Notes under the pieces: generated by a model
What the model was told of the DNA's origin: nothing
Database searches by the model: none
What the model saw: only the letters and a program-made list of their open reading frames with translations
Shown here: in pieces, positions 1-64,000 of the stretch
Layout: the number at the start of each line of letters is the position of its first letter
Numbering within the stretch: the first letter of the stretch is position 1
Virus record (IMG/VR): IMGVR_UViG_3300021338_000003
Coordinates: 186,001-250,000 of that record
DNA length: 64,000 bases
Reading direction: 5' to 3' (one strand)
Made by a program: the position numbers and the translations under genes

Positions 1-201
1 CTCACACTCGGCGAGGGCGTCTTTGCACGCATCCTTCGCCTCGGTTAAAAGTTCAAGACGCGCCTTGGCATCGGCCAACTCAATCATGCACTGTTGGGCG
101 TCGGGGGTTGTGATAGTAACGTAGCCTGCGGAGGCTGCGGTCAAGATAGCGATCACCGCGAAAACGCTGGATATCGCTTTTGTTGAGTTGATTTCGGGCA
201 T
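1..201 (-). CDS. Partial membrane-anchored coiled-coil protein (runs off window edge; possibly spanin-like)
   Basis: Not in ORF track. Minus strand GGAGG-aaaat-ATG at 201 reads MPEINSTKAISSVFAVIAILTAASAGYVTITTPDAQQCMIELADAKARLELLTEAKDACKDALAECE with no stop to position 1: one hydrophobic helix then heptad-like helix. Confidence 0.65.
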   Translation of the reverse strand, partial: MPEINSTKAISSVFAVIAILTAASAGYVTITTPDAQQCMIELADAKARLELLTEAKDACKDALAECE

Positions 202-238
202 ATTTTCCTCCGTACAGCTTGAGGTCGGAGGCTACTTC

Positions 239-2845
239 ATGGCCACTGACCGTGGAAACTCGATACAAAGAACGCTTAATAGGATCCTAGGCCGTCGGGT
301 CGAGCTTCTACAAAAGCAAGCTGCTGCCGAAAAGAAGGTGGCTGAATCAGTCGGAGATGTGGCCAACGCCCAGAAGGGTGTCAACGATGCCCTCGCTGAG
401 GGCACGAAGAGTACTGAGAAGGCCATCGATGCCCACAAGAGGTACGCTAGGTCGGCCAAGGACATCGTGCAGTCCCAAGGCCGTATCCGTTCGCTTATGG
501 CCGAGACGAAGGAAATCGTCAAAGATACAGCCAAGACGTATGGCCGGGACATGGTGGCCGGCATATCCGCTGCTGCGCTGGCCAACAAAGCATACCAGGA
601 CTCCGTGACCGCCACATCCAAGTCGACCCGCCAGTGGCTGTCTACTAGCCAACGGATCGATGACATCTCCTTCTCTTTTGATGCCATCACCAAGCGGGCC
701 ATGCAATACCAAAAGGTCCAGATGGGTAATACCCGGGTGGCCTACGAGTTTGGTGCCACGGTCCAGGAGGTGACAAACATCTCGGATAAGTGGATTCAGA
801 CACTCCGTTACAACGAGGTTACGGATGTCTCTCAAAAGAGCCTAGAGAAGCTCACCGAGCAGACTCTCCTCTATTCCCGAGTACTGGGCACTGATGCCAA
901 TCGTCTGCAGGAAGAAGCAGCCCAACGGATGTTCAAATATGGTGAGAGCCACGACGAAGCTCTCACCAATATCGTCCGTGTCCGTCATCAGGTAGTGGCT
1001 CTCAATGACGACCTCCGGGACCTCTTTCCGAACCAAGCAGCCATCTTTGATGACGATTTTCAAAACCGCCTCGATGCTGTAGCCAAGGGAACCAAGGGAT
1101 ATACCCAGGACCTCGGCAACATGTCGGCCGCCCTATCTGTTGCCATCGAGCGCGGACAAAAGATGGGGATGACATACAACCAGTCCATGGATGCGGCCGA
1201 GAAGTTCGCGAACTTCCTGTCCGGGAACAACCTCGACCAACGTACCCAGACTATGGTGGGCCTGGATCTCTTGGAAAAGTTCCAAGAGAATATAGGCCCT
1301 GGCGGTAAGATATCCGAGGACTATCTTGCCCAATTCAATCCACAAATCCAATCCCAATTGCAAATGATTGCTCAGGCCCGCCAACGAGGTCAGGTAGACA
1401 CTATTGTAGCCCGACGCCTACAGTCTACCCTGGCTTCCACTGAACAAGGCATGGGGGCCCAACTGGACCTTCTGCAAAACCTTGCCGGCCGCGGAGGTGA
1501 TGTTGCTCACATCCTACAGCGCATGGGCATGGATGAAATGGAGGCATATACTGTTTCAGATCTCCTGGCTTCTGGTGGTGGTCGTGAAGAATTGATGGGC
1601 GCCATCAGAAGGAGCCGAGGCGCTGCCAGCAATCAAGCTCGAACGGCCGGAGGGGAAGATGCTATGCGTCGAATGTCCCTAGGCCACCAGGGTGCTGTCG
1701 GGACATTGGCCGCCGAGGCTGTTACTGGCCGCAACGTGGGACGCGATGCGGGCCAGTATATGGCCTATTTGGAGGACTCCCGGGTGACCGGAGCCGCTGC
1801 CGGAGGTATTGCCGCTTTTGGCATCGCCGGCCGTCTATATGATGCCTACAAAAAGGGCGGAGTATCGGGGGCCATGGGCGAAATTCCAGGGGCACTATCC
1901 GAGCAGGCTGGTGTGGGCGGCGGAGCGGGTGATACATATGGCGGGGGCAGCGGGGCTGCTGGTGCCATCCCCGCAGACAACGATATGGCCAATGCTGTGG
2001 CTATTGGTGTTGATGCTGTCCTCCAGAAGTACACCACAGAAGGCAACATGCTCCGAGTCAGCGGGGCTGGTGGTGAGGGCCCTGGTGGTCCCCGCAGTAT
2101 GCTTGGAGATCTCTATGGGTCATATGTTGAACGAAAGGGCCAGCAGACAGACATGGCCAAGTCTATCATGCGTCTCCCCGGTGTACGTGGTGTCCTAGGC
2201 AAGATGATCGTTTCGAGCCTGATGGGCGGGGGCGCTACGGCGGCGGCTGGAGGTGGAGCAGCTGCTACCGGTGCTGGCGGTATAGGAGCCGGAACCGTAG
2301 CCGCCGGAGGGGCTGTTGTTGGTGGCGGAGCATTGGCTACGTTGGCTGCCATAGGCGCCGCTGGTACTGCTGTTGCTGGCGCCTTCTCGGCCCCCGCTGC
2401 TGGGTTCTTCGCCGCAGGCTCCCGAATGAATCGAGCCGAAGCCCTGCTTCGAAAGGTCAAGGGTGCTTCAAATCGCAAGGGGCCCCTTGGCGTCGGTATT
2501 GGTAAGGGGCTTGACCCTGGAGCTTGGGCCAAAATTTCCAAGGAGTTGGCCCAAGAGCCCGATTCCGTAGTACAGGGCCTGGTCAAAGACGGCGTCATTG
2601 CTCCAGAACTTGGCCAGGAAGTCCTCATGATGAAGAGGGCCAGTACCATGACCCAATCTGTGGCATCAGCCATACCGCAGGCTTCCAACGCTGCCATGGC
2701 CCAGAACCTCGCAGGTGGAGGAATGGCTTCTGCCGCCCTTGGAGAAGTGGCCAATATCCTTCCGAATGGTGATGTAATACTTCGAATCGTCAATGGGATG
2801 GCAATCCCAGCAGCGTATGACAAGGCTAAATCCGATATGTACTAG
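239..2845 (+). CDS. Tape-measure-like long helical protein
   Basis: 869 aa from ATG 239 (GGAGG at 227-231); Ala/Gln/Lys-rich helical N-terminal two thirds, Gly/Ala-rich low-complexity C-terminal part; no catalytic motifs. Function inferred from composition. Confidence 0.5.
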   Translation: MATDRGNSIQRTLNRILGRRVELLQKQAAAEKKVAESVGDVANAQKGVNDALAEGTKSTEKAIDAHKRYARSAKDIVQSQGRIRSLMAETKEIVKDTAKTYGRDMVAGISAAALANKAYQDSVTATSKSTRQWLSTSQRIDDISFSFDAITKRAMQYQKVQMGNTRVAYEFGATVQEVTNISDKWIQTLRYNEVTDVSQKSLEKLTEQTLLYSRVLGTDANRLQEEAAQRMFKYGESHDEALTNIVRVRHQVVALNDDLRDLFPNQAAIFDDDFQNRLDAVAKGTKGYTQDLGNMSAALSVAIERGQKMGMTYNQSMDAAEKFANFLSGNNLDQRTQTMVGLDLLEKFQENIGPGGKISEDYLAQFNPQIQSQLQMIAQARQRGQVDTIVARRLQSTLASTEQGMGAQLDLLQNLAGRGGDVAHILQRMGMDEMEAYTVSDLLASGGGREELMGAIRRSRGAASNQARTAGGEDAMRRMSLGHQGAVGTLAAEAVTGRNVGRDAGQYMAYLEDSRVTGAAAGGIAAFGIAGRLYDAYKKGGVSGAMGEIPGALSEQAGVGGGAGDTYGGGSGAAGAIPADNDMANAVAIGVDAVLQKYTTEGNMLRVSGAGGEGPGGPRSMLGDLYGSYVERKGQQTDMAKSIMRLPGVRGVLGKMIVSSLMGGGATAAAGGGAAATGAGGIGAGTVAAGGAVVGGGALATLAAIGAAGTAVAGAFSAPAAGFFAAGSRMNRAEALLRKVKGASNRKGPLGVGIGKGLDPGAWAKISKELAQEPDSVVQGLVKDGVIAPELGQEVLMMKRASTMTQSVASAIPQASNAAMAQNLAGGGMASAALGEVANILPNGDVILRIVNGMAIPAAYDKAKSDMY

Positions 2846-2860
2846 ACCATAGGAGGTCAC

Positions 2861-3337
2861 ATGCGGAAGTGTTATGTTTTTGCCAACCCTGAAGACATCA
2901 CCCAATACATGATGTTGGGTTGTAGAGATAAGTTCCTGACGCCCCTAATCGATGTCAAAAAGGGCCAACTCTTCACCCTAGAAGACTCCGGGGACGGGAA
3001 CCTTGTTGAAGATGGTACGATCATCAACATCGCCCTGGAAGACGCCAAGTGTACTGGCGGAACAGCTGGTATCCAGTGTACCCCCGTCTTCAAGACCATA
3101 GGTGTTCAGATCTTCAAAATCGGGTACATTGAGGGGGATGTGACCAAGGGCATCAACGATGCCGCAGATACTGCTTTCCAGAAGTATTGTCTCGCTCGGG
3201 CCCACAAGGAAGGAACGGTAGTAGTGACCGTAGGTGACGAAACGTGGACCCCCAGGGAAGAAGACCTAGAGGAGTTTGCTCGCCTCTGGAGGAACGCCGA
3301 ATCTATAGTGGTGGAGGGACCTGAAAATGTCCAGTGA
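2861..3337 (+). CDS. Hypothetical protein carrying a portal-like segment
   Basis: GGAGGT SD; C-terminal VGDETWTPREEDLEEFARLWRNAE matches a segment of the portal ORF at 14673-14744. Confidence 0.7.
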   Translation: MRKCYVFANPEDITQYMMLGCRDKFLTPLIDVKKGQLFTLEDSGDGNLVEDGTIINIALEDAKCTGGTAGIQCTPVFKTIGVQIFKIGYIEGDVTKGINDAADTAFQKYCLARAHKEGTVVVTVGDETWTPREEDLEEFARLWRNAESIVVEGPENVQ

Positions 3338-3581
3338 GAGGTTTGTATTGGCCATTTCCTCGGGAACCCTGAGGGTCCGCAATGATGAGCGGGTGTCGGT
3401 GTCCCTAACCATTCCCTTGGAGGACGGCAAGAAGAAGATTGTCCATGTGCGGGCCGGTCAGGAAACGGACCTCAGTCGAGTGAAAGGGACCAACATTGCC
3501 CTCATCCGAAAGTGTGCCCCACTCAAAGAGGACTTGATCTCCAATCGAATCTTCATTGTAGACACCTGGACGAAGAGATGA
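3327..3581 (+). CDS. Hypothetical small protein
   Basis: GGAGGG SD, overlaps neighbours in operon fashion. Confidence 0.6.
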   Translation: MSSERFVLAISSGTLRVRNDERVSVSLTIPLEDGKKKIVHVRAGQETDLSRVKGTNIALIRKCAPLKEDLISNRIFIVDTWTKR

Positions 3582-4090
3582 GTCAGAGGGAGGGCTTCGT
3601 ACACTGTGAGGTTTGTGCGAAGCTTACCCCCAAAGCCTTCGCCGACCGCCACCACGTCACACCCCAGGCGGTCGGCAAGCAGGCCGACAACTCGGATGAG
3701 AATCTCATATGGTTATGCTCCGGGTGTCACCAAAACCTCCACTCCCTGGCCCACTTCCTAATGAAAGGAAGGACAACCGAAGCCAAAGACCTCGCAGAAT
3801 CCTGGTATACGAACACTGGTGCTGTTCGCAAGGTTCTCAACTTCGCATCTCATGTGGTTAAAGAGATGATAGCCATGCGGGAAGGCGAACGAGAACTCCC
3901 TGAAGAAGTCAGGATCACAATCACGGTGCCGCGACGAACATATACCCTCTTGAGACTTATGAGCCTGGAGAAGAGGGGTCACAGACAGTTCACACCGTTT
4001 GTGAGAGACCATCTGGCTCAGATAGCTTCGAAGTACGAGGTGGGGTTCAAAGTGTCTCCCACTGAGTTCGAAACAACAGACTTCGATTGA
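3578..4090 (+). CDS. HNH endonuclease with C-terminal ribbon-helix-helix-like segment
   Basis: ATGA coupling at 3578; CEVC...DRHHVTP...DENLIWLCSGCHQNLH is a Zn-binding HNH motif; C-terminus VRITITVPRRTYTLLRLMS..FTPFVRDHLAQ looks like RHH. Confidence 0.75.
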   Translation: MSQREGFVHCEVCAKLTPKAFADRHHVTPQAVGKQADNSDENLIWLCSGCHQNLHSLAHFLMKGRTTEAKDLAESWYTNTGAVRKVLNFASHVVKEMIAMREGERELPEEVRITITVPRRTYTLLRLMSLEKRGHRQFTPFVRDHLAQIASKYEVGFKVSPTEFETTDFD

Positions 4091-4120
4091 ACCCCACAAG
4101 GGACTACCAGGAGTATTTCC

Positions 4121-4885
4121 ATGTCTGACATTCTCACCATTACCGCGCTGGTCTCTTCGGTGACTATCCGGGGCTTCAGCAGCGATGAGCAGCCGCTGGC
4201 CCAGGGCCTGGCCTCGAAGAGCCTCGGCACCATTCCGTCTCTCGACACCTCGGCCACTGTGTCCGCCAGTGAGGCTGCTGCCTTCGGCGGTCGCTTGGCC
4301 ACCGAGCTGTCGGCCCACATCTCTGGCGGCACCATTCAGGTCACCCTGGGTGGTCAGGTCATGACCGCTGCCGAGATGAACCGTCTCGCTGCTGGTTACC
4401 TGCGTCAGCGCATCGGCTTCAACCTTGCAGGCAAAGTCTCGGCTATCACTGGTACCTGGACCGAGTCTTATGCCGGTTCTGGTGTCTGGGAGGTTGCCCG
4501 TACTGCTGCTGCTGCTGCTCAGTCTGCAGCCATCGACATCCCCACCTCTGTGGCGGGTATGCTCGTTTCCGGTATCGAGTTGACGTACAAGGTCGAGACT
4601 GCTCTGGTGACTGATGTGGATGTGGTCCTCTACAAGGCCACTTCCCCCGAAGATGGCTCGGCCCCTGCTGGTGCCAGCATCTCGGCCAGCCAGACGTATG
4701 ATGCCGGGCATGACACTTCTGCCGAGCGTGGCGCTGTGGCCCAGCATACCATGGAGGTTTTGCTCGCTGCTCCGACCCAGGTGGCCGAGGGTGAGAACCT
4801 AACCCTCGAAGTCGAAGTCGATGGGACCGCTACAGGTGACGTCACCCTCCAAGCGTTTTGCCTGATCGCTGACATTCCTGTCTGA
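4121..4885 (+). CDS. Putative virion structural protein (paralog A)
   Basis: AGGAG SD; Ala/Thr/Ser/Gly-rich beta-like composition; N-terminal half similar to next gene. Confidence 0.55.
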   Translation: MSDILTITALVSSVTIRGFSSDEQPLAQGLASKSLGTIPSLDTSATVSASEAAAFGGRLATELSAHISGGTIQVTLGGQVMTAAEMNRLAAGYLRQRIGFNLAGKVSAITGTWTESYAGSGVWEVARTAAAAAQSAAIDIPTSVAGMLVSGIELTYKVETALVTDVDVVLYKATSPEDGSAPAGASISASQTYDAGHDTSAERGAVAQHTMEVLLAAPTQVAEGENLTLEVEVDGTATGDVTLQAFCLIADIPV

Positions 4886-4895
4886 GGGGTATACT

Positions 4896-5687
4896 GTGGA
4901 TTTTGTCACTATCACTGCTCTGCTGACTGTAGTGTCCCTCCCTATTCTGGGAGGATACGGAGGGTCGCAGCCAACGAGCACTAACATCGGTCTCAAAACC
5001 GGGTATAAACGCACTGTGAATGTGCCGATATCAGAGCTTGTACAAGATGGTGGCCGAATTGCTTCCTCGATGGCCTCCCTCATCCGAGGTGGGGCCATCG
5101 AGGCCACCTTCAATGGCGATGTTTTCACATCGTTTCAGATGGAACGTCTGGCAGCTGGTTTCCTCACCAAGAAAGAAACCATACCATTTGGAAACATGAT
5201 CGGAAACCAGACAGCCGGATACTCCGGTGTCTGGGACTTTCTATACGTGATTCTCGCAGGGTCGGGACAGTGGGTTTTGACCACTGCCGATGGTGCTTTT
5301 GGCCAAAATTCCTTGTACATGGATTTTCGGCCAAAAACTGGGTCTATGCTTCGTGAGATCGAGGTATCATACAACATCGACGTCGATGTTGGTTCCGTGT
5401 CTGTATTTGCGTTCTACGCAAATAAGACAGCCTCTGTAGGAGCGTGGGCGTCAAACGAACCCGGGTACAACATCGCTAGTGCTGTCCGAAACAAGACTGC
5501 CAGCTCTCCTTTTACTCTGGTTGCTGACCACAACGGGGCTAACAGTAACAACCTCGGCGCCAACCGAGTACTGGCTGATGACGAGCATTTCACCATATTT
5601 GTGTCCTTCGAGGGTACCAGCCCCACTCTTGATGGTCAAGTACAGGTGACAGGCGTAGAAGTAACATACGAAGAGCCAGTGTTCTAA
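4896..5687 (+). CDS. Putative virion structural protein (paralog B)
   Basis: GTG start after GAGGGG; shares TITAL.., GGR[LI]A..GG.I...M.RLAAG[YF]L and AGSG.W motifs with upstream gene. Confidence 0.55.
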   Translation: MDFVTITALLTVVSLPILGGYGGSQPTSTNIGLKTGYKRTVNVPISELVQDGGRIASSMASLIRGGAIEATFNGDVFTSFQMERLAAGFLTKKETIPFGNMIGNQTAGYSGVWDFLYVILAGSGQWVLTTADGAFGQNSLYMDFRPKTGSMLREIEVSYNIDVDVGSVSVFAFYANKTASVGAWASNEPGYNIASAVRNKTASSPFTLVADHNGANSNNLGANRVLADDEHFTIFVSFEGTSPTLDGQVQVTGVEVTYEEPVF

Positions 5688-5715
5688 GGGTCCTAGATGA
5701 CCCCAGGCACGATCC

Positions 5716-5867
5716 CTGCGGCCAGCCGGAATTTCAACCGGCTGGCCGCAGTTGTAGTCAGACATCGCTTCCACCGATGTCTTCTCCCTAAATGCCTTTC
5801 TTGAGTTGCAACACGGTTAGGATCGTGTTACTTTGGTTATGGCACCCACTCCCCGAGTGCCACAACC
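5716..5867. other. Cluster of four inverted repeats in intergenic region
   Basis: 14-bp perfect IR 5716-5729/5738-5751; 8-bp IR 5760-5767/5775-5782; 6-bp IR 5810-5815/5824-5829; interrupted 10-bp IR 5835-5845/5857-5867. Confidence 0.7.
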
Positions 5868-5899
5868 CTACCTCCCCCTCTTCCCGAGAGCACTGCAGC

Positions 5900-7225
5900 A
5901 TGCCCACTGCCATCTTTCGTGTGGTGCGGAATTATTTTCCGCACCTGGCCTCCCACCAATATCGTTCAATCCTTCACTCCACATATGGTTTCTGCCTCGG
6001 TCTCCACGACCACAATGCCCTGGCCCGAATTGTCAAAGCCCAGGGATTTGACCACAAGGAGGCATCGGAATTTCGGGAAGTCCTCAAGTACAATTGCTAC
6101 GCCCGTTTCATCTTTTGGCGATCAGTGATTCACTACCTCCGAGGGGGAGACGAAGAAATCGGCAAACGAAGGTTCCAGTTTGACGAGGAGGATGTCAACG
6201 CCTGCCTGTCTCTACTGACTGACGACGAGTTCATCCGGGTTTTGCATAAGGCGAGCTTCGAATCCATTTTCATGCAGGACCAAGAGACAATCGACCGGGT
6301 CATCGCTGAAACGGATGTTACCTGCCACTCAGTGGCTAGCCAGCGACTCAAGTGGATCGAGCGCACTGACCCTTCCTTTGATGGGTATTCCGAGTTGAAG
6401 GAAGAGTCTATTCGGATTGCCTACTATTACTCACATTTCCCGGATTCAGCACGCCTCAAAGCATACATCGTCAGATCCATATACAACAAAGCCGCGTACC
6501 TTCAGTCCGAGATGTCAAAAGACCAACGACAGCGACAGCGCAAACTTCCCGAACTTCGCTGCCCAGACTGCCTGAAAGAATACGTCCACCGGGCCAAGAC
6601 CCTGGATGGGAAGGAGCATGGACAATCGGGGACTTTCTTCTGTCCAGTATGTTTTAAGAAGAAGTCCCTGCTCGTCCCCCTTAAGTGGATTCGTACCGAC
6701 CGCGAATACGAAACCATGGTCATCTCCGCTGATGTCCGCACCGACGATGGGCGCTGCGTCGGTGACTGCCTTTCAGGCAATGAGACCGAATCCTCTATCA
6801 CTCACCATATGGACTACAGGGCGGTTACCAAGAAACTCTCTGAAAAGTCGTCGGAGTTCCTCCGCATCCTATTGGAGGGTGACCTGAAGTTTGATATGTG
6901 GTGTGCTGAGAACCGCAAGAAGGTCCGAGGTATCGAGTCTGAATGCCTTCTCATTTGTGAGTACATCGGGGCCAACCCGGCCAAGGTTAAGGGTGACCTT
7001 GGCGATGCCTATGGTGGCCCACAGGTATTTGTGGTGCGGGCAGATGGGGAACAGGACCTGGTCATGGCCAGTACACGACGGGAGGCGTGTAGATATGTAG
7101 CATCTCATTACCGCTTTGCGAGCGTTAAGGAGATGGAAGACGAACTCGGGACGATCGAGGTACGTCGCTGCCGGGAAGCAGCTTCACTCAAGATGCAGGT
7201 TGGGCAAGTCCTGCCATACGAGTGA
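5900..7225 (+). CDS. Divergent sigma-factor-like protein with inserted Zn ribbon
   Basis: Region-2-like ELKEESIRIAYYYSHF..RLKAYIVRSIYNKAAYLQSE, CPDC/CPVC Zn ribbon, region-3-like ISADVRTDDGRCVGDCL, region-4-like LSEKSSEFLRILL..LICEYIGANPAKVKGDL. Start taken at ATG 5900 (track 5792). Confidence 0.5.
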   Translation: MPTAIFRVVRNYFPHLASHQYRSILHSTYGFCLGLHDHNALARIVKAQGFDHKEASEFREVLKYNCYARFIFWRSVIHYLRGGDEEIGKRRFQFDEEDVNACLSLLTDDEFIRVLHKASFESIFMQDQETIDRVIAETDVTCHSVASQRLKWIERTDPSFDGYSELKEESIRIAYYYSHFPDSARLKAYIVRSIYNKAAYLQSEMSKDQRQRQRKLPELRCPDCLKEYVHRAKTLDGKEHGQSGTFFCPVCFKKKSLLVPLKWIRTDREYETMVISADVRTDDGRCVGDCLSGNETESSITHHMDYRAVTKKLSEKSSEFLRILLEGDLKFDMWCAENRKKVRGIESECLLICEYIGANPAKVKGDLGDAYGGPQVFVVRADGEQDLVMASTRREACRYVASHYRFASVKEMEDELGTIEVRRCREAASLKMQVGQVLPYE

Positions 7226-7277
7226 GCCCCATTCGGTGAGTCCCTGGGGAGGGTTCTTACCAAACGAATGAATGGGT

Positions 7278-7313
7278 GGCCCCACCGGAAATTCCGGTGG
7301 GGCCTTTGCTTTT
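7278..7313 (+). terminator. Rho-independent terminator
   Basis: ggccccaccgga-aat-tccggtggggcc followed by tttgctttt, downstream of the sigma-like gene. Confidence 0.8.
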
Positions 7314-7345
7314 GGTGATTAAAGGCCCCGTTTGTGAGGGTGCCC

Positions 7346-8155
7346 ATGGACTTACGCGGCCGTTATCTTATACTATCCGGCGGATCTGATGGTAGTCGTA
7401 GACAGGATATCTCCCATCTCATCGCTGCGGGCGGAGCCCACCTCAGCACTGTGACCGAGAGGGACGATCCAGAAGCCCTCAACGGATACCACACCAAGGT
7501 GACTGTCCTGTCCAGCATGGACTGCTTCGTGGGAAATCGAGGCAAGTTTGACTTCAAGGTGACTCTTTGGCGGGATGCCATGAGGGATTGTGCCCGACGC
7601 TGTGAGCTTGCCATGGAACGCGGGGTGTCCATAATAGTGATTGACGATCAACACAGCGAAAAGTGGATGGTCCAACCGTATTTGACTCTTGCTGATCGCT
7701 ACAAGTATGAAGTCATCTCCTTCCGAATGAATGACCAACGAAATTTGGGCCGAGAGAGCATGGTCAAGCACAAAGGCAACCCCATGCCTTTGAAGGAAGA
7801 ATGGAACCTGGTTGATGGGGATGGAGACCATGTCCAAGACCCCGCGGTTATTTCAGCCCTGACTGGATTCGTTATGGAGGATGTCGAGCCTGAAACCTTG
7901 GTAGAGGAAACCTCGTATGATGGAATGACAACGATCGTTATCACGGCCGTTCGTCCAGATTCTACATATCACCCCCAAAGATACGAAGTTGGCCTTAAGA
8001 AGGCTCTCGGTGTGAAGATGACCGAGGCCAAAAACATCCTCGCCGACTTGTGGGGTGAGAATGAGTATGTGAAGTCAGTGCCCATCAAGGATCTTAAGAA
8101 AATCCTCAATACACTAGAATCTCAGGGTTTCAGTGTCGAGGTACGTGATGTCTAA
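7346..8155 (+). CDS. Degenerate AAA_33/N4BP2-like P-loop domain fused to ribosomal L7/L12 CTD-like (or ClpS-like) domain
   Basis: YLILSGGSDGSRRQD in Walker A position, SIIVIDDQHSEKWMVQPYLTLADRYKYEV typical of this kinase family; C-terminal LGVKMTEAKNIL..VKSVPIKDLKKILNTLESQGFSVEVR resembles L7/L12 CTD. Confidence 0.6.
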   Translation: MDLRGRYLILSGGSDGSRRQDISHLIAAGGAHLSTVTERDDPEALNGYHTKVTVLSSMDCFVGNRGKFDFKVTLWRDAMRDCARRCELAMERGVSIIVIDDQHSEKWMVQPYLTLADRYKYEVISFRMNDQRNLGRESMVKHKGNPMPLKEEWNLVDGDGDHVQDPAVISALTGFVMEDVEPETLVEETSYDGMTTIVITAVRPDSTYHPQRYEVGLKKALGVKMTEAKNILADLWGENEYVKSVPIKDLKKILNTLESQGFSVEVRDV

Positions 8156-8831
8156 CAAAAAAGGTGGCCACCTTTCCTTGATTGATGGGTTTGCTCCTAA
8201 TGGGGAAACTGAGAGGTCCGGTCGTGCAGCCCTGAAAAAAGCTCGTGCATTGGCTGAAAAAGGCAAGGGGTCCAAAACCCTGGTGAGGGAAGCCGGGATT
8301 AATATAGAAGAGGCCCGAGAGATCGTCCAGGCATACCGGCGTGCTGCAACACGCCGAAGCTCAAAAGAAATCCTCGAAGACATGCTGGTTGGTACCCGGC
8401 AAATGCTACAAAAGGCCCGAGAAGGATTCATGGCAGACCCTTCGGGCAAGGCTGCCTATGCGGTATCAACCATTCTTTCCGAGCAGCGTTCCATCCTTGA
8501 AATGCTCAATAAGGAAAAGAAGCCTGAACAATTGGCCCTATCCATCCTACAGGACGCAGTCCAAATCCTTATCAAGGATATGCTTCGGGACACTGTTGAG
8601 GAGGCTCGGAAGGCTCAAGAGCGATGTGTAGCTGTTTCCTCTTCGACCAAACAAAGAGAAGCTGTCGAAAAAGCATTCGAGGATATGGCTAACGTCCTGG
8701 CCGATGCAACCGATGGTCACTACGAAAACGTAGCAAACCGTATTTGCGAAATTCAGAGCTGCAAGATCGAAGATGTACAGTCTCTTGCGGCCAAGATGGC
8801 CCTAGAAACCAACACCGGAGAAGGGTCATGA
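8148..8831 (+). CDS. Helical hypothetical protein, possible terminase small subunit
   Basis: All-helical 227 aa protein with N-terminal HTH-like segment, two genes upstream of terL; positional inference only. Confidence 0.35.
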   Translation: MSNKKGGHLSLIDGFAPNGETERSGRAALKKARALAEKGKGSKTLVREAGINIEEAREIVQAYRRAATRRSSKEILEDMLVGTRQMLQKAREGFMADPSGKAAYAVSTILSEQRSILEMLNKEKKPEQLALSILQDAVQILIKDMLRDTVEEARKAQERCVAVSSSTKQREAVEKAFEDMANVLADATDGHYENVANRICEIQSCKIEDVQSLAAKMALETNTGEGS

Positions 8832-9589
8832 ACAGAAGAGTTGAAGTCGAAGTTGAGGGTAAGACTCGCAGGTATATCTTGCACATCCCTGAACAATATC
8901 GAGCGAACCGTACTCTGCCCCTGATCATCGGATTTCATGGGGGAGGGGGGTCTGGAAAAATCTTCTCGAAGAAGTGGGTCAAGGCCCGAGATCGGGGCTT
9001 CCTGATGGCTTTTCCTTCGGCTGACTTGAATGGGGCCCGCAACTGGGTGGTTCCCAGTGATTCGCCGGACCCAGAGGTAGAAGACCGTTATCAGGACATC
9101 AAGTTTGTTCTAGGAATGATAGACGAAATCCGAAAGGAATTCAGTGTAGGGAAGGTGTTTGCCGCCGGATTTTCTTCTGGCGGCAAAATGACATGGGGTC
9201 TGTCCTTCCATGCCACCGAGCACTTTGATGGGTTTGCTATAGCTGGCAGTCTTATCAACAAACGTGCGGTGGCAACTGTCCCAAACAATTCTAAGCCCGT
9301 ATTTTTCACATCTGGTACGTACGACTCACATAATTATGTAATCAAGACCACCTTCAACCAGACTGTCCGCAAAATTATCTCGGATCGGTTCATGCAGAAT
9401 GAGATCCCCGAAAGGACTATCATTCCGAACACTGGCCGTTCAAACAATAGCCCCTCCACTTTTGTGAGAGAGGCTAGATACTCTCGGGCTCTTATTCACC
9501 AGCGGGTTAGGGGCACGCATGAATGGCCTACCGAAAACGAATACAATGCTACTTTGATTTCGTTCAATTTCTTTTCCAGTCTGCTCTGA
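8828..9589 (+). CDS. Alpha/beta hydrolase, LpqC / PHB-depolymerase-like esterase
   Basis: RRYILHIP..LPLIIGFHGGGGSG, nucleophile elbow AAGFSSGG, GTYD (Asp), GTHEWP (His); ATGA coupling at 8828. Confidence 0.8.
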   Translation: MNRRVEVEVEGKTRRYILHIPEQYRANRTLPLIIGFHGGGGSGKIFSKKWVKARDRGFLMAFPSADLNGARNWVVPSDSPDPEVEDRYQDIKFVLGMIDEIRKEFSVGKVFAAGFSSGGKMTWGLSFHATEHFDGFAIAGSLINKRAVATVPNNSKPVFFTSGTYDSHNYVIKTTFNQTVRKIISDRFMQNEIPERTIIPNTGRSNNSPSTFVREARYSRALIHQRVRGTHEWPTENEYNATLISFNFFSSLL

Positions 9590-9598
9590 GGTATCGAC

Positions 9599-12500
9599 TT
9601 GCTATCTCCCTCAGCCCTCAGTATGTCCGAAGATGATTTCCTTATGCGGATGTTCTACCATGTAGAACCCGAGGACTTGGAGAAGCTCTACCTTTGGGCT
9701 GGAGGAGACACAAGAAAACTTCGAGAGTTCTTGCAGATCGAGCTGTCAAGCAAGGAACTTGCCCGACGTCTGTATGAATCAGGCGTACAACTCATGCCCG
9801 AAGACCTCAAGAGAGCCAGGGTGGAGAGCCAAGAAGCCGTTCATAAGGCTGTAGCCAAATTCAGTTTGGGGGATGACTTTGACCCCGGTGAACTCATGAG
9901 AGAAGCGGCCGAGAAGAAACTCGACCCCTCGGTGTTTGCCGATATGGATTTTCGGGAAATCCCCAAAGCCAAAAACATCATTGACTGGATTACCAATAGG
10001 CAATTCCTCGATGCAGCGCCATTTCCCCGCCAGGTGCAATTCCTGCTGGCTCTATTTGAGGAGTGGTGCTTCTACTGCTCGGACGCCGAATTCGTCAAAG
10101 ATATCCATCTCTCCCCTTATATCGGTGAGGACGGAGAACATCGCCGGGCTTGGACCCTAGATGAAATCCTTGAGCGGGTACAACTCACCGAGCATGGTGT
10201 ATGCCCCAAATGCCACGCTACGTATCACCAGACGCTGGCTGACCCGGATGCACCTCACTGCGCCCCTAATGACTTTGCCCTCTGCTTGGGTCAGCGGTGT
10301 GTGGGCGCCAATACCATCGTCCCCACCAACCAGGGGTTGTCTCCTATATCCCGTTTGGTCCCCCGGAGAGAACCTGATACCTTCTACCCCACCCCTGGAC
10401 TGGAAGTGGCTAGTGGTGAGGGTGGGTCCTTGTCAGCGGAATCCTCCTATTATTCAGGGGTCCGGTCGGCCATCCAAATCGAAGCCGAGTGTGGATTTTC
10501 TCTTGAGGCCAGCTTGATTCATCCCGTCCTTGTATTGAGGGATGACAAACAGGTGTGGGTGAAAGCTTCGGATCTCAATGTAGGGGATGCCCTAGTGGTA
10601 TACCTTGGAGACAATGTCTGGGGAGACAAGGCGGAAATTTCCAACCAGGAAGCCTATGAAATGGGGGCCAAAGTGGCCCGGGACCCTACGTATTGGGGCA
10701 AGAGAGAAGAAACCATTTTCCAACATAGGCCGTCAGTTGTGGAGGCTTTTCTCAGGGGTCTTCAGGTAACCAAGGTCAAGAATACTGCGGATTCCCCTTG
10801 GAGCCGAAACCAAAAGACCACTTCCGAACGCGTCATCTCTACACCCTGGGAGAGTCTGGCCAGGTACGTCCAAGCCGCATACATCAACATGGGTCGATTC
10901 CCCTTCGTGACTCGCAAGGATGGCAAGTTTGTTATCTATGCCGGAGAAACGGCCACTGAAGGAGAGTGGTTCGTACGAGTCACCTCCACTCGATTCATTG
11001 GTGACCGACATCTCTTTGACTTTCACGTCCCAGAGAAGCACCGGTTCGTAGGAAACGGGCTCATCAACCACAACTCGGGTAAATCCCGCGTCGCTGAGTT
11101 CATTTCCTCCTACCAAAATCATCGATTCCAGATGCTGGCCCCCACTCCCCAACGACACTTCGGGGAAGATCGCACCCAGCAATTCACGGCGATGTTCACG
11201 GCCCTAGACCTGGCCCAGTCCGCTGACACCCTCTGGGGCAATTACCACATCCGACTTCAAACCGCCCCCTGGTTCAAGAAGTATCATGAGTGGCTCGATT
11301 ACCATGGCAAAAAGATCGGTGTCGAAATGTATCGCATCAAGGATACATACCATTCCTGGGTACCCACCATTCTACAAGATCGGCTCAAGCCTCCATTCGC
11401 CAAAGCCATGCGTGGTCGTACCGGCTATATGATGGGTATTGATGAGATCGGCATGTTCGCCAAAGCAGAAAACTCGGTACGTGCCAATGCTGAAGAAGTG
11501 TTCACTGCCATGAACAACACTCTGTTCACTTTGCGCGAGGCATCCGATGCTCTGAACCGGAAGGCAATCCACACTCCTACAGCTCTCATGATTTGTGTAT
11601 CCAGTCCTTGGGAGCTTTTGGACAAAATCATGGGTCTCATTCGAGGTGCCAAGGATAACCCCCGTCGTGTGGCCTTCCACTTCCCTACTTGGGAGTGCGT
11701 GGCCCCTGATACCCTGGTTCTGACCCCTGAAGGTCCCCTACCGATTGGGAACATAGCCCAAGAGGAAGGACTTCGGCCAGAATACTCCCGAGTTCATCTT
11801 GGCAGCAAGAATTCCTTTGGCTCGATTTCTCATGCCTTTCGCAGCCCCAAGGAACGATACGTTCGGACCATCACTACCGAAAGTGGCAATAACCTCACCG
11901 CCAGCCTAGACCACCGAATCCTGTCCATTCAAGATGACGGACGTATCGAGTTCACCAAAATGATGGACCTCAACCCAGAAGACACGGTTCTCGTATCCTG
12001 GGAGGGGCTACCCGAGCCGCAGGAAAACAGCCCGGTACCTGGGTCCACCAAGAAGCTCATTCACAGGCTATATGTACGCCTCGGGGCCGAAAGAGACCCC
12101 ATGGCAAACCGGTTGCGGGGTCAGGCCACGGTATACGACATCCGTACTCACTTGGCTCACTTGGAGCGGTCCTACCCTACAGCCTTCCATCGCAACTCGG
12201 CCCAGGTGGAAGAACTCCGAGAGTATTTTGGTCCATACATCTTCACCAAGATCTTCTCCATCACCGAGGGCAAGTCTGTGGTATGTGATATCACGGTACC
12301 TGGAGACCACCAGTATTGGTCCAACGGATTCATCAGCCACAACTGCAATCCCAAGATCTTCCGAGATTCCAAGCAGGTCGTGACCGAGTATGCTGAAGAC
12401 CCGGTCAAAGCTGACCGAGATTGGGCTGCCATCCCGCCCCTGGCTGATAACCCGTTCCACCAGAACACGGCCGCGCTAGACCAAATCCTTGAAGACTGCC

Positions 12501-13510
12501 GGGCCAGAAAGCCCCTGTTCGTTCAGGGCATGAAGACCGGGCAGTCCCGGGCAGGGCAACACTATGTGTACGCTGTCCCCAATCAGCTGCAGTCAGACAG
12601 GTCTATTCCCCGAATGATGACCATTGATGCCGGGGAGGTCAACAACTCTTTCGCCCTGAGCATCTGGTCTGTTGCTCGGGCCAAGTCTCCTGATGTCATG
12701 GGTGCCAGGGAGGAGGACCTTGGGTATGAGGAGGAAGAGGATGAAGATGTTCGTCGCATCCTTGCACTTCGGGATGAATACGAGGAGGAGGAAACCCAAA
12801 GCGAAGGCTCTAAGGGTATGTCCGACTACCTCAACCTTGATGGTATCATCGAGGTCATCCCTTTCAAAGACCAGGCTGGTAACCACCACAAGGTCAATTT
12901 TAAGAAGATGTACGACCTCTGCCTATTGCCCCTGGTGAGAAGCCTCAATGTCAAGCTTCTAGTGGCCGACCGGTGGAACATGGCCTCTATCTTTGATGGT
13001 CTGAGAGACGAGGGGGTTGATTGTCACCACTTCACCCTGAAGTGGAAGGACTTCATCGATTTTAAGCAAAAGCTTTCCTCCCGAGAGGTACAATTGCTTG
13101 GGTTGGAGAAGCCATATGAGTCTATCTTCGACGATTATGAACGGGCCATCTTCAACGCCCCCAACCTCCACCTTGTGGTGCAAACCAAGACCGTGCGACG
13201 CACTGGCCGTCAAGTAGTGAAGCCAAAGGGCGGAACCGACGACCTCTACCGCACCATGGTTCTGGCCCATCGCTTTGCTATGAATGACGACCCCAAGGAC
13301 CAAGCCTGTGACCCGAAGGGCGACCCCTATCTGGAAGTCCTGATGAGATATGGCCCCGGTGTGCATCCCCTGAATGCACACCGACCTGGAATCGGTGTAG
13401 TCCGTTTGCGGTCGAGCGGCCGTCCAATAGTCGGAAATAGCCAGGTCCAAGGTGTAGGTGGATTCCACTCGCGTACGCTTTCGGGACGCGCAAGAAAGAA
13501 GCGGAGATAG
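9599..13510 (+). CDS. terL: Terminase large subunit containing two inteins
   Basis: After removing inteins: Walker A GQR/SGKS, Walker B MMGIDEIG, PTWE/CNP, RuvC-like TIDAGEVNNSFA, DRWN, KGGTDDLYR; followed by portal. Confidence 0.88.
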   Translation: MLSPSALSMSEDDFLMRMFYHVEPEDLEKLYLWAGGDTRKLREFLQIELSSKELARRLYESGVQLMPEDLKRARVESQEAVHKAVAKFSLGDDFDPGELMREAAEKKLDPSVFADMDFREIPKAKNIIDWITNRQFLDAAPFPRQVQFLLALFEEWCFYCSDAEFVKDIHLSPYIGEDGEHRRAWTLDEILERVQLTEHGVCPKCHATYHQTLADPDAPHCAPNDFALCLGQRCVGANTIVPTNQGLSPISRLVPRREPDTFYPTPGLEVASGEGGSLSAESSYYSGVRSAIQIEAECGFSLEASLIHPVLVLRDDKQVWVKASDLNVGDALVVYLGDNVWGDKAEISNQEAYEMGAKVARDPTYWGKREETIFQHRPSVVEAFLRGLQVTKVKNTADSPWSRNQKTTSERVISTPWESLARYVQAAYINMGRFPFVTRKDGKFVIYAGETATEGEWFVRVTSTRFIGDRHLFDFHVPEKHRFVGNGLINHNSGKSRVAEFISSYQNHRFQMLAPTPQRHFGEDRTQQFTAMFTALDLAQSADTLWGNYHIRLQTAPWFKKYHEWLDYHGKKIGVEMYRIKDTYHSWVPTILQDRLKPPFAKAMRGRTGYMMGIDEIGMFAKAENSVRANAEEVFTAMNNTLFTLREASDALNRKAIHTPTALMICVSSPWELLDKIMGLIRGAKDNPRRVAFHFPTWECVAPDTLVLTPEGPLPIGNIAQEEGLRPEYSRVHLGSKNSFGSISHAFRSPKERYVRTITTESGNNLTASLDHRILSIQDDGRIEFTKMMDLNPEDTVLVSWEGLPEPQENSPVPGSTKKLIHRLYVRLGAERDPMANRLRGQATVYDIRTHLAHLERSYPTAFHRNSAQVEELREYFGPYIFTKIFSITEGKSVVCDITVPGDHQYWSNGFISHNCNPKIFRDSKQVVTEYAEDPVKADRDWAAIPPLADNPFHQNTAALDQILEDCRARKPLFVQGMKTGQSRAGQHYVYAVPNQLQSDRSIPRMMTIDAGEVNNSFALSIWSVARAKSPDVMGAREEDLGYEEEEDEDVRRILALRDEYEEEETQSEGSKGMSDYLNLDGIIEVIPFKDQAGNHHKVNFKKMYDLCLLPLVRSLNVKLLVADRWNMASIFDGLRDEGVDCHHFTLKWKDFIDFKQKLSSREVQLLGLEKPYESIFDDYERAIFNAPNLHLVVQTKTVRRTGRQVVKPKGGTDDLYRTMVLAHRFAMNDDPKDQACDPKGDPYLEVLMRYGPGVHPLNAHRPGIGVVRLRSSGRPIVGNSQVQGVGGFHSRTLSGRARKKRR
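10298..11074 (+). mobile_element. Intein 1 (259 aa) in TerL Walker A
   Basis: Begins CVGANTIV, ends RFVGNGLINHN followed by Ser; block B SLIHPVLV; splits GQR|SGKS. Confidence 0.9.
11696..12343 (+). mobile_element. Intein 2 (216 aa) in TerL
   Basis: Begins CVAPDTLVLT, block B TASLDHRIL, block F VCDITV, ends YWSNGFISHN followed by Cys. Confidence 0.9.
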
Positions 13511-13512
13511 AA

Positions 13513-13800
13513 ATGGCCAGGAGAAAAACGGATAGGCTTTCTGCTCTAGAACGAGCCGGCTTTCGGACTGGTGAGGCTCGCAAAAACTCCTATGACCAAC
13601 TTGTAGAGGCATCCCACAAGAATCGGATCGAGGCTTTTGTCTATACTCATCCCTCTGGAACTTCCCGGGAGTCTACCGAGGCTGCCCACAGTTGCCCCCG
13701 TTGCGGTAAGGACATGAATTGGGTTCGCCTGGCCTCCGAAGAGAAGGCTGGATATTGTGTTCCCTGCCGCTACACTCTTCCGGTGCCCCAGGACGACTGA
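13513..13800 (+). CDS. Zn-ribbon protein
   Basis: CPRC...YCVPCR; GGAG SD; coupled to portal start. Confidence 0.7.
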   Translation: MARRKTDRLSALERAGFRTGEARKNSYDQLVEASHKNRIEAFVYTHPSGTSRESTEAAHSCPRCGKDMNWVRLASEEKAGYCVPCRYTLPVPQDD

Positions 13801-15851
13801 TGTTCAAGACATTCTCGAATGACAAAAGGTCTGTGTTTGGGTCCGGAACCCCTGCACACGCCATCCGCAAGTCCAAGGGGGCAGCAGCTGTCACCGCCGG
13901 CAATATTCGTCGGTCCAAAAACAGTGAAAGGGACTTCATCAACAAGGTGGTTACTGCCCAATCCGACTTCGGGCTGGACCGATACAACCCGGTGCACGAT
14001 GACCTTGAGGAAGGATCGGTTGTTGAGAACTGGGTCCCAAAGGACCTCCCCAGTCTCAATCGGCTGATGCGCCGCATCTATCGTCGAGACGATGTCGGCG
14101 GCCCAATGGTCGACATCTATCAGGAAATGGCATGGTCAGACTACGATCTGACCGGCATGGAAGACGAGGCCATGTACGAGCCATATGCTCAGTCCCTGGC
14201 CAACCTCAACCCTATGGACTGGATGCCTGATATTTCAAATACCGTCTTGGTGGACGGTCGCGGTATCTATGGTCTCCTGTTCGATGAGGCTGAGGGGGTA
14301 TTCACAGGCTCTGTCCCTCATGATTCCTCCTTCTGTCGAATCACCCCTGTCCCTATCTTCGGGCAGGACCCCTTGGTTGACATCCAGGCCAGCCCGGTGT
14401 GGCGCAACTTCGCCACCAGCAACGACCCTCGTATGGCGGAGATGCGAAGCTCCCTGCCCCCGAACATTCTCAAAGTTCTTCGAGACAACACGGGATATAC
14501 CCCCCTTGATCCTCTGAGCACCGTCATTGTACGTCGGCAAGCTTCGGCTCATGACCACCTAGGAACCTCAATATACACCCGCCTCATCAACTTCATTGCC
14601 ATCCAGAAGGCTCTAATTGATACCACTGTCATAGCCCTTCGTCGGCGTGGCGCTGGCCTCCTGCATATCCAAGTTGGCAACGAGGTGTGGGAACCTACTG
14701 ATGACCAGTTGGACGCCATCGCCGCCATGTGGATGGGTGCCGAGGAGGACCCGGGCGGTGGTGTTGTGGTGACTCGCAACGGAATCCAAGCAGACCGAAG
14801 CCAAAGTGCTGTTGGTGACATCTGGAAATTCAGTGACGAATATCCCTTCCTATCCGAGGGGAAGATGCGGTCCTTGGGAATTTCCGATGCCTTTCTATCT
14901 GGGGATGCCACGTACAATAACATGGCCAACGCCCTGTCGGTCTTCATGGAGCGTCTGCGTGGTTTCCGCATGCGCATCACGAACAAGGTGCTAGTGCAGC
15001 GGGTGTTCCACACCCTGGCTCGGGTCCACGGATATATCAAGCCCGAAAAGAACTCCCCGCAGGGTCGCCGTCAAGCCTTCTTGATGCCTCTACGTCAGGC
15101 CCTCGAAGTCCCTGCTGACCGCCTCATTGTGCCTGACATCCATTGGCACAAGAGCCTTCAGCCTCAGGGTGATGAGGAGCTGATCCGTCTCCTTGAAACC
15201 CTGAAGGAGAACGGACTGCCGGTCACCAAGCAGCACTTCGCTGCTGCCGCCGGGTTCAACCTCAACAAAGCCATGGATATGCTTGAGGATGACATCAAGC
15301 AGGAAGAGGAAGTTCGGAAGTGGCGAGCTGAGATTGAAGGTGGTGACGAGGAAGGGATTTTTGGTCGGGTCCGTCTCGTACCCCACACCATCCAGCAAAT
15401 CAAGAAGCCTCGGGAACTCCGTGTTGCAGCCTCGAAGGCCCTGGAGGACCTCGGGTTCTTCCGGAACGGACCCTTCCTGGGACTATCTCTCCAGCGTGCC
15501 CAACGGGCCCTAGACCGGATGCTACCCGACCTGAAGAGGGATGGAGAACGGGCACCCTTGCGGACCATCATGGCCGATGTTGACCTGGAACGAGAGCAAC
15601 GCAATGTTATGCGCTACCTCTTGGTCCGACTAGGCTTCGCACCCTCCTACCAAATGAACGACCAGCGCCTCGAAAGAGTGGCTCGGGCTATTGCACAAGC
15701 GCTCCCGGCCCGTGAAGCCCACCAGGAGATTGAGCTTCTAGTGAAGGTCTGCGGGGGTAAGAAGGAGCATTACGCCGAGCGCGTAACACGTCTCCCTAAC
15801 GGTCCGAGTGGGGCTCATCTCCTCACGGGTTATGTTCCGCCAGGAATGTAA
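13800..15851 (+). CDS. Portal protein
   Basis: Follows terL; portal-like sequence IYTRL..LGISDAFLSGDATYNN..VFMERLRGFRMRITNKVL; ATGA-coupled start at 13800 (track 13719). Confidence 0.75.
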   Translation: MFKTFSNDKRSVFGSGTPAHAIRKSKGAAAVTAGNIRRSKNSERDFINKVVTAQSDFGLDRYNPVHDDLEEGSVVENWVPKDLPSLNRLMRRIYRRDDVGGPMVDIYQEMAWSDYDLTGMEDEAMYEPYAQSLANLNPMDWMPDISNTVLVDGRGIYGLLFDEAEGVFTGSVPHDSSFCRITPVPIFGQDPLVDIQASPVWRNFATSNDPRMAEMRSSLPPNILKVLRDNTGYTPLDPLSTVIVRRQASAHDHLGTSIYTRLINFIAIQKALIDTTVIALRRRGAGLLHIQVGNEVWEPTDDQLDAIAAMWMGAEEDPGGGVVVTRNGIQADRSQSAVGDIWKFSDEYPFLSEGKMRSLGISDAFLSGDATYNNMANALSVFMERLRGFRMRITNKVLVQRVFHTLARVHGYIKPEKNSPQGRRQAFLMPLRQALEVPADRLIVPDIHWHKSLQPQGDEELIRLLETLKENGLPVTKQHFAAAAGFNLNKAMDMLEDDIKQEEEVRKWRAEIEGGDEEGIFGRVRLVPHTIQQIKKPRELRVAASKALEDLGFFRNGPFLGLSLQRAQRALDRMLPDLKRDGERAPLRTIMADVDLEREQRNVMRYLLVRLGFAPSYQMNDQRLERVARAIAQALPAREAHQEIELLVKVCGGKKEHYAERVTRLPNGPSGAHLLTGYVPPGM

Positions 15852-15860
15852 CAGGGTAGT

Positions 15861-16085
15861 ATGACCATTGGCCAACATCGCCAAGCCCTGGTGGACTTCA
15901 TGCTCCTCTGGGGCTTTGACGTATCAGAGACCAACATTCGCACCGACTACGATCGCTTCACAGGAAGGTGGGTGATTGTGTTCGAAAGTTTGGGCCAAGC
16001 AACCGAAGGTGACGACGTGGACGATGCTTTCGCCAGTGCAAAAGGTTTGGTCGAGGATCTTATCAGTATGAGGGTTGTTCACTAG
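15861..16085 (+). CDS. Hypothetical small protein
   Basis: AGGG SD, plausible codon usage. Confidence 0.55.
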   Translation: MTIGQHRQALVDFMLLWGFDVSETNIRTDYDRFTGRWVIVFESLGQATEGDDVDDAFASAKGLVEDLISMRVVH

Positions 16086-16087
16086 GC

Positions 16088-16116
16088 TTGCGTGTTTTGA
16101 TGTGCCGTGTTATAAT
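16088..16116 (+). promoter_or_regulatory. Sigma70-type promoter, copy 1
   Basis: TTGCGT-17 nt (ending TGCCGTGT)-TATAAT. Confidence 0.8.
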
Positions 16117-16138
16117 ACTTGTACCAAGGGGGCACCAC

Positions 16139-16651
16139 ATGGCCACGAACAAGCACAGCGTCACCCTCGCCAGCGGCACCACCGAGACCCGCAACAGCAA
16201 GACCCGGGTGTACGGAGCCGCGATGCTCGTCACGGTCACAGAGCGCGTCTGGGAGGTCGAGATTGCTCGCTGTGAGAACAACATCACCAGGGCAAATAAG
16301 CAAATCGCCGAGTACCAGGTGGTGATCAACCGCTTCGACCAGGGATGCCCCACCAAGGAAGACACCAAGTGGGGATGGACCCGCGAGACGTGGCAGGGGT
16401 TCATCAATGGGTGTAATAAGCGCATCACTGCGAATGAGGCCATCCTGGCTGCCCTTCATGGCCGGGACGCCGAAAAGGTTCGTGACCTGGGCCTCAACTT
16501 CCCTGATGTAGGAGCCCAGGGCATCTGGTCCTGGCATCGTGACGAGGCCCTAGCCCAGAAGGCCGTGAACACCCATCACAACAGGCACAAGAGCAGCGTT
16601 GCCACCGTGATCAAGCTGGTCGACGGCCACGCCAACCTCCAGGAGAAGTGA
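16139..16651 (+). CDS. Hypothetical protein
   Basis: ATG 16139 after AAGGGGG, directly downstream of promoter copy 1. Confidence 0.7.
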   Translation: MATNKHSVTLASGTTETRNSKTRVYGAAMLVTVTERVWEVEIARCENNITRANKQIAEYQVVINRFDQGCPTKEDTKWGWTRETWQGFINGCNKRITANEAILAALHGRDAEKVRDLGLNFPDVGAQGIWSWHRDEALAQKAVNTHHNRHKSSVATVIKLVDGHANLQEK

Positions 16652-16890
16652 TGAGCCGCCAATTTCCCAACAACGTCCATTGGGAGGCTGCCCTGGCCTC
16701 CCCCAATCCCATCATCGACCGAGGGTCGTTCTTCACCTGCGGTGACGCCCTTGTCAACTGGTCGAGCTTCGACGCCCACAAGGCCCAGCGGAAGCTCGAC
16801 CAGGCCGCTCGCCGCCACATCCGACAGCAGGAAGCGGCCAAGGGACCCTCGGTGTCCGAACGTCTGGGCCTGGGGGTGCATCGTGGGTAA
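16651..16890 (+). CDS. Hypothetical small protein
   Basis: AGGAG SD, coupled to upstream stop. Confidence 0.6.
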   Translation: MSRQFPNNVHWEAALASPNPIIDRGSFFTCGDALVNWSSFDAHKAQRKLDQAARRHIRQQEAAKGPSVSERLGLGVHRG

Positions 16891-17338
16891 GATCACGACC
16901 ACCCTACCCACCGAGGAGGGGCTGTACCTCTTCTCGGGTCTGCGGCGCGGTTGGCCCGAAGATATGCGAGATGCCCGAAAGTCCCGTTTCCGGGCCGAAA
17001 AAGTCCGCGTCTTCACCAATGGGGCCGGCAAGCTGATGTACGTTGGCCTGGACGTCTTCTACGAGCCCGAGAGTGCTATCGGGGCCTGGATGCGAATCGA
17101 TGAATGCGAGGCCCTGGAGGAGCAGGGGCAGGCCATCGTCGACTACATGACTGCCAAGGAAGCGATGGCCGTCTACATGGAGAAGGAATACCGCCCTCAG
17201 GATTGTACCCGAAACAGGTTCATCGACTTCATGGCCGCCACGTGGCAAAACTTCTACGTCTGGGATGAGGACAGACGTAAGAAGATCGCTGAAATAGCAG
17301 TCCGAGAGGGCTGGGCAAAGGAGGATACTGATGACTGA
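16883..17338 (+). CDS. Hypothetical protein
   Basis: GTG 16883 after GGGGG, in frame with track ORF 16742-17338. Confidence 0.55.
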   Translation: MGKITTTLPTEEGLYLFSGLRRGWPEDMRDARKSRFRAEKVRVFTNGAGKLMYVGLDVFYEPESAIGAWMRIDECEALEEQGQAIVDYMTAKEAMAVYMEKEYRPQDCTRNRFIDFMAATWQNFYVWDEDRRKKIAEIAVREGWAKEDTDD

Positions 17339-17663
17339 CAAGCAGGACCGGCTGCAGAGACAGAAGGAGCAGAAGGAGAACGTGGAAGCCTTCCGTTTGG
17401 ACCATCCCCAAATGGAGGCATATAAGGATGCCTCTAGTATCCGAGTTTTCATGTTTGACTTGTACCGGGCGGATGGTGTCCATAAGGAGATGATCGGATA
17501 TCCTGTAGCGTATGTCAATGTTTCTACTCAACAGGGGCGATTTCTTCATATTGTTACAAGAAGCAACATCGGAGAATGGCATCGACATACCATCACCATG
17601 CTATCCGGAGATAGCATGTACACCAAGTGTCACCCGGGTAGCCCGCTCATCCGCTTCGACTAG
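17331..17663 (+). CDS. Hypothetical protein
   Basis: AAGGAGG SD. Confidence 0.65.
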   Translation: MTDKQDRLQRQKEQKENVEAFRLDHPQMEAYKDASSIRVFMFDLYRADGVHKEMIGYPVAYVNVSTQQGRFLHIVTRSNIGEWHRHTITMLSGDSMYTKCHPGSPLIRFD

Positions 17664-17672
17664 AAGGAACCC

Positions 17673-18248
17673 ATGGACCCCAAACAGCTGCTGAAGTGGT
17701 TCGATAGCCAGGAAATCTTCGGAATCATGGAGCACCGCAACCGCTTCATTGATTGGACCAATCGCCTCGACAAACGGGTGCGCAAGGCCATCAATGATGG
17801 CGACCCTCAACCCATCACCCGGGTGTTCATGCTAGGTAAAGAACCACTGGTGCGGGTTACCTGGAGCCTCGCCGCTGGGTGGAACATGGCTCTAGGCCGG
17901 GATGATGTGCTCAAGAGCACTGGAGAACCCACCGTCCGCAAGGCGTCCATCTTGTACCCCGACCTCGACCCAGGTGACCAGGTTGTTGCCGAGGCTATCC
18001 GCGAGGATATTGTGGAGGCAATCACAGCAGTCCTGGACCTTACCACCGACACCGTCATCGTCGAGGCAACCAAGAAGGTTGCTCTCCCTTGGTTCCAGGC
18101 CCGTGACAAGCGCGGTGATGTCATCGTCGGACGGTGGTATCGCAAGGACCTTGGTGGCCACATCGTGGCTTCTGGAGCGTCTAAGCACAAGTACACGATC
18201 GACAGCGATCTCATCAAGCAGGGATTCACTCTGCTTAACCGGGAATAA
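17673..18248 (+). CDS. Hypothetical protein
   Basis: AAGGA SD. Confidence 0.65.
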   Translation: MDPKQLLKWFDSQEIFGIMEHRNRFIDWTNRLDKRVRKAINDGDPQPITRVFMLGKEPLVRVTWSLAAGWNMALGRDDVLKSTGEPTVRKASILYPDLDPGDQVVAEAIREDIVEAITAVLDLTTDTVIVEATKKVALPWFQARDKRGDVIVGRWYRKDLGGHIVASGASKHKYTIDSDLIKQGFTLLNRE

Positions 18249-18272
18249 CCTCGCCGGAGATCCGGCAAGCAT

Positions 18273-19562
18273 ATGGAGAAAGGAATGCGCAAGGTTGCGA
18301 TTGCTGCTACCGTCATGGTAGCGATGATTTTGGGACTGTACATGGGTGTACCCAGCACCGAGGCGGAAGCCACCGGGACAAGCTGTGGTACACCGATTCC
18401 CGTGTCCCCGGGTTCACTGACGCTCGGCCTGTATACCCATGTTGGTGAAACCGGAACCCGTGATGGCTTCGGCACTGTCTGGCAGGCTGACCATGCTGCA
18501 GGAGTCGATTCTCGAAATGAAGTCCGTTGGGTCTTCGACGATCAGACCACATGGCCCGCGGTTGTGAACAACCTGGCGAGCAAGGGCATCAGTACCAACG
18601 GTCACGTGGTCGAAGTCGCCCTATATACCGAACAGGCAACACCAAGCACTACGCTCTCATACTCTGACGTGATCGGTGCTTCGGTGTTCCTGCGGGCATG
18701 GGGCAACTATTATCACCGGTTCTTCGTACCGAACGGCACCGGTGGCTTCGTAGAGGATACTAGCCTTCAGGACGAAGTGCAGGCAGGATACGGCTACTCC
18801 TCGTTGTGGGCGATCGGTGACCTCTCCACCGACTCCACCAAGCGGGACCTCACCATGTACAAGATGGAGTCCAGCAATCTGCAACGGTGGGACTGGGTGC
18901 AGACGACAGACGACCTCGATTTTGACATCGGGCGCTTGATCGTCACCCATGGCAATGCGAGTTCGGTTGTGGAGATCGTGACTCCCGGCACTACCGATGG
19001 TCCTGGTGGACCCATCGTTCCGGGCGGTACCGGAACCACCAACCAGTGCACCTCGAAGCCTGCGTGCGTGGACCTGGAGAATACGGCACCTGACTGCAAC
19101 ATCGTTCAGGTTGAGTGCGGTCCGACCGGGAAGACCTACTGGGAAGCCTGCGACTGGTTCGACCTACAAGACAACAACCACATCAACTACGTGGCTGCCG
19201 ATCAGCAGCTGATGTACGACCTGCGCGACCACCTGGTTTCCGACCCGGCGACCGTTCACTACGTTGTTGGTTACTACGGGCTCGGCGCGTTCAACGGAGG
19301 GGCTACCACTGCCCAGCGTGTGGCCGCATACAACCATGCCATCAACGCCGCACGTGTGGTGATGGAGGGCAACCCTAATGACATCGTCATTACGCCGGCC
19401 GGTCGAACCGCCTATGTTGCCTACATCAATACAATGCTCGGTGAGTCGTCTGCCTATGATGTGGTACTCAACCAGGTGAAGGGCAAGATCGATGCGTTGG
19501 AAGGTGATACCCGGGCCGTCTTCTGTACGGATGTCTTCGGCGCCTCCGACTGCAACCTCTGA
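18273..19562 (+). CDS. Predicted exported protein with signal peptide, Cys-rich central region
   Basis: MRKVAIAATVMVAMILGLYMGVPSTEAEA|TG (basic-hydrophobic-AxA); Gly/Pro/Thr linker then Cys cluster. Start may be ATG 18285. Confidence 0.7.
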   Translation: MEKGMRKVAIAATVMVAMILGLYMGVPSTEAEATGTSCGTPIPVSPGSLTLGLYTHVGETGTRDGFGTVWQADHAAGVDSRNEVRWVFDDQTTWPAVVNNLASKGISTNGHVVEVALYTEQATPSTTLSYSDVIGASVFLRAWGNYYHRFFVPNGTGGFVEDTSLQDEVQAGYGYSSLWAIGDLSTDSTKRDLTMYKMESSNLQRWDWVQTTDDLDFDIGRLIVTHGNASSVVEIVTPGTTDGPGGPIVPGGTGTTNQCTSKPACVDLENTAPDCNIVQVECGPTGKTYWEACDWFDLQDNNHINYVAADQQLMYDLRDHLVSDPATVHYVVGYYGLGAFNGGATTAQRVAAYNHAINAARVVMEGNPNDIVITPAGRTAYVAYINTMLGESSAYDVVLNQVKGKIDALEGDTRAVFCTDVFGASDCNL

Positions 19563-19568
19563 TATCTC

Positions 19569-19602
19569 GTGACCCCATCAACAACGCTGTTGATGGGGTC
19601 AC
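19569..19602. terminator. Perfect 15-bp inverted repeat, probable terminator
   Basis: gtgaccccatcaaca-acgc-tgttgatggggtcac just after the exported-protein stop; no U-tract. Confidence 0.6.
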
Positions 19603-19649
19603 CTGTATCCCCACACCAAACAGGTTTGATATAGAACATAGGTGAACCG

Positions 19650-19880
19650 GTGAAACCCAGAAACGTGGTCCGTCAAGTGGTGCTTACTGCTCTTACCTCC
19701 AGAGAAGAGAAATTGGTACCTAAGGCCGAGACGTTTCTTATGGACTGGGTATCTGATGGATGGGGCCCTCTACCTCCTGAAATCCAGGCCATCGATGACA
19801 AGGGTGCAGAACCACTAACCGATGCTGAAAAGAAGGTTCTCGTAGACTGGTTCTACAAGAACGCCCCGGGGAATTACTGA
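19650..19880 (+). CDS. Hypothetical small protein
   Basis: GTG start after AGGTG; coupled to next gene. Confidence 0.5.
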   Translation: MKPRNVVRQVVLTALTSREEKLVPKAETFLMDWVSDGWGPLPPEIQAIDDKGAEPLTDAEKKVLVDWFYKNAPGNY

Positions 19881-20719
19881 TGAACCCTCTTGAAAAGATT
19901 CTGACCGCCTATACCATCGAAGAGCCCCGGGATCGTCCCGAGGAACCCGAATACCCCTTCGAAGCCCAAATCGAGTATCAGGGGCTGGCCCTAGACATCG
20001 AGAATCTTAAGGGGAGCACTCGATCTGGCGTCGACGAAAATGGTAACAAGTGGGAATCGACCATGTATGCTCACTACGGTGAGCTTCGCGGTCAAAATGC
20101 TCCTGACGGTGATTACCTTGATGTTTTTGTAGGCCCCGAAGATGACGCCCAATGGGTATTCGTGGTCCACCAGGTGCACCCGGGCGGGCACGAGAAGGCA
20201 GGCCAATTCGACGAAGACAAGGTGATGCTGGGGTTCTCTTCTGCGGACGATGCCATCTCCTGCTACCTCAAGCACTATGACCGCCCTGACTACTTCGGTG
20301 GAGTGACCATGGTATCAATGCCTGAGTTCAAGGCGTGGGTCAGCCATCCAGACTCTGATAGTAAGCCCGTCCAACCACCCGCCCAATGGAAAACCGACTA
20401 TCTTCGTCCGAGGAAGAAAGACATGAACATTGAAGCCATGTCCAACCCACTGACCCGGACGAAGGAAATCATCCGGACCCTGGAAGAGAAACTTCGGGCC
20501 GCCCAGAAGAAGCTGAAGAAGGCAAGGGCAAATCACAAGAAGGCCACGACCATCACGCAAAAGGTGCGGTACAACACGGCCGTGAAGTGGCACCAGAAGA
20601 CCGTCAAAAGCTTGAAGCAGGAAATCCGCGAGGAAAAGCAAGTCCTCCGAGATGACACCAAGCTTTTGAAGAAGGAGAAGAAGGCGTCTCTTGAAACGGT
20701 GATCGCCAAGTTCTCATAG
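19880..20719 (+). CDS. Phage polyvalent-protein type inorganic-pyrophosphatase-like (InPase) domain plus Lys-rich coiled coil
   Basis: YQGLALDIENLKGSTRSGVD..W..TMYAHYGEL..DGDYLDVFVGP..FDEDKVMLGF..A..YL..Y; basic helical tail. Confidence 0.75.
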   Translation: MNPLEKILTAYTIEEPRDRPEEPEYPFEAQIEYQGLALDIENLKGSTRSGVDENGNKWESTMYAHYGELRGQNAPDGDYLDVFVGPEDDAQWVFVVHQVHPGGHEKAGQFDEDKVMLGFSSADDAISCYLKHYDRPDYFGGVTMVSMPEFKAWVSHPDSDSKPVQPPAQWKTDYLRPRKKDMNIEAMSNPLTRTKEIIRTLEEKLRAAQKKLKKARANHKKATTITQKVRYNTAVKWHQKTVKSLKQEIREEKQVLRDDTKLLKKEKKASLETVIAKFS

Positions 20720-20720
20720 G

Positions 20721-20749
20721 TTGACATATCTGTTGTGCCATGTTATAAT
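20721..20749 (+). promoter_or_regulatory. Sigma70-type promoter, copy 2
   Basis: TTGACA-17 nt (ending TGCCATGT)-TATAAT, perfect consensus. Confidence 0.9.
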
Positions 20750-20769
20750 GCTAGGATGGGAGAGATGAA

Positions 20770-21702
20770 ATGAGCATCAAGAAGGTCATCGAGAAGTACG
20801 AAACCACCGCTTCTATGAGCCGCCAGGACTTCAACCAAGCCGTTCAGAAGGTTTGGGGAGGAGAAACCCCGGAGGGGTTGGTTGTCATCAGTCCCACTGA
20901 GTTTGCGTCCCACAGGGGGCTGTCATCTGACGCAAAGTCGATGATTCGAAAAGAACCGAAGGTGCCGGATACCAGACACCGCGGTCGGACGGAGTGGCTT
21001 CCATCTCAGTATATCCAGAACTGGGATTGGAACAATGGTGGTCTCTCCATCAGTTGGAACTGGGAGCAGAGGAAGGTCATCCTTCCCGAGGGGTGGGAGG
21101 ACGACCGCAAGTTCATTCGATCTGTCAATGACTTCTATACCGCAGTGAAGGAGCAACTCCGGGTCACCGAGGAGGGGTGGATTGTCTACTCCTCTCGGGG
21201 CATCGTAGGGAGTGTGTCCCGACAATTTGGGGTTTCTATGAACCGTGCCGAGGCCGTCTTTGAAAAGAACAAGGATGAAGCTCTCCGGCAGACGGAAATC
21301 ATGAGGATTCGACTGCCCATCGCCAGTCCTGTGAATGGGAAGGTCCTCATGATTCGCGACGAGCAAAGCGTAGTCGACTTCCTGGGGACCAAGCTCAAAA
21401 AGTCTCCTGACTTGTACGTGTACGTCGAAGGATATGCCGAGGCCCCCCAAGACCCGGATGAGGAAGTCGATTCCTACAGCGCGTTTGATGGGTGGTCTCA
21501 GAAGGACCTCATCCTCGAACACATTGCCGACATTGATGCATTCGAAGCTGACCGCGACGGGCATTCGGTCATGGCCCTGTGCGGTCCCTTCAAGAGCGCG
21601 GCTGCAAAAAGAGCCTTCATGAAGAAGATTGGCCTCAGCTCAAGGCAAGAGAAGAAGAACCGCGAAACCGCCAAGGCATACGGAACCTTCCAGTCCTACT
21701 AG
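20770..21702 (+). CDS. Hypothetical protein with MSIK..KY..A|S leader
   Basis: Starts MSIKKVIEKYETTASM; GGGAG SD. Confidence 0.75.
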   Translation: MSIKKVIEKYETTASMSRQDFNQAVQKVWGGETPEGLVVISPTEFASHRGLSSDAKSMIRKEPKVPDTRHRGRTEWLPSQYIQNWDWNNGGLSISWNWEQRKVILPEGWEDDRKFIRSVNDFYTAVKEQLRVTEEGWIVYSSRGIVGSVSRQFGVSMNRAEAVFEKNKDEALRQTEIMRIRLPIASPVNGKVLMIRDEQSVVDFLGTKLKKSPDLYVYVEGYAEAPQDPDEEVDSYSAFDGWSQKDLILEHIADIDAFEADRDGHSVMALCGPFKSAAAKRAFMKKIGLSSRQEKKNRETAKAYGTFQSY

Positions 21703-21734
21703 TCCGAAGACCCCGCGCCAAGGATAGAACCAAA

Positions 21735-22181
21735 ATGAACCAGCCTCGGGCCAGGACCATGGCCCAGCAAATTACAGGTTGCTCGGTTGTTTTGACCGAC
21801 AATCCTGACGGGTGGTATCAACACCCGGGATTCATCGAGATACCTCGTGGAAAGGGTCGCAAGGAGGCCCTCATCCATGAAGTGTGTCATTGGGTTGTAG
21901 CCAACGACCTTGAGAGAAAGGAAGAAAACCTGGGCATGCCCAAAGACCCCCAGGTTGACCAGTTGAGCCTCTCGAAGGTTATGCGCGAACTTCGAGAACA
22001 ACAGGCTTGCTTTCTTCAAAAAATCCTCTATGCCATGGATGGTAGAGAGGTCCCCCGCAACCCATCATGTCGTTTTCGGCTCATGGTCCCGCTGGGTGTC
22101 GACCACTCGAAGTGGGTGTTTGACCGAGCCCGAGAGATCGGATGGGAGAAATTGTACGTCTTGGTATCAAGGCCCTGGTAG
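21735..22181 (+). CDS. HExxH metalloprotease-motif protein
   Basis: ALIHEVCHW; start ATG 21735 in frame with track ORF. Confidence 0.55.
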   Translation: MNQPRARTMAQQITGCSVVLTDNPDGWYQHPGFIEIPRGKGRKEALIHEVCHWVVANDLERKEENLGMPKDPQVDQLSLSKVMRELREQQACFLQKILYAMDGREVPRNPSCRFRLMVPLGVDHSKWVFDRAREIGWEKLYVLVSRPW

Positions 22182-22189
22182 GAGAAACA

Positions 22190-22591
22190 ATGAGCATCAA
22201 AGAAGTAATTGCAAAGTACAAAGTCACTGCCTCGGGCCATGATCAAGAGATGATTAGCCATAGTCATGACTGGGTCAAATATGTTGACACAGAGGGGTGG
22301 GATCGACTATGGGATGACAGTCTCAGACACGTCGCTCCCGAGGGCTACCTCAGGCATATTGAAGATGATGACTTGCAGTACCACATCATCATCTGGCTTG
22401 ATGAAAGACTCTATGACTTCTTGAAGGAGAAGGGCATGGAGATAGACGGAAGAAAGTGGGATGAGGACCTCTCGCAAGCTAGACAAAAGATGATAGAGGT
22501 TGCTTGCAGAAAGTCCGACATACTTGAAGGACGTATCAGGCCAGAAGAAATAGAGAAGGTTATCAAGAGCATACCCGATTACATCACCTGA
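22190..22591 (+). CDS. Hypothetical protein with MSIK..KY..A|S leader
   Basis: AGGAG SD then MSIKEVIAKYKVTASG. Confidence 0.75.
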   Translation: MSIKEVIAKYKVTASGHDQEMISHSHDWVKYVDTEGWDRLWDDSLRHVAPEGYLRHIEDDDLQYHIIIWLDERLYDFLKEKGMEIDGRKWDEDLSQARQKMIEVACRKSDILEGRIRPEEIEKVIKSIPDYIT

Positions 22592-22636
22592 GGTTCCTGG
22601 GCGCTAGGTGGAAGATATCAAATGAGGTATCTTCCT

Positions 22637-23503
22637 ATGTCCAAGATGATCACAGGACTGGCAGAAATCGACCCCTACAACCCTCTTGTGGTGTTGGAGG
22701 GGTCGAAGATTATCGAGGAAGTGCGCGAGTCTATCGTGGGGTCGGGCTCCGATCGGAGACTTGAGCGTACCGCGGTTGTGGCTTCTACCACCGAGGGTGG
22801 GTCCATCAAGCGGCGCCCCATGGATGTGTCCTGGCTGGCTGGCGCCAGTGAGGCATACAATATATCAGCCGATGTCCGGGACTACATCTTCGTTAATGTT
22901 CCGATCGTCACGGCCGATTTCCCTAACCGAAACATGGACTGCTTCACGTATGAGGAGCTGACTACTTTCAGCCCAGTTCTGGGTCGCTTCGTCTACGGGT
23001 CTTTCAAAGCCAAGCCGATGCACCTCAACCACAAGAACAAGAACCCCCTAGAGGCCAAGGGGGTCCACTTCGATGCCACACTCCGGAAGTACAAAGTATG
23101 GCCTGGGAAGCAAGGGTATCAGAGCAACAACACCCAGCCTCGCGAACTCTGGAAGGTTCGGGTCATGTTGGGAGCTTGTCGCCAGAAAGACCCCAAGGTT
23201 GCCCAGAGCATCCTTGACAAAAAGCGCACCGGGTATTCTATGGGTGCCTGGATCGACCACGCCTTCTGCTCGGTCTGCCACAATGACAACATGCGCCAGA
23301 AGTGCACCCACCGCCAGCGGGGCAAGGGTTCCATTTCCGCTGACGGCCGCTTGGTATATGACTGCGTGGCTGGTGTCAACTTCTTCGAAACCTCGGTCCT
23401 CGATGAAGAGCCGGCAGACCCTGATGCCTGGGCTCCCGATGGTGTTTGGGCCCCACACCTGCAGCCCAACATCTGGGCATCCTCCTTGGAGGCTGTGCTG
23501 TGA
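22637..23503 (+). CDS. Prohead maturation protease (HK97/herpes assemblin fold)
   Basis: NRNMDCF, KPMHLNH (catalytic His position), TGYSMGA (catalytic Ser), CSVC Zn motif; upstream of scaffold and MCP. Start ATG 22637 after GAGGT (track 22622). Confidence 0.75.
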   Translation: MSKMITGLAEIDPYNPLVVLEGSKIIEEVRESIVGSGSDRRLERTAVVASTTEGGSIKRRPMDVSWLAGASEAYNISADVRDYIFVNVPIVTADFPNRNMDCFTYEELTTFSPVLGRFVYGSFKAKPMHLNHKNKNPLEAKGVHFDATLRKYKVWPGKQGYQSNNTQPRELWKVRVMLGACRQKDPKVAQSILDKKRTGYSMGAWIDHAFCSVCHNDNMRQKCTHRQRGKGSISADGRLVYDCVAGVNFFETSVLDEEPADPDAWAPDGVWAPHLQPNIWASSLEAVL

Positions 23504-23787
23504 GCGACTATATATACCTTGAAGTCACCGTTCTGGTCAGGCACCCCGAGAAGTTCGAGGGATTCAACTTCGAAAATGCAGCAAAGGACCTGGGCCTTTC
23601 ACCTGACCGGCGAGGAAACACCCTCCCTATTCGCACTGACCCTAGAATGGCCAGTGTTCACTTCTGGGGTCGATTCCCTATGGGGCCCGGGCTGCAGGAC
23701 TCCATTCAGAGGCGTGCCGAGTCCGCACTCAGTCCCCTGGGCGTGCGTCGAGTTATCATCAGAGCACCTACGCCGAGGTTCATGTGA
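23500..23787 (+). CDS. Hypothetical small protein
   Basis: GTGA coupling after GGAGG. Confidence 0.55.
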   Translation: MSDYIYLEVTVLVRHPEKFEGFNFENAAKDLGLSPDRRGNTLPIRTDPRMASVHFWGRFPMGPGLQDSIQRRAESALSPLGVRRVIIRAPTPRFM

Positions 23788-24371
23788 CTATCCGCCATAT
23801 CATCCGGGAGCAAATGGAAATCGAGGCTGCTGTCCCCGCCTGGCTGGCGTCCATGGGTGGAGCCGCAGTTGCCGTCGGTCTTCGTTTTGCCTTGAAGAAG
23901 GTGCTCCAGTCTGCGATGAAGGCCATGGCCAAGCAAGCAGCCAAGAAGGCTGCCCAGCAGGGCGCGAAGAAAATCACCCAGAAGGGTGCCCAGAAGGTAT
24001 TGATGAATCCGAAGGTTATCAAGCCGGCCATGCGGAGAAAGATTGCTCAGAAGGGTATATCCGATTCCGAGATTGATGAGGTCATCAAAAACATGGACTC
24101 GTCAGTGGGCGAGAAAGCCCAGAAACTCGTGTTCTCCTATCTGGTTGAGAAGGGTACAGCCAACAAGACCCTAACCGAACAGGATGTGGCAGACCTCAAG
24201 GCCGGAAAGGCTCCGAAGGGTACCACTTCTCCTACCGCCAGTGGGAAGAAGGGAAAGAACGGCGAAAAGCCCCCGAAGGGCTACGAAAAAGTCAAGAGTA
24301 GCAAGAAAAATGCATATCGTCGCAAAAAGGACGATGGCACGTACGACTACTGGTACCCCTCCAAGAAGTGA
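23784..24371 (+). CDS. Lys/Ala-rich putative head-core protein
   Basis: IEAAVPAWLASMGG amphipathic segment then very basic tail; in head operon. Confidence 0.6.
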   Translation: MTIRHIIREQMEIEAAVPAWLASMGGAAVAVGLRFALKKVLQSAMKAMAKQAAKKAAQQGAKKITQKGAQKVLMNPKVIKPAMRRKIAQKGISDSEIDEVIKNMDSSVGEKAQKLVFSYLVEKGTANKTLTEQDVADLKAGKAPKGTTSPTASGKKGKNGEKPPKGYEKVKSSKKNAYRRKKDDGTYDYWYPSKK

Positions 24372-24520
24372 TATGGGCGCACTTGCATGCAAGTGGGAAT
24401 CCTATTTCTGGAGATGACATATCGTTAATTCGATATTGGATATCAAATCCGTCTCGAAGTGCCACTGCTTCTACCCAAAGTGGACCATGCACCCTACCTC
24501 TTGAATTTTGAATCCACCGC

Positions 24521-26689
24521 ATGGAAAATACCTCAAAGGAGTATACCGTGCCGAATGACCTCCGCAAGATTCGCGCAAAGCAGCAGCAGATGGACGCTAT
24601 CACTGCTTCCATGGATGAGGGCAACACTGACGAGATGCCCACGAACGAAGATGGGAATGGTGCCGAAGCTGGTAGTGATACCGTTGACCTCGATTCTCTT
24701 GACCTCTCTGCCTACATGGACGAGTCCAATGTAACCGCCGCCCCTATTGTCACCGCCGCAGACGACTGCGATGAGGACGAGGACGAGGATGAGGATGATG
24801 AGGACGAGGATGATGAGGACGATGGCAAGGCTACCGCTGGTTTCCAGAAGGGTGACAGCAAGTCTGATGACTCCGATGACTCTGATGATTCCGACGACTC
24901 TGATGATTCCAACGACTCTGACGACTCTGATGATTCCGACGACTCTGATGAGAAGGGCAAGGCCGAGGCCATGACTTCCGAGGCCCGTTGGTTCGAGGAC
25001 CACGTTGCCGCTGCCCTGATCGACGCCGGCCTCAACGACCTCGAAATCGACACCCGAGAGGCAGCTGCCACTTCCCTGTCGAACCGTGCTCACATCGAGG
25101 GTTCTGCCTTCATCCAGGCCATGTCCGATGATGATTTCAGTCGGATGCAGAAGGATATGGTTCCCCTCTACCAAGAGACTCTTCGTATCACCAAGAAGAT
25201 CCGCGAGGCCCAGGCCGAGGCTATGAAGGTTCAGGAAAACCTTCGCGCCAACAAGAAGGTCGAGGCTGCTGCTGACATGGGCCGCGAAATTCGTGACGCT
25301 ATGTTCCAGGATATCGAAGACTCGAACCTCGACTATCATGCCCCCCAGTGGCTTCAGACCCTCGTGGCTGGCTTCTTGGGCAGCGATTCCAAGGAGACTC
25401 AGATGGATACCCCGACCGTTGAGGAGCGTGCGGCTGCTGCGGCGCCGGAGACAGCCCCCACGAAGCCCAAGAAGCCCAAGAAGCCCGCTGCTCACAAGCC
25501 TCGGACGGCCAGTGTGAAGCCTAGCCCTCGGAAGACCAGCCCCATTCAGGCTGCTTTCGAGGCCACGGCTACAGCTGTTGCTGAGATGGTCAAGATTGGC
25601 GATCTCCCCGGCGCTGCTCGCCTCGTCTGCTTTGAGGACTCTGAGGATGCCCGTCAGGCCGTTCAGGTCATGGCTGGTCTCGTGAAGTCTGGCCAGCATT
25701 CCCGGGCTGCCCATATGGTCAACGACCTTCGCACGGCTGTTCTTACGGCTCCCAAGCAGGAGGGTGGTGAGGCCCAAGGTGAGGTCACCGCTGGTGTTGA
25801 AGCTGCTCAACCGATGCATGCTGTCCTTCTGGCCCAGCCCAAGGACTTCGGTGAGGTCAGCGAGGATGAGGTGTCCGTCATCCTCCACGCCGAGGCTTCC
25901 GAGGATCCCTACTACACTGTCATCGTGCAGGGTATGCCGGTGGGTGAGATTCACCTTGCCGACCAGGGTGACCCCGATGAGTATCGTGCGACCTTCGCCG
26001 ATGTCAATGTCTACGGTCGTGGTATCCGTCACGCCGTAGCCAACTTCGGTGTCGAGGATGCCCTGAGCAACTTCGAGGCTCGCTATTTCGTCACCGCCTT
26101 CGATAGCCACGCCGAGATGGGTCGCATCAAGGATGAGGCTGCTGCTCTGGCTGCCGAGGCTATCAACGCCAAGGTTGCCGAGGCTACTGCGGAGATCGTG
26201 GACTTCATGATCCTCGCCCACGAGGGTATCCGTCGCAACGCCTACACCGTCGACGATCCACTGAAGTTCTCCCTGTACGAGACCCTCAAGAGCGCCGGTG
26301 TACGTGAGGCCAACATCCCCAATTTGGTAGAGCAGGCCATCAACATGCCCCTAGCCGTCGATGGCAGCAACGAGCGTACCGCTGCTATGTCGATGTACCT
26401 GGAGATCCTCGCTGAGAAGGCCAAGGAGTTCCAGAATATGGACCCGGCTGCTCTGGAGCACATCACCAAGACCATCATCAACGCCCCTGTCCGTAGCCGT
26501 TCGGCCTCGGTTGAGGCGGTGGCCATGCCCCAGACTCTCCGCGAGCGTCTTGCCAGCAACAACCAGCCGGTCATCAATGTGGGAGATCCGATCACCCCGG
26601 ACCCCCACCCCTCCACTTCGAATAGCACTGCCGAGGATCTTCGCCGTGCTCTCGATCTGAGTCACGGATATCGGAACCGTCGGTCCTGA
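24521..26689 (+). CDS. Prohead scaffold/core protein
   Basis: Long acidic Ala-rich protein with D/E tracts between protease and capsid genes; many V/I-x-A|A/S motifs. Confidence 0.65.
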   Translation: MENTSKEYTVPNDLRKIRAKQQQMDAITASMDEGNTDEMPTNEDGNGAEAGSDTVDLDSLDLSAYMDESNVTAAPIVTAADDCDEDEDEDEDDEDEDDEDDGKATAGFQKGDSKSDDSDDSDDSDDSDDSNDSDDSDDSDDSDEKGKAEAMTSEARWFEDHVAAALIDAGLNDLEIDTREAAATSLSNRAHIEGSAFIQAMSDDDFSRMQKDMVPLYQETLRITKKIREAQAEAMKVQENLRANKKVEAAADMGREIRDAMFQDIEDSNLDYHAPQWLQTLVAGFLGSDSKETQMDTPTVEERAAAAAPETAPTKPKKPKKPAAHKPRTASVKPSPRKTSPIQAAFEATATAVAEMVKIGDLPGAARLVCFEDSEDARQAVQVMAGLVKSGQHSRAAHMVNDLRTAVLTAPKQEGGEAQGEVTAGVEAAQPMHAVLLAQPKDFGEVSEDEVSVILHAEASEDPYYTVIVQGMPVGEIHLADQGDPDEYRATFADVNVYGRGIRHAVANFGVEDALSNFEARYFVTAFDSHAEMGRIKDEAAALAAEAINAKVAEATAEIVDFMILAHEGIRRNAYTVDDPLKFSLYETLKSAGVREANIPNLVEQAINMPLAVDGSNERTAAMSMYLEILAEKAKEFQNMDPAALEHITKTIINAPVRSRSASVEAVAMPQTLRERLASNNQPVINVGDPITPDPHPSTSNSTAEDLRRALDLSHGYRNRRS
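24768..24950 (+). repeat. Coding low-complexity repeats: (GAT/GAC GAG)n and 9-bp TC[TC]GA[TC]GA[TC] x~10 encoding (SDD)n
   Basis: Read directly; 9-bp period 24864-24950. Confidence 0.85.
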
Positions 26690-26787
26690 TGCTTCGGGGA
26701 TATTTGATATCCCCATCACCTCTTCAATCACCTCAATAGATATCAAATAGGGTGGAAATCCCATCCGCCAAACAAGGGAAAATCACA

Positions 26788-27528
26788 ATGGCAATCGACC
26801 TCAAGAAGACCGACTCCGATCTCGATATCGAAGTCCCTCTGGGCCTCGGCCAGTCCTTCACCGAGGAAGGCCAGCTCGTCATTGGTACGCTGGCCTCCGG
26901 TGAGGAAGTGGCGAATGTTGGGACCGCAGCGGCCAGCCTGAAGCTTCTCGGCTTCGCCAAGCTGGACACCGTGTCCCCGGCTTCGACTCGGACCTTCAGC
27001 ACCACGGGTACCATCCCGAGTGCTGCAGCCTATACCATCAGCATCGGTCACACCCTCGTGACCAGCGACATCAATGCTGATGGTGATGTCCGGGTGCAGC
27101 GTGTTGATACGGGTGCCTACCTCACTCTCGCTTCTGGTGCTCCGGCGTCCGGTGAGTTTCAGCTTTCCGACGCAGCCAACGGTGTCCTGACCTTCAACTC
27201 GGCTCAGGCTGGGCTGCAGGTCCGCATCTGGGCCCGGGTGACCATGAGTGCCCGTGAGCGTGATGGTCTGTACCAGCAGCGCCACATCAACAGCAACGCT
27301 CAGGGAGACCTGGAGCGCGTTGGTGTGATCTCGGGTACCGGCGTCATCTACACCGACCAGTACGACATGTCCGTCACGGATTGGACGTCTGGCGATCTCC
27401 GCACCGGTGCGGGTGGCGTGATCACCGTTGGTGGTGGTGGCACTGTCCTGGACGGCTCGGTTTCCGTCATCCACGTTCCGAGCCTCGACGAGCCTATGCT
27501 CGGCCTGCGGTTCACCCTCGGCCGCTGA
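26788..27528 (+). CDS. Capsid decoration/minor head protein
   Basis: Gly/Ala/Thr-rich beta-type protein upstream of MCP; start ATG 26788 after AAGGG. Confidence 0.55.
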   Translation: MAIDLKKTDSDLDIEVPLGLGQSFTEEGQLVIGTLASGEEVANVGTAAASLKLLGFAKLDTVSPASTRTFSTTGTIPSAAAYTISIGHTLVTSDINADGDVRVQRVDTGAYLTLASGAPASGEFQLSDAANGVLTFNSAQAGLQVRIWARVTMSARERDGLYQQRHINSNAQGDLERVGVISGTGVIYTDQYDMSVTDWTSGDLRTGAGGVITVGGGGTVLDGSVSVIHVPSLDEPMLGLRFTLGR

Positions 27529-27541
27529 GGCTAGACCTTCG

Positions 27542-28054
27542 ATGCGCTACCTGAATGACATTCTAGCCAAGATAATCTTGGTTCGTGATTCCCTTCGGGA
27601 GAAGGGTCAGCAGAAGCATGCTGCTGACCTGGACGCTCACGCGGGCGCACTATACTTCCTCGGGGCTGGAGACAGCTCCGAAATTACCTCTCATGCACCT
27701 GATACCTCTGATTCCGAGCGGGTGGCTCGACTGTCTGGCCAAGAAAAGGCCAGACTGCGCCGCCTCAAAAAGAGAAGGGCCAACAAGCGTCCTGCGCGTA
27801 AGCGCTATGTCTGTTGCACCCCTCTCGAAAAGCGTCGTACCCGTCGTGGGACGGCGTGGGCTAGCGTCTGTCACTATGTAGTCACGAGTGGAAAGCGTCG
27901 TGGTCAAATGGCCGCTTCCTCTATCATGGTCTCCTACGGAAATCAAAAACCGAAGGCAATCATCGTCAAAGAGAGTGGTCGTGATCGTCGAATGAGCTTC
28001 TGTCGAAGTGGTCAACTAGAGCGGGCAAAAGCCAAGTTCGCAAAGAAAGCCTGA
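27542..28054 (+). CDS. Highly basic protein, possible DNA-condensing core protein
   Basis: RLRRLKKRRANKRPARKR..KRRTRR; ATG 27542. Confidence 0.55.
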   Translation: MRYLNDILAKIILVRDSLREKGQQKHAADLDAHAGALYFLGAGDSSEITSHAPDTSDSERVARLSGQEKARLRRLKKRRANKRPARKRYVCCTPLEKRRTRRGTAWASVCHYVVTSGKRRGQMAASSIMVSYGNQKPKAIIVKESGRDRRMSFCRSGQLERAKAKFAKKA

Positions 28055-28078
28055 CATCAGGAACAGAGGAAAATCAAA

Positions 28079-29260
28079 ATGGCAAACCCCTACGGAAAGT
28101 TTTCGGGTGCTACCACCCAGATGGTGCTTGCGGGCACTGATGCTCCGGTTGTGAGTGAAGCTCGCAACTTCGGTCGCACTGTCACTGGCTCCGTCCAGCA
28201 GTCCGGCTCCGGCCTTGCGCCCACCTCCCGTGGCCTAGCCCACGGTGGCGGTGAGCGTCTGTTCGGCGCCAATGGCGAGATCAATGCCTCCAGCAAGCGC
28301 GAGCTGATGGAGAAGATCGGCCTCCTGCTTGACCAAGCCCAGCATGGTGGCTTCGAGCGCCAGATGACCCCCGAGTACAGCCGTGTGGCCCAGGCCCGTG
28401 CTGTTGCTCTCGCCGAAGCCCAGGCCAACCCCGACGGTCCCGGCATGCGGATCATCGCCGAGGCGACCGGCAACGAGGTCTTCGAGACTCTCGGCCGTGA
28501 TGGTCTCGTGCGTCAGTTCCTCCTGATCAACGACCTCAATGGTAGTGACGACGTCAACCGCGTCAAGGTCCGGAAGAAGGACGTGTCCGCGGTCATCTCA
28601 ACCACGAACATCAACACCACCAAGCAGATGGTTCGCCAGATGTGGGTGTACCCGGGCGAGTACTACGTCAAGTCCTTCGTCTCCATTGAGGAGAAGGAGC
28701 TGTCGCAGAACGGTGCCGAGATGCTCGACGAGAAGTTCACGGACATGCTTGAGCAGCACATGGTCCAAGAGGACCGGCACATGAAGAGCCACTTCGATGA
28801 CCAGGTGGGTATCGTCAACCCCGGGCTGACCTTCAACAAGTTCACCCCGCTCATCTTCACCCAGGCTCGCGTGGCTGTCGAGGAGCAGGGCAACCCCTGT
28901 GTCCGCGCTGCCCTCTCCTGGGACCTCTGGGTCGACATTCTCGCTGAGCCGGAGTTCGCCAACTACTTTGACCCGGTCCACAAGCACGCTGCCATCCTCG
29001 ATGGCAAGCTCGGCGCCATCCAGAACGTCCAGCTCTACACCGACGGCTTCCGGTACGATACCCTGCAGGTGCTCGGCACCCGTGAGGTCTACTTCACCGG
29101 TCCGGCGGCTACGGTCGGTGTCCTGGGTCAGCGGAGCCCGATCCAGACGAAGGAGACGGATCGCTACAACCTCGGCCAGGCCGAGCGTGGATGGTTCTCC
29201 TTCCAGATCCAGTCCATGACCACGTTCCCCCGTGCCGTGAGCCGCGCTCGCGGTATCTGA
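28079..29260 (+). CDS. Major capsid protein (HK97-like fold)
   Basis: 393 aa, strong codon bias, GEINASSKREL, EEKELSQ..LDEK..EQHMVQEDR, LDGKLGAIQNVQLYTDGFRY; followed by strong terminator. Confidence 0.8.
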   Translation: MANPYGKFSGATTQMVLAGTDAPVVSEARNFGRTVTGSVQQSGSGLAPTSRGLAHGGGERLFGANGEINASSKRELMEKIGLLLDQAQHGGFERQMTPEYSRVAQARAVALAEAQANPDGPGMRIIAEATGNEVFETLGRDGLVRQFLLINDLNGSDDVNRVKVRKKDVSAVISTTNINTTKQMVRQMWVYPGEYYVKSFVSIEEKELSQNGAEMLDEKFTDMLEQHMVQEDRHMKSHFDDQVGIVNPGLTFNKFTPLIFTQARVAVEEQGNPCVRAALSWDLWVDILAEPEFANYFDPVHKHAAILDGKLGAIQNVQLYTDGFRYDTLQVLGTREVYFTGPAATVGVLGQRSPIQTKETDRYNLGQAERGWFSFQIQSMTTFPRAVSRARGI

Positions 29261-29266
29261 ATCGTG

Positions 29267-29297
29267 GGTGCCCCCCTATGGGGGCACCTTTTCTTTT
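29267..29297 (+). terminator. Rho-independent terminator after MCP
   Basis: ggtgccccc-ctat-gggggcacc-ttttctttt; second GC hairpin 29298-29331. Confidence 0.85.
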
Positions 29298-29353
29298 CGG
29301 GCCGGGTTGTCCCTTTTGGCGGCCCGGCCCGAATCGTATCAGGGGGTTAGGAA

Positions 29354-29743
29354 ATGGAAATCTCAGCCGAGTGCTACTATTACCCCCAGATGCATGCCGT
29401 CGAGTGTACGGTTCGTATATACGACGCCGATACATTGGTTCTACCCCAGGACGTCACTTCTCTTGCCGTCTCTCTTGTTCAGGGTCAAGACGTCCTGGGG
29501 TCTACTTCTGACCTCGACCGCTTCTATGCCAATGAGGATTTCGCCTTTCGAGTCATCTTTTCCCGCCCGACTGCGAACATCCAAACACTCACTATTTCGG
29601 TGACCGCAGAACTCTACAACGGTGATACCAGCACCGCTGAGTTCACCATAGCAGAGGCAGCTGCCTCTGGGTCTAACGATGACTTCGAGGTCAACCCCCT
29701 GCGCAACCAACCCGACAACCGCCCCACTAGGCAGGACACCTGA
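29354..29743 (+). CDS. Hypothetical (Ig-like composition)
   Basis: Beta-rich, AGGA SD. Confidence 0.55.
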   Translation: MEISAECYYYPQMHAVECTVRIYDADTLVLPQDVTSLAVSLVQGQDVLGSTSDLDRFYANEDFAFRVIFSRPTANIQTLTISVTAELYNGDTSTAEFTIAEAAASGSNDDFEVNPLRNQPDNRPTRQDT

Positions 29744-30738
29744 TGCCCCAGAACCCCACCGGACTGGCCTGGTTGGTGCAGAATGTCCTACCCCGGACGT
29801 TCCAAGGTATCCTCGGTAGATGGATGCTCAAGAAACTCTTCGATGCCCTCCGAGACCGGAAGGTACTACCCCGAAGCATCGACCAATGGCTCAAGAAGCC
29901 CGTCAAGGACCTGAACCAGGTGACGGCCGAATGGGACCCCCTAGAGGCACTTCGACTGGTGCCCGAACTTGGTCATGGCACCGTTGAAGCATCTTCTGGG
30001 GACCTGATTCAGGAATCGGTCCGGACCCTCATTCTCGCCACTGTTGGCAGCCCCAAACCAGGCAAATACCCCAAGGGTATCTCCACCAAGGGAAAGGAGG
30101 TCTGGGATGACATTGTCGAGGATTTTGAGAAGGAAATCAAGGACCTGGGTGAGGGTGACCAGGCCCGTGAATGGGCTGCTGCTATCCTTCTCTATCAGCG
30201 TCGGGCCAAAAAGGCCCGAATCCGCCCATTCGGGAAAGGAACCAAAAGACTCTCCCCACACTCCGGAGATGAGGGTCTGGTCAAGAGAAGAGTTCAGAAG
30301 AGGCTGTCCAATTCCTACAAACGAGGGTTTGCCAAACTCAATGCAGCTCTGGATGCCCTCCCGGGTCGCAAATCTGTACTCCGAGCCATGCAACCCTGGT
30401 CTGGCAAGAATGGGTACTGGTTTGCGGTCTGCTACCGTGTCTCGGTTAAGGACCTGGGCCGTGAGGAGAAGAAGGGGCTAGAAACCCTCCTCAAATCCAA
30501 CTTTCGATTTCGCGATGGAAACAACGGAAGTCTTGTTCACGATGATGCCCGAATGAAGCACATTGTACGCCTTCGCAAGTCCCGACGAGAGTGGCGTCTG
30601 TGCCTAGAGTTCTACATGACGAATCGTGAGGCTGAGTTGATGACCGGAGAGAAGCATAGGGATGATATCCTTGAGAAGCTCCGTAAGGTCACCAGGATCC
30701 TCAAAAAGGAACAAAGAATTCCGAGGAGTATGACATGA
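29743..30738 (+). CDS. Basic hypothetical protein
   Basis: Coupled starts/stops on both sides. Confidence 0.65.
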   Translation: MPQNPTGLAWLVQNVLPRTFQGILGRWMLKKLFDALRDRKVLPRSIDQWLKKPVKDLNQVTAEWDPLEALRLVPELGHGTVEASSGDLIQESVRTLILATVGSPKPGKYPKGISTKGKEVWDDIVEDFEKEIKDLGEGDQAREWAAAILLYQRRAKKARIRPFGKGTKRLSPHSGDEGLVKRRVQKRLSNSYKRGFAKLNAALDALPGRKSVLRAMQPWSGKNGYWFAVCYRVSVKDLGREEKKGLETLLKSNFRFRDGNNGSLVHDDARMKHIVRLRKSRREWRLCLEFYMTNREAELMTGEKHRDDILEKLRKVTRILKKEQRIPRSMT

Positions 30739-30962
30739 ACAACATCCGCCGTATGGTCTCCCGGAAGGTCATGGCATCTGCCGAGAGCGTATATCTGGAC
30801 CGGATTCGAAATTCCGGGTTCTTGGCCGACTTTGTCAAGGAGATGAAGGGCACTTCCCAAGAAGCCCGGAATTTCGAGGACCAGTTGAATTCCATGACCC
30901 TAGACACCCTCAAGGAAATGTTTCCCGAGAGCGAGCTTGCGGAATATGAGGGGGCACGATGA
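30735..30962 (+). CDS. Small protein with leader-like N-terminus
   Basis: GAGGAG SD; MNNIRRMVSRKVMA|S. Confidence 0.65.
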   Translation: MNNIRRMVSRKVMASAESVYLDRIRNSGFLADFVKEMKGTSQEARNFEDQLNSMTLDTLKEMFPESELAEYEGAR

Positions 30963-31387
30963 GCACTGCCTATGGTGTGAACCAACGACACCCTGCCACT
31001 GTGGGCCCGGCTGCCACGGTCGATGTGGACATCGAAAACATCCAATCGATGTGGAACATCTCCGGGGCAGCTATTACGGTCATAAATACCCATCCGACGG
31101 TAGACCTCTCCTACACCATCGAGCGGACTCTAGACCTTGGTGCCGGTGTAGACCCTGCGAACGACGGTGTATTCGTGACTGATCTTGGGTCGGGCACTAT
31201 CTCCGCCGACAATGGCCAATTGGTCTTCGAACCAAAAATGACCCTCCAAGCTCTTTCTTCTACTCCACGCATTGTGCATAGGATCTCCCTGTCTCATGCA
31301 GACGGTGCCGAATCTGTGGTGGCCCAGTTCATCATTTCCGGCGTGGCATACGTCAATAACCAAACCGACTTTCTAGCCTTTGGGTGA
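30959..31387 (+). CDS. Hypothetical beta-rich structural protein
   Basis: ATGA coupling. Confidence 0.6.
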   Translation: MSTAYGVNQRHPATVGPAATVDVDIENIQSMWNISGAAITVINTHPTVDLSYTIERTLDLGAGVDPANDGVFVTDLGSGTISADNGQLVFEPKMTLQALSSTPRIVHRISLSHADGAESVVAQFIISGVAYVNNQTDFLAFG

Positions 31388-31391
31388 TCCA

Positions 31392-33209
31392 ATGAGCAGC
31401 CATCTCGAATCGGCCATGCTGGCCTACTCCCGCCTCCACCGGTCCCTGTACAACGAGTGTCGACTGCCCTCCGAAAGACTCGCCCTTCAACGGTTTGACT
31501 CTCTGTACCGGAGGGCCATTGATCATGAGGATTCTCCTCATGTGAAGGCGGCTGCTGAGGAACTCGATGAGAGTCTTGCCGCCTGGGTTGAGAAGGCCGA
31601 AGATGAGATGTCCGTTCACGGAGCCCTACAGGACATCATCTCCTTCAATCGGACCGTTGCAGGCAGAAACAAGGCCCGAGGGTCGGAGGCGTCCAAGCGG
31701 GTCGCCATTGCGGCCGAAGCGGCCGGTGTCGAGGCCATGCCCCTAAGCCTCGATGATTTCTGCGAAGCAACCATGGAGGAAATTCTCGTCCATGGCCAAT
31801 TCGAATGCCCCCTGGGCGGTGACTACATCAAGCCCCGAGCCACTCTGGACGCTATTCGCCATATGGTGGACGTCCCCGATTGGTGGTTCCAGTCCCAAGT
31901 TCGGTCCTCCATGCTGACCCGTGGTATTGTGTCCTCTGTCACTGCTACTGATTGGATGAGGATGCGGACTACCATGGCCAAAAACATAGAGGTCAAGCTT
32001 CTCAAAGGCATTCTTCCAACATCCTGCGAAACATCGATCACTATTGGTCGGCCCGAGAATGTGTACCGCGGAGACCTGAGCACTTCGGTTCTCGTCAATG
32101 TCACAACGGCCAATGGAGAGTCCCAGGCCGACCTCATTCTTGAACCCAATTGTCCACCGGTCATTCGGTGGCGGTTCAGCTTCAATGAGTCCTCTTTCAA
32201 GCGTCTGATGGGTGTGTTCTGTTCATGGAAGACCCCCGAGATTGAGGACGAGTCGGAAATGATGCACACCCTAGCCAACGCAGTGAATGACGACCTTCTG
32301 GAATCCGCTGATAATCTCTCTGATGCGTTCCAATTCGGCACCGTCCACCCTAGCGCATTCATCGACGAGGAGGGGTGCTTCATCCTCCATATGAAGGTGT
32401 GCCGAACCCGGAATATCGAAGCACCCCTAGACCCTATTCGTCGTGCCGAGTTCCTCCTCGAACTCCACCAGGAAGATGAAGCTGCGTTTGGATCCAAAAA
32501 ATCCATGTCCGACGCTGCACAAAGTGTCGGAGATCAACTCGGATTCGATCTCCTCAAGGTATCCACGTACAACACCCAGTCCCGGACCGTGTACCAATTT
32601 TGTGCCGATTTCTGGTGGTGTTTCGCCGACGTTAAGAATCACCCCGAGAACCTCAATGCAGCCGTCTGCTTGGACATCCTTACCGAGACCATTCTCTCCC
32701 TAGGGGATGACAACATCACCGAGGACCACAACCTCAAGAATCCCACCGGTGAGAGCGTTCTGGATGAGCAAGACCAGGTGATGAAGCTCATCGACGACAT
32801 CACCTCGTTCATTCAGTCACCTGGCCTGGCTCCTCGAACTAAGACCAACTGGGGTCTTGTCCTAAACCACCTCAAGGAAGGCAAAAAGGTCAACCACAAG
32901 ACGCTGTTCGATACCCTTCCGAACCGTCTCGAAGTGGCCCGGAAGCAGTCCAATGGTCTTCCTCGGATTAATGCCGGGCGCCTATCCCAGCTCATCATGT
33001 CTTCTGGGTTGAAAAATCTTGGTGTGGACTCCGAAGACTTCGAGATGGTGGTTGAGCAGGACTGGAAGTGCGGGCGCCCGAGCACCCGTTTGGCGGCTAT
33101 CCTGGGATCCGACACATCAGATAGGGTGAACATCGACTACGCCGGTCCTGATGGAAAGGTGTGGGCTCGGGGCAATGGTTACAACATTGACGTGATCATC
33201 TCGGCCTGA
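31392..33209 (+). CDS. Large hypothetical protein
   Basis: 605 aa open frame, no recognised motif. Confidence 0.7.
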   Translation: MSSHLESAMLAYSRLHRSLYNECRLPSERLALQRFDSLYRRAIDHEDSPHVKAAAEELDESLAAWVEKAEDEMSVHGALQDIISFNRTVAGRNKARGSEASKRVAIAAEAAGVEAMPLSLDDFCEATMEEILVHGQFECPLGGDYIKPRATLDAIRHMVDVPDWWFQSQVRSSMLTRGIVSSVTATDWMRMRTTMAKNIEVKLLKGILPTSCETSITIGRPENVYRGDLSTSVLVNVTTANGESQADLILEPNCPPVIRWRFSFNESSFKRLMGVFCSWKTPEIEDESEMMHTLANAVNDDLLESADNLSDAFQFGTVHPSAFIDEEGCFILHMKVCRTRNIEAPLDPIRRAEFLLELHQEDEAAFGSKKSMSDAAQSVGDQLGFDLLKVSTYNTQSRTVYQFCADFWWCFADVKNHPENLNAAVCLDILTETILSLGDDNITEDHNLKNPTGESVLDEQDQVMKLIDDITSFIQSPGLAPRTKTNWGLVLNHLKEGKKVNHKTLFDTLPNRLEVARKQSNGLPRINAGRLSQLIMSSGLKNLGVDSEDFEMVVEQDWKCGRPSTRLAAILGSDTSDRVNIDYAGPDGKVWARGNGYNIDVIISA

Positions 33210-33236
33210 TACACTCTTGGACTGGAGAAAAACAAA

Positions 33237-33677
33237 ATGGGCAAAATGAACGTGTCCAAAATCAGTGAAGTAACGGCAAAATACGAAGTCCTTGCAAGCC
33301 GTCAAGGAATGCATAATGACTTTTTGGAGCGCGCCTACAATATACTAGACGACGCAGGAATTGACAGATCGTCCGTCAAGACTGGAACTCACGGAAGAGA
33401 CTGGTATTGGGTGAGCTTCGAACTTCCGAAGGGGGACTTGTGGTACGAGTGGAGACCCGGTATCGTCTCTCCAGAGACCCAGTCCGGGGAGTCTATCACA
33501 CTTCGACGGAGGCACAGACATAGCAGGCACCCGTCATCCCCCTCTTCCTTTGGGGACGCCCTGGTGAATGTATACAACCCTGCAGAATCCTCCTTCGGGG
33601 ATGTCTGGCTCTCCGACCAAGATATCAGAAATGCCCATTCCGATATCTTGGACGTAATCGAAGGAAAGTACCTCTGA
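33237..33677 (+). CDS. Hypothetical protein with KY..A|S leader
   Basis: GGAG SD; MGKMNVSKISEVTAKYEVLASRQ. Confidence 0.7.
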   Translation: MGKMNVSKISEVTAKYEVLASRQGMHNDFLERAYNILDDAGIDRSSVKTGTHGRDWYWVSFELPKGDLWYEWRPGIVSPETQSGESITLRRRHRHSRHPSSPSSFGDALVNVYNPAESSFGDVWLSDQDIRNAHSDILDVIEGKYL

Positions 33678-33678
33678 C

Positions 33679-33707
33679 TTGCACTCCATCGGGTGCCATG
33701 TTAAAAT
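33679..33707 (+). promoter_or_regulatory. Sigma70-type promoter, copy 3
   Basis: TTGCAC-17 nt (ending TGCCATGT)-TAAAAT, then AGGAGG. Confidence 0.8.
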
Positions 33708-33728
33708 ACGTACATAGGAGGACATCCG

Positions 33729-34592
33729 ATGGGATACGAACAGGCACTTTCGACCAAGAAGCTGGCCACCCACTGCATCCTGTGTGGTCAGCCGCTCCGG
33801 GACCCCATCTCGGTTGAGACTGGTGTTGGTCCGATTTGTCGTGCCAAGAACGGCTACAATGAGGCTGGCAACCCCGAGACCCGTGTCCAGTGTAGCAAGC
33901 TCATCCATGCTGCTGCTCAGCCGGGCTTGACTGCCACCGAGGTCTACGACTACGCCGACCAGATCGAGGCCCTCGGGTTCCCTGATGTGGCCGCCAAAAT
34001 CCGGGAACGGTTCCATCGGGCCTACGAATACGAGCAGCGGGGAACCCTCCCAATCAAGATGAAGAGGGAGAATTACCGCCAGTGGACCGACGCCATCTGG
34101 ATGCACATCCCCTACGATGCCGAAACAACCAAGAAGTTCAACCAAGCCTTGAAGGACCGCATTTGGTCCAGTTATCGGACGGGCACGAAGGATGACACTG
34201 GAACTTTCTGGTGGATCGTCGACCCGAAGCGGGCTGACGCCGTCGACGCTCTCCTCCGGGAGTTCTATACCGGTCGTATGTGCCACTCCTCGTTCGGAGA
34301 CTTCATCATCGGCGAGGAACTCGGAGGTGGTGATACCGAGAAGGCCCCTCAGGAGGAAGCCCCTCCAGTCCCTGGTCCCCCTGCAGCGACGCCCGGAGCC
34401 TCTACCCCCTCGTTTGGAGGTAGTGGCGGAAAGGGAGGCAGCGGCGGCGAGTGGACCCCCATCCCCGGCCCGAGCGGATCCAAGACGTCGACCCCCGATG
34501 ACCCCATCACCCCCTCGCGCAGCCCCCGTGAGGTGGCCGCGGAGCGTGGGCGTGCCCGGGCCGAAGAACTTTTGAAATCTCTGGGATTGTGA
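33729..34592 (+). CDS. DUF6011-like Zn-finger protein with Pro/Gly-rich tail
   Basis: CILCGQPLRDPISVETGVGPICR. Confidence 0.7.
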   Translation: MGYEQALSTKKLATHCILCGQPLRDPISVETGVGPICRAKNGYNEAGNPETRVQCSKLIHAAAQPGLTATEVYDYADQIEALGFPDVAAKIRERFHRAYEYEQRGTLPIKMKRENYRQWTDAIWMHIPYDAETTKKFNQALKDRIWSSYRTGTKDDTGTFWWIVDPKRADAVDALLREFYTGRMCHSSFGDFIIGEELGGGDTEKAPQEEAPPVPGPPAATPGASTPSFGGSGGKGGSGGEWTPIPGPSGSKTSTPDDPITPSRSPREVAAERGRARAEELLKSLGL

Positions 34593-35191
34593 TGGACCCT
34601 CGGCTACTACCCTTCGACACCTGGTACAAAGCCAGGTTGCGCTCCGACGCCCCCAAGGATGTGGCCGACATTTTCCGAGGCCACACCAGGCCCTTCGTAT
34701 ATCTGCTCCGCACCCCAAGCAACATTCCAGTGCCCCGCTTCAAATTGGGCCGATTTGTTGCCTGGAGCGGGGCAGATCGTACCCATGGTCACCTGACCGC
34801 GGAAAAGATTAGGGACTCCTTCGAAATCCTTCAGGTCCATGACGACCAGGAAAACCTCAATGAACGGACCAAGAGATTGTTCCGCAGGAAAAAGCAAATG
34901 AGCAAGATGGACGAAGTTGTTGCGAAGTACGAGAACGAGGTCACAGCCTCCCAGAATGGCCAATTCTACAACGATGAGGGGGAGGAACTTGACGCAGAAG
35001 AAGTTGAGAGTCATGTCGAAGCCACTCTCAAGGAGTTGGAGAAGCTCAAGAAGCAGACAGAAGACTTCCAACGTAAGCTCAAGGCCGGCAGTCTGAAAAC
35101 GGAGGATGGGTTTATGTCGTTCATGTCCGTGATCATCCATGGGTATGACCAAACGGGACCTGTGGGCATCAGCTTCGAGTCCAACGATTAG
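34589..35191 (+). CDS. Hypothetical protein; probable internal start at 34898 giving a leader-bearing product
   Basis: In-frame ATG 34898 preceded by AGGA, reads MSKMDEVVAKYENEVTAS. Confidence 0.6.
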   Translation: MMDPRLLPFDTWYKARLRSDAPKDVADIFRGHTRPFVYLLRTPSNIPVPRFKLGRFVAWSGADRTHGHLTAEKIRDSFEILQVHDDQENLNERTKRLFRRKKQMSKMDEVVAKYENEVTASQNGQFYNDEGEELDAEEVESHVEATLKELEKLKKQTEDFQRKLKAGSLKTEDGFMSFMSVIIHGYDQTGPVGISFESND

Positions 35192-35213
35192 CCGTCCTTC
35201 CTAGAGACGGTTG

Positions 35214-35242
35214 AGCCCCGGTAGGATAATCCCTCCGGGGCT
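35214..35242. terminator. Hairpin between convergent genes
   Basis: agccccgg...ccggggct. Confidence 0.6.
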
Positions 35243-35266
35243 TATTTGTATTCAGTCAAGATTGAA

Positions 35267-36127
35267 TCAGCTGGACATCTTCCAGCCTTCGTCATCCTCC
35301 AATTCGGACATAGCCTTCTCCCAATCCGATGGGTGAACCTTCAGGGCCCGCATGGTCTGGTTCATTTCATTGGATACCTGACGAGTGTTGGTAATGGCCC
35401 GTCCAGCCAGGGACAAACGTTCGGTAACCTTGATTACATCCTTGAGGATGTCGGTCTTCGAACGACTGTAGAGGTAGGGAATGAGACGGCCGATGGCCAC
35501 CGACATCACGACAGCAGTGGCTGCCATACCCACGTCTTTGATGAGCCCTACCTTGAGGTACTTGAGAACTCCACGGGCCAGGCTATCTACGACACGACCA
35601 GCACGGTCCTTGCGCTTCTGAAGAAGGGTGTTGTTGACCGAGGCAGCTGTCTTGAAGAAGACTTCCAAGTCACGCTCGGAAGCAGACGTTCCCAGGGCTC
35701 CCAGGAGCTGGGATATAGCCTCGACATTTCCAGCCATTTCATCTTTCCAGAAGGTTACCATGGTGCGGAGGTACAAGGTCAGAACACGCATCAGGACGGT
35801 CACTGCGAGGTAGGCCCCTGCCTGCCCCAGCCATGCCGGGATGGCGGCCTCGACCTGCTTGCGCTCAATGAGATGGGACAGTCGAGTGGCAGCCGTGGCC
35901 TTGGTCTTACCGTCGGCACCAGGCTCGTCCTTGGAATTCCACTCATCATCGACCTCTTCGAAGAAGTCCTTCTTCTCGCTGTCAGACAGGTCCGAAATCT
36001 CATCGATTCCATGCTCCTTCATCTGACCCTTCATATAATTCTGCCAGTCCTTCTCATGCTCGGTCGTGGCAGGATTTCCATCCTTAGCCACCCGGTAGCG
36101 ATCGACGACATCTTTGATCGACATCAT
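35267..36127 (-). CDS. Putative prohead core/internal protein
   Basis: ATG 36127 after AGGAG, coupled to upstream stop; MMSIKDVVDRY leader; EHGIDEISDLSDSEKKDFFEEVDDEW recalls T4-like prohead-core motif; VEAAIPAWL segment. Confidence 0.65.
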   Translation of the reverse strand: MMSIKDVVDRYRVAKDGNPATTEHEKDWQNYMKGQMKEHGIDEISDLSDSEKKDFFEEVDDEWNSKDEPGADGKTKATAATRLSHLIERKQVEAAIPAWLGQAGAYLAVTVLMRVLTLYLRTMVTFWKDEMAGNVEAISQLLGALGTSASERDLEVFFKTAASVNNTLLQKRKDRAGRVVDSLARGVLKYLKVGLIKDVGMAATAVVMSVAIGRLIPYLYSRSKTDILKDVIKVTERLSLAGRAITNTRQVSNEMNQTMRALKVHPSDWEKAMSELEDDEGWKMSS

Positions 36128-36618
36128 GTCTCCTGGTATTTGCGGATGACTTCGCGAAGACATGCCACCCGGGCGAATGTTGTTTCGACTATATCCACCA
36201 AGGCGTCTTTTCCTTGGTCAGACACGAAATCCACTACCGATCCGTACCCGGACTGGGCACGAACAGTCAGCACCATGCGCCCCACGTCCTGGGACGTCAC
36301 ATCCGGACCACGCCAAACAGCATGGACCAAAAGCGAATCCAGGTCCATCAATGGGACCCGGAGCTGGCCGAGGGCCTGCTTCGTGGCCCTCCACTTGTAG
36401 TGGTTGGTTACCTGGGGCGGAGCGGGGTTCATGTCCGCCAAAGCCCGGTCGAAGGGGAGCGCAGCCTCAGAAGTCAAAGCCGCCTCTTGGACCCGCATGT
36501 CCACTAGTCCACGAGCAAACTCCGGGAGTTCACTGTAGGCCAGATACGAGTCCGCCAATGAGGAGGCGAAAACCACCTGCATCATTGGCGAAAGAAAGGG
36601 TCTCACGGCCAACCCCAC
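36124..36618 (-). CDS. Hypothetical protein
   Basis: Operon-like coupling; start uncertain. Confidence 0.55.
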   Translation of the reverse strand: MGLAVRPFLSPMMQVVFASSLADSYLAYSELPEFARGLVDMRVQEAALTSEAALPFDRALADMNPAPPQVTNHYKWRATKQALGQLRVPLMDLDSLLVHAVWRGPDVTSQDVGRMVLTVRAQSGYGSVVDFVSDQGKDALVDIVETTFARVACLREVIRKYQET

Positions 36619-36639
36619 TAGGCTGCCGCGGATGACTGT

Positions 36640-37623
36640 TCAGTCAACCACGAGCTTGTCGACGTCCACCTGCCACTCATACCCAATACCATTGTGCATG
36701 GCAAGGATCATCTCGTTGGGACCAGTAGTGAGCACCTTCCCAGAGGCAATCCGAAGAGTATCGGCCCAGGCCAGAGCCGAAGCACCATCCATGGCACCAG
36801 CCACAACCAGGAAGGCCACCAGTTCATCACGACCGCCCGTGACGGACTGACGGGAGGTGAGCTGCTCGGCATACCCAGCATCACCGAACGCCTCGGCGTA
36901 GTACTGACGGAGCTTTCCAAGAGTGTTCTGGTCCAGTTCGGTGGACGCTACCATCTCGGCAACCTGATTGACGTGGATACGGCTGTTCTCTTCACGACCG
37001 GTGATGCGAACGGCTATCATGCCGTGAGCGTCAGCCTCAGACTGCACGCTGCCGACCTTCTCCTCACCATATTCGTTGAAGAAGATGACCTGGGCACCAA
37101 CAACAGGCAAAGGACGACCCTGATCGAGAGAAGCAAGGCTCACAGCCCGCTTGCCAACCCGGCTCATCGAGGACTGAAGCTTACGCTCAGCGAGGATGGA
37201 CTCCAGGTCCTCCTCAGCCACCCGGTACAGGACAGGGGTGCCACCGTTGTCGGCGACCTCCCATACATCACTGGAACGGGCCTCGATGAAGCGAGACGGA
37301 CCGTTCGGAATCATCCGCTCGCGATCGTCGATGGGACGAGTCACCGTGGCTTGAGTCACGTTGAGACTGACGGCTTCGGACCCAGCATGGATTTTGAGGG
37401 TGCCCATGTGGGGACGAATCCGACCCTTGAAGGACATCGTAATGAAATCCGAGATGTCCTCGGAGGAGGGGTTGCCCACCCCCTTGTCGAAAGCAACCAG
37501 AACAGTTGCTAGGTCCGAACCCGCCATGCGAGTATCGATGAGGGACAGGTCAGCACGATGACCCACATCAGTAGCAATGCGGGAGGCGACCCGAGAAGCA
37601 ATGCGATCAACTGCGTTGGGCAT
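36640..37623 (-). CDS. Putative virion structural protein
   Basis: ATG 37623 after GGAG; MPNAVDRIASRVASRIA; strong late-gene codon bias. Confidence 0.6.
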   Translation of the reverse strand: MPNAVDRIASRVASRIATDVGHRADLSLIDTRMAGSDLATVLVAFDKGVGNPSSEDISDFITMSFKGRIRPHMGTLKIHAGSEAVSLNVTQATVTRPIDDRERMIPNGPSRFIEARSSDVWEVADNGGTPVLYRVAEEDLESILAERKLQSSMSRVGKRAVSLASLDQGRPLPVVGAQVIFFNEYGEEKVGSVQSEADAHGMIAVRITGREENSRIHVNQVAEMVASTELDQNTLGKLRQYYAEAFGDAGYAEQLTSRQSVTGGRDELVAFLVVAGAMDGASALAWADTLRIASGKVLTTGPNEMILAMHNGIGYEWQVDVDKLVVD

Positions 37624-37672
37624 TTCGTTCTCCATGTGGAAGATATGGCTTGGGTGATTGATGGCCTTGGGC

Positions 37673-38437
37673 CTATTTCCCAAGTGCTCGGGTCAAAACT
37701 GTTGCCGAGAAACCCAGCGCTTCTGAAGCGGAATGTATATCGTCAAAGTTATCATGGGCCCACGTCGCCAACTTCGCGGCGGGCACACCATACTTCGCTT
37801 CGAGGACCGACTGGGCTGGGTCACGCACCGAATAGCACTCGGGAGAACATATCCGAATGCAGTCCTCCTCGTAGAATGCCTCGCCATCGAATGAACGTTC
37901 ACACTCAGCACATACTTGGGTGTTTTTGAAGAACACAAACTCAGGTCGCAACTCACTCCGAGATTGAGCCACACCGATGGCAGACCCTCGCATCTTACCC
38001 AGGGATACCTTGGTGATAGACCGCACCTCTTGGGATGTGATGCCCAAGAGATCACCAACAGCCTTGTCCTTCATGGGCTCGTTGTTTGATTCAACCAGCA
38101 CACAGTTGTGAGAAGCTGTCTTGAAATTGTATCGACAGTTGGTATTCTCACAAGAAGACAGTACCTCCATTTTGAGAACAGGACAGGCGAACCCTGTCTC
38201 CTTCAGTTCAACTCCCTGTCTCGTCTCCAATACCTGGGCTACATTGTCCATCTCCAATAGACGAAGGCCCTGCCGCAACTTCCGACGAGATATGACATCA
38301 AGGTCCCCATAATCAGAGACCAGGCGTTCTAGGCCCAAAACACTCAACTTCGGGGACAACCCACGGGATTTCAATACATCCTTCAAAAGGACGTTCACAG
38401 CGGGAAAGTTTTTCAGGTCCATGATACGCTCCAACAC
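37673..38437 (-). CDS. Cys-rich protein with sigma region-4-like HTH
   Basis: PMKDKAVGDLLGITSQEVRSITKVSLGKMR; CENTNC..HNC and CAEC..CSPEC clusters. Confidence 0.55.
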   Translation of the reverse strand: MLERIMDLKNFPAVNVLLKDVLKSRGLSPKLSVLGLERLVSDYGDLDVISRRKLRQGLRLLEMDNVAQVLETRQGVELKETGFACPVLKMEVLSSCENTNCRYNFKTASHNCVLVESNNEPMKDKAVGDLLGITSQEVRSITKVSLGKMRGSAIGVAQSRSELRPEFVFFKNTQVCAECERSFDGEAFYEEDCIRICSPECYSVRDPAQSVLEAKYGVPAAKLATWAHDNFDDIHSASEALGFSATVLTRALGK

Positions 38438-38451
38438 GGACTGGATTTACC

Positions 38452-38958
38452 TCAGAGAATCCCTTCCCGCTTAAGGATCCGGTACACCCCGAGAGTCATA
38501 GAATCCATCACGTGGTCACATGGGTCATATCTTTTGAGTCTAGGCCGCCAAGTGGCATGCCTATCTCCTGCCTTCTTGATAAGGCCCCTGGGGAATTTTT
38601 CGGAGTGATGTTTGTTGTACGCATTCTTGTGATCAGCAGCCTGGATGATGACCACGTTGATACCCCGACGTCGAGCTTCGGATGCAAACATCCCAATGAG
38701 AAGGTTCACACACTCACTGACCGATCCGCCTCCCTTGCCTCGACGGGCCTGGTAGCGCTCCATGACCAACTCGTCACCCTCGGACATCTCAAGGTCATCA
38801 AAAAGCCTCGCAATGCGCTTGTAGAGGTCTTCGGTTATGTACCCATGAGGAGTATTGGGGGTAGGAAAGTGACCAGTCTTCCCTAGCTTGCGACCTCTCC
38901 ACAGACTGAACCAGGTGTTGTTCTTCCCCGGGTCTATTGATAGTGTCTTAATGACCAT
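38452..38958 (-). CDS. RuvC-like Holliday junction resolvase
   Basis: TLSIDPGKNNT, LVMERYQ, DHVMDSMTLG. Confidence 0.75.
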   Translation of the reverse strand: MVIKTLSIDPGKNNTWFSLWRGRKLGKTGHFPTPNTPHGYITEDLYKRIARLFDDLEMSEGDELVMERYQARRGKGGGSVSECVNLLIGMFASEARRRGINVVIIQAADHKNAYNKHHSEKFPRGLIKKAGDRHATWRPRLKRYDPCDHVMDSMTLGVYRILKREGIL

Positions 38959-39003
38959 GGGGCGGTCCTTTTCCTGTAGGTCTCATACGCAAGGTGGGAC
39001 GCC

Positions 39004-40062
39004 ATGACCAAATTCGGCGGTCGCAATGATGGCGACCTAACAAACCTAGAACGTGCTACTGAGACGGCCGACAATACGTTGGCTCATTCTATCTTCCGAC
39101 CCGGAATGCGGTATGGCGGAAGAGATGAGACCAACCAACATCAGGTGGTCACACGAATTGACCACCTGGAAGACCGAGTGGTTGAGCATATCAGAGAGAA
39201 CCTCATCCCGAGGGTACAGGAACATTCCCGGATTTCTATCGACACGGACCCGGTCAAGTTCCTGTACTACCAAAAGCTCCAATTTGGTAGGCTCTGTTCT
39301 TGTTTCGACCGGGTCAATGGAGCGGCCGACAAGCAATGTCCCATCTGCTACGGACGGGCCTATGTTGGCGGATATCACAAGTATGGGACCAACCACCACG
39401 TAGTAGACATGACGGCCCCCAACCTCACCTTGGTGAACGTAGCCCCTGACTTCGGGTCCGGACAGCGCCCTGTTCCTCTGACCCTTCTAGATACAGCGGT
39501 CAAGGGATATATTGAACTCACCGTACCTTTGGGCGCTAATAGGGGTGTTCTGGACGCCATGCGGATGAAGGGCAAGGCCCAGAATGGGTCCAGTATCACA
39601 CCACTGGTCAAGCTGAAAGGACAGGCTGACTCTGAATTTGTGATAGTCACCAAGAGTGTTGTCGAGACCAAGCTTCGCGATGCCTTCGGACGCCCCAACT
39701 CCCTGGTGTTCAGATTCGTGATGGACCGCATCAACCCCGATGCGGAGCTTCCGGAGTTCCTGTTCTTCTACCTCAGATACACGACCCTGGATGACATCAA
39801 GGTAACTCTCGACATCCCCAAGAGGGAGAAGAGCATCGAATTCCAAGAATATGGACTGTTGGATGTGGTCGATACCATTGAGGCGGTAGCCTCACGAAAA
39901 CTCCCAAACATCACTTCGGAAGACATGTTCATACGAGTACTGGATGGGGAAAGGTTCAAGGTCATCCAAACCTCCCAATGGGAACCAGAGAACCAGCTGG
40001 TGGAGACCGCCATCCGGGCTCGCCACATCAACAAAGAAGAACACCTCTATCGAGTTCTGTGA
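39004..40062 (+). CDS. Putative neck/head-completion protein
   Basis: CSCF..CPICYGRAYVGGY motif and beta-barrel-like C-terminus; inference from phage neck proteins. Confidence 0.4.
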   Translation: MTKFGGRNDGDLTNLERATETADNTLAHSIFRPGMRYGGRDETNQHQVVTRIDHLEDRVVEHIRENLIPRVQEHSRISIDTDPVKFLYYQKLQFGRLCSCFDRVNGAADKQCPICYGRAYVGGYHKYGTNHHVVDMTAPNLTLVNVAPDFGSGQRPVPLTLLDTAVKGYIELTVPLGANRGVLDAMRMKGKAQNGSSITPLVKLKGQADSEFVIVTKSVVETKLRDAFGRPNSLVFRFVMDRINPDAELPEFLFFYLRYTTLDDIKVTLDIPKREKSIEFQEYGLLDVVDTIEAVASRKLPNITSEDMFIRVLDGERFKVIQTSQWEPENQLVETAIRARHINKEEHLYRVL

Positions 40063-40071
40063 GGACCAAAA

Positions 40072-40821
40072 ATGGCTCTTTCTGATACCTTCCTCAAGCT
40101 GGAGATTGACACCTCCTATGCTGGGTTCTCCGACCTCACTTCGGAAGCCCTCAATTCCCTAGTCTTGCACGTTGGGCCTGGGCACATTGCCTTCCAGCCC
40201 TTCCAGAATGCCGAATACCAGCAGAATCTGACTTCAACCTTGGGCCACGCCGGCCGGGTCAGTGCAGACCCTATCTCCTTGGTGATCGGTGCCAAAGCCC
40301 CGTACTTCATGCCTCTGAACCAATGGGGGCTGATGAACCTGAGCCAGGTACAGGAGCTTTCCCAACTCATCAAGAAGGGGGTGGTTACCGCTACCCTTCA
40401 TAACCGGGGCGAAACCGTCGGCGGGTCGGGTCTGGAATGGCGGGTTGGATTCAACGTCGATGACCAGGAAATTCGTTCCTACAGCGTTCAACCTCGCAGC
40501 GTATGGGAGGCGGTAACGGCCTCCCAGTCAGTCCCTGCTGCCGGGGCTGACAATTTCATATACATCCCGGGAACGCCTAGGGTATACCCTATCATCGAGT
40601 GCCAGGAAGCCACAACTGTTGACTATGATATCCAGGTATATGCTTTCAATCCTATCTCCAACGCTGTGGCTCTCATCGCCGAATTCCTCAACCGGAAGGG
40701 CACGTTTGTAGAGCGCCTAAACGATGTGGAGTATTCCCAGTATATCATTCCCATCGTGTCCCGTGTTGGCGGTGTTGTAAACATCGATGTCAATGTCGGA
40801 CTTCAAATCGAGCGTGCGTGA
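40072..40821 (+). CDS. Putative structural protein
   Basis: GAGGA SD; beta-rich. Confidence 0.55.
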   Translation: MALSDTFLKLEIDTSYAGFSDLTSEALNSLVLHVGPGHIAFQPFQNAEYQQNLTSTLGHAGRVSADPISLVIGAKAPYFMPLNQWGLMNLSQVQELSQLIKKGVVTATLHNRGETVGGSGLEWRVGFNVDDQEIRSYSVQPRSVWEAVTASQSVPAAGADNFIYIPGTPRVYPIIECQEATTVDYDIQVYAFNPISNAVALIAEFLNRKGTFVERLNDVEYSQYIIPIVSRVGGVVNIDVNVGLQIERA

Positions 40822-41126
40822 TGACCGAGCTTGAGATCTTCAACGAGGCTCTATTTGTTGATAGTCACCAGGACGCCGTTCGAGAGACTCAAAAGTGGAC
40901 CCTCGAACGGCTTCTTCAGTGGCCGGATGACCTCCGCCCGGGCATCGCCCAGCTGCTCATCGACAAGGTCCGAGCCTGGGGCGTAGAGCCTCCGGCTATC
41001 TGGGAAGAGGCCATCCTAAACCCAAGCCTAATCAACGACCTTCATGATGACAGGTCTGAGAGTGAAATGGACGAATGGGAAGACCCAAGGCCGACCCATG
41101 ACGCCGAGGAAGATATCCTGGCATAG
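40818..41126 (+). CDS. Hypothetical acidic protein
   Basis: Coupled to upstream stop. Confidence 0.55.
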   Translation: MMTELEIFNEALFVDSHQDAVRETQKWTLERLLQWPDDLRPGIAQLLIDKVRAWGVEPPAIWEEAILNPSLINDLHDDRSESEMDEWEDPRPTHDAEEDILA

Positions 41127-41147
41127 TCCGTTCTCTCGTGTTACAAT
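41119..41147 (+). promoter_or_regulatory. Sigma70-type promoter, degenerate copy
   Basis: TGGCAT-17 nt (ending CGTGT)-TACAAT upstream of SNF2 gene. Confidence 0.55.
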
Positions 41148-41170
41148 GGTATATGTGAGGTATACTTCAA

Positions 41171-44100
41171 ATGTCCGACAGCATTGAAGAGACCCCGGCA
41201 GCGAGCGAGAAGCTCGCGGGCCGGGAAAGCCGTATAGAAAAGCCGTCGACCATCGAAGCGATGCCCAAGACACAGCATCGTTTCCAGCTGCCCGGTTTTT
41301 TCACTCTCCCGGATGGGTCCGTCTACTACATCGAGAATGAGGTCGACCGACTGGAGGAATACCAGGCCGACGTTGACCAATTGCACGAGAACGAGCGGCT
41401 ATTTGAAGAAACCGGGGTTTTTCCTGGTTCTTACAAAAATCCCGGAGACATCCCGGAATATGAACGCTACGTCAAATGGGATACCGCTTTTAAGAAGGTG
41501 GAAAAGGAACTCATCCTTCGGAAAAGTCAACTCCCTCTAGGTAGCGCTGACCGTACTATCATCGATGCCGAATTGGACGCTTTCAGGGCGGCCATGAGAG
41601 CCAAGGAGCCCAAAGTCCGGTTTCGGCCCCGTCCCCGTGCGCCGCACACGGTATTTCGAGAGAAATGGTCAGTTGGTGACCTTCTCGCTATCAACCTCTC
41701 GGATCGCACCATCATGCGGACCATGGAGAAGGTGGACCGCATCAAGACTGAGGACATTACCGGCCTTGCTCCTCTATCAGATGAGGGCAAGGCCAAGATT
41801 ATGCTTGAGCCGTCGGTCTATATACCTCTCGATGTCTGCGGGTATACCAACACACTCCGACGGTCTGTGAAATTTCTCATTGATAACCCCGAGGGTCCCG
41901 AAGAGGCTCGAAACAGGGTCAAAGAAATCTTCTCTTCCTTCATCGCAGGATATGAGAGATTTGTCGACGCTATCTCTGTTCCAGCATATTACGAGTCTAT
42001 CAAAGACAAATCGTTGTATGACTTTGAAAAATCGTTCCGGACCCACTGGGACAATGTATTCGGAAGGTATGAAAGCGACCACCCCAGAATCAATAACATG
42101 GTAGAATGGGGTTTTACTAGTAGAGACGAAACTGCTGAAACCCATTGGCCAACGATCATCAAAACTGTCCAAGAAGGTCTAGACCTCTACCGTACATATC
42201 TCCCCCTATTCGTTGATGAGTTCTATACTTGGGTTCAGAAGCATGGCCTGCCCTGTCGGGCCCATGGGACTGAGATTGAAGGGTCCTGGGCAGCGGCTTT
42301 TGTTCAGTCCAGCCAGTTCCTCAGTCGTGCCAACGCTATGCATCACAACTCTTTCGAGGTACAGCGACGAAACCAGAGAAATGCCGAAAGGGCTGGACTT
42401 CAAGAGCCTATCTTGAAGGTTGCCATACGTCGAAACATGTATGGCAATTGGAAGAACTCGGTGCACATTGAGGAGATTGCGGACAAGATTGACGGCCCCG
42501 AGGTCGTTAACCGCGTGGCTGATGAGCGGCTTGCCTTCCAAACCGCTACCATTGACCAGATGCCCGAGGTTCCCCACCTCTCGAAGGATATCAAACTCTT
42601 CCCACACCAGGCGAAGACTGGTGCTCAACTAGACCAGAAGAACCGTGCTTTTGTGTCGGCCGTGATGGGTGCTGGTAAGACCAGTATGTTCTACTCGGAC
42701 GCAATGATTGCCATCAAGAACGGCAAGGCAAAACGTCCTGCTGTTGTAATGCCCACCAATACTGTGGAACAACAGGTTGATGAGCTGAAGCACAAGTTCG
42801 GCGATTACGTCAACATCATCGGTCTCACCAATCAGTCCTTTCGGAAGATGGGCAAGGGTGATGAGCGATTTGAGACTCTTAAGAAGCTCATCATTGAGGC
42901 TCCACCCAACACCATCGTGCTGGTGGCCTATGAGTGGCTGTCTCTGGAGCCCGAATCCTACGATACTGGCAAGACCCGGAAGAACAAGACTCCGATGATG
43001 GCCAAGCGATATACCCGCGGCACCTTCCTCACTGACGAGTGTGGTGTGGACATGGTCATCCTCGATGAATGTCACCGCATCAAGAACATCGATACTGCCC
43101 GGGCCAAGGCCACCATGGCTTTGTCCAGTGCCCCAGTCAAGCGGGTTGGGTCAGGTACCCTCTTTCCGAACACCCCTGATGATGTGGTCGGGCCGGCATC
43201 CTTTCTGGACCCCACCCTCTTCGGGTCTCACGAGGAATTCTGCAAGAGGTATAGCCTGGAAACCGTCCGTAGCAAGGTGGTGAGCTTCACCCCCGAGATG
43301 CTCAAGGAAGTCCGCAACGACCTCCTCGAATATGGTATGGTGAACATCCGTCGGACCGCTTGGATGCACATGATGCCCGACCGGACCGAGACCATCCACA
43401 CCACCCGTCTGAGCCCTCAGCTCCAGAAGCTCTACGAGGCTCTGTATAATGCCACCATTTCCAAGATCGAGGGTGACCCCGTCCTCTCCAAGTATTGGAA
43501 GGAGTTCGCTGAAGACGTCGGTGCCGAGGACCTCGACATCGACGAGAACGGATTCCTGCTGACCATCCTCGGTCGCATTGACCAATTCGTCTCTGCCCCC
43601 GACTCCAAAATGGGCGGCAACATTCAGGACCTCATTGATGAGGCGCAGAACGCAGAGACCGCCGAGGAGAAGAAAGCAGCCAAGGAAAAGCTCGATGGTA
43701 TGGGTGCCACCCTACTTCGAATCCGTGGTGCCATCGAGAACATGCCCGAGATGGACCGGGCCTCCCCCAAGGTGCGTAAGGCAGCTGAAATAATCGACAA
43801 GCACTTTGCCGACCCTTCCAATGTCCTCAAGACCGAAGATGGTCGGGAGTTCGAGGGTAAGGTTATTGTCTTCGTCTCCAATGTCGACACCGCGAAGCAC
43901 TTCCAGAAGTATCTCCCGATGCTTGCTAGCTCCGTGACCGAAGCCGAGATCGGTTTCTTCAAGGCTGACAGCAAGGGTCGCCGCGCTCTGGCCGAGTTCA
44001 AGGACCCTTTCAGTAACATGAAGGTTCTATGTGCTGTAGACGCTGGACTCCGTGAGGGACACAACCTTCAGGTGGCCAACCGGGTCATCCGTGGGTCTCT

Positions 44101-46393
44101 CCTCTGGACGCCCGGCGCCATGGAACAGACGTACGCCCGGGTATATCGCCCTGGAACTCTGGCCAACGAGGTCTTCATCGATATCATTGTCACGGAGAAC
44201 ACATTGGAGGTGGCCAAGTTCGGTCGTCTCCTCTCCAAGTATGATGCCATCCAACGCGTCAACTCCGAGTTTGAGGATGATTCCACCGAGGAACTCCCTC
44301 CGATCTCGATGAATATCAAGAACATCGAGACGTACACCAGCATGAGCATGTTGGACGAGTACATGGACCGGTACAACAAGGCGGCCGAATTCGACCTCGC
44401 CGAGTCCAAGAGACTCCAGGCTGAGTACGGGTCCGAGTTCATCGACCGGGCCGGTGGTCGTCTGCCTGGTGCTGATCTCATTACTGGGCTGCTTCCCTAT
44501 TATGATGAGGAGGACGCATATCGTCCGGTCAAGGTTCGGGTGATGGACCGCCAACTGGTGATATCCGACCCCGACAGCTTCGAGTGGCTCAACAAGCGAG
44601 TCTGCAAGAAGCTTGGCTTGAAGGAGGCCACCTCCAGCGGTCAGGTTGTGTACACCGGGAATCGACCCCTCGACATGGACGCCTGGGTAGAGACCGCCGA
44701 GACATTTGGCCTCGATGTTGCCCTGATTGAGGAATCCGGGTCCACCGCGGTCAAGATCAAGAAGGACGAAGTCACCAAGTCTTCGAAGCCGAAGAAGACC
44801 AAGGTGAAGATGAAGAGCCGCAAGAAGACGGGTCCGCTCAAGCTCCTGTGCGTCGGACCCGTGGGCAGTGGCATCCTGGCCATGTATGCCAAGAAGCAAC
44901 AAAAGGGTGATGGGTCGGAAACGTACCAGTATGTGATCGTCCATCATACTGATGGTGAGGTCGGGTCGGCCGCCCGTGGCGACCGCATTCACACCTTCCA
45001 CGCTCGGGGTAGGGGGTCTGGCCTTGCCAAGCTCACTGGTATCCAGTGGGATCATGTGCACAAGACCCTCTACGATGGGTTCGGTGAGGTCACCTGGTAC
45101 GCCCCTGGAGACGTCCCGGAGGTCCCTGATGTGGCTCCAGTGGTCGAAACCACCGTAGCACCTCTTCCGGCCAACGTCGTGCGCTCCTTGCGCTTCCTGC
45201 AGTATGATGGGGTCAAGTACCTCACCATTGACTCAGACGACGACCGCGCTCCTGACCTCCGGCCCCTCGGATTTGTGTGGTACAACGCGTTCTTCCAGCG
45301 TCCGTTCCAGACCATGAAGGATGCCCGGGTCATCATCGACCACCTGCAGCGAGTTGGTTTGGATATCGACGAGGATGATTTCTCGGACCACGCCCGGGAC
45401 GCCATCTGGAAGCGCAAGGTTCCGCAACGCAAGCTCCTCCGCGAACAGCTGCAGGAGATGCGCAAGCGGCGCCGGTCCCTCAAGAAGGGCAAGGTGTCCA
45501 TTCACTACGTCCAATACAAGGGTATGCATCACCTCGCTGTCAACGCTCTAGAACACCAGGACGATATCCGCAAAGTACGGGCTGTAGGCCGGTTTGGTCA
45601 GGTGACCTCCGGTTTCTGGATGCCCGTTCCTGGGAAGGCCGAAGTCCAGAAGGTGGTTCGCCAGCTGGAGAGCGCCGGTGTTAAGGTCGTCTATTGGGAG
45701 GAGTTCAAGACCCTCTGCTATGAGTGGTTCGGGTACAAGCCCACCGTCGACCTTTCGGTGCCCGAAGATGTCAAGGAGAAGCTCGAACTCCCCCGTGAGG
45801 ACCCGAGCCCTGCGCCATCTTCCCCCGAGGTCATCAAGGACACTCTCAAGAAGATCCGCAAGAAGCCTGCGAAGGGCCTATCTGATAAGAAGCTTGACAT
45901 CCTACGCCACACCTCGGGGTCGGATATCATCGGGTATGGCGGAGACACCCCCTTCAATATCGCGGTCATCCAGTCCCTCCTGAACAAGGGGTACATGGTC
46001 GGAACCCAGGAACGGGAACTCAAGCGGTACGTTGATGTCCAGCTCACCGAAAAGGGCAGGGAGGCTATCGGAGTGGATGATGAGACTCCGCCTGCTCCAA
46101 CCCCCGAGCCTACGTCGACACCTAAGGACGTCAAGGATGTATCCACCACTCCTCTGGATTGGAAGATGGTGGCCGACGAGCTTGACGACCCCTTTGAGCC
46201 CCGAGCCTTGTGGCGGTCGGTGGCCTCCGGTCGTCAGGTTTCTCTTGTCCTATTGGAGGACGACGAGACCTGGGAAGTCAAGCTGATGAGGCGGCATCCG
46301 GAAACCGGCAAGCGTCAGAGCAAAATCTTCCAGTTCACTGAAAAGGACTTGGCCCTCAGCAAGGTCCAGTCTCTCATCGGAGCCAGGTCATGA
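41171..46393 (+). CDS. Large SNF2-family helicase/ATPase with long N- and C-terminal extensions
   Basis: LFPHQ, VMGAGKT, ILDECHRIKN, SGTLFPN, KVIVF, EGHNLQ, WTPGAMEQTYARVYRPG. Confidence 0.88.
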   Translation: MSDSIEETPAASEKLAGRESRIEKPSTIEAMPKTQHRFQLPGFFTLPDGSVYYIENEVDRLEEYQADVDQLHENERLFEETGVFPGSYKNPGDIPEYERYVKWDTAFKKVEKELILRKSQLPLGSADRTIIDAELDAFRAAMRAKEPKVRFRPRPRAPHTVFREKWSVGDLLAINLSDRTIMRTMEKVDRIKTEDITGLAPLSDEGKAKIMLEPSVYIPLDVCGYTNTLRRSVKFLIDNPEGPEEARNRVKEIFSSFIAGYERFVDAISVPAYYESIKDKSLYDFEKSFRTHWDNVFGRYESDHPRINNMVEWGFTSRDETAETHWPTIIKTVQEGLDLYRTYLPLFVDEFYTWVQKHGLPCRAHGTEIEGSWAAAFVQSSQFLSRANAMHHNSFEVQRRNQRNAERAGLQEPILKVAIRRNMYGNWKNSVHIEEIADKIDGPEVVNRVADERLAFQTATIDQMPEVPHLSKDIKLFPHQAKTGAQLDQKNRAFVSAVMGAGKTSMFYSDAMIAIKNGKAKRPAVVMPTNTVEQQVDELKHKFGDYVNIIGLTNQSFRKMGKGDERFETLKKLIIEAPPNTIVLVAYEWLSLEPESYDTGKTRKNKTPMMAKRYTRGTFLTDECGVDMVILDECHRIKNIDTARAKATMALSSAPVKRVGSGTLFPNTPDDVVGPASFLDPTLFGSHEEFCKRYSLETVRSKVVSFTPEMLKEVRNDLLEYGMVNIRRTAWMHMMPDRTETIHTTRLSPQLQKLYEALYNATISKIEGDPVLSKYWKEFAEDVGAEDLDIDENGFLLTILGRIDQFVSAPDSKMGGNIQDLIDEAQNAETAEEKKAAKEKLDGMGATLLRIRGAIENMPEMDRASPKVRKAAEIIDKHFADPSNVLKTEDGREFEGKVIVFVSNVDTAKHFQKYLPMLASSVTEAEIGFFKADSKGRRALAEFKDPFSNMKVLCAVDAGLREGHNLQVANRVIRGSLLWTPGAMEQTYARVYRPGTLANEVFIDIIVTENTLEVAKFGRLLSKYDAIQRVNSEFEDDSTEELPPISMNIKNIETYTSMSMLDEYMDRYNKAAEFDLAESKRLQAEYGSEFIDRAGGRLPGADLITGLLPYYDEEDAYRPVKVRVMDRQLVISDPDSFEWLNKRVCKKLGLKEATSSGQVVYTGNRPLDMDAWVETAETFGLDVALIEESGSTAVKIKKDEVTKSSKPKKTKVKMKSRKKTGPLKLLCVGPVGSGILAMYAKKQQKGDGSETYQYVIVHHTDGEVGSAARGDRIHTFHARGRGSGLAKLTGIQWDHVHKTLYDGFGEVTWYAPGDVPEVPDVAPVVETTVAPLPANVVRSLRFLQYDGVKYLTIDSDDDRAPDLRPLGFVWYNAFFQRPFQTMKDARVIIDHLQRVGLDIDEDDFSDHARDAIWKRKVPQRKLLREQLQEMRKRRRSLKKGKVSIHYVQYKGMHHLAVNALEHQDDIRKVRAVGRFGQVTSGFWMPVPGKAEVQKVVRQLESAGVKVVYWEEFKTLCYEWFGYKPTVDLSVPEDVKEKLELPREDPSPAPSSPEVIKDTLKKIRKKPAKGLSDKKLDILRHTSGSDIIGYGGDTPFNIAVIQSLLNKGYMVGTQERELKRYVDVQLTEKGREAIGVDDETPPAPTPEPTSTPKDVKDVSTTPLDWKMVADELDDPFEPRALWRSVASGRQVSLVLLEDDETWEVKLMRRHPETGKRQSKIFQFTEKDLALSKVQSLIGARS

Positions 46394-46935
46394 GCATCAA
46401 GGAGAAGGGCACTCGAAAGCCAGGCCAGAGGCTATGGTTTGAATACCACTGTTTCGAAAGTCATGATTCCGGTGATGCAGAATTGTGGTATCGATCACAC
46501 CAAAAGGTGACAGTCATTGAGCCGCTGCCATTCGGAAAGTTGGATGATGAGGCATCAGTAGAGGACCGAGGAGGCAGAGTGTACTTGGTCCGCTTCGCTG
46601 ATGGTTTCGAAGGCCATGTGACTTGGGATGAACTTCTAGATAGTCCAACCGAGTTCGAACGACCTGACCCTCCTCCTCCAAGTTCAAAGGTCAGAAGGGC
46701 CATAGCCCAGCACGCCATTGAGGCTTCGAAACTCCGGATGATGCGTCAGCTGGCCGAGAAGGACCTCGAAATGACGGATTCCGAAATCTGCGAAATCATG
46801 TTTGGTGGGGATTCCAAGCAATGTGCAGAGTTCCTAGACATGGACCGGGAAGGACAACTTTCATGGCTCATGACCAACTTGTATGTTGGCATGAGCGAAG
46901 AGACTCTTCAAGAATTCATTTCCAAAGGGCGGTAG
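46390..46935 (+). CDS. Hypothetical protein (SH3/Tudor-like N-domain)
   Basis: ATGA coupling; RVYLVRFADGFEGHVTWDEL; starts MSIKE. Confidence 0.6.
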   Translation: MSIKEKGTRKPGQRLWFEYHCFESHDSGDAELWYRSHQKVTVIEPLPFGKLDDEASVEDRGGRVYLVRFADGFEGHVTWDELLDSPTEFERPDPPPPSSKVRRAIAQHAIEASKLRMMRQLAEKDLEMTDSEICEIMFGGDSKQCAEFLDMDREGQLSWLMTNLYVGMSEETLQEFISKGR

Positions 46936-46938
46936 ACC

Positions 46939-47325
46939 ATGAGCATCAAAGAAGTCATCGCAAAATACAGCATCCAAGCTAGTGCGTCAGAATGGAGTAT
47001 TGGTATATATGATACCAATGGAAACCCCAGCAAGAAGTTCAAATCACTTCCTGATAACCCCTCCCAAGAAGACGTCGCTAGAGCGTCCGAAGGTAGTGGT
47101 GGCAGGGACTACATAAGTGTCTTCAAGTCAGGAAGAGACTGGGCTGTGATGGCAGGGACTTATGGTCCCAGAGATATCGCGTTCTATGTTGTGGCATTGA
47201 AGGGCAAGCACAACAGCATCGCCTCTGACATCGAGAATGCTGTGCATACCCTAGAGGACTTCGACCCCTACGACTACACCGAGGAAGAAGTCGTAACGGC
47301 AATCATGAGACACTTCAAATTGTGA
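46939..47325 (+). CDS. Hypothetical protein with MSIK..KY..A|S leader
   Basis: MSIKEVIAKYSIQASAS. Confidence 0.7.
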   Translation: MSIKEVIAKYSIQASASEWSIGIYDTNGNPSKKFKSLPDNPSQEDVARASEGSGGRDYISVFKSGRDWAVMAGTYGPRDIAFYVVALKGKHNSIASDIENAVHTLEDFDPYDYTEEEVVTAIMRHFKL

Positions 47326-47350
47326 ACGTTGTGGAATGACCTGCCTACAG

Positions 47351-47375
47351 GGGCCAGTTTCGAATTGAGACTGGC
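47351..47375. terminator. Intergenic hairpin
   Basis: ggccagtttc-gaatt-gagactggcc. Confidence 0.5.
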
Positions 47376-47398
47376 CTCATCTGTATACCGGAGCAACC

Positions 47399-48664
47399 AT
47401 GCCCCAATCTCAGTCAACCCCCTATACCGCAGAAGTCGCCTATCGGGGCGTTCGAAAGACGTTCGAATTCGGGTTCTATGCCGATGATGCCCAGACGATC
47501 CCCATTATCCCATTCAACACGGCCGAATATCCGAAGGTCCAACTGGTGGCCCCTGATGGCCAGGTGTTCCTAACCCGCGGCCCACCTTCTGTTCGTAGCA
47601 CTGGGGTACCCGGTAAGTGGGCCTTTGACTTTGATGTTCCTCCTGATTCCCTGGTTACGGCCATCAACCAGGCATGGGAATTTGCGGCCATCGTTGCTGA
47701 CTCCAATGGCATCGAAAAGACGTACCGGACCACCTTCATCATCAAGGACCCGAACGTCGTTAAGGCCGGCAATCAAAGCCGGATGTACCCGGTGGTCTCG
47801 GGTAATGACCTTCAGGTCATATTCCACTCTCCGGTCGACCTCTACTCCGTCTCACTTCGAGTCTTCCGGTCCGGAAGTGAAACCGACATCATCGTGGACT
47901 CCACCTCTGTCGGGTCCGGTGACGGGGACATCAAGAAGGTCGTGTCCGAAGGTGTCTATGTCTACTACTACGACATTCCGGCAGAAACCACGGCCAACAT
48001 TTCCCTAGGCGACCTGGATGAGGGCATCTGGCAAATTCACTGGAAGGCCCAGGAAAGCCAGATATCCCCTAAGGACCTCGTATATCAAATAGCCCAGGTA
48101 TTCTCCAGCAACATCCTCGAATATACGCCCCATGTGCGGTACATCGTGGACAAACTCGAAAAGAGGTATACCACTCGCCAGGGGTACGATGAATCCGATA
48201 TTCTTGGTGCTCTGGATATGGGACTTCAGCTGGTTAACACCACCTTCCCGGCCACCCAGTATGTGCTCACACCCGGAACGGGTACAAGCCCTACCATCTT
48301 TGCTGGTGGGACCGGGGTGGTACCAGACCAATTCAAGCCCTATGTAATCCTTGGGGCGGCATGGTGGCTATATATGGGCCAACTGGGCCTTGCGGTTGAC
48401 CTCCAGTTCTCGTTCTCTGGTCAGCGGACTACTCTGGACCAGGATCAGACCGGAGGTATCGAGAGCCTACTGGACAAATATCGGTCTGCCCTCGAAGAGC
48501 AACTCGGAAAGGTCAAAACCGATTTCCTACGGCAGAACCGCCGGGTGGGAACCCTGGCAGTCCGGCCCCGGTCTTACCGTGTTTCGCAGACCACGGTGTT
48601 CAAGATCAATTCAACCTTGGGGTCCAATTACATCGGGTTCCTAAACGGCATCGGACTCATCTGA
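47399..48664 (+). CDS. Putative head-tail adaptor with N-terminal Ig-like domains
   Basis: GGAG SD; beta-rich N-terminus, helical C-terminus GLAVDLQFSFSGQ; inference. Confidence 0.45.
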   Translation: MPQSQSTPYTAEVAYRGVRKTFEFGFYADDAQTIPIIPFNTAEYPKVQLVAPDGQVFLTRGPPSVRSTGVPGKWAFDFDVPPDSLVTAINQAWEFAAIVADSNGIEKTYRTTFIIKDPNVVKAGNQSRMYPVVSGNDLQVIFHSPVDLYSVSLRVFRSGSETDIIVDSTSVGSGDGDIKKVVSEGVYVYYYDIPAETTANISLGDLDEGIWQIHWKAQESQISPKDLVYQIAQVFSSNILEYTPHVRYIVDKLEKRYTTRQGYDESDILGALDMGLQLVNTTFPATQYVLTPGTGTSPTIFAGGTGVVPDQFKPYVILGAAWWLYMGQLGLAVDLQFSFSGQRTTLDQDQTGGIESLLDKYRSALEEQLGKVKTDFLRQNRRVGTLAVRPRSYRVSQTTVFKINSTLGSNYIGFLNGIGLI

Positions 48665-49386
48665 TGAATAGAATACGCCAAGCTGTTGTCGACGCCGAGG
48701 ACCTTCGCTGGCTTCGAGATGCAGAAGAAGAATTCGACGAAATTGATTCAGAATACCAAGCCACCAAGAAGTCCCTAGAAAACATCGTCTCCAAAAGATA
48801 TGGAGGGGATTTCGACCTTCTTATCGATAGCGCCTTCGTTGAATCCGGTAAGGGGGACAAGGAAGCACGACTTCTGGTCGAAGAAGAAGATCGCCTTAGG
48901 AGACACCGTCAATCTGCTTGGAGCAGACGGTGGGACCTTCGGGTTAAGTTGGGCTTTGACCCAAGGACTGGCAAGCCGCGCCAGAAGGAACGCAGCAGAG
49001 CACCAAACTTGCCCGGAGCCGGGTTCTACCCTGACCTTCTTCACGACGACCCCACGGATGTGCACGGGTGGCCCCGAGGTCAAGAAGCCATAGAAGTAGA
49101 GACATATACTTCGAATGTTTGGCACCACACCAGTGAGGATGGTACCTTTCACGTCATCCAGTACTTCAAGGGATACGAGCCTGTATCTGGCATGACCCTT
49201 CGATCCAAAAGGGCCTACAGAGGCCAACAGACTGCCACCATTGACCGGGTGTTCACCCTGCCCGAACACCAACGACAGGGATACGCCCGAGAAATTATGG
49301 ATTATGCCCGATCCCACTTCCGTCGAGTCAAACACTCAAAGGACCTCACCGATATGGGCCGCCTATGGAAGAGAGGAGTCGGGTAA
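48664..49386 (+). CDS. Protein with C-terminal GNAT-like domain
   Basis: IDRVFTLPEHQRQGYAREIM..HSKDLTDMGRLW (GNAT motif A-like). Confidence 0.6.
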   Translation: MNRIRQAVVDAEDLRWLRDAEEEFDEIDSEYQATKKSLENIVSKRYGGDFDLLIDSAFVESGKGDKEARLLVEEEDRLRRHRQSAWSRRWDLRVKLGFDPRTGKPRQKERSRAPNLPGAGFYPDLLHDDPTDVHGWPRGQEAIEVETYTSNVWHHTSEDGTFHVIQYFKGYEPVSGMTLRSKRAYRGQQTATIDRVFTLPEHQRQGYAREIMDYARSHFRRVKHSKDLTDMGRLWKRGVG

Positions 49387-50376
49387 CTCTGGGTCCCGGT
49401 TGTCAATCTCCTTCTTGTACCAGGCAACCACCGAGGCCCGGAAGGACACCGGGCACTTGGAAATGTGATGCCCCACATGGTCATATATCTGTTGCCAAGT
49501 ATATCCATCCACGTGCATGGCCCATGCTCGCCGAAAATAAGGATACTTCTTCCTCTGGTCGGCTTCCCACCTAGCCTTAGCTGGGTCTAACCCTAGCCGT
49601 CTCCATGCCTGGCGTAGAGAGTGATGCTGAAGGTTGACTTCGGCCGCCAGGTCTTCGGTTCGCTCGTTGTTCATATACCGACGGTCGAAAAGCTCGCGAA
49701 TCTTATTGGGGGATATTGGTTCATGGATGAAGTTGTCCCCCTCAACCCAGAATTTCTCCAATGTAGTGTACGTGGTTCCGTGCTCTTTGGCTACTTTCTT
49801 TGAGTACTCGCGCAGGGTCAAACCACTGAGGTCCCGAGTGAAGGTTTTGTTAGCCACGTCTCTAGCATAGTCGAGACGAGCCTGGCGGGGTTTGAACCCA
49901 AGGTCGTACCATCGCTTCTTGAGAGTGGTGAGGTGGCATCCCAACTCACCGGCCACGACAGGCAACTGGATGGCAACGTTCTTCACATACCGATGGAAAG
50001 CAGCAGTGTAGTCTTCCACATCCTGTTCGGACATGCCGGGGGGATTGGGGTTTTTAAGACCCATACGGCGCCAGAGGTGACGGAGCCAGTATTCGGACCG
50101 ACCCACAGATTTGGCAAGGTTGGCCACAGACATCTCTCGACGGAGGTGCCGTTTCCAGAGTTCCTGCCCAACCTTGTTGTAAGAGCGATTACGGTCCCCA
50201 GTAAGGTCCCATCCGAGATCCCGAAACCTTTTGCTGAGATAGGCATCAGAAAATCCCAATTCCTTTCCGAGCTTAACAAGACTGATGCCATTCACCGCCT
50301 TGTCATACAGTATCTTGGCTTGCTCTTCGGAAATATTCTCTGTATACTTTCCATCCTTTCCTCGGACTTTTGGCAT
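49363..50376 (-). CDS. Tandem multi-HTH protein
   Basis: Five to six HTH-like repeats ending L...[FW]..LG[WFL]; ATG 50376 after GGGGG. Confidence 0.65.
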   Translation of the reverse strand: MPKVRGKDGKYTENISEEQAKILYDKAVNGISLVKLGKELGFSDAYLSKRFRDLGWDLTGDRNRSYNKVGQELWKRHLRREMSVANLAKSVGRSEYWLRHLWRRMGLKNPNPPGMSEQDVEDYTAAFHRYVKNVAIQLPVVAGELGCHLTTLKKRWYDLGFKPRQARLDYARDVANKTFTRDLSGLTLREYSKKVAKEHGTTYTTLEKFWVEGDNFIHEPISPNKIRELFDRRYMNNERTEDLAAEVNLQHHSLRQAWRRLGLDPAKARWEADQRKKYPYFRRAWAMHVDGYTWQQIYDHVGHHISKCPVSFRASVVAWYKKEIDNRDPELPDSSLP

Positions 50377-50439
50377 ACAAACCCCCAAAAGAGGGTGTTT
50401 ACCTCATTAGTTGCGGCACACCTAACAAGAGGTGAGCAA

Positions 50440-51126
50440 ATGCGTACTATCATCCCCGGAAAGTCCACCGAAGGCAGCGACAGCAACGAGCAGCTCGTGC
50501 GTCGACTTTTGAACGCCAAGAAGCCTGTGTACCTGAAGAATTCCATTCCTCAGAATGTGCATATGATTTCCTATCCTCGTGAGGACGGAGAGAGCGACAC
50601 TATCAACTTCCCGGACACGTACCTTCCCATCAAGATCACCGATGTCATCTCCACCGAGAATCTCATGAAGTCTCGGGACTTCTGGGCCTACATTCGTAGT
50701 GGCATTCTGGTTCCCGTTCGTCCGAAGGTGGCCAAGCAGCTGCTGAATGACGTTGATGCCGCGGATGAAATCGACCGCCTGCAGTCTCGACAGGGCCAGA
50801 ACACCAAGGCCAAGGGTCTGGATCGGTTCAATTCCAAGCCCTCCGGCAAGATCGAAATCGACTTCACTCGTCCCGATGATGATGGCGAGGAGGATGCTGA
50901 GTCTACTCTCAATCGCCGCGTTCAGCACATCATGGCCACGATTCAGGCCGGACAGAACAAGTCAGTACGGAGTGGTCTAGCTGAGCTGAAGAGCATGGCC
51001 AGTGACCTGAGCCGTGAGGACTTCGGGTACCTGGTGGGCCACGGTACTGTCGTCGACCAGGAATCCGGTAAGGTGAATTCCCGCATCACCGACTGGGCCA
51101 TGAAGCAGCTCAGCGTTACTCCCTGA
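50440..51126 (+). CDS. Putative virion structural protein
   Basis: ATG 50440 after GAGGTG; in frame with track ORF 49933-51126. Confidence 0.65.
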   Translation: MRTIIPGKSTEGSDSNEQLVRRLLNAKKPVYLKNSIPQNVHMISYPREDGESDTINFPDTYLPIKITDVISTENLMKSRDFWAYIRSGILVPVRPKVAKQLLNDVDAADEIDRLQSRQGQNTKAKGLDRFNSKPSGKIEIDFTRPDDDGEEDAESTLNRRVQHIMATIQAGQNKSVRSGLAELKSMASDLSREDFGYLVGHGTVVDQESGKVNSRITDWAMKQLSVTP

Positions 51127-51162
51127 GTATTCACGGGGCAGGCTTTTTGTAGGAGGTGAATC

Positions 51163-51924
51163 TTGGCTGAAGTGTTGCCTATCACCGTGGAAAGCCTGTC
51201 CCAGGAGGCAGCCGATGAACAATTCGGTTCCTCTCCCGGTGGGATTCTTGATGACGAAGTAATTGCTGCCCTCAACGAGCGGCTGCCGGACGTGCAGGAA
51301 GAAAGGGAGGAGAGCCTCGGAAATGCCGAGTCTTCCGGTTCCTCTTTCTATAGCCGGCAGCCGTTCATCTTCACCCGAGTCGGTGAACAAGAAGCAGGAA
51401 TCTTCGTGTATGCGGCCCTGAATCCCACCGAAATTTCCTACACCATACCCACCCGAGAAGCACTAGAGAAATGTGGGGGTGGTGAGGTTAAGCACACTGC
51501 CCAGGCCAGTCTCGAAAGAGCCGAGAGTCTCGGCAAGTTTATTGATGAGATCGAGATTCGGTATACCCTCACTACTGGCAACGCTCTGCCCCTTCGATTC
51601 ACAGACGGTGGCTTGGGTATCCCGGATGGTCTCGACACCTTCTATGCCTTGATGGCTCTCCTCCTTGAGAGCGAACGAGTATTGGAGGATGGTCGTTCCA
51701 ACGATCTCATCATCAGCCAAAATTCGGTTACGTTTCCGATGATTACGGTTGAGGGCAAGCTCAAGCCCGAGGGGGTATCATTTGTCCAATCAGCGGATGA
51801 CCCCAACAAGATCTCCGGAATTTCTTTTTCGGTGTCAGTCCACAAGACTGTACCCCGTCTAACCTCGGTCGAGGCTCTCCGTGCCGCCTGGGAGAATTCG
51901 GCCGATAGAATCGGATCCTCCTGA
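51163..51924 (+). CDS. Putative tail/baseplate-associated protein
   Basis: GGAGGTGA SD, TTG start; acidic, beta-rich C-terminus. Confidence 0.5.
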   Translation: MAEVLPITVESLSQEAADEQFGSSPGGILDDEVIAALNERLPDVQEEREESLGNAESSGSSFYSRQPFIFTRVGEQEAGIFVYAALNPTEISYTIPTREALEKCGGGEVKHTAQASLERAESLGKFIDEIEIRYTLTTGNALPLRFTDGGLGIPDGLDTFYALMALLLESERVLEDGRSNDLIISQNSVTFPMITVEGKLKPEGVSFVQSADDPNKISGISFSVSVHKTVPRLTSVEALRAAWENSADRIGSS

Positions 51925-52829
51925 TGTGCTCTTGGATACGCAACCTTCTGGTCCAACCCCAGGACGACCCAACCACTGACTCCGTACCTCCAATCCCGCA
52001 GGCTCCGCAGGCCCTGCCTGACCCTCCCCCTAGTGCAACCCCCAATCCTGCTCCTTCTAGAGGACTGGAGATATCCGAGACAGCTGTAGATGGTACCAAA
52101 CCTCCTACTGAGGAAGAGACCATGCATCCGGTTCCAGAAGAGAAAAAGAAAGTCATAGACCAGGTCCTCAGTGTATTTGAGACCGGAAGCTCCGAGCCCT
52201 CCTACTCGAAGGTGGTGTTCCTCGATGACGGGGCTGGTATCACATACGGAAAGCATCAAAGCACCGATGGTGGCGGAGCCCTGGACCAAATAGTCATGAA
52301 ATATATAGACTATGGTGGAAAATATGCTGACGAGCTTCGACAGTACCTTCCTCTTCTAGCCGATGATGAAACCACCAAGGCTAACCCTGACGATCTCCCC
52401 AAATCGGTTAAGGAATTGATGAACCTTCTTCAGGCTGCGGGTGAGGACCCACTGATGCAAGCCGCCCAAGACAAAGTGTTCGACGAACATTATTGGGACC
52501 CAGCCATCAGCCAAGCATGGGATATGGGACTAACCCTCCCCCTATCTTGGCTAGTATGTTATGACAGTACAATCCACTCTGGATCCAACGGCATCGCCCG
52601 TATCAGAAAACGGTTCGCTGCCTTACCTCCGTCACGTGGTGGGGATGAGAAGAGATGGACCAAGGCTTATCTCGAAGCCAGGCGAGCTTGGTTGGCCAGT
52701 CATCCCAATCCGGTTGTTCAGAATACTGTGTACCGCATCGATTCCATGCTTCAGCTCATTGAGGATGATAACTGGATGCTCGACGTTCCTTTCATCCTCC
52801 TCAAGCCGAAGCGGATGATCAATGGGTGA
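51924..52829 (+). CDS. GH46 chitosanase-fold glycoside hydrolase, probable endolysin
   Basis: VLSVFETG (Glu), LDDGAGITYG (Asp), AQDKVFDEHYWDPA, YDSTIHSG; Pro-rich N-terminal linker. Confidence 0.8.
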   Translation: MCSWIRNLLVQPQDDPTTDSVPPIPQAPQALPDPPPSATPNPAPSRGLEISETAVDGTKPPTEEETMHPVPEEKKKVIDQVLSVFETGSSEPSYSKVVFLDDGAGITYGKHQSTDGGGALDQIVMKYIDYGGKYADELRQYLPLLADDETTKANPDDLPKSVKELMNLLQAAGEDPLMQAAQDKVFDEHYWDPAISQAWDMGLTLPLSWLVCYDSTIHSGSNGIARIRKRFAALPPSRGGDEKRWTKAYLEARRAWLASHPNPVVQNTVYRIDSMLQLIEDDNWMLDVPFILLKPKRMING

Positions 52830-53340
52830 CGACTACACCATGCGTGATGTGAGAACTTTTGCACAGCTTGCCCATGGCGACCAGCTGTATGCTGAAAGGT
52901 TTCCTTTTGTGATGCACCTGGACCAGGTCTTCTGGACTCTTAAGAAATTCGGGTGCGAGGATACCTTGATCCACAGGGCTGCTTTTCTGCACGATGTAGT
53001 CGAGGATACCCACGTTCAACTGGACGAGGTCCATGACTCTTTCGGCACCGATATGGCCAGGCTGGTCCATGGCGTGACTATGCCCGAAGAGATGAGCCGT
53101 CTTGAAGCAGTATCCGTTGTTGCCGACCATATGAAATTTGACAGCCAAATACAGACCCTCAAACTGGCTGACCGCATTTCAAACGTCCAACTAGCTGTAT
53201 GGGAAGGCAACAAGAGAATCATGCGGTTCTACGCCCGGGAACACCACATCTTCAAACGAGCCCACACCGCCGGGCAAAGTATGGACCACATGTGGTCATT
53301 TCTAGATGACATGCTGAAGCCTTGGACCAAAAAGGACTAA
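52822..53340 (+). CDS. HD-domain protein, RelA/SpoT/Mesh1-like (p)ppGpp hydrolase family
   Basis: AHGDQLY..FVMHL..AAFLHDVVEDT..LKLADRISN. Confidence 0.82.
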   Translation: MGDDYTMRDVRTFAQLAHGDQLYAERFPFVMHLDQVFWTLKKFGCEDTLIHRAAFLHDVVEDTHVQLDEVHDSFGTDMARLVHGVTMPEEMSRLEAVSVVADHMKFDSQIQTLKLADRISNVQLAVWEGNKRIMRFYAREHHIFKRAHTAGQSMDHMWSFLDDMLKPWTKKD

Positions 53341-53552
53341 TCCTTTAGGCCATCCCATGCCTCCGGTCGGATGGCCTTCTGCCCTTTTGTTCTGCGGTCC
53401 ATTTGCTCTCTGTACCAGCATCGGCCCTGGGGACAACAGCACTTCTTGTTGTCAGGACCAATGTAGTGACCCTTGCACATCTTGTTTGACAGAAATACAC
53501 TGTCATCCAAGTATGATGATTGGTCAAGTCGTATAACGGAATCGTCACTCAT
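53337..53552 (-). CDS. Small Cys-rich protein
   Basis: ATG 53552 coupled to upstream stop; CCCPQGRC. Confidence 0.45.
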   Translation of the reverse strand: MSDDSVIRLDQSSYLDDSVFLSNKMCKGHYIGPDNKKCCCPQGRCWYREQMDRRTKGQKAIRPEAWDGLKD

Positions 53553-53998
53553 GATGTAACCATCCAACGCAATGTTGCCCAGTTGATAGTGAGGTGCATA
53601 GTATTGTCCACGATAATGAGCAGCCACACGCCAAGCCAATCGGGGGCATCAGGAGCGGTGGAACGCTGTTCATACGTAACCCCCACCACATGACGTTTCC
53701 ATCCTATACCGCCGGACTTCTCAAAGCCGCGGGTACGCATAATGGCCGCCGTGAACCATCCTTCCTTTCCGGTGCCCCAAAAATCAATCCAGTAGGAGGC
53801 CAGGCGCCAACGATCGATGATGAAATGAGTTCCAATGATGATGAACCACTGATATACATTGGAAACCAACAGCAAAAATGGAAGACCATAGAGCAGCACG
53901 TGTAGTAGAGCCGCCCAACTGTTCGAGGTCTTGCTGTTTGCCATCCAGTGGTTTTGGAGAATGTAATCTCCAATGAGATGGGCAAGAAGTTGTTCCAT
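53549..53998 (-). CDS. DUF3307-like membrane protein
   Basis: LLAHLIGDYILQ..A..K..HVLLY..THFIIDR..IVDNTMHL. Confidence 0.78.
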   Translation of the reverse strand: MEQLLAHLIGDYILQNHWMANSKTSNSWAALLHVLLYGLPFLLLVSNVYQWFIIIGTHFIIDRWRLASYWIDFWGTGKEGWFTAAIMRTRGFEKSGGIGWKRHVVGVTYEQRSTAPDAPDWLGVWLLIIVDNTMHLTINWATLRWMVTS

Positions 53999-53999
53999 C

Positions 54000-54323
54000 T
54001 TATTTCTCCTTAGGGCAGGATAGATGCCCGCCTATCTTGGCTATAGATACACCACCACAGCGACCGTTGAACAGATGGTCGGTCACTTTCTTGTTGGTGG
54101 CTTCTGTATCCAACTCAGACAGCAATTCCCCAGTCTCCACATACCGCCAGGTCCAAACGCTATCTGAATCCCGCTGAATTGGAATGCCATCTAAGTACGC
54201 CCGGTCAAAGTCAGTTGGGTCAACCTTGAAAGTGCGTATCCACCTCCGGAGGACCCACACGAGAGGCTGCAAAGCACTGGCTGTTACCATCAAAACCCCA
54301 ACGAACAGACAGAGATCCATCAT
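54000..54323 (-). CDS. Hypothetical membrane-anchored protein
   Basis: N-terminal hydrophobic helix. Confidence 0.55.
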   Translation of the reverse strand: MMDLCLFVGVLMVTASALQPLVWVLRRWIRTFKVDPTDFDRAYLDGIPIQRDSDSVWTWRYVETGELLSELDTEATNKKVTDHLFNGRCGGVSIAKIGGHLSCPKEK

Positions 54324-55285
54324 GCCACCTTCAACTTTTTGATTTTGACTGGCTTAGCCCCAAAACTTGCACACTTGGCCCGGAGCTTCTTGACCCAAGA
54401 GATAGGAGCGTCACCTGGGTCCTTTTTGGCCGGGGCAGCAAACTCAATGAGGTCAATTTGGCCCTCAAGCTCAGACTTGGCCGCATCCCACAGGGCCTCC
54501 CCACCGTGGTCCCCATCCCCAGCGACGATTATATGCCTAAGCCCAGACCGCATAAGTAGGGAATCAGTCTTGGCAGCTGACCATGTCTCGGCTCCCATGA
54601 CCGCCACGGCTGGAATTCCGTACCGCAAAAGACGGAGGGCATCAAAGGGACCCTCGGTGATGACCAAAACTGGTCCCTTTGAGATGCGATCCAGCATGAA
54701 CCACATTGTATCGGTGGGAAGGTCCTTGGACGTCAGCCACTTTGGGTCTCCATCCTTTTCTACCGTACGGGCAGTGTACCCCACCATCTCGTTTTCATGA
54801 GTAATGATGAACATAGCCCGCCGACCGCCCCTGCGATCACGCATCCTACGGGCACCAATCCGAGTCATGAAGGACTCTGGTAGTCCACGCCACGGCCCCT
54901 TCCACGGGGAAGTGTTTCGCGGGATCGTGAATTCCTCGACGTCAGCAAAATTCACGTTATCCATGGACTGAAACCGACGCTTGATATAGGACCGGCCATC
55001 AATCCCAGGTCCATCAGACTTCAGTTTGGGAAGGCCCACCTTGACCGCGTAGTCATTAAAATCAGATTCATGGTTGCACCTGTGGCACTTGATCTTGCGA
55101 CCACCCCGATGAATCCACAAAGACTTGGAAGTGCTATTGTGAAACGGACAGCGAACGTAGAAGAAACTTCCTTCCTTTTTGACTCGGTAGTCGATACCGA
55201 AAGTGTCGAGGAGGGACCGAATCTTGATGCCGGTTTCGTAGTCAGAACCTCGATGGCCCTCGGCGTGGCTGCGGTCAGTAGCCAT
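54320..55285 (-). CDS. DnaG-like primase (CHC2 Zn finger + TOPRIM)
   Basis: RCPFH..KCHRC, ITEGPFDAL, VAGDGDHGG; GGAG SD. Confidence 0.82.
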   Translation of the reverse strand: MATDRSHAEGHRGSDYETGIKIRSLLDTFGIDYRVKKEGSFFYVRCPFHNSTSKSLWIHRGGRKIKCHRCNHESDFNDYAVKVGLPKLKSDGPGIDGRSYIKRRFQSMDNVNFADVEEFTIPRNTSPWKGPWRGLPESFMTRIGARRMRDRRGGRRAMFIITHENEMVGYTARTVEKDGDPKWLTSKDLPTDTMWFMLDRISKGPVLVITEGPFDALRLLRYGIPAVAVMGAETWSAAKTDSLLMRSGLRHIIVAGDGDHGGEALWDAAKSELEGQIDLIEFAAPAKKDPGDAPISWVKKLRAKCASFGAKPVKIKKLKVA

Positions 55286-56297
55286 GCTTAAGTCGCTCCG
55301 TAGTCGTATCTTTTCTCTGTTCGAGCCTGTAATCGACCAGAAGGTATCGCTTGAAGTTCCTCATAGGGCTGAAATCCGAGCCTCCTCTCTACCATTCTGC
55401 TACAGGGATATTGCCCTTACCGCTTGGGCCAAAAAAGGGAACCGGTGCCCCACCAAGGAATGGTCCCTCGGGGCCACTCTTTACACAGACATCGGAACCG
55501 CGGTTCACGCCTCTATCCAAAGGTATCTGGGCGGGGCTGGGTTCCTCTGGGGGTCATGGAAGTGCAATCACTGCGGGAAAGTCTACCTGAACCAGACCTC
55601 TCCTGGTGTCTGCTGCGAAGACCTGGTCGAGTACGTTGAATATTCCCTGGTTCATCCCAACCCCGAAATTGGAGAATTCGGGCACTGCGATGGTATCATC
55701 GTCCTCCCTCATAAGATGGGGTGGTTCGAATTGGAAATCAAGACGACTGGTCAGTCATTGGCTGCCAAGAGGAAGGAGCAGGGCCCGGCCGAGGAGCATC
55801 AACAGCAGGTGGGTATATACCACGAGATGTTTGATGCTGGATACGCTCGGGTCAGGGAGCGAGGACGCCCGGAACCTGGAGAGAGGCATGGACCTATCCT
55901 CATCGATGAGAAAGCCAAGATGCCACCAGGCCCTCACCTCAAGGTGGTTCTAGTCATCTACGTCCTTCGCGACAAACCCAAACCCCGCTACTGGATTCCT
56001 CTAGTCCGTCGCCCGCGACTGGGTGGTCTAGCCGATATCGAAAAGAATGTGCCCCGGGTCAAAAAGGCAATCCGAATTGGCACTTTGCCCCCTGGCACAT
56101 GCAAAAAATACGACGATGCCAAGAACCCCTACAACTTCCGAGAGGTCTGTCCCTGGGCCAGAGAGGTCTGCTTCAACAAGACCGAGAGTCCCAAGTCGGC
56201 AGGTCGCCGAGTGTTCTTGTGGTCCAAGACCCCCCACAAAACAAAGAGAAAGGTAGACTTGAGCAAATCCTTCATCAAGAGGAAGAGTGATCGATAG
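55284..56297 (+). CDS. PD-(D/E)XK (Cas4/RecB-like) exonuclease
   Basis: RASSLPFCYR, GTAVH, GHCDG, ELEIKTT, QQVGIY, C-terminal C..CP....C. Confidence 0.78.
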   Translation: MLKSLRSRIFSLFEPVIDQKVSLEVPHRAEIRASSLPFCYRDIALTAWAKKGNRCPTKEWSLGATLYTDIGTAVHASIQRYLGGAGFLWGSWKCNHCGKVYLNQTSPGVCCEDLVEYVEYSLVHPNPEIGEFGHCDGIIVLPHKMGWFELEIKTTGQSLAAKRKEQGPAEEHQQQVGIYHEMFDAGYARVRERGRPEPGERHGPILIDEKAKMPPGPHLKVVLVIYVLRDKPKPRYWIPLVRRPRLGGLADIEKNVPRVKKAIRIGTLPPGTCKKYDDAKNPYNFREVCPWAREVCFNKTESPKSAGRRVFLWSKTPHKTKRKVDLSKSFIKRKSDR

Positions 56298-56448
56298 ATG
56301 AAGGACTGACGGCCCAGGGACGCTGCCCTAGCCGCAACCGCTAATAGGTACCGAAAGCGACCCTCGGATGCGGAGAAACGACTAAACTTCGGGTCTGGAT
56401 CGCTCTTTCAGCACATCCCTTGAATCAACAGAGAGTGGAGACTTTCCC

Positions 56449-58650
56449 ATGAACCACGCACCTTCGTCTGACGCCGGAATCGAAGAGGTTCAACCGATTT
56501 CAGTGGAAGAGCACAAGGTTCAATTTCCAAACGCCCTGTCTCAATTCGTCTTCACTCGAACTTACCCTCGCTGGAGAGAGGAAGACCAGCGCCGTGAGAC
56601 TTTCGAGGAATCGGTTGAGCGCTATGTGACGTTCATCAAGGAAGAAAGGCCCAAAGTTCCCGCCGAGGTTCTGACCGAAATCAAGAACGCCTTGTTGTCC
56701 ATGGAAGTGGCCCCGTCAATGCGCGCCTTCTGGAGTGCCGGACCGGCCGCCAAACGTGACAACACAATGTTCTACAATTGTTCTTTCATTCCCTTGGATT
56801 GCTTGCCCAGCTTTGGTGAGCTTCTATATGTTCTGATGATGGGCACTGGGGTTGGATACTCGGTTGAATCCAAATTCGTCAACAACCTCCCTACTGTGGC
56901 GAAGCCTATAGACGTTCCCCCTGAGTATATGGTGATACCAGATACCACCAAGGGATGGATGGATGCTCTCACCAAGGGTATGACTGCCTGGTACCAGGGC
57001 AGAGACATAACCTTCGACTTTTCGAAGATTCGCGAGGCTGGTGCCCGTCTCAAGACCAAGGGTGGTCGTGCCTCCGGTCCCCAACCACTCAAGAATCTCC
57101 TCAATTTCACCAAGAAGGTCATTCAGGGTGCCATCGGCCGGAAGCTCTTCACCGTCGAGTGCAACGATATTGCCTGCATGGTTGGCGAAATTGTTGTGGC
57201 ATCCGGTGTTCGCCGTTCTGCTCTTATCTCCTTCTCTGATCCGACCGACAACAAAATGCGGGATGCCAAGAAGTTCCCCATCTGCCAGGAATGCGGATTC
57301 GGATATGCCACGCATCTCTCCCAGGTCACTAATGAGATAGGCGTGGTTGTCACAGACCACGAGAAGGCCCACCTCATGGAGGAGCATGGAATGACCGAGG
57401 CCGAGTATCTGGAGAAACATCCGGATGCCTACCTTGGGTTTGGGATGCACCGGTTCCTAGCCAACAATTCAGCATTCTGGTCCGAAAAGCCGAGCCGGGA
57501 TATCTTCGATACTGAGTGGAAGGCCCTTCGTGATTCTGGGTCCGGCGAGCGTGGATTCTACTTCTTGCCCCCGGCCAAGGTAGCAGAGCGCGGTACCGCC
57601 GATATGAGGTCCAACCCATGTGGTGAAATTCTCCTCCGCTACGCCATGGCTACGAACCCCTGGACGGGTGAAGGCGGTGGTGGTCAATTCTGCAACCTCA
57701 GCGCGGCCATCATGCGCCCATGGGACACCGTCGACACCATGGCCAAGAAGGTATACATCGCCACCTGGATTGGGGCCATCCAGTCTACCTTCATTGATTT
57801 CCCACACCTTCGCCCGGCCTGGAGAAAGCACTGCGAAGAGGACCGCCTGCTTGGCGTGGATATCACTGGCCATTGCGATAACCCGGCTCTATCCACCGAC
57901 GAATTCGCCATGAAGGCCCTCAACACAATTGCCAACTCCACCGCCAGTATAGCCTCGGGTATCCTGGGAATCAACGAACCGAAGAGTGTTACCTGTGGAA
58001 AGCCCTCAGGTAACAGCAGCCAGTTGTTCGACTGCGCCTCTGGGTTCCATACCCGCTACGCTCCCTATTACATCCGACGCGTTCGGGTGTCGGCTACCGA
58101 CCCCCTGTTCCAGCTGATCCGGGACTCTGGTGTCCCCGTCCATAAGGACAACAAGTATCAGTCCTGGAACGACGCCGATTGCCCAACCTGGGTTGCTGAG
58201 TTCCCGGTCAAATCCCCGGAAGGTGCCATGACCCGGGACGACGAAGGAGCGATCGGTCAGCTCAACCGATACCTCCAGGTGATGAGAACCTGGATATCTA
58301 CCCGAGGGCACAACCAGTCTGCTACCGTCTACGTCCGTGACCATGAGTGGGATGAGGTTGGTGACTGGTTGTTCGAGAATTGGAACCACGTCACGGGTCT
58401 ATCCTTCCTACCCTATGATGGCGGAAAGTACAGTCTGGCTCCTTACGAGGCTATCACCAAAGAGCAGTACGAAGCCCTGGTCAAGGACTTCCCAGATGTG
58501 GACTACAACCTCCTCCAATTCTATGAGAAGGAAGACATGGGGCAAGGCAGTCAAGAGCTTGCCTGTGTCGGCGGGAGCTGCGAGGTCGATTGGTCAATCG
58601 GTGACGAACCTCCTCCCCTGGACGATATAGACGCTCTCGAAAGCAAGTAA
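56449..58650 (+). CDS. nrdJ: Class II (adenosylcobalamin) ribonucleotide reductase with 60-aa insertion
   Basis: TRTY, PSMR, YNCSF, GTGVGYS, GVRRSA, ANNS, SNPCGEI, FCNL, KPSGNSS, HNQS, C-terminal ACVGGSCE. Confidence 0.88.
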   Translation: MNHAPSSDAGIEEVQPISVEEHKVQFPNALSQFVFTRTYPRWREEDQRRETFEESVERYVTFIKEERPKVPAEVLTEIKNALLSMEVAPSMRAFWSAGPAAKRDNTMFYNCSFIPLDCLPSFGELLYVLMMGTGVGYSVESKFVNNLPTVAKPIDVPPEYMVIPDTTKGWMDALTKGMTAWYQGRDITFDFSKIREAGARLKTKGGRASGPQPLKNLLNFTKKVIQGAIGRKLFTVECNDIACMVGEIVVASGVRRSALISFSDPTDNKMRDAKKFPICQECGFGYATHLSQVTNEIGVVVTDHEKAHLMEEHGMTEAEYLEKHPDAYLGFGMHRFLANNSAFWSEKPSRDIFDTEWKALRDSGSGERGFYFLPPAKVAERGTADMRSNPCGEILLRYAMATNPWTGEGGGGQFCNLSAAIMRPWDTVDTMAKKVYIATWIGAIQSTFIDFPHLRPAWRKHCEEDRLLGVDITGHCDNPALSTDEFAMKALNTIANSTASIASGILGINEPKSVTCGKPSGNSSQLFDCASGFHTRYAPYYIRRVRVSATDPLFQLIRDSGVPVHKDNKYQSWNDADCPTWVAEFPVKSPEGAMTRDDEGAIGQLNRYLQVMRTWISTRGHNQSATVYVRDHEWDEVGDWLFENWNHVTGLSFLPYDGGKYSLAPYEAITKEQYEALVKDFPDVDYNLLQFYEKEDMGQGSQELACVGGSCEVDWSIGDEPPPLDDIDALESK

Positions 58651-58663
58651 TAACATCTTCCTG

Positions 58664-58705
58664 TGAGCCCCGCTGCCTTTTTCCGGTCTCAGGCAGCGGG
58701 GCTCA
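58664..58705. terminator. 15-bp inverted repeat between convergent genes
   Basis: tgagccccgctgcct...aggcagcggggctca. Confidence 0.75.
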
Positions 58706-58814
58706 TCTATACTCGGGTGGGAGGACACTCTCCATATAATCCAGTTGCTCCTTGGTAAGACCAAGAAGGCAAACTTTCATAGGCCCGCAGGGTGCTTCCC
58801 GAATACTGGGGGTA

Positions 58815-59390
58815 TCAGAGAGTGCCTGATACCGCCTTCAAGAAGTGAACATGGGCCTTGATGACCTTCCGAGCAGCGACGACCGCAAGCCTCTCACTAT
58901 CATAGATAGAGCGGCAAGAAGTCCGTTTCCAGTTATCGAGGGTCTGGTCTGTAATCCCATCGGACAGAAGCCAGGGCCATTCAGTCAAATTCTGCCCGGA
59001 GAGAGGAACCAGAGAAAGGCCATAATTCCAACCCTCTTGGACCTGGGCAACAAGGTCACCCTTCCATGTCCCATCCCAATACCAGCCGTCGCCCTTCATG
59101 TCGCGACGAAGACCAGCTTGTTCGGCCAGCGATGTGACCGACATGGGGGAGTATTCTGAATCAGCCTTGTTCTTGGACAACTTTCCGTTGACCTTTCGGC
59201 GGAAACGCCCCACTACTTCCATATCAGAGCCCTGAACCTCGGTGATCTCCCACCACTGAAGCACAGGAAACGTGAGAGACATCCCTTCTAGGGCGTCGAA
59301 AGCGTCCTCGAATTCATCCCAGATGCCTCGAACCTCCTCGTGGTCCTCCATATCCGAGTACAAACGACTGACCATGAACACTGACTTCAC
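58815..59390 (-). CDS. Hypothetical protein
   Basis: AAGGAGGTGA SD, GTG start, downstream of minus-strand promoter. Confidence 0.7.
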   Translation of the reverse strand: MKSVFMVSRLYSDMEDHEEVRGIWDEFEDAFDALEGMSLTFPVLQWWEITEVQGSDMEVVGRFRRKVNGKLSKNKADSEYSPMSVTSLAEQAGLRRDMKGDGWYWDGTWKGDLVAQVQEGWNYGLSLVPLSGQNLTEWPWLLSDGITDQTLDNWKRTSCRSIYDSERLAVVAARKVIKAHVHFLKAVSGTL

Positions 59391-59407
59391 GTTTCACCTC
59401 CTTCCCG

Positions 59408-59436
59408 ATTGTAGCACGGCATAGAGGATCGCGCAA
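59408..59436 (-). promoter_or_regulatory. Sigma70-type promoter, minus-strand copy
   Basis: Reverse complement reads TTGCGC-17 nt (ending TGCCGTGC)-TACAAT. Confidence 0.75.
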
Positions 59437-59445
59437 GGATCGCAC

Positions 59446-59474
59446 TTGCCACCTTTAACGTGCCATGTTATAAT
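59446..59474 (+). promoter_or_regulatory. Sigma70-type promoter copy
   Basis: TTGCCA-17 nt (ending TGCCATGT)-TATAAT. Confidence 0.85.
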
Positions 59475-59497
59475 ACTGGTATAGGAGGCAATCCAAA

Positions 59498-59989
59498 ATG
59501 TACAACACCGTCATCACCAAGCCCGTCGTCAACCTCGTCGATGACGTCACCAGGGAGCGGGCCGTCGAGGCCATCAAGGACGTCGAGCAGACCGCCCAGG
59601 GTGTGGCCGAGCTGGAGCGGATCGGGTGGGATGGGGATATGGACATGATGCGACGGGCGGTAGTCGACATGCAGCACAAGGCGGCCAAGGCCCGTTTCAG
59701 CGTGGTCGAGGCCACCTACAACCACTGGCTGGCCAACAAGTCCGAGAAGTGGCACATCGAGGTCGCCGAGACCGTCGCCGCCATGACCGGCGACTGCAGC
59801 GTGTGGAACAAGCACGGATACGTCCGCCTCTACGCCAAGGGCAAGAGCCTCGGGGACGTCATGTGCATCCTCGGGAGCTTCGGACGGCGGAGTCTCACCC
59901 TGGCGGCCAAGGGACACAACTGGGGTCCCCATCGCCGCTTGATGAACTGGTTGCGGTGGACGGCGTTCTGTGCCGAAATGGGGGTCTAG
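59498..59989 (+). CDS. Hypothetical early protein
   Basis: AGGAGG SD right after promoter. Confidence 0.7.
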   Translation: MYNTVITKPVVNLVDDVTRERAVEAIKDVEQTAQGVAELERIGWDGDMDMMRRAVVDMQHKAAKARFSVVEATYNHWLANKSEKWHIEVAETVAAMTGDCSVWNKHGYVRLYAKGKSLGDVMCILGSFGRRSLTLAAKGHNWGPHRRLMNWLRWTAFCAEMGV

Positions 59990-59999
59990 GATCGCGGTA

Positions 60000-60028
60000 T
60001 TGCGGACTCCCTTGTGCCATGTTATAAT
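60000..60028 (+). promoter_or_regulatory. Sigma70-type promoter copy
   Basis: TTGCGG-17 nt (ending TGCCATGT)-TATAAT. Confidence 0.85.
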
Positions 60029-60047
60029 GGTTATACAAGGAGGCAAC

Positions 60048-60488
60048 ATGAAGACTATGAACCGCGATGGCTGGCCCCTCTGGGAGTTGACGTACAGCGT
60101 GGATGGGGCTGAGGACATCACTCGCTTCTTCCGGCCCACGGGCGATGACGCAGCAGAGTTCGCCGCCGAACACGTGGCCGAGCTGGCCACCTATGCTGGC
60201 GATGTCGTCAGGATCGTCAGCCTCCGCCAGGCCGACAAGGAGGGCACCGTCGAAGTGTGGTTCGACGGTTACAGCCATCGCCGGACCATGAAGATGAAGT
60301 CCCCCACCGGCCGGACCCTCACCTTGGACTGTCACGGCCGGTGGGGCGAAATGTCTGAATCTATGACAGAGTTCGTCATGTGGTTCAACACTCTGAACTC
60401 CGACCAGTATAAGTGGCGCACCTGGTCTAAGAAAGTCATCCCTTACACTCTGATGGCCGAGTTCAAGAAGCTCGTCGAGTCCAAGTGA
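60048..60488 (+). CDS. Hypothetical early protein
   Basis: AAGGAGG SD, ATG 60048. Confidence 0.7.
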   Translation: MKTMNRDGWPLWELTYSVDGAEDITRFFRPTGDDAAEFAAEHVAELATYAGDVVRIVSLRQADKEGTVEVWFDGYSHRRTMKMKSPTGRTLTLDCHGRWGEMSESMTEFVMWFNTLNSDQYKWRTWSKKVIPYTLMAEFKKLVESK

Positions 60489-60518
60489 CTTGAGAAACAC
60501 CCAATCTGAGGAGGACCA

Positions 60519-60740
60519 ATGGTCTTTGGTTACGTGATTTGGCATCCAGAGGCAAAGATGCTCATCGTCGAGGACTTGCCATCTGGCGGCTACCCTTGTA
60601 CTTCAAGCACGCTGGTGACCAACAGTGACGTGCGTCTCGTTTGCCGTTCCACAAAGGAAAAAGCGGAGGAATACGCCGAGACACTCCCCAGTCACATGGG
60701 CGATGGTTGGGTCGCCAAAGCTGTTGGACTCATCGAATAG
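60519..60740 (+). CDS. Hypothetical small protein
   Basis: GAGGAGG SD. Confidence 0.65.
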   Translation: MVFGYVIWHPEAKMLIVEDLPSGGYPCTSSTLVTNSDVRLVCRSTKEKAEEYAETLPSHMGDGWVAKAVGLIE

Positions 60741-60763
60741 CACCCGCACCCAAAGGAGAGAGT

Positions 60764-61156
60764 ATGTTCGATTCGATCAAGAAGATCAAGGACAAGAAGT
60801 CCAGGAAGATGCTGGAATACCTTTCGTACGGGTTCGAAGGGGAAGGAGAACGTCTGTTCGACTTCCTGGTTCACCTGGCCCACGTCGTTGGGGAGGGCGG
60901 AAACATCACCAGCCATGGCTACACCACCACGGTTCAACCCAGCCATGGGGAGTGGGAAGCAACCCTCGTTGTGGTTGGGAGGCAGGACGGGAAGTTCTCT
61001 GCAGTCCTGATTTGGGCAACCATCTGTGGAAAGGCAGAGGTGGTCCTCGATGGGATGTTTGGTCCTGACCGAGGGTCATCCCTGGCTGACGCCGTCATCA
61101 AGGCGGTGCGGGACCACACCACCAAGATCGGCTGGCATACGCCGGTGGACTTCTAG
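60764..61156 (+). CDS. Hypothetical protein
   Basis: AAGGAG SD, ATG 60764. Confidence 0.65.
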   Translation: MFDSIKKIKDKKSRKMLEYLSYGFEGEGERLFDFLVHLAHVVGEGGNITSHGYTTTVQPSHGEWEATLVVVGRQDGKFSAVLIWATICGKAEVVLDGMFGPDRGSSLADAVIKAVRDHTTKIGWHTPVDF

Positions 61157-61169
61157 ACGATCCTCATAC

Positions 61170-61198
61170 TTGCGCCTCCTTGCATGCCATGTTATAAT
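61170..61198 (+). promoter_or_regulatory. Sigma70-type promoter copy
   Basis: TTGCGC-17 nt (ending TGCCATGT)-TATAAT. Confidence 0.85.
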
Positions 61199-61218
61199 GG
61201 GTATACAAGGAGGTAGCA

Positions 61219-61551
61219 ATGATCGACAGCATTCCCGGATACGACAAGTGGAAGACCAGTGGCCCGCCCGAGAACCCCATGGTCGATATCCTGAAGGTTT
61301 ACGTAGAGTTCGACCCGACCGACGACCTCCACCCCTTCACAATGCACCTCACCCACGAGCAGGTTCGGGTTCTGAACGAATATGAGGAAGAGGTGGTGTC
61401 GTCCAAGGAACACTCGGAGCCCCTCCCGAGCTTCCCCAACGACCCTGCGGAGGCTCTGTCTGACCTCCGCGAGGTAGTGGACGGCATGAGCCACTGTTGG
61501 CTGGAGTACGACGAATACGACTCCGTAAATTTCACCTGGGGGCTGGCATGA
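61219..61551 (+). CDS. Acidic hypothetical early protein
   Basis: AAGGAGGT SD. Confidence 0.7.
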   Translation: MIDSIPGYDKWKTSGPPENPMVDILKVYVEFDPTDDLHPFTMHLTHEQVRVLNEYEEEVVSSKEHSEPLPSFPNDPAEALSDLREVVDGMSHCWLEYDEYDSVNFTWGLA

Positions 61552-61919
61552 AGGTCGTTCTGTGGCTGGATGATATGAGGGACCCCAAGTCCTACGCCTA
61601 CAAGGACCTGCTGGACACCTTCTGTCCAGGTCGCGAAAAGGTGGTCTGGGCAAAGGATGCGTTTGCCTTCAAGGAGGAGTACCTTCAGGTATTCGAAGAC
61701 CCCGACTCCCAGTTGGTTGGGGTCTTCTTTGACAACGACCTTGGGACCCCCGGAGGGGCGGACGGCCGCCATGTGTTCACCTGGATGGAACGGCACGTTC
61801 GAGAGAACAACATCCCCGAGTTTGAGTTGTACGCCCAGACCTCGAACCCCGCTGCCAAACGCGAGTTGAACGGTGGGTTCGCGTCCTTGCGGAGGTTCTG
61901 GGCAGGCATGGAGGACTAG
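61548..61919 (+). CDS. Stand-alone receiver-like domain (cyclic-phosphate-processing REC type)
   Basis: LWLDDMRDP, VFFDNDLG, DGRHVFTWM, AQTSNPAA. Confidence 0.7.
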   Translation: MKVVLWLDDMRDPKSYAYKDLLDTFCPGREKVVWAKDAFAFKEEYLQVFEDPDSQLVGVFFDNDLGTPGGADGRHVFTWMERHVRENNIPEFELYAQTSNPAAKRELNGGFASLRRFWAGMED

Positions 61920-61962
61920 GATTCCTAAACAGATTCAGGACATAGCCAGGAGGGCTAGAAAA

Positions 61963-62301
61963 ATGAGCAAGATGAATGGCTTTGGGGTAGCATTTGAGTC
62001 CGAAGGCGACTTCTACGGTATGGAGGGGGCCATCCAGGAGATGCAAAGTGCCACTTGCGGTGCTATCTTCGATGGGCGCGGGGAACTCATAGTCGTTACA
62101 AACGACGAGCGATGCAGCCTAGAAGACTTCATCTCGGAATACGGCAGGATGTATGGCGAGAGCTATGCCCCCAGCAAAAAAGAAGTGGTGAAGACACATA
62201 ACGTGACCGGAGACGTCACTGCCACGAGCAAGATGGATGAAATTGTGGCGAAGTACAAGAACGAAATCACGGCGGCGGGGGACATTCGTTTGAAGGACTA
62301 G
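61963..62301 (+). CDS. Hypothetical protein with leader motif at its C-terminus
   Basis: AGGAGG SD; ends VTATSKMDEIVAKYKNEITAAGDIRLKD. Confidence 0.65.
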   Translation: MSKMNGFGVAFESEGDFYGMEGAIQEMQSATCGAIFDGRGELIVVTNDERCSLEDFISEYGRMYGESYAPSKKEVVKTHNVTGDVTATSKMDEIVAKYKNEITAAGDIRLKD

Positions 62302-63323
62302 ACCAGCCCTCGGGCAATATCAACGGCTCGGTTGGCCTTCTCTTCATCGAATCCGACCCTCTCCTGCAGCCACCTTCCGAGGCCAGTGAGAGGGTCATTT
62401 GTCTCAATCTTCTGTACCTCAGCCTTCGGCATCTTTCGGGGCGTGCTCCGCACGAGGTCACCTCGCCAGGACCTCATGGCCTCGATGTTGGAGGTCTTCA
62501 AGTGCACCCAAGAATCCGTCTCGACCTGCTCCAGGTCCTTCGGGTCGTCAGTCTCCAGGGCTACAAGCTTCTTGACCTTAGGATGATTGTTCTTAATGAG
62601 CTTCGGCCTGGTAGGGTGGTCGAGGTCCACCAGCAGGACTCCCTTGTTCGGAAGCTCCGAGAACTTGTGCTGGGCTGGAGACCCCGGATACCAGGCGTTC
62701 TTGAGGCCAGACAGGGGCTGACGCTTGTGAATATCCCCCATGGCCCAGTATGTCACCCGGTCATTCTTCTTGATGCGGACACCCTTCCGAGCCTTCCACC
62801 CCGAGTCATCAGTAACCCCAGCCACCATCTCATGACCGACAACCACGACGGGGTTATCACCCTCCACTTTGCGAATCAGACGATCGACCATCCGGCCATA
62901 CCCGGTATCATCCTCGGTGCAAGGTACCAGAACGAACGTGCATCGGGGCATGTGGAGGATGCGGGGCTTGGTCTCCGTGAAGAAGACATGCGGCAACCTC
63001 TTGTCCCTTTGGAGGATGGCAAGGTTGTGGAGGTTGGTATACCCGGATTCCAGTTCGTCGTGATTCCCCGGAATGATGACAATCGGGCGCTCGTCATACT
63101 TGAGCAGAGCCTCAAGGAAAATGTCCCTCACCTTGGGGTGGGGGTCCTTGTGGTCATATATGTCACCAGCAATCACTACATAATCGACATTCTTCTTCCG
63201 GGCCGTAGTGAAGATGAACTCCAGTATACCCTTGTACCGGTCAAGCTTCCACTGAAAGGGGACATCCAATCGGCGAAGTGCTCCCAGGTGAATATCTGCA
63301 GTGTGAAGCAATCGAACGCCCAT
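62298..63323 (-). CDS. SbcD/Mre11-like (T4 gp47-like) metallophosphoesterase nuclease
   Basis: HTADIHLG, AGDIYD, PGNHD, GHE, GDIH, YPGSP; ATG 63323 after GAGG. Confidence 0.85.
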   Translation of the reverse strand: MGVRLLHTADIHLGALRRLDVPFQWKLDRYKGILEFIFTTARKKNVDYVVIAGDIYDHKDPHPKVRDIFLEALLKYDERPIVIIPGNHDELESGYTNLHNLAILQRDKRLPHVFFTETKPRILHMPRCTFVLVPCTEDDTGYGRMVDRLIRKVEGDNPVVVVGHEMVAGVTDDSGWKARKGVRIKKNDRVTYWAMGDIHKRQPLSGLKNAWYPGSPAQHKFSELPNKGVLLVDLDHPTRPKLIKNNHPKVKKLVALETDDPKDLEQVETDSWVHLKTSNIEAMRSWRGDLVRSTPRKMPKAEVQKIETNDPLTGLGRWLQERVGFDEEKANRAVDIARGLV

Positions 63324-63628
63324 CAGACCTTCCTCTTTTTCTTTCGCCGCCATATCTGATATTCACGGGCGGTCATTTCTGGAACAGGACGAATTGCTTC
63401 TGGCTCGGCCATGCACTGATTTTTGTGCCTCTCTGGAGGGACATAGACAGTATGGGTACCAAGGCACTCCTCTCCCTCGTGCATGTGAATGTCAAACACG
63501 TTGTCGAGGTCCGGAGTGGGAGACGCTCCAAGTTCTTTCTCCCTCTTACCCTCCTCGACTGCTCTGGCCTCAGGAAAGGTCTTCACCATCTTGTTACAGT
63601 GCGGGCACAGGTGTCTAGCCACGGTCAT
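63323..63628 (-). CDS. Small Zn-binding protein
   Basis: CPHC..H...EC..TH; start uncertain. Confidence 0.5.
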   Translation of the reverse strand: MTVARHLCPHCNKMVKTFPEARAVEEGKREKELGASPTPDLDNVFDIHMHEGEECLGTHTVYVPPERHKNQCMAEPEAIRPVPEMTAREYQIWRRKKKRKV

Positions 63629-63998
63629 CCTCCGACAATCCTTTCGACCGGTCCCGACCCACATCCTCTTGAGACTTCCTAGTAGGAAGGGCAACAACTC
63701 CATCCTTATTAGAGGAGCCTCGAATTACAGACAGCACTGGCTCCAAGTGATGCGCCTGGGCTAGAACACGCGTCCCCTGTTCCAAGTCACTATACTCCGT
63801 GACGTCCATACCCAAAGCTTCAGCCACCATAGTTAGTGTACTCCCGGATTCCCGACGGGCTGACACCAGGGCCTCAATATGTAGAGTGTTGCGCCCCCGC
63901 ACCTTGACCGTTGGAAACACTCCCCGAGCTTCGAAGAAGTTAATTCGGTCAATCCAGATGCCCAAGCGAGTGGCTTGACCTCTGGGAACCGTAACCAT
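63615..63998 (-). CDS. XRE-family HTH protein (may extend beyond window)
   Basis: LVSARRESGSTLTMVAEALGMDVTEYSDLEQG. Confidence 0.65.
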   Translation of the reverse strand: MVTVPRGQATRLGIWIDRINFFEARGVFPTVKVRGRNTLHIEALVSARRESGSTLTMVAEALGMDVTEYSDLEQGTRVLAQAHHLEPVLSVIRGSSNKDGVVALPTRKSQEDVGRDRSKGLSEDDRG

Positions 63999-64000
63999 CA

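Follow-up and report, generated by a model that had tools for sequence, protein, structure and literature searches.

The 269-aa protein P0001, encoded by an uncultured marine phage, is a real, conserved and rare two-domain phage protein that joins known folds in a new combination. Its N-terminal domain has a P-loop kinase fold with an altered phosphate loop, and its C-terminal domain has the fold shared by the adaptor ClpS and the C-terminal domain (CTD) of bL12. Both folds and the altered loop are conserved in a small family, whose members also have a conserved upstream neighbour. Tentatively, and with a likelihood that we place somewhat below even, P0001 may serve as a non-catalytic tethered adaptor during infection.

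The window, meaning the whole stretch of 64,000 nucleotides that was analysed, covers bases 186001-250000 of a 250.8-kb viral record with an estimated completeness of 91%. The phage is of the large myovirus type, an uncultured marine jumbo phage, and identical DNA for the P0001 locus occurs in contigs from two further seawater metagenome runs. An earlier note on this DNA had placed the ORF at 7346-8155 on the plus strand. This is correct, as the start ATG (at 7346), an upstream GAGGG and the TAA stop codon (8153-8155) are all in place (Table 1). Homologues of P0001 likewise begin with M-x-L-x-G-R-Y-L, and GC content at the three codon positions (0.58/0.37/0.57) is similar to that of the long ORFs of the phage.

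Table 1. Features of the P0001 locus and of related loci. Positions are those of the window, unless a locus is named.
Feature	Position	Strand	Basis or remark
Upstream partner gene, 441 aa	5900..7225	+	CxxC...CxxC zinc ribbon, C-terminal HTH-like stretch
Terminator-like hairpin with T-rich tail	7278..7314 (hairpin 7278-7304)	+	12-bp stem, 10 GC pairs
Shine-Dalgarno-like GAGGG	7336..7340	+	5 nt 5' of the P0001 ATG
P0001 ORF, 269 aa	7346..8155 including stop codon	+	identical protein on record
N-terminal domain, residues 1-148	7346..7789	+	PNK / N4BP2L1 (AAA_33-type) P-loop kinase fold
Walker A position GGSDGSRRQD, residues 12-21	7379..7408	+	Gly to Arg18, Lys to Arg19, Ser/Thr to Gln20
P-loop helix signature HLIAAGGAHLSTVTE	7415..7459	+	A27, G29, A31, L33 and S34 invariant
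LSSMDCF motif with invariant S56 and D59	7508..7528	+	at the canonical S-A-D-D position, MAFFT offset of one
Helix with invariant D81, R84, R85 and M90	7586..7615	+	family alignment
Walker-B-like strand SIIVIDDQH	7628..7654	+	alignment; strand E96-101 in the model
Disordered acidic linker, residues 149-192 (44 residues), net charge -12	7790..7921	+	pLDDT, charge
Linker motif W153-x-L155 ... D-G-x-x-V163-x-x-P	7796..7843	+	family alignment
C-terminal domain, residues 193-269 (77 residues)	7922..8152	+	b-a-a-b-a-b, ClpS / bL12-CTD fold
Helix alpha-2 KMTEAKNILADLW	8015..8053	+	resembles L12 helix-5 motif LKEAKDLVE
Helix alpha-3 and strand beta-3 (PIKDLKKILNTLESQG / FSVEVR)	8081..8146	+	sole weak L12 profile match, P=0.012
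Downstream gene, 227 aa, helical, HTH-like N-terminus	8148..8831	+	ATG overlaps the P0001 stop
281-aa ORF	8744..9589	+	alpha/beta-hydrolase-like, G-F-H-G-G-G-G-S-G and G-F-S-S-G-G
Large terminase, 1303 aa	9599..13510	+	translation
Portal protein	13719..15851		27-33% identity to portals of Ralstonia phiRSL1, Rhizobium RHph_N46, Vibrio GR11A and Erwinia jumbo phages
Partner orthologues	L005:5813-7219, L006:4962-6401, L007:3-1439, L009:4231-5664		5' of the family member
MoxR-type genes	L009:2417-4204, L102:303-2099, L104:2450-4435		three-gene block with partner and family member

Searched exhaustively with phmmer, 1.84 billion cluster representatives yielded 43 proteins at E<=1e-3, of which eight, all metagenomic, have the whole P0001 architecture. 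These comprise seven complete proteins (269-323 aa) and one 240-aa fragment, with 23-35% identity across the full-length alignment. The remaining matches (about 35, of the AAA_33 type) are mostly small canonical kinases of 124-266 aa in which G-S-G-K-[ST] is present and which align to residues 50-135 or so of P0001. Family counts given below out of nine refer to P0001 plus its eight relatives, and loop counts to the eight members in which the loop is covered.

Other searches recovered little. Pfam, NCBIfam and PHROGs gave no significant match to whole P0001 or to either half, and the weak, non-significant PHROG matches were to an ATPase and an RNA-ligase family. A word-index protein search with the whole protein, its N half or its C half found only P0001 itself, a sequence search of the PDB returned nothing, and neither tblastn against cultured phages nor the 185,579 species genomes of GTDB yielded a family member. 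IMG/VR scans with P0001 and with the family alignment found its own contig only, and a scan of JGI metagenomes found this contig plus one more (L009). The contigs that carry the family are phage-like, with intein-bearing terminase, portal, HNH, NUDIX and DUF5661 genes, and only a few uncultured large phages seem to carry the family.

The structure of P0001 was modelled with AlphaFold2 (AF2) from a 38-sequence family alignment (mean pLDDT 82.7), which was used instead of a useless single-sequence model (pLDDT 39). Residues 1-148, with a pLDDT of about 90, form a three-layer P-loop kinase fold with a lid. The nearest folds in a structural search were those of T4 PNK, CthPnk, PSTK, Kti12 and fungal tRNA-ligase kinase, and the BFVD matches to this domain were phage kinases. 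Pfam AAA_33 (PF13671) has no match to P0001 at E<=10, and matches four of the nine family members, with a best E of 3.7e-5.

The Walker A position was described in the earlier note as GGSDGSRRQD, lacking GK[ST], and this reading is confirmed. The string aligns opposite the GSGK[ST] of about 30 canonical small kinases. Across the family, the loop follows the pattern G13-x-x-G-[ST]-R18-[RK]-x-[DE], as against the canonical G-x-x-G-S-G-K-[ST]. The Gly that precedes the Walker A Lys is Arg (R18) in all eight members covering the loop, and the Lys position itself holds Arg in six of these, Thr in one and Lys in one (P0012, which reads R-K-S). At the Mg-binding Ser/Thr position, four of the eight have T or S, namely P0012 with its Lys-Ser and three further members that retain Thr, and the other four have Q, K, R or E. 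The Walker B Asp is missing from three family members.

Several other parts of the domain are characteristic of the family. An A-G-G-x-A-x-L-S-T stretch on an extended loop helix is not seen in canonical small kinases, and H49, Y121, E122 and R132 are invariant alongside the residues listed in Table 1. Among the invariant residues, D59, D81, R84, R85 and R132 belong to the cleft. MAFFT places M58 in the column of the first Asp of S-A-D-D and the invariant D59 one position later, a register that is tentative. We take the first Asp of S-A-D-D to be the one that activates the phosphoryl acceptor, D35 of T4 Pnk.

Since the altered loop is common to the family and the cleft residues are invariant, the loop has been rebuilt under selection and is a family trait, not a product of decay. 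The description of the kinase as "dead" therefore holds only in part: GK[ST] is indeed absent, but the altered loop is kept family-wide and P0012 still has R-K-S. In P0001, canonical Mg-ATP chemistry is unlikely because Q20 replaces the Mg-binding Ser/Thr, and we infer from the sequence that the N-terminal domain no longer performs canonical Mg-ATP phosphotransfer. As both the Lys and the Ser/Thr have been lost, the domain would be non-catalytic, and its cleft likely has some ligand-binding role. In a separate observation, the metagenomic protein P0005 (305 aa) consists of two tandem kinase domains that belong to the same clade and both have an altered Walker A (G-L-P-R-T-F-K-S in the first domain, G-V-P-G-S-G-R-A in the second), so that degenerate loops occur more than once among these small phage kinases.

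The loop and cleft features bear on whether P0001 is still an enzyme, acting as a kinase or NTPase through a non-canonical phosphate loop and using its tethered C-terminal domain to grip the substrate at a second site. The model for such an enzyme is PSTK or Kti12, whose tethered C-terminal domain holds tRNA, and the nearest folds to the N-terminal domain all act on nucleic acids. The invariant cleft residues, the Lys-Ser of P0012, the Thr of three more members and the weak PHROG matches to an ATPase and an RNA-ligase family all point in this direction. However, the replacement of Gly by Arg in every member, of Lys by Arg or Thr in seven of eight and of Ser/Thr in four argues against catalysis, the phage genome yielded no RNA ligase, and RNA binding is not known for the ClpS/L12 fold. 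Furthermore, the C-terminal domain of PSTK is a helix bundle (PMC3035459), a different fold from the alpha/beta C-terminal domain of P0001, and VIA aligns only residues 5-169 of the P0001 model to 3a4l_A. Owing to this helix bundle, a PSTK-like layout in both domains was rejected, and an active enzyme is, on balance, unlikely.

Upstream of P0001 lies the gene for a zinc-ribbon protein, whose 441 aa are counted from the Met that matches the starts of its orthologues. An orthologue of 441-488 aa is found 5' of the family member in all seven loci that could be read (the window, L005, L006, L007, L009, L102 and L104). The partner orthologues are 29-42% identical, with both CxxC pairs invariant. 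No significant family or structure match was obtained for the upstream protein, and tblastn found none in cultured phages. There is a weak likeness between its C-terminal part and sigma-E region 4 (hhalign P=0.09), and the protein may be a phage transcription factor. A stretch of it also reads like sigma region 2 (DPSFDG..EL..EA.R.A..Y..FPD..R...Y). In three of the loci, a gene for a MoxR-type AAA+ protein (595-661 aa; Pfam bpMoxR or AAA_5) lies directly 5' of the pair, and the genome of the phage studied here has no bpMoxR or MoxR homologue.

This neighbourhood raises the possibility that P0001 is the working partner of the upstream zinc-ribbon/HTH-like protein, possibly a transcription factor, which it would regulate or assist. 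The pairing persists in seven of seven loci even though identity of the P0001 family members between these phages is only 25-54%, and both the MoxR-type gene ahead of the pair in three loci and the weak sigma-E likeness are in keeping with it. Yet a strong terminator-like hairpin separates the partner gene from the P0001 ORF in this phage, despite the pair being syntenic in seven phages, which suggests either separate transcription of the two genes in this phage or regulated read-through. In L005 and L006, partner and family member also have two or three small genes between them, and the zinc-ribbon protein itself matches no family or structure significantly. A complex prediction for P0001 with the 441-aa protein scored 0.00, which is no answer and counts as evidence neither way. 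Taken together, a dedicated partnership of this kind seems quite unlikely.

On the other side, an 8-nt overlap (ATGTCTAA) joins the P0001 ORF to the downstream 227-aa gene, which is conserved only in the closest relative, L005, at the same place and with 49% identity. It lies two genes before the large terminase and could encode the small terminase subunit. The 281-aa ORF that follows this putative small-terminase gene and precedes the large terminase has a weak Pfam dienelactone-hydrolase match (E=0.003). The large terminase apparently carries two insertions that resemble inteins (Cys ... His-Asn, then Ser or Cys), and in the 1311-aa orthologue from L005 Pfam finds Intein_splicing (weakly) and LAGLIDADG_3. 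An 8-mer search found no shared promoter motif 5' of the genes.

The kinase-fold domain is followed by an acidic linker, in which AF2 pLDDT falls below 50 for residues 163-187. Every family member has such a linker, of 42-73 residues and with a net charge of -3 to -12. Directly after the kinase domain, its motif has the family consensus W-x-L-E-x-x-D-G-x-F-V-x-P-E, where L155 is conserved in eight of the nine members and V163 in all nine.

Beyond the linker, residues 190-269 were modelled with pLDDT >90 in the order strand-helix-helix-strand-helix-strand. In the structural search, run against representatives, all matches confined to residues 180-269 were ClpS or bL12 chains, with ClpS scoring above L12. 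An independent ESM Atlas model of residues 190-269 matched ClpS and L12-like clusters at TM 0.66-0.77. The L12-like clusters are non-ribosomal, and some are fused to TIR, zinc ribbons or DUF898. Viral ClpS in the Atlas reached TM 0.71/0.72 against this domain, and phage ClpS in BFVD reached E values of 6e-5 to 1e-3. The proposal that a kinase is fused here to an L12-CTD/ClpS-like domain is thus borne out at the level of fold by AF2, the Atlas and the structural search.

Sequence comparisons were far less informative. In the HMM comparison that the earlier note had suggested, Pfam Ribosomal_L12 and ClpS gave no match to P0001 at E<=10, and neither model matched any of the nine family members. 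A phmmer search of the PDB with P0001 and an hmmsearch with a profile of the nine C-terminal domains recovered neither L12 nor ClpS chains. With E. coli L12, BLASTP gave E=1.5 in a register that differs from that of the note, and with ClpS it gave no alignment. In hhalign, the family C-terminal domain scored P 0.007-0.012 against an L12-CTD alignment, locally over helix 3 and strand 3, and P 0.03-0.15 against a ClpS alignment, with probabilities <4% in these comparisons and with both reference alignments (E. coli plus viral contigs found by E. coli-derived patterns) biased to close relatives. The two C-terminal strings that had been likened to L7/L12, LGVKMTEAKNIL (residues 221-232) and VPIKDLKKILNTLESQGFSVEVR (residues 245-267), are present. 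The parallel stands for the fold in AF2 and the Atlas, but in sequence it does not rise above chance by BLASTP, HMM or hhalign. The most fitting description of the C-terminal domain, which by sequence is neither L12 nor ClpS, is that of an orphan family within the ClpS/L12-CTD fold.

The surfaces used by the known members of this fold were also compared. The ClpS N-degron pocket motif N-D-D-x-T-x-M, which follows strand 1, and His66 occur in all ClpS sequences of the comparison set; both are absent from P0001, which has R-P-D-S-T-Y-H there, and show no conservation in the family. Aligned by hhalign, P0001 keeps the helix-5 E-A-K of L12 and the family does so in part, with E227 in five of nine members and a basic residue at 229 in seven of nine. 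At L12 helix 4 in this register, the L12 residues are not retained and the family consensus is x-W-x-F-L. Presumably it is the helix-4 residues V66, I69, K70 and R73 of L12 that contact the factors. Since neither the ClpS pocket nor the L12 helix-4 residues are conserved, docking cannot be deduced from the known interfaces.

These comparisons weigh on two more specific readings that go back to the earlier note, and they lend direct support to neither. In the first, the C-terminal domain mimics the bL12 CTD of the ribosomal stalk and captures or recruits EF-G, EF-Tu, IF2 and RF3, with the pseudo-kinase as a scaffold. This is in line with the nearest Atlas clusters, which include fused L12-like domains, with MTEAK in alpha-2 as compared with LKEAK in L12, with the single weak profile match over alpha-3 and beta-3, and with an anchor-hinge-CTD layout similar to that of bL12. 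Phage proteins with embedded bL12 domains are, moreover, known (PMC6375957; also contigs L021, L022 and L024). Those domains are 30-40% identical to cellular bL12, however, whereas that of P0001 is undetectable by sequence. Given also that no Ribosomal_L12 HMM or PDB search finds it, that ClpS chains score higher, that the helix-4 residues are not retained in the hhalign register, and that the N-terminal dimerisation/uL10-binding domain of L12 is absent (the N-terminus of P0001 is the kinase fold), a stalk mimic is distinctly improbable.

In the second, the C-terminal domain is a ClpS-like adaptor. It would bind a ClpA-type unfoldase of the host by the unfoldase's N-domain, and would either deliver the cargo of the P0001 N-terminal domain or shield it. 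The phage ClpS matches in BFVD and the Atlas are consistent with this, and jumbo phages often have their own ClpS (PMC7824862), none being recognisable in the genome of this phage. The lack of a ClpS HMM match, hhalign values of just 0.03-0.15, the missing pocket motif and His66, and the failure to find ClpP in the phage make it equally doubtful, with a low likelihood. In a bolder reading, the family would be a novel type of phage takeover factor, a free-floating imitation of the stalk or of ClpS whose ClpS/L12-fold head, on its acidic tether, captures a host translational GTPase or Clp-type unfoldase. The captured machine would be coupled to the cargo of the cleft, e.g. the end of an RNA or DNA, or the zinc-ribbon protein encoded next to P0001, and translation or proteolysis would be redirected in infection without an enzymatic step. 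We rate this scenario, too, as having only a small chance of being correct.

The tethered, non-catalytic adaptor is the general form of the partner, L12 and ClpS readings, so that the likelihoods given to the five readings overlap. Here, the N-terminal domain would act as a binding or anchoring module through its conserved cleft (D59, D81, R84, R85 and R132), the candidate ligands being the end of a nucleic acid, a nucleotide or phospho-ligand, and a protein partner from the phage. The domains of P0001 are not basic (pI about 8), giving no strong signal for nucleic-acid binding. The C-terminal domain would swing on the acidic tether, as that of bL12 does on its hinge, and dock onto a protein partner. 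This role as a docking head is suggested because both known families of the fold do so: the bL12 CTD docks translational GTPases, and ClpS docks the ClpA N-domain and N-degrons. In favour of an adaptor, the acidic linker is found in all members, and both domains and the altered loop are family-wide. Against it, the R-K-S of P0012 and the invariant Asp and Arg residues of the cleft would also fit an active enzyme.

If the head does dock a host machine, the family would offer a compact model for the re-use by phages of the "tethered fishing domain" principle known from the stalk or from Clp adaptors, and would join the few pseudo-kinases of the P-loop type (as opposed to the protein-kinase fold) that have a defined role. 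More generally, domains of the ClpS/L12 fold can escape sequence models and are probably under-counted in phage genomes.

The combination of a kinase domain with a ClpS/L12-fold domain was found neither in the PDB nor in BFVD, where kinase and ClpS matches are to separate proteins, nor among the ESM Atlas matches listed; an Atlas search with the AF2 model gave only kinase-domain matches among those listed. Phage proteins with embedded bL12 domains have been described by Mizuno et al. (PMC6375957), and ClpS genes of phages, including jumbo phages, by Iyer et al. (PMC7824862). Both are recognisable by sequence, and the P0001 architecture is described in neither study. Comparable to the cultured phages of Mizuno et al., three IMG/VR contigs (L021, L022 and L024; 344, 183 and 390 kb) have bL12 CTDs (GLKEAKDLVE) within longer unrelated ORFs, at the N- or C-terminus.

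Compared with these known systems, P0001 shares individual parts with each and differs in their arrangement. AAA_33 kinases (N4BP2L1-like) and T4 PNK have G-x-x-G-S-G-K-[ST], whereas P0001 has G-x-x-G-S-R-R-Q and adds the A-G-G-x-A-x-L-S-T stretch, the linker and the C-terminal domain. In ClpS (PF02617), the fold follows a short N-terminal extension, is matched by sequence models and carries the N-degron pocket motif and His66; in P0001, it stands behind a kinase-like domain, with no sequence-model match, pocket motif or His66. With the bL12 CTD (PF00542), P0001 shares the b-a-a-b-a-b fold, without the HMM match or the N-terminal dimerisation domain, and it departs from the phage-embedded bL12 domains in being undetectable by sequence. 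A layout like that of P0001 is also found in PSTK and Kti12, where a P-loop kinase is likewise joined by a flexible linker to a small substrate-binding head, but these proteins have kept the canonical Walker A that is altered in P0001.

What the first reader, a model, noticed from the sequence alone, without database searches (positions are those of the whole stretch)
20770..62301. Candidate capsid-addressing leader shared by many unrelated proteins (possible new cargo-loading system)
Seen: MSIKKVIEKYETTA|S (20770), MSIKEVIAKYKVTA|S (22190), MGKMNVSKISEVTAKYEVLA|S (33237), MSKMDEVVAKYENEVTA|S (34898), MMSIKDVVDRYRVA (36127, minus), MSIKEVIAKYSIQA|S (46939) and SKMDEIVAKYKNEITA|A (62227). Weaker cases: MNNIRRMVSRKVMA|S (30735), MTIRHIIREQMEIEA|A (23784), MSIKE (46390). 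Downstream bodies show no similarity to each other. Synonymous codons differ (AGC vs TCG, GTC/GTA/GTT), pointing to protein-level selection. Established: T4 internal proteins use a 10-aa N-terminal capsid-targeting sequence (MKTYQEFIAE) removed by the prohead protease, and are early-expressed, as 20770 appears to be here. Inference: a portable amphipathic tag plus cleavage site lets the phage load a swappable set of effectors into the head for injection.
Basis: partly seen in the sequence, partly recalled or inferred. Interest (0 to 1): 0.9.

Follow-up and report, generated by a model that had tools for sequence, protein, structure and literature searches.

The report
Shared leader peptide on jumbo-phage proteins
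An uncultured 250-kb phage and its closest relatives put the same ~15-residue leader on many otherwise unrelated small proteins around the head-assembly genes. It most likely works like the phage T4 tag that loads proteins into the capsid, but nothing here shows that directly.

Summary
Seven copies of a 15-18 residue peptide lie at the stated coordinates. The consensus is MS-I-K-E-V-I-A-K-Y-x(3-7)-[VI]-[TLQ]-A-[SA]. Against a leader profile the seven copies score 19-29 bits, everything else in six frames scores 2.1 or less, and shuffles reach 6.6 at most. An eighth copy lies elsewhere on the same 250-kb contig. Conservation is at protein level: Ser switches between AGC and TCG/TCC, K/R and I/V swaps occur, upstream DNA is not shared, and the bodies are unrelated.

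The window holds the head module: terminase, portal, a T4 gp21-like prohead protease, an acidic scaffold-like protein and the major capsid protein (MCP). Closer uncultured relatives (protease 51-63% identical) carry the same leader on different, non-homologous cargo. One relative has at least 8 copies.

The leader ends in hydrophobic-x-Ala|Ser. The same motif sits at a conserved MCP site (GE[IF]NA|S) and is enriched in the scaffold-like proteins of the clade.

Best reading (about 0.5): a T4 internal-protein-style capsid-targeting propeptide, removed by the prohead protease after Ala. That is a new variant of a known kind, not a new system.

- 62227 is a decayed C-terminal remnant.
- 34898 is a nested in-frame start.
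- Amphipathicity is weak.
- Packaging and cleavage are untested.

The parts
20770..21702 (+). Leader protein 1 (310 aa). Leader = 20770-20814, MSIKKVIEKYETTA|S. The body has no detectable homolog.
   Evidence: 23.3 bits. No homolog in 5.8e9 proteins or in 1.84e9 representatives by full phmmer. No Pfam or PHROG family.
20721..20749 (+). Perfect sigma-70 consensus promoter (TTGACA-17-TATAAT) upstream of 20770. It belongs to a TGCCATGTTATAAT motif class.
22190..22591 (+). Leader protein 2 (133 aa, acidic). Leader = 22190-22234, MSIKEVIAKYKVTA|S. It sits immediately upstream of the protease gene.
   Evidence: 28.9 bits. Strong RBS AGGAGA. A low-confidence AF2 model puts residues 3-13 in a helix with a break at TAS.
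22622..23503 (+). Prohead (head maturation) protease. The likely start is 22637 (MSKM...).
   Evidence: phrog_18299, E 3.6e-44. 30-38% identical to the annotated proteases of Lu11-type jumbo phages. The AF2 model (pLDDT 80) has T4 gp21 (5jbl) as its only plausible PDB match, and that match is weak: E 8e-3, prob 0.93.
23784..24371 (+). Basic (pI 10) protein with the looser leader TIRHIIREQMEIEA|A, followed by VPAWL and a hydrophobic segment.
   Evidence: Homologous to L245:10906-12060, and shares the xIRxx..A[IVL]PAW motif with the 36127(-) protein.
24521..26689 (+). Acidic (pI 4.4) scaffold-like protein between protease and MCP. It carries 5 [VI]TA motifs, including ...DAITA|S at residue 27.
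   Evidence: [VI]TA: 5 observed against 0.6 expected. Syntenic with the acidic 'ATPase'-labelled proteins of Lu11, HRDY3 and Motura, which are strongly enriched in hydrophobic-x-A-S (16 against 3.3, 0 of 500 shuffles).
28079..29260 (+). Major capsid protein. The candidate maturation site GEINA|SS is at residues 66-72 (nt 28274-28294).
   Evidence: phrog_2522, E 7e-35. GE[IFM]NA|[SG] is conserved in the window, L245, L247, L249, Lu11, Motura and HRDY3.
30735..30962 (+). 75-aa protein with the looser leader MNNIRRMVSRKVMA|S.
   Evidence: Compare L248:11699 (MNGIRQIVQGY).
33237..33677 (+). Leader protein 3 (146 aa). Leader = 33237-33299, MGKMNVSKISEVTAKYEVLA|S.
   Evidence: 24.4 bits. Weak coding score over the second half of the ORF.
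34589..35191 (+). 200-aa ORF with the leader inside it (34898-34951, MSKMDEVVAKYENEVTA|S). Probably a nested in-frame start that yields a 97-aa leader protein.
   Evidence: 26.7 bits. Homolog L245:17541-18104 has the leader at the same internal place, preceded by AGGAGG.
35267..36127 (-). Leader protein 4 (286 aa). Leader = 36127-36083, MMSIKDVVDRYRVAK. An acidic ~85-aa extension follows, then a second leader-like element (LIERKQVEA|AIPAWL) and hydrophobic segments.
   Evidence: (19.1 bits). Ortholog L248:19919-20548(-) lacks the 85-aa extension.
36136..36153 (-). Frameshifted remnant of a leader core (GAAGTCATCCGCAAATAC = EVIRKY), 30 nt upstream of the intact 36127 leader.
   Evidence: and direct reading of the sequence.
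46390..46935 (+). 181-aa protein that shares only the first five leader codons (MSIKE). Not a member by the profile.
   Evidence: (0.2 bits)
46939..47325 (+). Leader protein 5 (128 aa). Leader = 46939-46983, MSIKEVIAKYSIQA|S.
   Evidence: 27.5 bits
48664..49386 (+). 240-aa protein with the looser leader MNRIRQAVVDAE.
   Evidence: The same N-terminus (MNRIRQTIVEAA) occurs in L147 on the same contig.
61963..62301 (+). ORF that starts MSKMN and ends ...DVTA|TSKMDEIVAKYKNEITA|AGDIRLKD*. The leader copy (62224-62277) has ACG in place of ATG and is followed by only 8 codons, so it is probably a decayed gene start fused to the upstream ORF.
   Evidence: (22.5 bits)
13719..15851 (+). Portal protein. 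Its N-terminal extension carries two VTA motifs.
   Evidence: phrog_16240, E 2e-100. [VI]TA: 2 observed against 0.3 expected.
9599..13510 (+). Terminase large subunit. At 1303 aa it is long, and it probably carries inserts.
   Evidence: phrog_17415, E 7e-136

Best explanation
The peptide is a capsid-targeting propeptide of the T4 internal-protein kind.

Proposed mechanism, all inferred:
1. A short helical segment (I-K-E-V-I-A-K-Y) docks the newly made protein onto the assembling prohead core. The likely partner is the acidic scaffold-like protein or the protease.
2. Once the shell has closed, the gp21-like prohead protease cuts after the Ala of the hydrophobic-x-Ala|Ser motif, 4-9 residues past the Tyr.
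3. The cargo is released inside the head and travels with the DNA into the next host.

What is shown:
- The leader exists and is under protein-level selection.
- It sits on unrelated bodies and clusters around the head module.
- It is conserved in related phages that carry different cargo.
- Its terminal motif recurs at a conserved MCP site and in the scaffold-like proteins.

Docking, cleavage, packaging and injection are inferred, not shown.
For: (1) Specificity. Seven copies score 19-29 bits against 2.1 or less for everything else. An eighth lies elsewhere on the contig (L147).

(2) Protein-level selection. There are synonymous and conservative changes within the genome. The closest relative encodes Ser2 with TCC where the window uses AGC. 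Upstream DNA is not conserved.

(3) Unrelated bodies. p20770 has no homolog among 1.84e9 representatives.

(4) Context. Terminase, portal, protease, scaffold-like protein and MCP are all in the window. Two pattern scans cover the whole 250-kb contig and place 7 of 8 detected copies in this quarter of the genome. Those patterns were derived from window copies.

(5) Clade-wide with cargo turnover.
- L245/L248 (protease 63% identical) has at least 8 copies just downstream of the MCP, on proteins with no homolog in the window.
- L247 and L249 have one copy each. The L249 copy is on an AAA ATPase next to the protease.

(6) Cleavage-site logic.
- Ala sits at a fixed distance after the Tyr in 15 of 16 leaders, followed by S, A or G in 13.
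- GE[IF]NA|[SG] is conserved in the MCP across seven phages.
- Hydrophobic-x-A-S is enriched in the scaffold-like proteins of Lu11 (16 against 3.3), HRDY3 and Motura.
- [VI]TA is enriched in the window's scaffold-like protein (5 against 0.6).

(7) The protease model's only plausible PDB match is T4 gp21.

(8) Precedent.
- T-even Ip proteins share only an N-terminal packaging leader (PMC12373910).
- SPN3US gp53 and gp54 share an identical N-terminus that the authors liken to the T4 capsid-targeting sequence, or CTS (PMC5694885).
- The N-terminal 30 residues of P1 DarB target a reporter protein to the capsid (PMC9024508).
Against: - There is no experimental or proteomic evidence. The phage and its close relatives are known only from metagenomes.
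- Known relatives of this protease fold cut after Glu: T4 at L/I-x-E and SPN3US at A-x-E (PMC10052503). No conserved Glu ends the leader, so cleavage after Ala rests only on motif statistics.
- Enrichment of the motif in the scaffold-like proteins of the closest relatives is modest (13 against 7.7 and 10 against 6.2).
- One copy (L147) lies among tRNA and TilS-like genes, far from the head module.
- 20770 has an early-type promoter.
- The Foldseek match to gp21 is weak (TM 0.30/0.46).
- The hydrophobic moment is not clearly above that of shuffled peptides.
- The cultured relatives examined (50 kb of Lu11, 40 kb of GR7B) show no multi-copy leader.
Confidence: 0.5

Rival explanations
1. The leader is a recognition or processing tag with no role in packaging. 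For example, it could be an N-terminal propeptide or degron read by the phage protease, or by a host protease or chaperone, to time the activation or removal of accessory proteins in the cytoplasm.
For: - The conserved Ala-Ser boundary and the nearby protease are equally compatible with processing outside the capsid.
- 20770 is driven by an early-type promoter.
- One copy sits outside the structural region.
Against: - Prohead proteases of this fold are known to act inside proheads (PMC5694885, PMC10052503).
- The same motif marks the MCP and the scaffold-like proteins, which ties it to head maturation.
- The copies cluster around head genes in two phages.
Confidence: 0.17
2. The leader directs proteins to some other place: the membrane, an export route, or a phage-made compartment.
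For: - The peptide is short, N-terminal, probably helical and moderately amphipathic.
- Two family members carry hydrophobic segments after a leader-like element.
Against: - The leader has no hydrophobic core or twin-arginine motif.
- Most cargo proteins are acidic and soluble-looking.
- Amphipathicity is not above that of shuffled peptides.
- The clade (Lu11/Motura type) is not the nucleus-forming phiKZ group, on my own knowledge. Chimallin was not searched for.
Confidence: 0.1
3. The shared N-terminus is a by-product of how these genes arise or are expressed. New genes may be captured behind an existing start, RBS and first codons by recombination. Alternatively, the first codons may be kept for efficient translation initiation. 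Either way the peptide has no function of its own.
For: - Partial leaders exist: MSIKE at 46390, and MSKM at the protease and at 61963.
- A frameshifted remnant lies beside the 36127 copy.
- A near-repeat, ATGAGCAAGATG and ACGAGCAAGATG, flanks the 61963-62235 segment.
- These features point to recombination within leader DNA.
- The second to fifth codons are A-rich.
Against: - Conservation extends over 15-18 residues, with synonymous and conservative substitutions.
- It persists in a phage whose protease is only 63% identical, using different Ser codons.
- The Tyr and the Ala-Ser positions, 10-15 codons in, are conserved.
- Upstream DNA is not conserved.
- Recombination at leaders can coexist with a leader function, as at the T-even ip loci.
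Confidence: 0.13

Closest known systems
T-even phage internal proteins (Ip1-3 and further Ips) with the N-terminal capsid-targeting sequence (CTS), processed by prohead protease gp21
   Same: - Several small, mutually unrelated proteins share only a short N-terminal leader.
- The genes are variable between related phages.
- A gp21-like protease is encoded nearby.
- The leader ends at a motif that also marks the head proteins.
- The core E-V-I-A resembles the E-F-I-A of the T4 leader quoted in the finding.
   Different: - The leader is longer (15-20 residues against 10) and not demonstrably homologous.
- The inferred cut is after Ala (hydrophobic-x-A|S), not after Glu (L/I-x-E).
- The phage belongs to a Lu11-related clade of jumbo phages with a small (393 aa) MCP.
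- One member uses a nested in-frame start.
- Packaging is untested here.
Propeptides of head and ejection proteins in giant phages phiKZ, 201phi2-1 and SPN3US (gp175/gp245 protease)
   Same: - These are jumbo phages in which many head proteins lose N-terminal propeptides to a gp21-like protease.
- The SPN3US paralogs gp53 and gp54 share an identical 15-residue N-terminus, which the authors liken to a CTS.
- SPN3US gp47 exposes a transmembrane segment after cleavage. The 36127(-) and 23784 proteins may do the same.
   Different: - Those proteases cut at A/S/G-x-E, and no such motif ends this leader.
- Their propeptides are mostly 100-250 residues long and shared only by paralogs, not by unrelated proteins.
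- They form a different phage lineage with a ~750-aa MCP.
Herpesvirus assemblin maturation and release sites, consensus (V/L/I)-x-A|S (my own knowledge; not stated in the paper I read)
   Same: - The motif that ends the leader, and the conserved MCP site, have the same form: a hydrophobic P3, any P2, Ala at P1 and Ser at P1'.
- T4 gp21 shares the assemblin fold.
   Different: - This is a resemblance of the site only.
- There is no evidence that the protease here is closer to assemblin than to gp21.
- In herpesviruses the sites lie in the scaffold and protease, not on cargo.
Phage P1 Dar system (N-terminal 30 residues of DarB as packaging signal)
   Same: An N-terminal signal is sufficient to place an accessory, anti-defence protein in the capsid.
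   Different: In P1 the signal sits on a single large protein, incorporation depends stepwise on other Dar proteins, and no multi-gene shared leader exists.
Encapsulin cargo-loading peptides
   Same: A short portable peptide addresses diverse cargo to the inside of an HK97-fold shell.
   Different: Encapsulin peptides are C-terminal and are not cleaved. Encapsulins have no portal, protease or DNA, and their consensus sequence differs.

Membership tests
T4-type CTS / internal-protein system | A short N-terminal leader shared by proteins with no other similarity | tested here: met
   Profile scores and BLASTP of the bodies. The same holds in relative L245/L248.
T4-type CTS / internal-protein system | A gp21-family prohead protease is encoded by the phage | tested here: met
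   phrog_18299, E 3.6e-44. The AF2 model's top PDB match is T4 gp21 5jbl, which is weak: E 8e-3, prob 0.93. No Pfam or PDB sequence match.
T4-type CTS / internal-protein system | The leader ends at the protease's cleavage motif, which is also used in the MCP and core proteins | tested here: inconclusive
   Hydrophobic-x-A|S ends the leader, sits at a conserved MCP site and is enriched in the scaffold-like proteins. The protease's specificity is inferred, not measured, and differs from T4's L/I-x-E.
T4-type CTS / internal-protein system | Sequence homology of the leader to the T4 CTS | tested here: inconclusive
   Only an E-[FV]-I-A tetrapeptide is shared with the T4 leader quoted in the finding. 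That is too short to assess.
T4-type CTS / internal-protein system | Proteins are present in the virion, trimmed, and injected; the leader is sufficient for targeting | not testable with these tools
   The phage is uncultured and known only as a metagenome contig.
phiKZ/SPN3US-type processed head proteins | Cleavage C-terminal to A/S/G-x-E | tested here: not met
   No conserved Glu lies at or near the end of the leader. The conserved MCP site is ...NA|S.
phiKZ/SPN3US-type processed head proteins | Membership of the phiKZ-like lineage (large MCP, shared core genes) | tested here: not met
   The MCP is 393 aa and belongs to phrog_2522. The best cultured relatives are Lu11, HRDY3, Motura and GR11A at 28-31% identity.
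Sec/Tat signal peptides | Hydrophobic core of 10-20 residues after a basic N-region, or a twin-arginine motif | tested here: not met
   The leader is charged throughout and has no hydrophobic stretch or RR motif.
Encapsulin cargo-loading peptide | C-terminal peptide; shell without portal or protease | tested here: not met
   The leader is N-terminal to a translation product in 7 of 8 cases. Portal, terminase and protease are all present.

The most novel reading that the evidence does not exclude
The leader may be a clade-specific cargo-loading code with four properties:
- It works at true N-termini and at nested internal starts.
- A gp21-fold protease reads it and removes it by cutting after Ala, an assemblin-like hydrophobic-x-A|S specificity not reported for phage proteases of this fold (my knowledge plus the papers read).
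- It recombines between genes, so that each phage carries its own set of packaged, injected proteins.
- The whole injected protein set of uncultured jumbo phages could then be read from sequence alone.
Probability: 0.3. Interest if true: 0.75.

Novelty: new variant of a known kind. Interest (0 to 1): 0.6.

Why it matters
If the reading is right, the leader labels the proteins that an uncultured jumbo-phage clade packs into its head and delivers with its DNA. In T-even phages that class has turned out to be specific anti-restriction inhibitors. Here the cargo proteins are orphans: one has no relative among 1.84 billion representative proteins. A sequence tag would be the only handle for picking them out of metagenomes.

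It would also show that a gp21-fold protease can use an Ala|Ser site of the herpesvirus assemblin type instead of a Glu site. The leader itself would be a second natural peptide tag for loading foreign proteins into phage heads.

If the reading is wrong, the finding still documents a strongly conserved, mobile N-terminal module of unknown function.

Tried and rejected
Searches that found nothing useful:
- Megablast of 20 kb of the window against 50,697 phage records gave no match. The window has no tRNA.
- Pattern scans for the leader in IMG/VR and in JGI metagenomes found it only on this contig. All other hits were chance KEVIAKY peptides or an unrelated redox-domain family (TIKEVIDNYPETAMVF...).
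- A word-indexed protein search with residues 1-40 of p22190 returned only the protein itself.
- p20770 found only itself in two protein searches.
- Pfam and PHROGs gave nothing for the leader proteins or for their counterparts in relatives. The one exception is an AAA domain in L249:11330.
- PDB sequence searches with the protease and the MCP found nothing usable.
- The PaBG paper and the assemblin paper gave no cleavage consensus I could cite.

Analyses that did not support a claim:
- A de novo search for shared N-termini found no multi-copy leader in 50 kb of Lu11 or 40 kb of GR7B. It found only one pair in GR7B, MA[NT]PLKQLK.
- The hydrophobic-moment test was not clearly above shuffles.
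- The single-sequence AF2 model of p22190 was too poor to use beyond a hint of a helix.

Ideas rejected:
- The protease N-terminus (GSKIIEEVRE) looked like a leader copy. I rejected this because those residues are a confident strand of the folded domain and are conserved in homologs.
- GATATCAAAT is a candidate late-gene motif upstream of three head genes. It does not precede any leader gene.

Not done:
- The remaining 186 kb of the contig could be scanned only with two leader-derived patterns. Walking it would have exceeded the look-up cap.

Full report
WHAT THE WINDOW IS

The window is bases 186,001-250,000 of a 250,817-bp metagenome contig, IMGVR_UViG_3300021338_000003, also recorded as Ga0213839_1000090. 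It has no near relative among 50,697 deposited phage genomes at DNA level.

It carries a head-morphogenesis module:
- terminase large subunit at 9599-13510 (phrog_17415, E 7e-136) and portal at 13719-15851 (phrog_16240, E 2e-100)
- head maturation protease at 22622-23503 (phrog_18299, E 3.6e-44) and MCP at 28079-29260 (phrog_2522, E 7e-35)

By tblastn, the protease and MCP are 28-38% identical to those of Lu11, HRDY3, Motura, Yoloswag, GR7B/GR11A and similar jumbo phages. The gene order is shared with Lu11, Motura and HRDY3: protease, acidic protein, virion structural protein, MCP.

CHECK OF THE OBSERVATION

A five-residue regex for the core, [VI][VIT][ADEGS][KR]Y, has 10 hits in six frames, and seven are these copies. 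A profile built from the leaders scores the seven at 19.1-28.9 bits. The next best hit in six frames scores 2.1 bits, and 20 residue-shuffled sets reach at most 6.6 bits. The seven copies were in the training set, so the meaningful result is the empty gap below them.

- 62227 is not a gene start. The codon in the Met position is ACG, only eight codons follow before the stop, and the copy is in frame with an upstream ORF that itself starts ATGAGCAAGATG, the same 12 bases as at 34898. I read it as a decayed gene start.
- 34898 lies in frame inside a 200-aa ORF (34589-35191) whose N-terminal half also looks coding.

The bodies are unrelated by BLASTP.

PROTEIN LEVEL, NOT DNA LEVEL

Upstream DNA aligns only at the RBS. 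Within the leader:
- 22190 and 46939 differ by three synonymous and no non-synonymous changes in ten codons.
- 34898 and 62227 differ by five synonymous and four conservative changes over 17 codons.
- Ser is AGC in some copies and TCG in another.
- Lys/Arg and Ile/Val exchanges occur.

The closest relative encodes the same peptide with TCC and TCG Ser codons where the window uses AGC. This rules out a purely nucleotide-level element.

MORE COPIES AND A LOOSER CLASS

Two degenerate DNA patterns scanned against IMG/VR cover the whole contig. Four MSIK-type copies and three SK[IM]xEV-type copies were found. One is new and lies 32 kb upstream of the window, among tRNA genes and a TilS-like gene: L147, MNKMDEVIAKYTTNDEVTA|S. 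So 7 of 8 detected copies lie in this quarter of the genome, with the caveat that the patterns came from window copies.

A looser N-terminal signature, I[KR]x[VITAM][VI] within the first eight residues, is found in 7 of 63 predicted genes against 0.11 expected from internal positions. 46390 shares only MSIKE.

There are also signs of rearrangement at leader DNA. A frameshifted EVIRKY remnant lies 30 nt upstream of the 36127 copy. MSKM starts the protease and the 61963 ORF.

RELATIVES

The leader pattern occurs on no other contig in IMG/VR or in the JGI metagenome collection. A protein search with the protease did find closer uncultured relatives at 63, 58 and 51% identity and below. Their loci show the same head module.

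The 63% relative (ENA ERZ23498442 scaffold_37; loci L245 and L248) carries at least eight copies, most of them just downstream of its MCP:
- MSKSIKEVTAQYSDKD
- MSKMQEVIAEYSDK
- MSKSIEAVITKYSVNA|A
- MSKSIEAVITKYSRTA|A, on a 329-aa protein
- MSIKTVIAKYSKIA|G
- MSKSIRTVVSKH
- an internal MSKSIKAVIAKYTKTA|S
- MSTIRAIVAEH...ALPAWA followed by a hydrophobic segment

L247 has MHIKATIQRYRRILAA|A. L249 has MSKSTNDVINKYRKM on an AAA ATPase next to the protease.

Except for the hydrophobic-segment family, none of these cargo proteins has a homolog in the window, and the window's cargo has none there. p20770 has no relative among 1.84 billion representatives. So the leader is conserved while the cargo turns over.

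The 187-aa protein of L245 is 31% identical to the window's 34589-35191 ORF and has the leader at the same internal position, preceded by AGGAGG. This supports a nested in-frame start.

A more distant relative (L250) has a different shared N-terminus, M[SG]FLKKVEA. Fifty kb of Lu11 and 40 kb of GR7B show no multi-copy leader.

THE ALA|SER BOUNDARY

In 15 of 16 leaders from the window and its relatives, an Ala sits 4-9 residues after the Tyr. It is followed by S, A or G in 13 of them and usually preceded by V/I/T-x.

The same form occurs at a fixed site about 70 residues into the MCP. The site reads GEINA|S in the window, GEINA|G, GEINA|S and GEFNA|S in the three closer relatives, and GE[FM]NA|S in Lu11, HRDY3 and Motura.

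The acidic protein between protease and MCP carries an 'ATPase' PHROG label, but its composition and position mark it as scaffold-like. It is strongly enriched in hydrophobic-x-A-S in three cultured relatives:
- Lu11: 16 against 3.3 expected, 0 of 500 shuffles
- HRDY3: 7 against 1.1, and 7 against 2.1
- Motura: 6 against 1.8

In the window it carries five [VI]TA motifs against 0.6 expected, one of them at residue 27. Enrichment in the three closer relatives is weaker.

From established knowledge of T4 and the giant phages, the protease's motif marks the MCP propeptide, the core proteins and the packaged proteins alike (PMC5694885, PMC10052503). On that basis I infer that this clade's protease cuts after Ala.

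This differs from the Glu-specific sites reported for T4 and SPN3US. It has the form of the herpesvirus assemblin consensus, which I cite from my own knowledge because the paper I read did not state it.

The protease model (26-sequence alignment, pLDDT 80) has T4 gp21 as its only plausible PDB match, and that match is weak.

HOW IT MOST LIKELY WORKS

The best-supported reading is a capsid-targeting propeptide. The leader brings the protein into the assembling prohead, and the protease removes it after the Ala. The precedent is exact in outline:
- SPN3US gp53 and gp54 share an identical 15-residue N-terminus (PMC5694885).
- The first 30 residues of P1 DarB target a reporter protein to the capsid (PMC9024508).

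Two window proteins, 36127(-) and 23784, have a leader-like element ending in ...EA|A directly before a VPAW/IPAW hydrophobic segment. This recalls SPN3US gp47, whose mature form begins with a transmembrane segment (PMC5694885).

No step of this mechanism is demonstrated here. The rivals are a processing or degradation tag unrelated to packaging, another kind of localisation signal, and a by-product of gene capture or translation initiation. They are scored in their own sections. The last is weakened by the protein-level conservation across phages, but recombination at leader DNA clearly happens.

NOVELTY AND SCORE

The phenomenon is of a known kind. Three things are new:
- the leader family itself
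- its occurrence in a Lu11-related clade of uncultured jumbo phages
- the inferred Ala|Ser processing and the nested-start variant

I rate it a new variant of a known kind, with interest 0.6. It is a clean, extensible sequence signature that could identify packaged proteins in uncultured phages. Its function rests on circumstantial evidence.

Noticed in passing
window 16103, 20736, 33694, 59461, 60015, 61185 (+ strand): A promoter-like motif, TGCCATGTTATAAT (an extended -10 element), recurs six times with 0-1 mismatch. That count belongs to a scan at up to 3 mismatches giving 9 matches against 2.5 expected. At 20721 it forms a perfect TTGACA-17-TATAAT. It looks like a class of strong host-type promoters interspersed in the structural region.
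   Followed up: partly
window 22614-22623, 24435-24448, 26702-26748: Exact GATATCAAAT occurs only just upstream of the protease, the scaffold-like gene and the 26752 gene, and twice forms part of an inverted pair. It may be a late-gene regulatory site. It is absent from the leader genes.
   Followed up: partly
window 9599-13510; L245:3642-7577; L249:5576-9040: The terminase large subunit is 1303 aa and aligns to relatives in three blocks separated by inserts. The ortholog in L245 has intein and LAGLIDADG Pfam hits, and the portal of L249 has them too. Inteins in packaging genes seem common in this clade.
   Followed up: no
window 41171-46393: A 1740-aa SNF2/DEAD-type helicase lies inside the structural region. 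A homolog (26% identical) sits just upstream of the protease in Achromobacter phage Motura.
   Followed up: no
window 23784-24371 and 35267-36127(-); L245:10906-12060; L248:19919-20548(-): A second shared element, x-I-R-x-[IV]-[IV]-x-E...A-[IVL]-P-A-W followed by a hydrophobic segment, defines a protein family with two paralogs per genome. One paralog is very basic (pI 10).
   Followed up: partly
window 61963-62301: ATGAGCAAGATG at 61963 and ACGAGCAAGATG at 62224 flank about 260 nt of coding sequence. It looks as if a segment was inserted into, or duplicated at, a leader gene start. The leader copy is bracketed by DVTA| and EITA|.
   Followed up: partly
window 15861-22591: About 6.7 kb of genes lie between portal and protease, including an inorganic pyrophosphatase (PF18823, 19880-20719) and a 429-aa protein with a signal-peptide-like N-terminus (18273). 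In relative L245 the portal abuts the protease, so this is a variable insertion slot.
   Followed up: partly
L250:11602-11808 and 12239-12421: A more distant relative (protease 46% identical) has two small proteins downstream of its protease that share a different N-terminus, M[SG]FLKKVEA[AT]. This may be its own version of a leader.
   Followed up: no
L104 (Vibrio phage GR7B) 8009 and 23764: Two proteins of 170 and 512 aa start MANPLKQLK and MATPLKQLK. This was the only shared N-terminus found in that 40-kb stretch.
   Followed up: no
window 33729-34592: The N-terminus carries a CxxC...GPxC zinc-ribbon-like motif that matches the ends of several PHROG families of unknown function (phrog_636, E 2e-6). 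The gene follows one of the TGCCATGTTAAAAT promoter-like sites.
   Followed up: no

What the first reader, a model, noticed from the sequence alone, without database searches (positions are those of the whole stretch)
57271..57450. Ros/MucR-like C2H2 zinc finger inserted into class II ribonucleotide reductase
Seen: between MRDAK and RFLANNS lies KFPICQECGFGYATHL..HEKAHLMEEHGMTEAEYLEKHPDAYLGFGMH (60 aa). From recollection, related NrdJ have only about 10 residues here. CxxC..HL..HGMT..EY..K resembles Ros/MucR-type fingers. There are no intein termini. Inference: an RNR with a DNA-binding or protein-docking finger, possibly tethering dNTP synthesis to phage DNA or autoregulating.
Basis: partly seen in the sequence, partly recalled or inferred. 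Interest (0 to 1): 0.6.

Follow-up and report, generated by a model that had tools for sequence, protein, structure and literature searches.

The report
Ros-type zinc finger inside phage RNR
A jumbo phage's B12-dependent ribonucleotide reductase carries a small Ros/MucR-type zinc finger spliced in frame into a surface loop next to its substrate and specificity loops; the same cassette occurs patchily in related phage enzymes and comes from a finger family otherwise found mostly in mobile nucleases, but what it does in the enzyme is not yet known.

Summary
The ORF at window 56449-58650 (+) encodes a 733-aa monomeric class II (RTPR-like) ribonucleotide reductase with its catalytic residues intact. 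Residues 275-334 (57271-57450) replace an 11-residue loop that 82 of 106 aligned relatives have. Twenty-seven of the 120 nearest homologues carry a homologous 35-61-aa insert at this site, and all 27 keep Cys, Cys, His, His. A profile of the inserts finds Ros87 (PDB 2JSP) as its best PDB match. A fold search that does not use sequence also ranks 2JSP first, weakly. An exhaustive profile search finds hundreds of non-RNR proteins with 2-17 copies of the same module. Most of them match Pfam ROS_MUCR, and several are fused to homing-type nucleases. So the Ros/MucR-type reading holds for the finger module, but not for the regulator family. The insert lies about 20 residues after loop 2, in the loop that class I papers call loop 3. 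It is not an intein. Its distribution on the RNR tree is patchy (one clade rejected, p = 6e-34). RNR fingers are acidic, unlike the mostly basic non-RNR copies, so DNA tethering is unlikely. I read it as a domesticated, rigidly mounted zinc module with a docking or gating role. That function is inferred, not shown.

The parts
56449..58650 (+). Gene for a 733-aa monomeric class II (RTPR/NrdJm-like) ribonucleotide reductase, the host of the insert
   Evidence: ORF. phrog_367 scores 1.7e-133. TIGR02505 scores 230.7 bits, below its 340 cut-off. PF21995 and PF17975 pass their cut-offs. PDB 1L1L matches by sequence at 3.4e-31 and by fold at 5.4e-35, TM 0.68. The AF2 model has mean pLDDT 85.6.
57271..57450 (+). 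The in-frame insert, K275-H334. The Ros/MucR-type C2H2 finger module is about F276-A327. RNR-specific junctions are KKFP (274-277) and YLGF (328-331).
   Evidence: alignment A1. pLDDT in the full-length model is 84-92 outside the variable loop. Ros87 is the top hit by profile and by fold.
57283..57294 (+). Cx2C knuckle: C279 and C282, the predicted zinc ligands 1 and 2
   Evidence: C279 is invariant. C282 is present in 26 of 27; the exception has Cx4C. The pair aligns to Ros87 C24/C27 (= Ros C79/C82). Ligand roles in Ros are from PMC9779718.
57319..57369 (+). Variable loop S291-A307 between the knuckle and helix 1. About 16 residues are specific to this phage, and the loop is predicted disordered.
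   Evidence: This loop is 0-16 residues in the other inserts. pLDDT is below 50 for residues 294-305.
57370..57387 (+). Helix 1, HLMEEH: H308 and H313 (Hx4H), the predicted zinc ligands 3 and 4
   Evidence: Both His are invariant in 27 of 27. DSSP gives a helix at 308-313. The pair aligns to Ros87 H37/H42.
57397..57417 (+). Helix 2, TEAEYLE, the counterpart of the Ros TPEEYREKW helix
   Evidence: DSSP gives a helix at 317-323. Y320 is invariant.
57193..57222 (+). RNR loop 2 (V249-A258, VVASGVRRSA), the specificity loop. It lies about 20 residues upstream of the insert.
   Evidence: T. maritima K202/Q203 lie in VVKQGSRRR. The RRxA motif is shared. pLDDT is below 50 at 251-254. The mapping is by motif and spacing, so it is inferred.
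57454..57456 (+). F336, the position outside the insert most tightly linked to its presence
   Evidence: F in 88% of insert-bearing RNRs; Y in 98% of insert-less ones.
57619..57621 (+). C391 in NPCGE, the thiyl-radical cysteine. Together with C111 (56779-56781), C415 (57691-57693) and the C-terminal pair C706/C711 (58564-58581), it shows the enzyme's catalytic set is intact.
   Evidence: These columns are invariant or nearly invariant in 106 homologues. They align to RTPR SNPCGEI and CEGGAC.

Best explanation
The insert is a zinc-stabilised finger of the prokaryotic Ros/MucR C2H2 type: a Cx2C knuckle, a variable loop, a helix carrying Hx4H, and a second T-x-E-E-Y helix. It replaces the short loop between the helix after strand C and strand D of the RNR barrel. 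Class I papers call that loop loop 3; it lies beside the specificity loop 2 and lines the substrate pocket. The module belongs to a large pool of Ros-type fingers that otherwise occur singly or in tandem arrays, often fused to homing-type nucleases. It was captured once by a phage NrdJm gene. Since then it has been swapped in and out between RNR lineages by recombination across the conserved flanks AK...R[FY]MANNS. In the RNR it has been kept under purifying selection as a rigidly mounted, acidic surface domain on an otherwise intact enzyme. My reading is that it no longer binds DNA. It most likely acts at the protein level, either as a docking knob for a partner or as an extra wall or gate beside the substrate and specificity loops. 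Shown here: its presence, homology, ligand conservation, patchy distribution, charge shift, and intact catalytic residues. Inferred: zinc binding, the loop 3 position (from motif spacing, not superposition), and the function.
For: Identity of the finger:
- Ros87 is the top PDB hit of the insert profile, E = 0.0014, with ligands in register.
- ROS_MUCR is the Pfam family hit by most inserts, 17 of 27.
- 2JSP is first of 48,161 chains in a fold search that does not use sequence.
- The finger profile finds 530 proteins. Of 104 scanned, 95 match ROS_MUCR at E <= 0.001. Nine of 10 scanned singly exceed the Pfam cut-off.

Selection and mounting:
- C, C, H, H are kept in 27 of 27 inserts.
- Insert identity is 57% against 69% for the rest of the protein over all pairs, and 85.5% against 85.3% within one clade.
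- The finger core is confidently modelled in context.
- Conserved aromatic junctions KKFP and AYLGF, and the coupled Y-to-F336 change, suggest a rigid mount.

Mobility:
- The tree needs at least 5 changes of state, and one clade of insert-bearers is rejected at p = 6e-34.
- P0009 and P0032 share a unique Cx26-27C variant, yet the backbone rejects them as sisters, p = 0.0027.
- Syntenic phages differ only by the cassette.
- Co-occurring domains in non-RNR finger proteins are NUMOD3, HNH, Vsr, LAGLIDADG_2 and DUF559.

Not DNA binding: RNR fingers carry -3.1 net charge per 40 aa against +2.1 in 454 non-RNR modules, p = 2e-14.

Enzyme intact: catalytic residues are invariant and the fold matches 1L1L.

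Position.
Against: - No single RNR insert reaches the Pfam ROS_MUCR cut-off. The window's own scores 11.9 bits against 25.4.
- The structural match is weak (Z 2.7, rmsd 3.5 A over 51 residues), and Foldseek found nothing.
- The isolated model has a pLDDT of only 71.
- I had no model coordinates. The distance of the finger from the substrate and effector sites, and whether it packs on the body, were not measured.
- No partner protein was identified. No distant RNR column co-varies strongly with the insert, so there is no positive evidence for a docking or gating role.
- Conserved ligands are also expected for a functionless passenger that merely must fold.
Confidence: 0.5

Rival explanations
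1. Passenger or relic of a mobile element. The finger would be a leftover DNA-binding module of a homing-type nuclease that landed in frame in a tolerant surface loop. It would have no role in the enzyme. It would persist because an unfolded insert would harm an essential protein, and perhaps because it disrupts a nuclease target site. It would spread or vanish by recombination between co-infecting phages.
For: - The finger family is associated with nucleases (NUMOD3, HNH, Vsr, LAGLIDADG_2, DUF559).
- A related jumbo phage has a multi-finger protein with a nuclease-like tail (L007).
- The distribution is patchy and the cassette is exchanged.
- This RNR family is heavily parasitised by inteins: 14 of 120 homologues.
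- Loop lengths inside the finger vary freely.
- No co-evolving distal surface was found.
Against: - The insert evolves about as slowly as the rest of the enzyme.
- The consistent shift to negative charge in all RNR lineages suggests adaptation rather than mere tolerance.
- The junction motifs are conserved.
- The insert shows no compositional anomaly and no flanking repeats.
- No nuclease sits in or beside the insert in the window, and the window's genome has no other copy of the finger.
Confidence: 0.25
2. DNA-binding tether or autoregulator. The finger would bind phage DNA like Ros/MucR, localising dNTP synthesis at replication sites or repressing the enzyme's own gene.
For: - The finger is homologous to a bona fide DNA-binding fold.
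- The same module in nuclease fusions presumably binds DNA.
- The gene sits among replication genes: a DnaG-like primase, a Cas4-like exonuclease and an SNF2 helicase.
Against: - RNR fingers are acidic: mean -3.9 net charge, range -11 to +2. They lie at the acidic extreme of the family.
- They lack the basic flanks that stabilise Ros-DNA binding and the N-terminal oligomerisation domain that MucR uses (PMC9779718).
- The junctions look rigid rather than linker-like.
Confidence: 0.12
3. Intein, intron read-through, or assembly artefact.
For: RNR genes often carry inteins, and 14 homologues here do.
Against: - There is no Hint or endonuclease domain and there are no splice-junction residues.
- The inteins in homologues sit at C111, C391 and C415, not at this site.
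- The insert is in frame, and homologous versions occur in 27 separate protein clusters from several sources.
Confidence: 0.01

Closest known systems
Ros87, the DNA-binding domain of Agrobacterium tumefaciens Ros (PDB 2JSP; Pfam PF05443 ROS_MUCR)
   Same: Both have Cx2C on a hairpin, Hx4H on the first helix, and a following T-P/x-E-E-Y helix. Ros87 is the top profile hit (E = 0.0014) and the top fold hit. Both have a larger two-helix fold than eukaryotic C2H2 fingers.
   Different: The Cys-to-His spacer is 10-25 or more residues here, against 9 in Ros. The RNR finger has no N-terminal oligomerisation domain and no basic flanks, and it is acidic. It is embedded inside an enzyme rather than being a free regulator. 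It occurs in phages rather than alpha-proteobacteria. No single insert reaches the Pfam cut-off.
Lactobacillus leichmannii ribonucleoside-triphosphate reductase (PDB 1L1L), the monomeric class II RNR
   Same: The overall fold matches (Foldseek 5.4e-35). Both have the loop 1 insertion domain, the catalytic NPCGE, two redox cysteines and a C-terminal CxxxxC tail.
   Different: RTPR has a 12-residue loop (KQDQEKLMHHRW) where this enzyme has the 60-residue finger. Identity is only about 22%.
C-terminal Cys4 zinc finger of class II RNRs (Loderer et al. 2017, PMC5704485; Burnim et al. 2022, PMC9669993)
   Same: Both are zinc-binding modules attached to a B12-dependent RNR.
   Different: The known finger is Cys4 and sits at the C-terminus. 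It is mostly found in dimeric enzymes and positions the reducing cysteine pair. The finger here is Cys2His2 and internal, in loop 3 of a monomeric enzyme that keeps a plain C-terminal Cys pair. Monomeric class II RNRs are currently described as not needing zinc (PMC12918982).
Modular DNA-binding fingers of homing-type nucleases, and in-frame insertion elements in phage enzymes (for example the ShiLan domain in a phage methylase, PMC11855218)
   Same: The same finger family is found fused to NUMOD3, HNH, Vsr, LAGLIDADG and DUF559 domains. Both are in-frame inserts in an essential phage enzyme, with a patchy distribution on the host-gene tree.
   Different: There is no nuclease domain in or next to the RNR insert. 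The RNR insert is only 35-61 residues long and is acidified.
Inteins in RNR genes
   Same: Both are in-frame insertions in conserved parts of phage RNR genes. Inteins are present in 14 of the 120 homologues.
   Different: The inteins sit immediately before the catalytic cysteines (C111, C391, C415) and carry Hint and endonuclease domains. The finger has neither and is not expected to splice.

Membership tests
Ros/MucR prokaryotic zinc finger (Pfam PF05443) | Cys2His2 ligand set with Cx2C and Hx4H | tested here: met
   C279, C282, H308 and H313. The four ligands are kept in 27 of 27 inserts, with one Cx4C variant. They are in register with Ros87 C24/C27/H37/H42.
Ros/MucR prokaryotic zinc finger (Pfam PF05443) | 9-residue spacer between the second Cys and the first His | tested here: not met
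   The spacer is 10 residues in the shortest inserts, 25 in the window's protein, and variable elsewhere.
Ros/MucR prokaryotic zinc finger (Pfam PF05443) | Score above the Pfam gathering cut-off (25.4 bits) | tested here: not met
   The window's insert scores 11.9 bits, E = 0.23. The best of the 27 inserts reaches E = 0.0031.
Ros/MucR prokaryotic zinc finger (Pfam PF05443) | Homology to the finger module shown by profile and by intermediate sequences | tested here: met
   The insert profile hits 2JSP as the top PDB match, E = 0.0014. The finger profile retrieves 530 proteins. Of 104 scanned, 95 match ROS_MUCR at E <= 0.001, and 9 of 10 scanned singly exceed the cut-off.
Ros/MucR prokaryotic zinc finger (Pfam PF05443) | beta-beta-beta-alpha-alpha globular fold of about 58 residues | tested here: inconclusive
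   AF2 gives short strands plus two helices (308-313, 317-323), with pLDDT 84-92 in context. 2JSP is the top VIA-align hit, but only at Z 2.7, rmsd 3.5 A over 51 residues. Foldseek found nothing.
Ros/MucR prokaryotic zinc finger (Pfam PF05443) | N-terminal oligomerisation domain and basic flanks needed for DNA binding | tested here: not met
   The finger is flanked directly by RNR sequence. Net charge averages -3.9, or -3.1 per 40 aa against +2.1 in non-RNR modules. The requirement is from PMC9779718.
Ros/MucR prokaryotic zinc finger (Pfam PF05443) | Binds one structural Zn(II) | not testable with these tools
   Inferred only, from the invariant ligands.
Monomeric class II RNR (RTPR/NrdJm) | RNR ten-stranded barrel with the loop 1 insertion domain that mimics the dimer interface | tested here: met
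   1L1L is the top fold hit, 5.4e-35, TM 0.68-0.70. PF21995 RNR-II_ins_dom scores 32.2 bits against a 27 cut-off.
Monomeric class II RNR (RTPR/NrdJm) | NCBIfam TIGR02505 equivalog cut-off | tested here: not met
   230.7 bits against 340.05. The protein is a divergent phage branch; phrog_367 scores 1.7e-133.
Monomeric class II RNR (RTPR/NrdJm) | Catalytic Cys/Asn/Glu, the redox Cys pair and the C-terminal Cys pair | tested here: met
   N389, C391, E393, C111 and C415 are invariant. C706 and C711 are nearly invariant. All align to their RTPR counterparts.
Monomeric class II RNR (RTPR/NrdJm) | Adenosylcobalamin dependence and NTP substrates | not testable with these tools
   Inferred from homology only.
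Intein | Hint domain, N-terminal Cys/Ser, C-terminal His-Asn followed by Cys/Ser/Thr | tested here: not met
   No intein domain was found in P0002. The junctions are AKK|FP and GMH|RF. True inteins in homologues lie at other sites.

The most novel reading that the evidence does not exclude
The finger is an active functional handle, not a decoration. It would either recruit the reductase to the phage replication machinery or to another finger-bearing enzyme; in a related jumbo phage a CobS/MoxR-like AAA+ ATPase carries the same acidic finger. Or it would re-wire substrate and effector control by sitting on loop 3. In addition, it would be a self-contained domain cassette that moves between RNR alleles of co-infecting phages, which would be a new way for an essential enzyme to gain and lose a regulatory module.
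Probability: 0.12. Interest if true: 0.8.

Novelty: new variant of a known kind. Interest (0 to 1): 0.55.

Why it matters
Monomeric class II RNRs are the commonest RNRs of marine viruses and are currently described as needing no zinc (PMC12918982). A subset with an internal Cys2His2 finger would add a zinc requirement and a new structural element beside the loops that set substrate choice. The case also shows a Ros/MucR-type finger outside alpha-proteobacterial regulators. The family is thought of as H-NS-like silencers, yet here the module appears in phage enzymes, in nuclease fusions and in tandem arrays of up to 17 copies. Sister phages with and without the cassette (P0009 and P0024) give a natural pair for testing what a domain insertion next to an allosteric loop does to an enzyme.

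Tried and rejected
- **Loop 2 placement.** I first placed the insert in loop 2. I rejected this after the T. maritima alignment showed that K202/Q203 lie in VVKQGSRRR, before the RRxA strand. The insert is in the next connection, loop 3.
- **Intein or artefact.** Rejected.
- **Foldseek on the isolated insert model.** No match at E <= 0.001.
- **PHROGs scan of the fingers.** Only scattered hits at E >= 0.012 to unnamed families.
- **tblastn of an insert plus flanks against 50,697 GenBank phage records.** No match.
- **IMG/VR pattern scan.** Only two further loci.
- **Recombinant tract around the insert.** Sliding-window identity showed none. Nearest-neighbour identity within the finger gave too little signal to build a finger tree.
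- **Distal RNR columns co-varying with the insert.** Only the adjacent F336 stands out.
- **Conserved neighbour gene.** The upstream 337-aa ORF in the window is unrelated to the 334-aa upstream ORF of the related phages.
- **Composition and repeats at the insert borders.** Nothing unusual.
- **Other fingers in the window's genome.** Neither the finger profile (other than the RNR) nor ROS_MUCR matches elsewhere. It also has no homologue of the finger-bearing AAA+ or nuclease-like proteins of phage G002.
- **Complex prediction.** Not used, because I have no specific partner to claim.
Full report
**The observation**

The window lies at 186001-250000 of a 250,817-bp IMG/VR virus record rated 91% complete, which is a jumbo phage. 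A single ORF at 56449-58650 (+) encodes 733 residues.

The protein is a monomeric class II ribonucleotide reductase of the RTPR type:
- phrog_367 scores 1.7e-133.
- TIGR02505 scores 230.7 bits, below its equivalog cut-off.
- The Pfam RNR-II insertion domain and the RNR alpha domain pass their cut-offs.
- The only PDB sequence relative is L. leichmannii RTPR, 1L1L.
- A full-length AlphaFold model (mean pLDDT 85.6, pTM 0.87) finds 1L1L as its top fold match at 5.4e-35.

The catalytic set is present and invariant in 106 homologues: N389, C391 and E393 in NPCGE, C111, C415, and the C-terminal pair C706/C711. The enzyme therefore looks functional.

**Is the insert unusual?**

The word search returned 120 homologues at 51-69% identity. 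Between the conserved FSDP and SAFW motifs, 93 have 34 residues with the loop AKDWSRGxFPxCRYMANNS. Twenty-seven have 64-95 residues, and the window's protein has 84. L. leichmannii RTPR also has the short form, so the short loop is ancestral and the insert is derived.

The 27 inserts are homologous. Their consensus is KFPxCxxCGxGWxNHL...GHLxxxHGMTEExYLxKHPxAYLGF. One Cys, both His, one Tyr and the GF are invariant. The second Cys is present in 26, and the exception has Cx4C. Two loops inside the module vary freely in length:
- Between the cysteines there are 2 residues, or 26-27 in two sequences.
- Between the knuckle and the His helix there are 0-16 extra residues.

The window's protein has the longest version of the second loop. 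It is modelled as disordered, with pLDDT below 50 for residues 294-305.

No GenBank phage record matches an insert with its flanks. Sources annotate these proteins only as RNR.

**What the insert is**

Four lines of evidence agree.
1. A profile of the inserts searched against all PDB sequences finds Ros87 (2JSP) first, at E = 0.0014. The Cx2C, the Hx4H and the T-x-E-E-Y helix are all in register.
2. Scanned singly against Pfam, 17 of 27 inserts hit ROS_MUCR, more than any other family. All are below the cut-off (best E = 0.0031; the window's own scores 11.9 bits).
3. VIA-align 2 compared the isolated insert model (pLDDT 71) with 48,161 representative chains without using sequence. Only two chains reached Z >= 2, and the first was again 2JSP (Z 2.7, rmsd 3.5 A over 51 residues). 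The score is weak in absolute terms, and Foldseek found nothing.
4. An exhaustive HMMER search of 1.84 billion representatives with a finger-only profile found 530 proteins at E <= 0.001. None of the best 150 is an RNR. They carry 2-17 copies of the same module.
   - Of 104 scanned, 95 match ROS_MUCR at E <= 0.001, the best at 2.5e-93.
   - Nine of ten scanned singly exceed the Pfam cut-off.

These intermediates tie the RNR insert firmly to the Ros/MucR finger module.

The features that define Ros/MucR regulators are different and are not met. Those features are an N-terminal oligomerisation domain, basic flanks that stabilise DNA binding, and a 9-residue Cys-His spacer (PMC9779718). The correct statement is therefore "a Ros/MucR-type finger module", not "a Ros/MucR protein".

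**Where it sits**

I first assumed the site was loop 2. That was wrong. T. maritima K202 and Q203, the effector-proximal loop 2 residues (PMC3267527), lie in VVKQGSRRR just before the RRGA strand. The equivalent here is VVASGVRRSA, residues 249-258, whose centre is modelled with low confidence, as expected for a mobile loop.

The finger lies in the next connection. That connection runs from strand 259-263, through a short helix at 268-271, then the finger, then helix 333-337, to strand 338-344.

In a class Ib NrdE study, loop 2 is residues 225-232 and loop 3 is residues 254-261. Lys263 of loop 3 is able to occlude the substrate pocket (bioRxiv 10.64898/2025.12.21.695763). Setting R230 equal to R255 here places loop 3 on the DWSRGxFPxCR loop that the finger replaces.

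This mapping rests on motif spacing and barrel topology, not on a superposition. I had no access to model coordinates.

The junctions KKFP and AYLGF are conserved and aromatic. The one outside column tightly coupled to the insert is the adjacent F336: F in 88% of sequences with the insert, Y in 98% without. This suggests a rigid mount rather than a flexible tether.

**Evolution**

I built a maximum-likelihood tree of 106 RNRs with the insert columns removed.
- The insert needs at least five changes of state on this tree.
- The AU test rejects a single clade of insert-bearers (delta lnL 383, p = 6e-34).
- P0009 and P0032 are the only two with the Cx26-27C variant. The backbone rejects them as sisters (p = 0.0027).
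- P0009 (with the finger) and P0024 (without) are 80% identical and lie in syntenic contigs. They differ exactly between AK and R[FY]MANNS.

A simple deletion of the finger would not recreate the conserved short loop. Replacement by recombination across the conserved flanks, in either direction, is therefore the simplest account. That is an inference.

No long recombinant tract is visible, and the finger is too short for a tree of its own. The insert has the same G+C content as the gene and has no flanking repeats.

This RNR family is also heavily colonised by inteins, in 14 of the 120 homologues. Those inteins sit only at the three catalytic cysteines.

The non-RNR finger proteins often carry NUMOD3, HNH, Vsr, LAGLIDADG_2, DUF559 or TnsA-like domains. 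The module therefore belongs to the mobile-nuclease toolkit.

**Function**

The insert evolves about as slowly as the rest of the enzyme: 57% against 69% identity over all pairs, and 85.5% against 85.3% within one clade. It is therefore under constraint.

Its electrostatics have shifted. RNR fingers carry -3.1 net charge per 40 residues, against +2.1 for 454 non-RNR modules (Mann-Whitney p = 2e-14). They lie below the fifth percentile of the family. This argues against the DNA-tether or autoregulator idea, though it does not exclude it.

In the window's genome the RNR finger is the only copy. In a related 288-kb phage the same acidic type of finger also heads a CobS/MoxR-like AAA+ ATPase, and a multi-finger protein with a nuclease-like tail is present.

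I therefore favour a domesticated, zinc-stabilised protein-level module, either a docking knob or an added wall beside the substrate and specificity loops. A functionless passenger is the main rival. Nothing here shows the function directly.

**Novelty**

RNR insertions are a studied topic. Neither the survey of RNR insertions and extensions (PMC9669993), nor the class II zinc-finger paper (PMC5704485, seen only in the search listing), nor a search combining MucR, RNR and NrdJ turned up an internal Cys2His2 finger. A recent virioplankton study describes monomeric class II RNRs as not needing zinc (PMC12918982). I rate this a new variant of a known kind, of moderate interest.

**Limits**
- No coordinates were available.
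- The groups for the AU tests were defined by the trait. However, the first test was run after the tree had been seen.

Noticed in passing
L006:436-1671 (-), in related 288-kb phage record G002: A 411-aa protein with an N-terminal acidic Ros-type finger (HLMEAHGLTVADYL; ROS_MUCR 25.2 bits) fused to an AAA_5 (CobS/MoxR-like) ATPase. It is a second enzyme in that phage carrying the RNR-like finger. The window's genome has no homologue.
   Followed up: partly
L007:232-1740 (-), in G002: A 502-aa protein with at least three Ros-type fingers and a C-terminal tail (FDGYFP..IVEFHGHQH) that looks to me like a Vsr/DUF559-type nuclease. It resembles a free-standing homing-type endonuclease. Pfam confirmed only ROS_MUCR (36.9 bits).
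   Followed up: partly
Proteins P0122-P0131 and others (not in the window): Unannotated proteins of 600-1350 aa hold 9-17 tandem Ros/MucR-type finger modules, and they pass the ROS_MUCR cut-off. The family is usually described as single-finger alpha-proteobacterial regulators. The origin and role of these arrays are unknown.
   Followed up: no
Homologues P0022, P0029, P0030, P0037, P0041, P0051, P0063, P0076, P0102, P0109, P0110, P0117, P0119: Inteins of 269-452 aa are inserted immediately before the three catalytic cysteines (equivalents of C111, C391, C415). One protein has two inteins. P0037, P0041 and P0102 carry both an intein and the finger.
   Followed up: yes
window 41171-46393 (+): A 1740-aa ORF with an SNF2/DEAD-type helicase core occupying only residues about 475-995. 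The large flanking regions have no Pfam match.
   Followed up: no
window 51924-52829 (+) and 52822-53340 (+): A glycoside hydrolase family 46 (chitosanase-like) protein (5e-24), an uncommon family for a phage lysis or wall-degrading enzyme. An HD-type phosphohydrolase follows it with overlapping ends.
   Followed up: no
window 54320-55285 (-) and 55284-56297 (+): A divergently arranged DnaG-like primase (Toprim plus CHC2 zinc ribbon) and a Cas4/RecB-like exonuclease (phrog_1706, 7.6e-19) lie directly upstream of the RNR. A calcineurin-like phosphoesterase lies at 62298-63353 (-). No tRNA genes were found in the 64 kb.
   Followed up: partly
window 57319-57369 (+), P0002 residues 291-307: A roughly 16-residue extension inside the finger (SQVTNEIGVVVTDHEK) is unique to this phage among the 27 inserts and is modelled as disordered. 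Together with the 26-27-residue loop between the cysteines in P0009 and P0032, it shows the finger itself tolerates nested insertions.
   Followed up: partly
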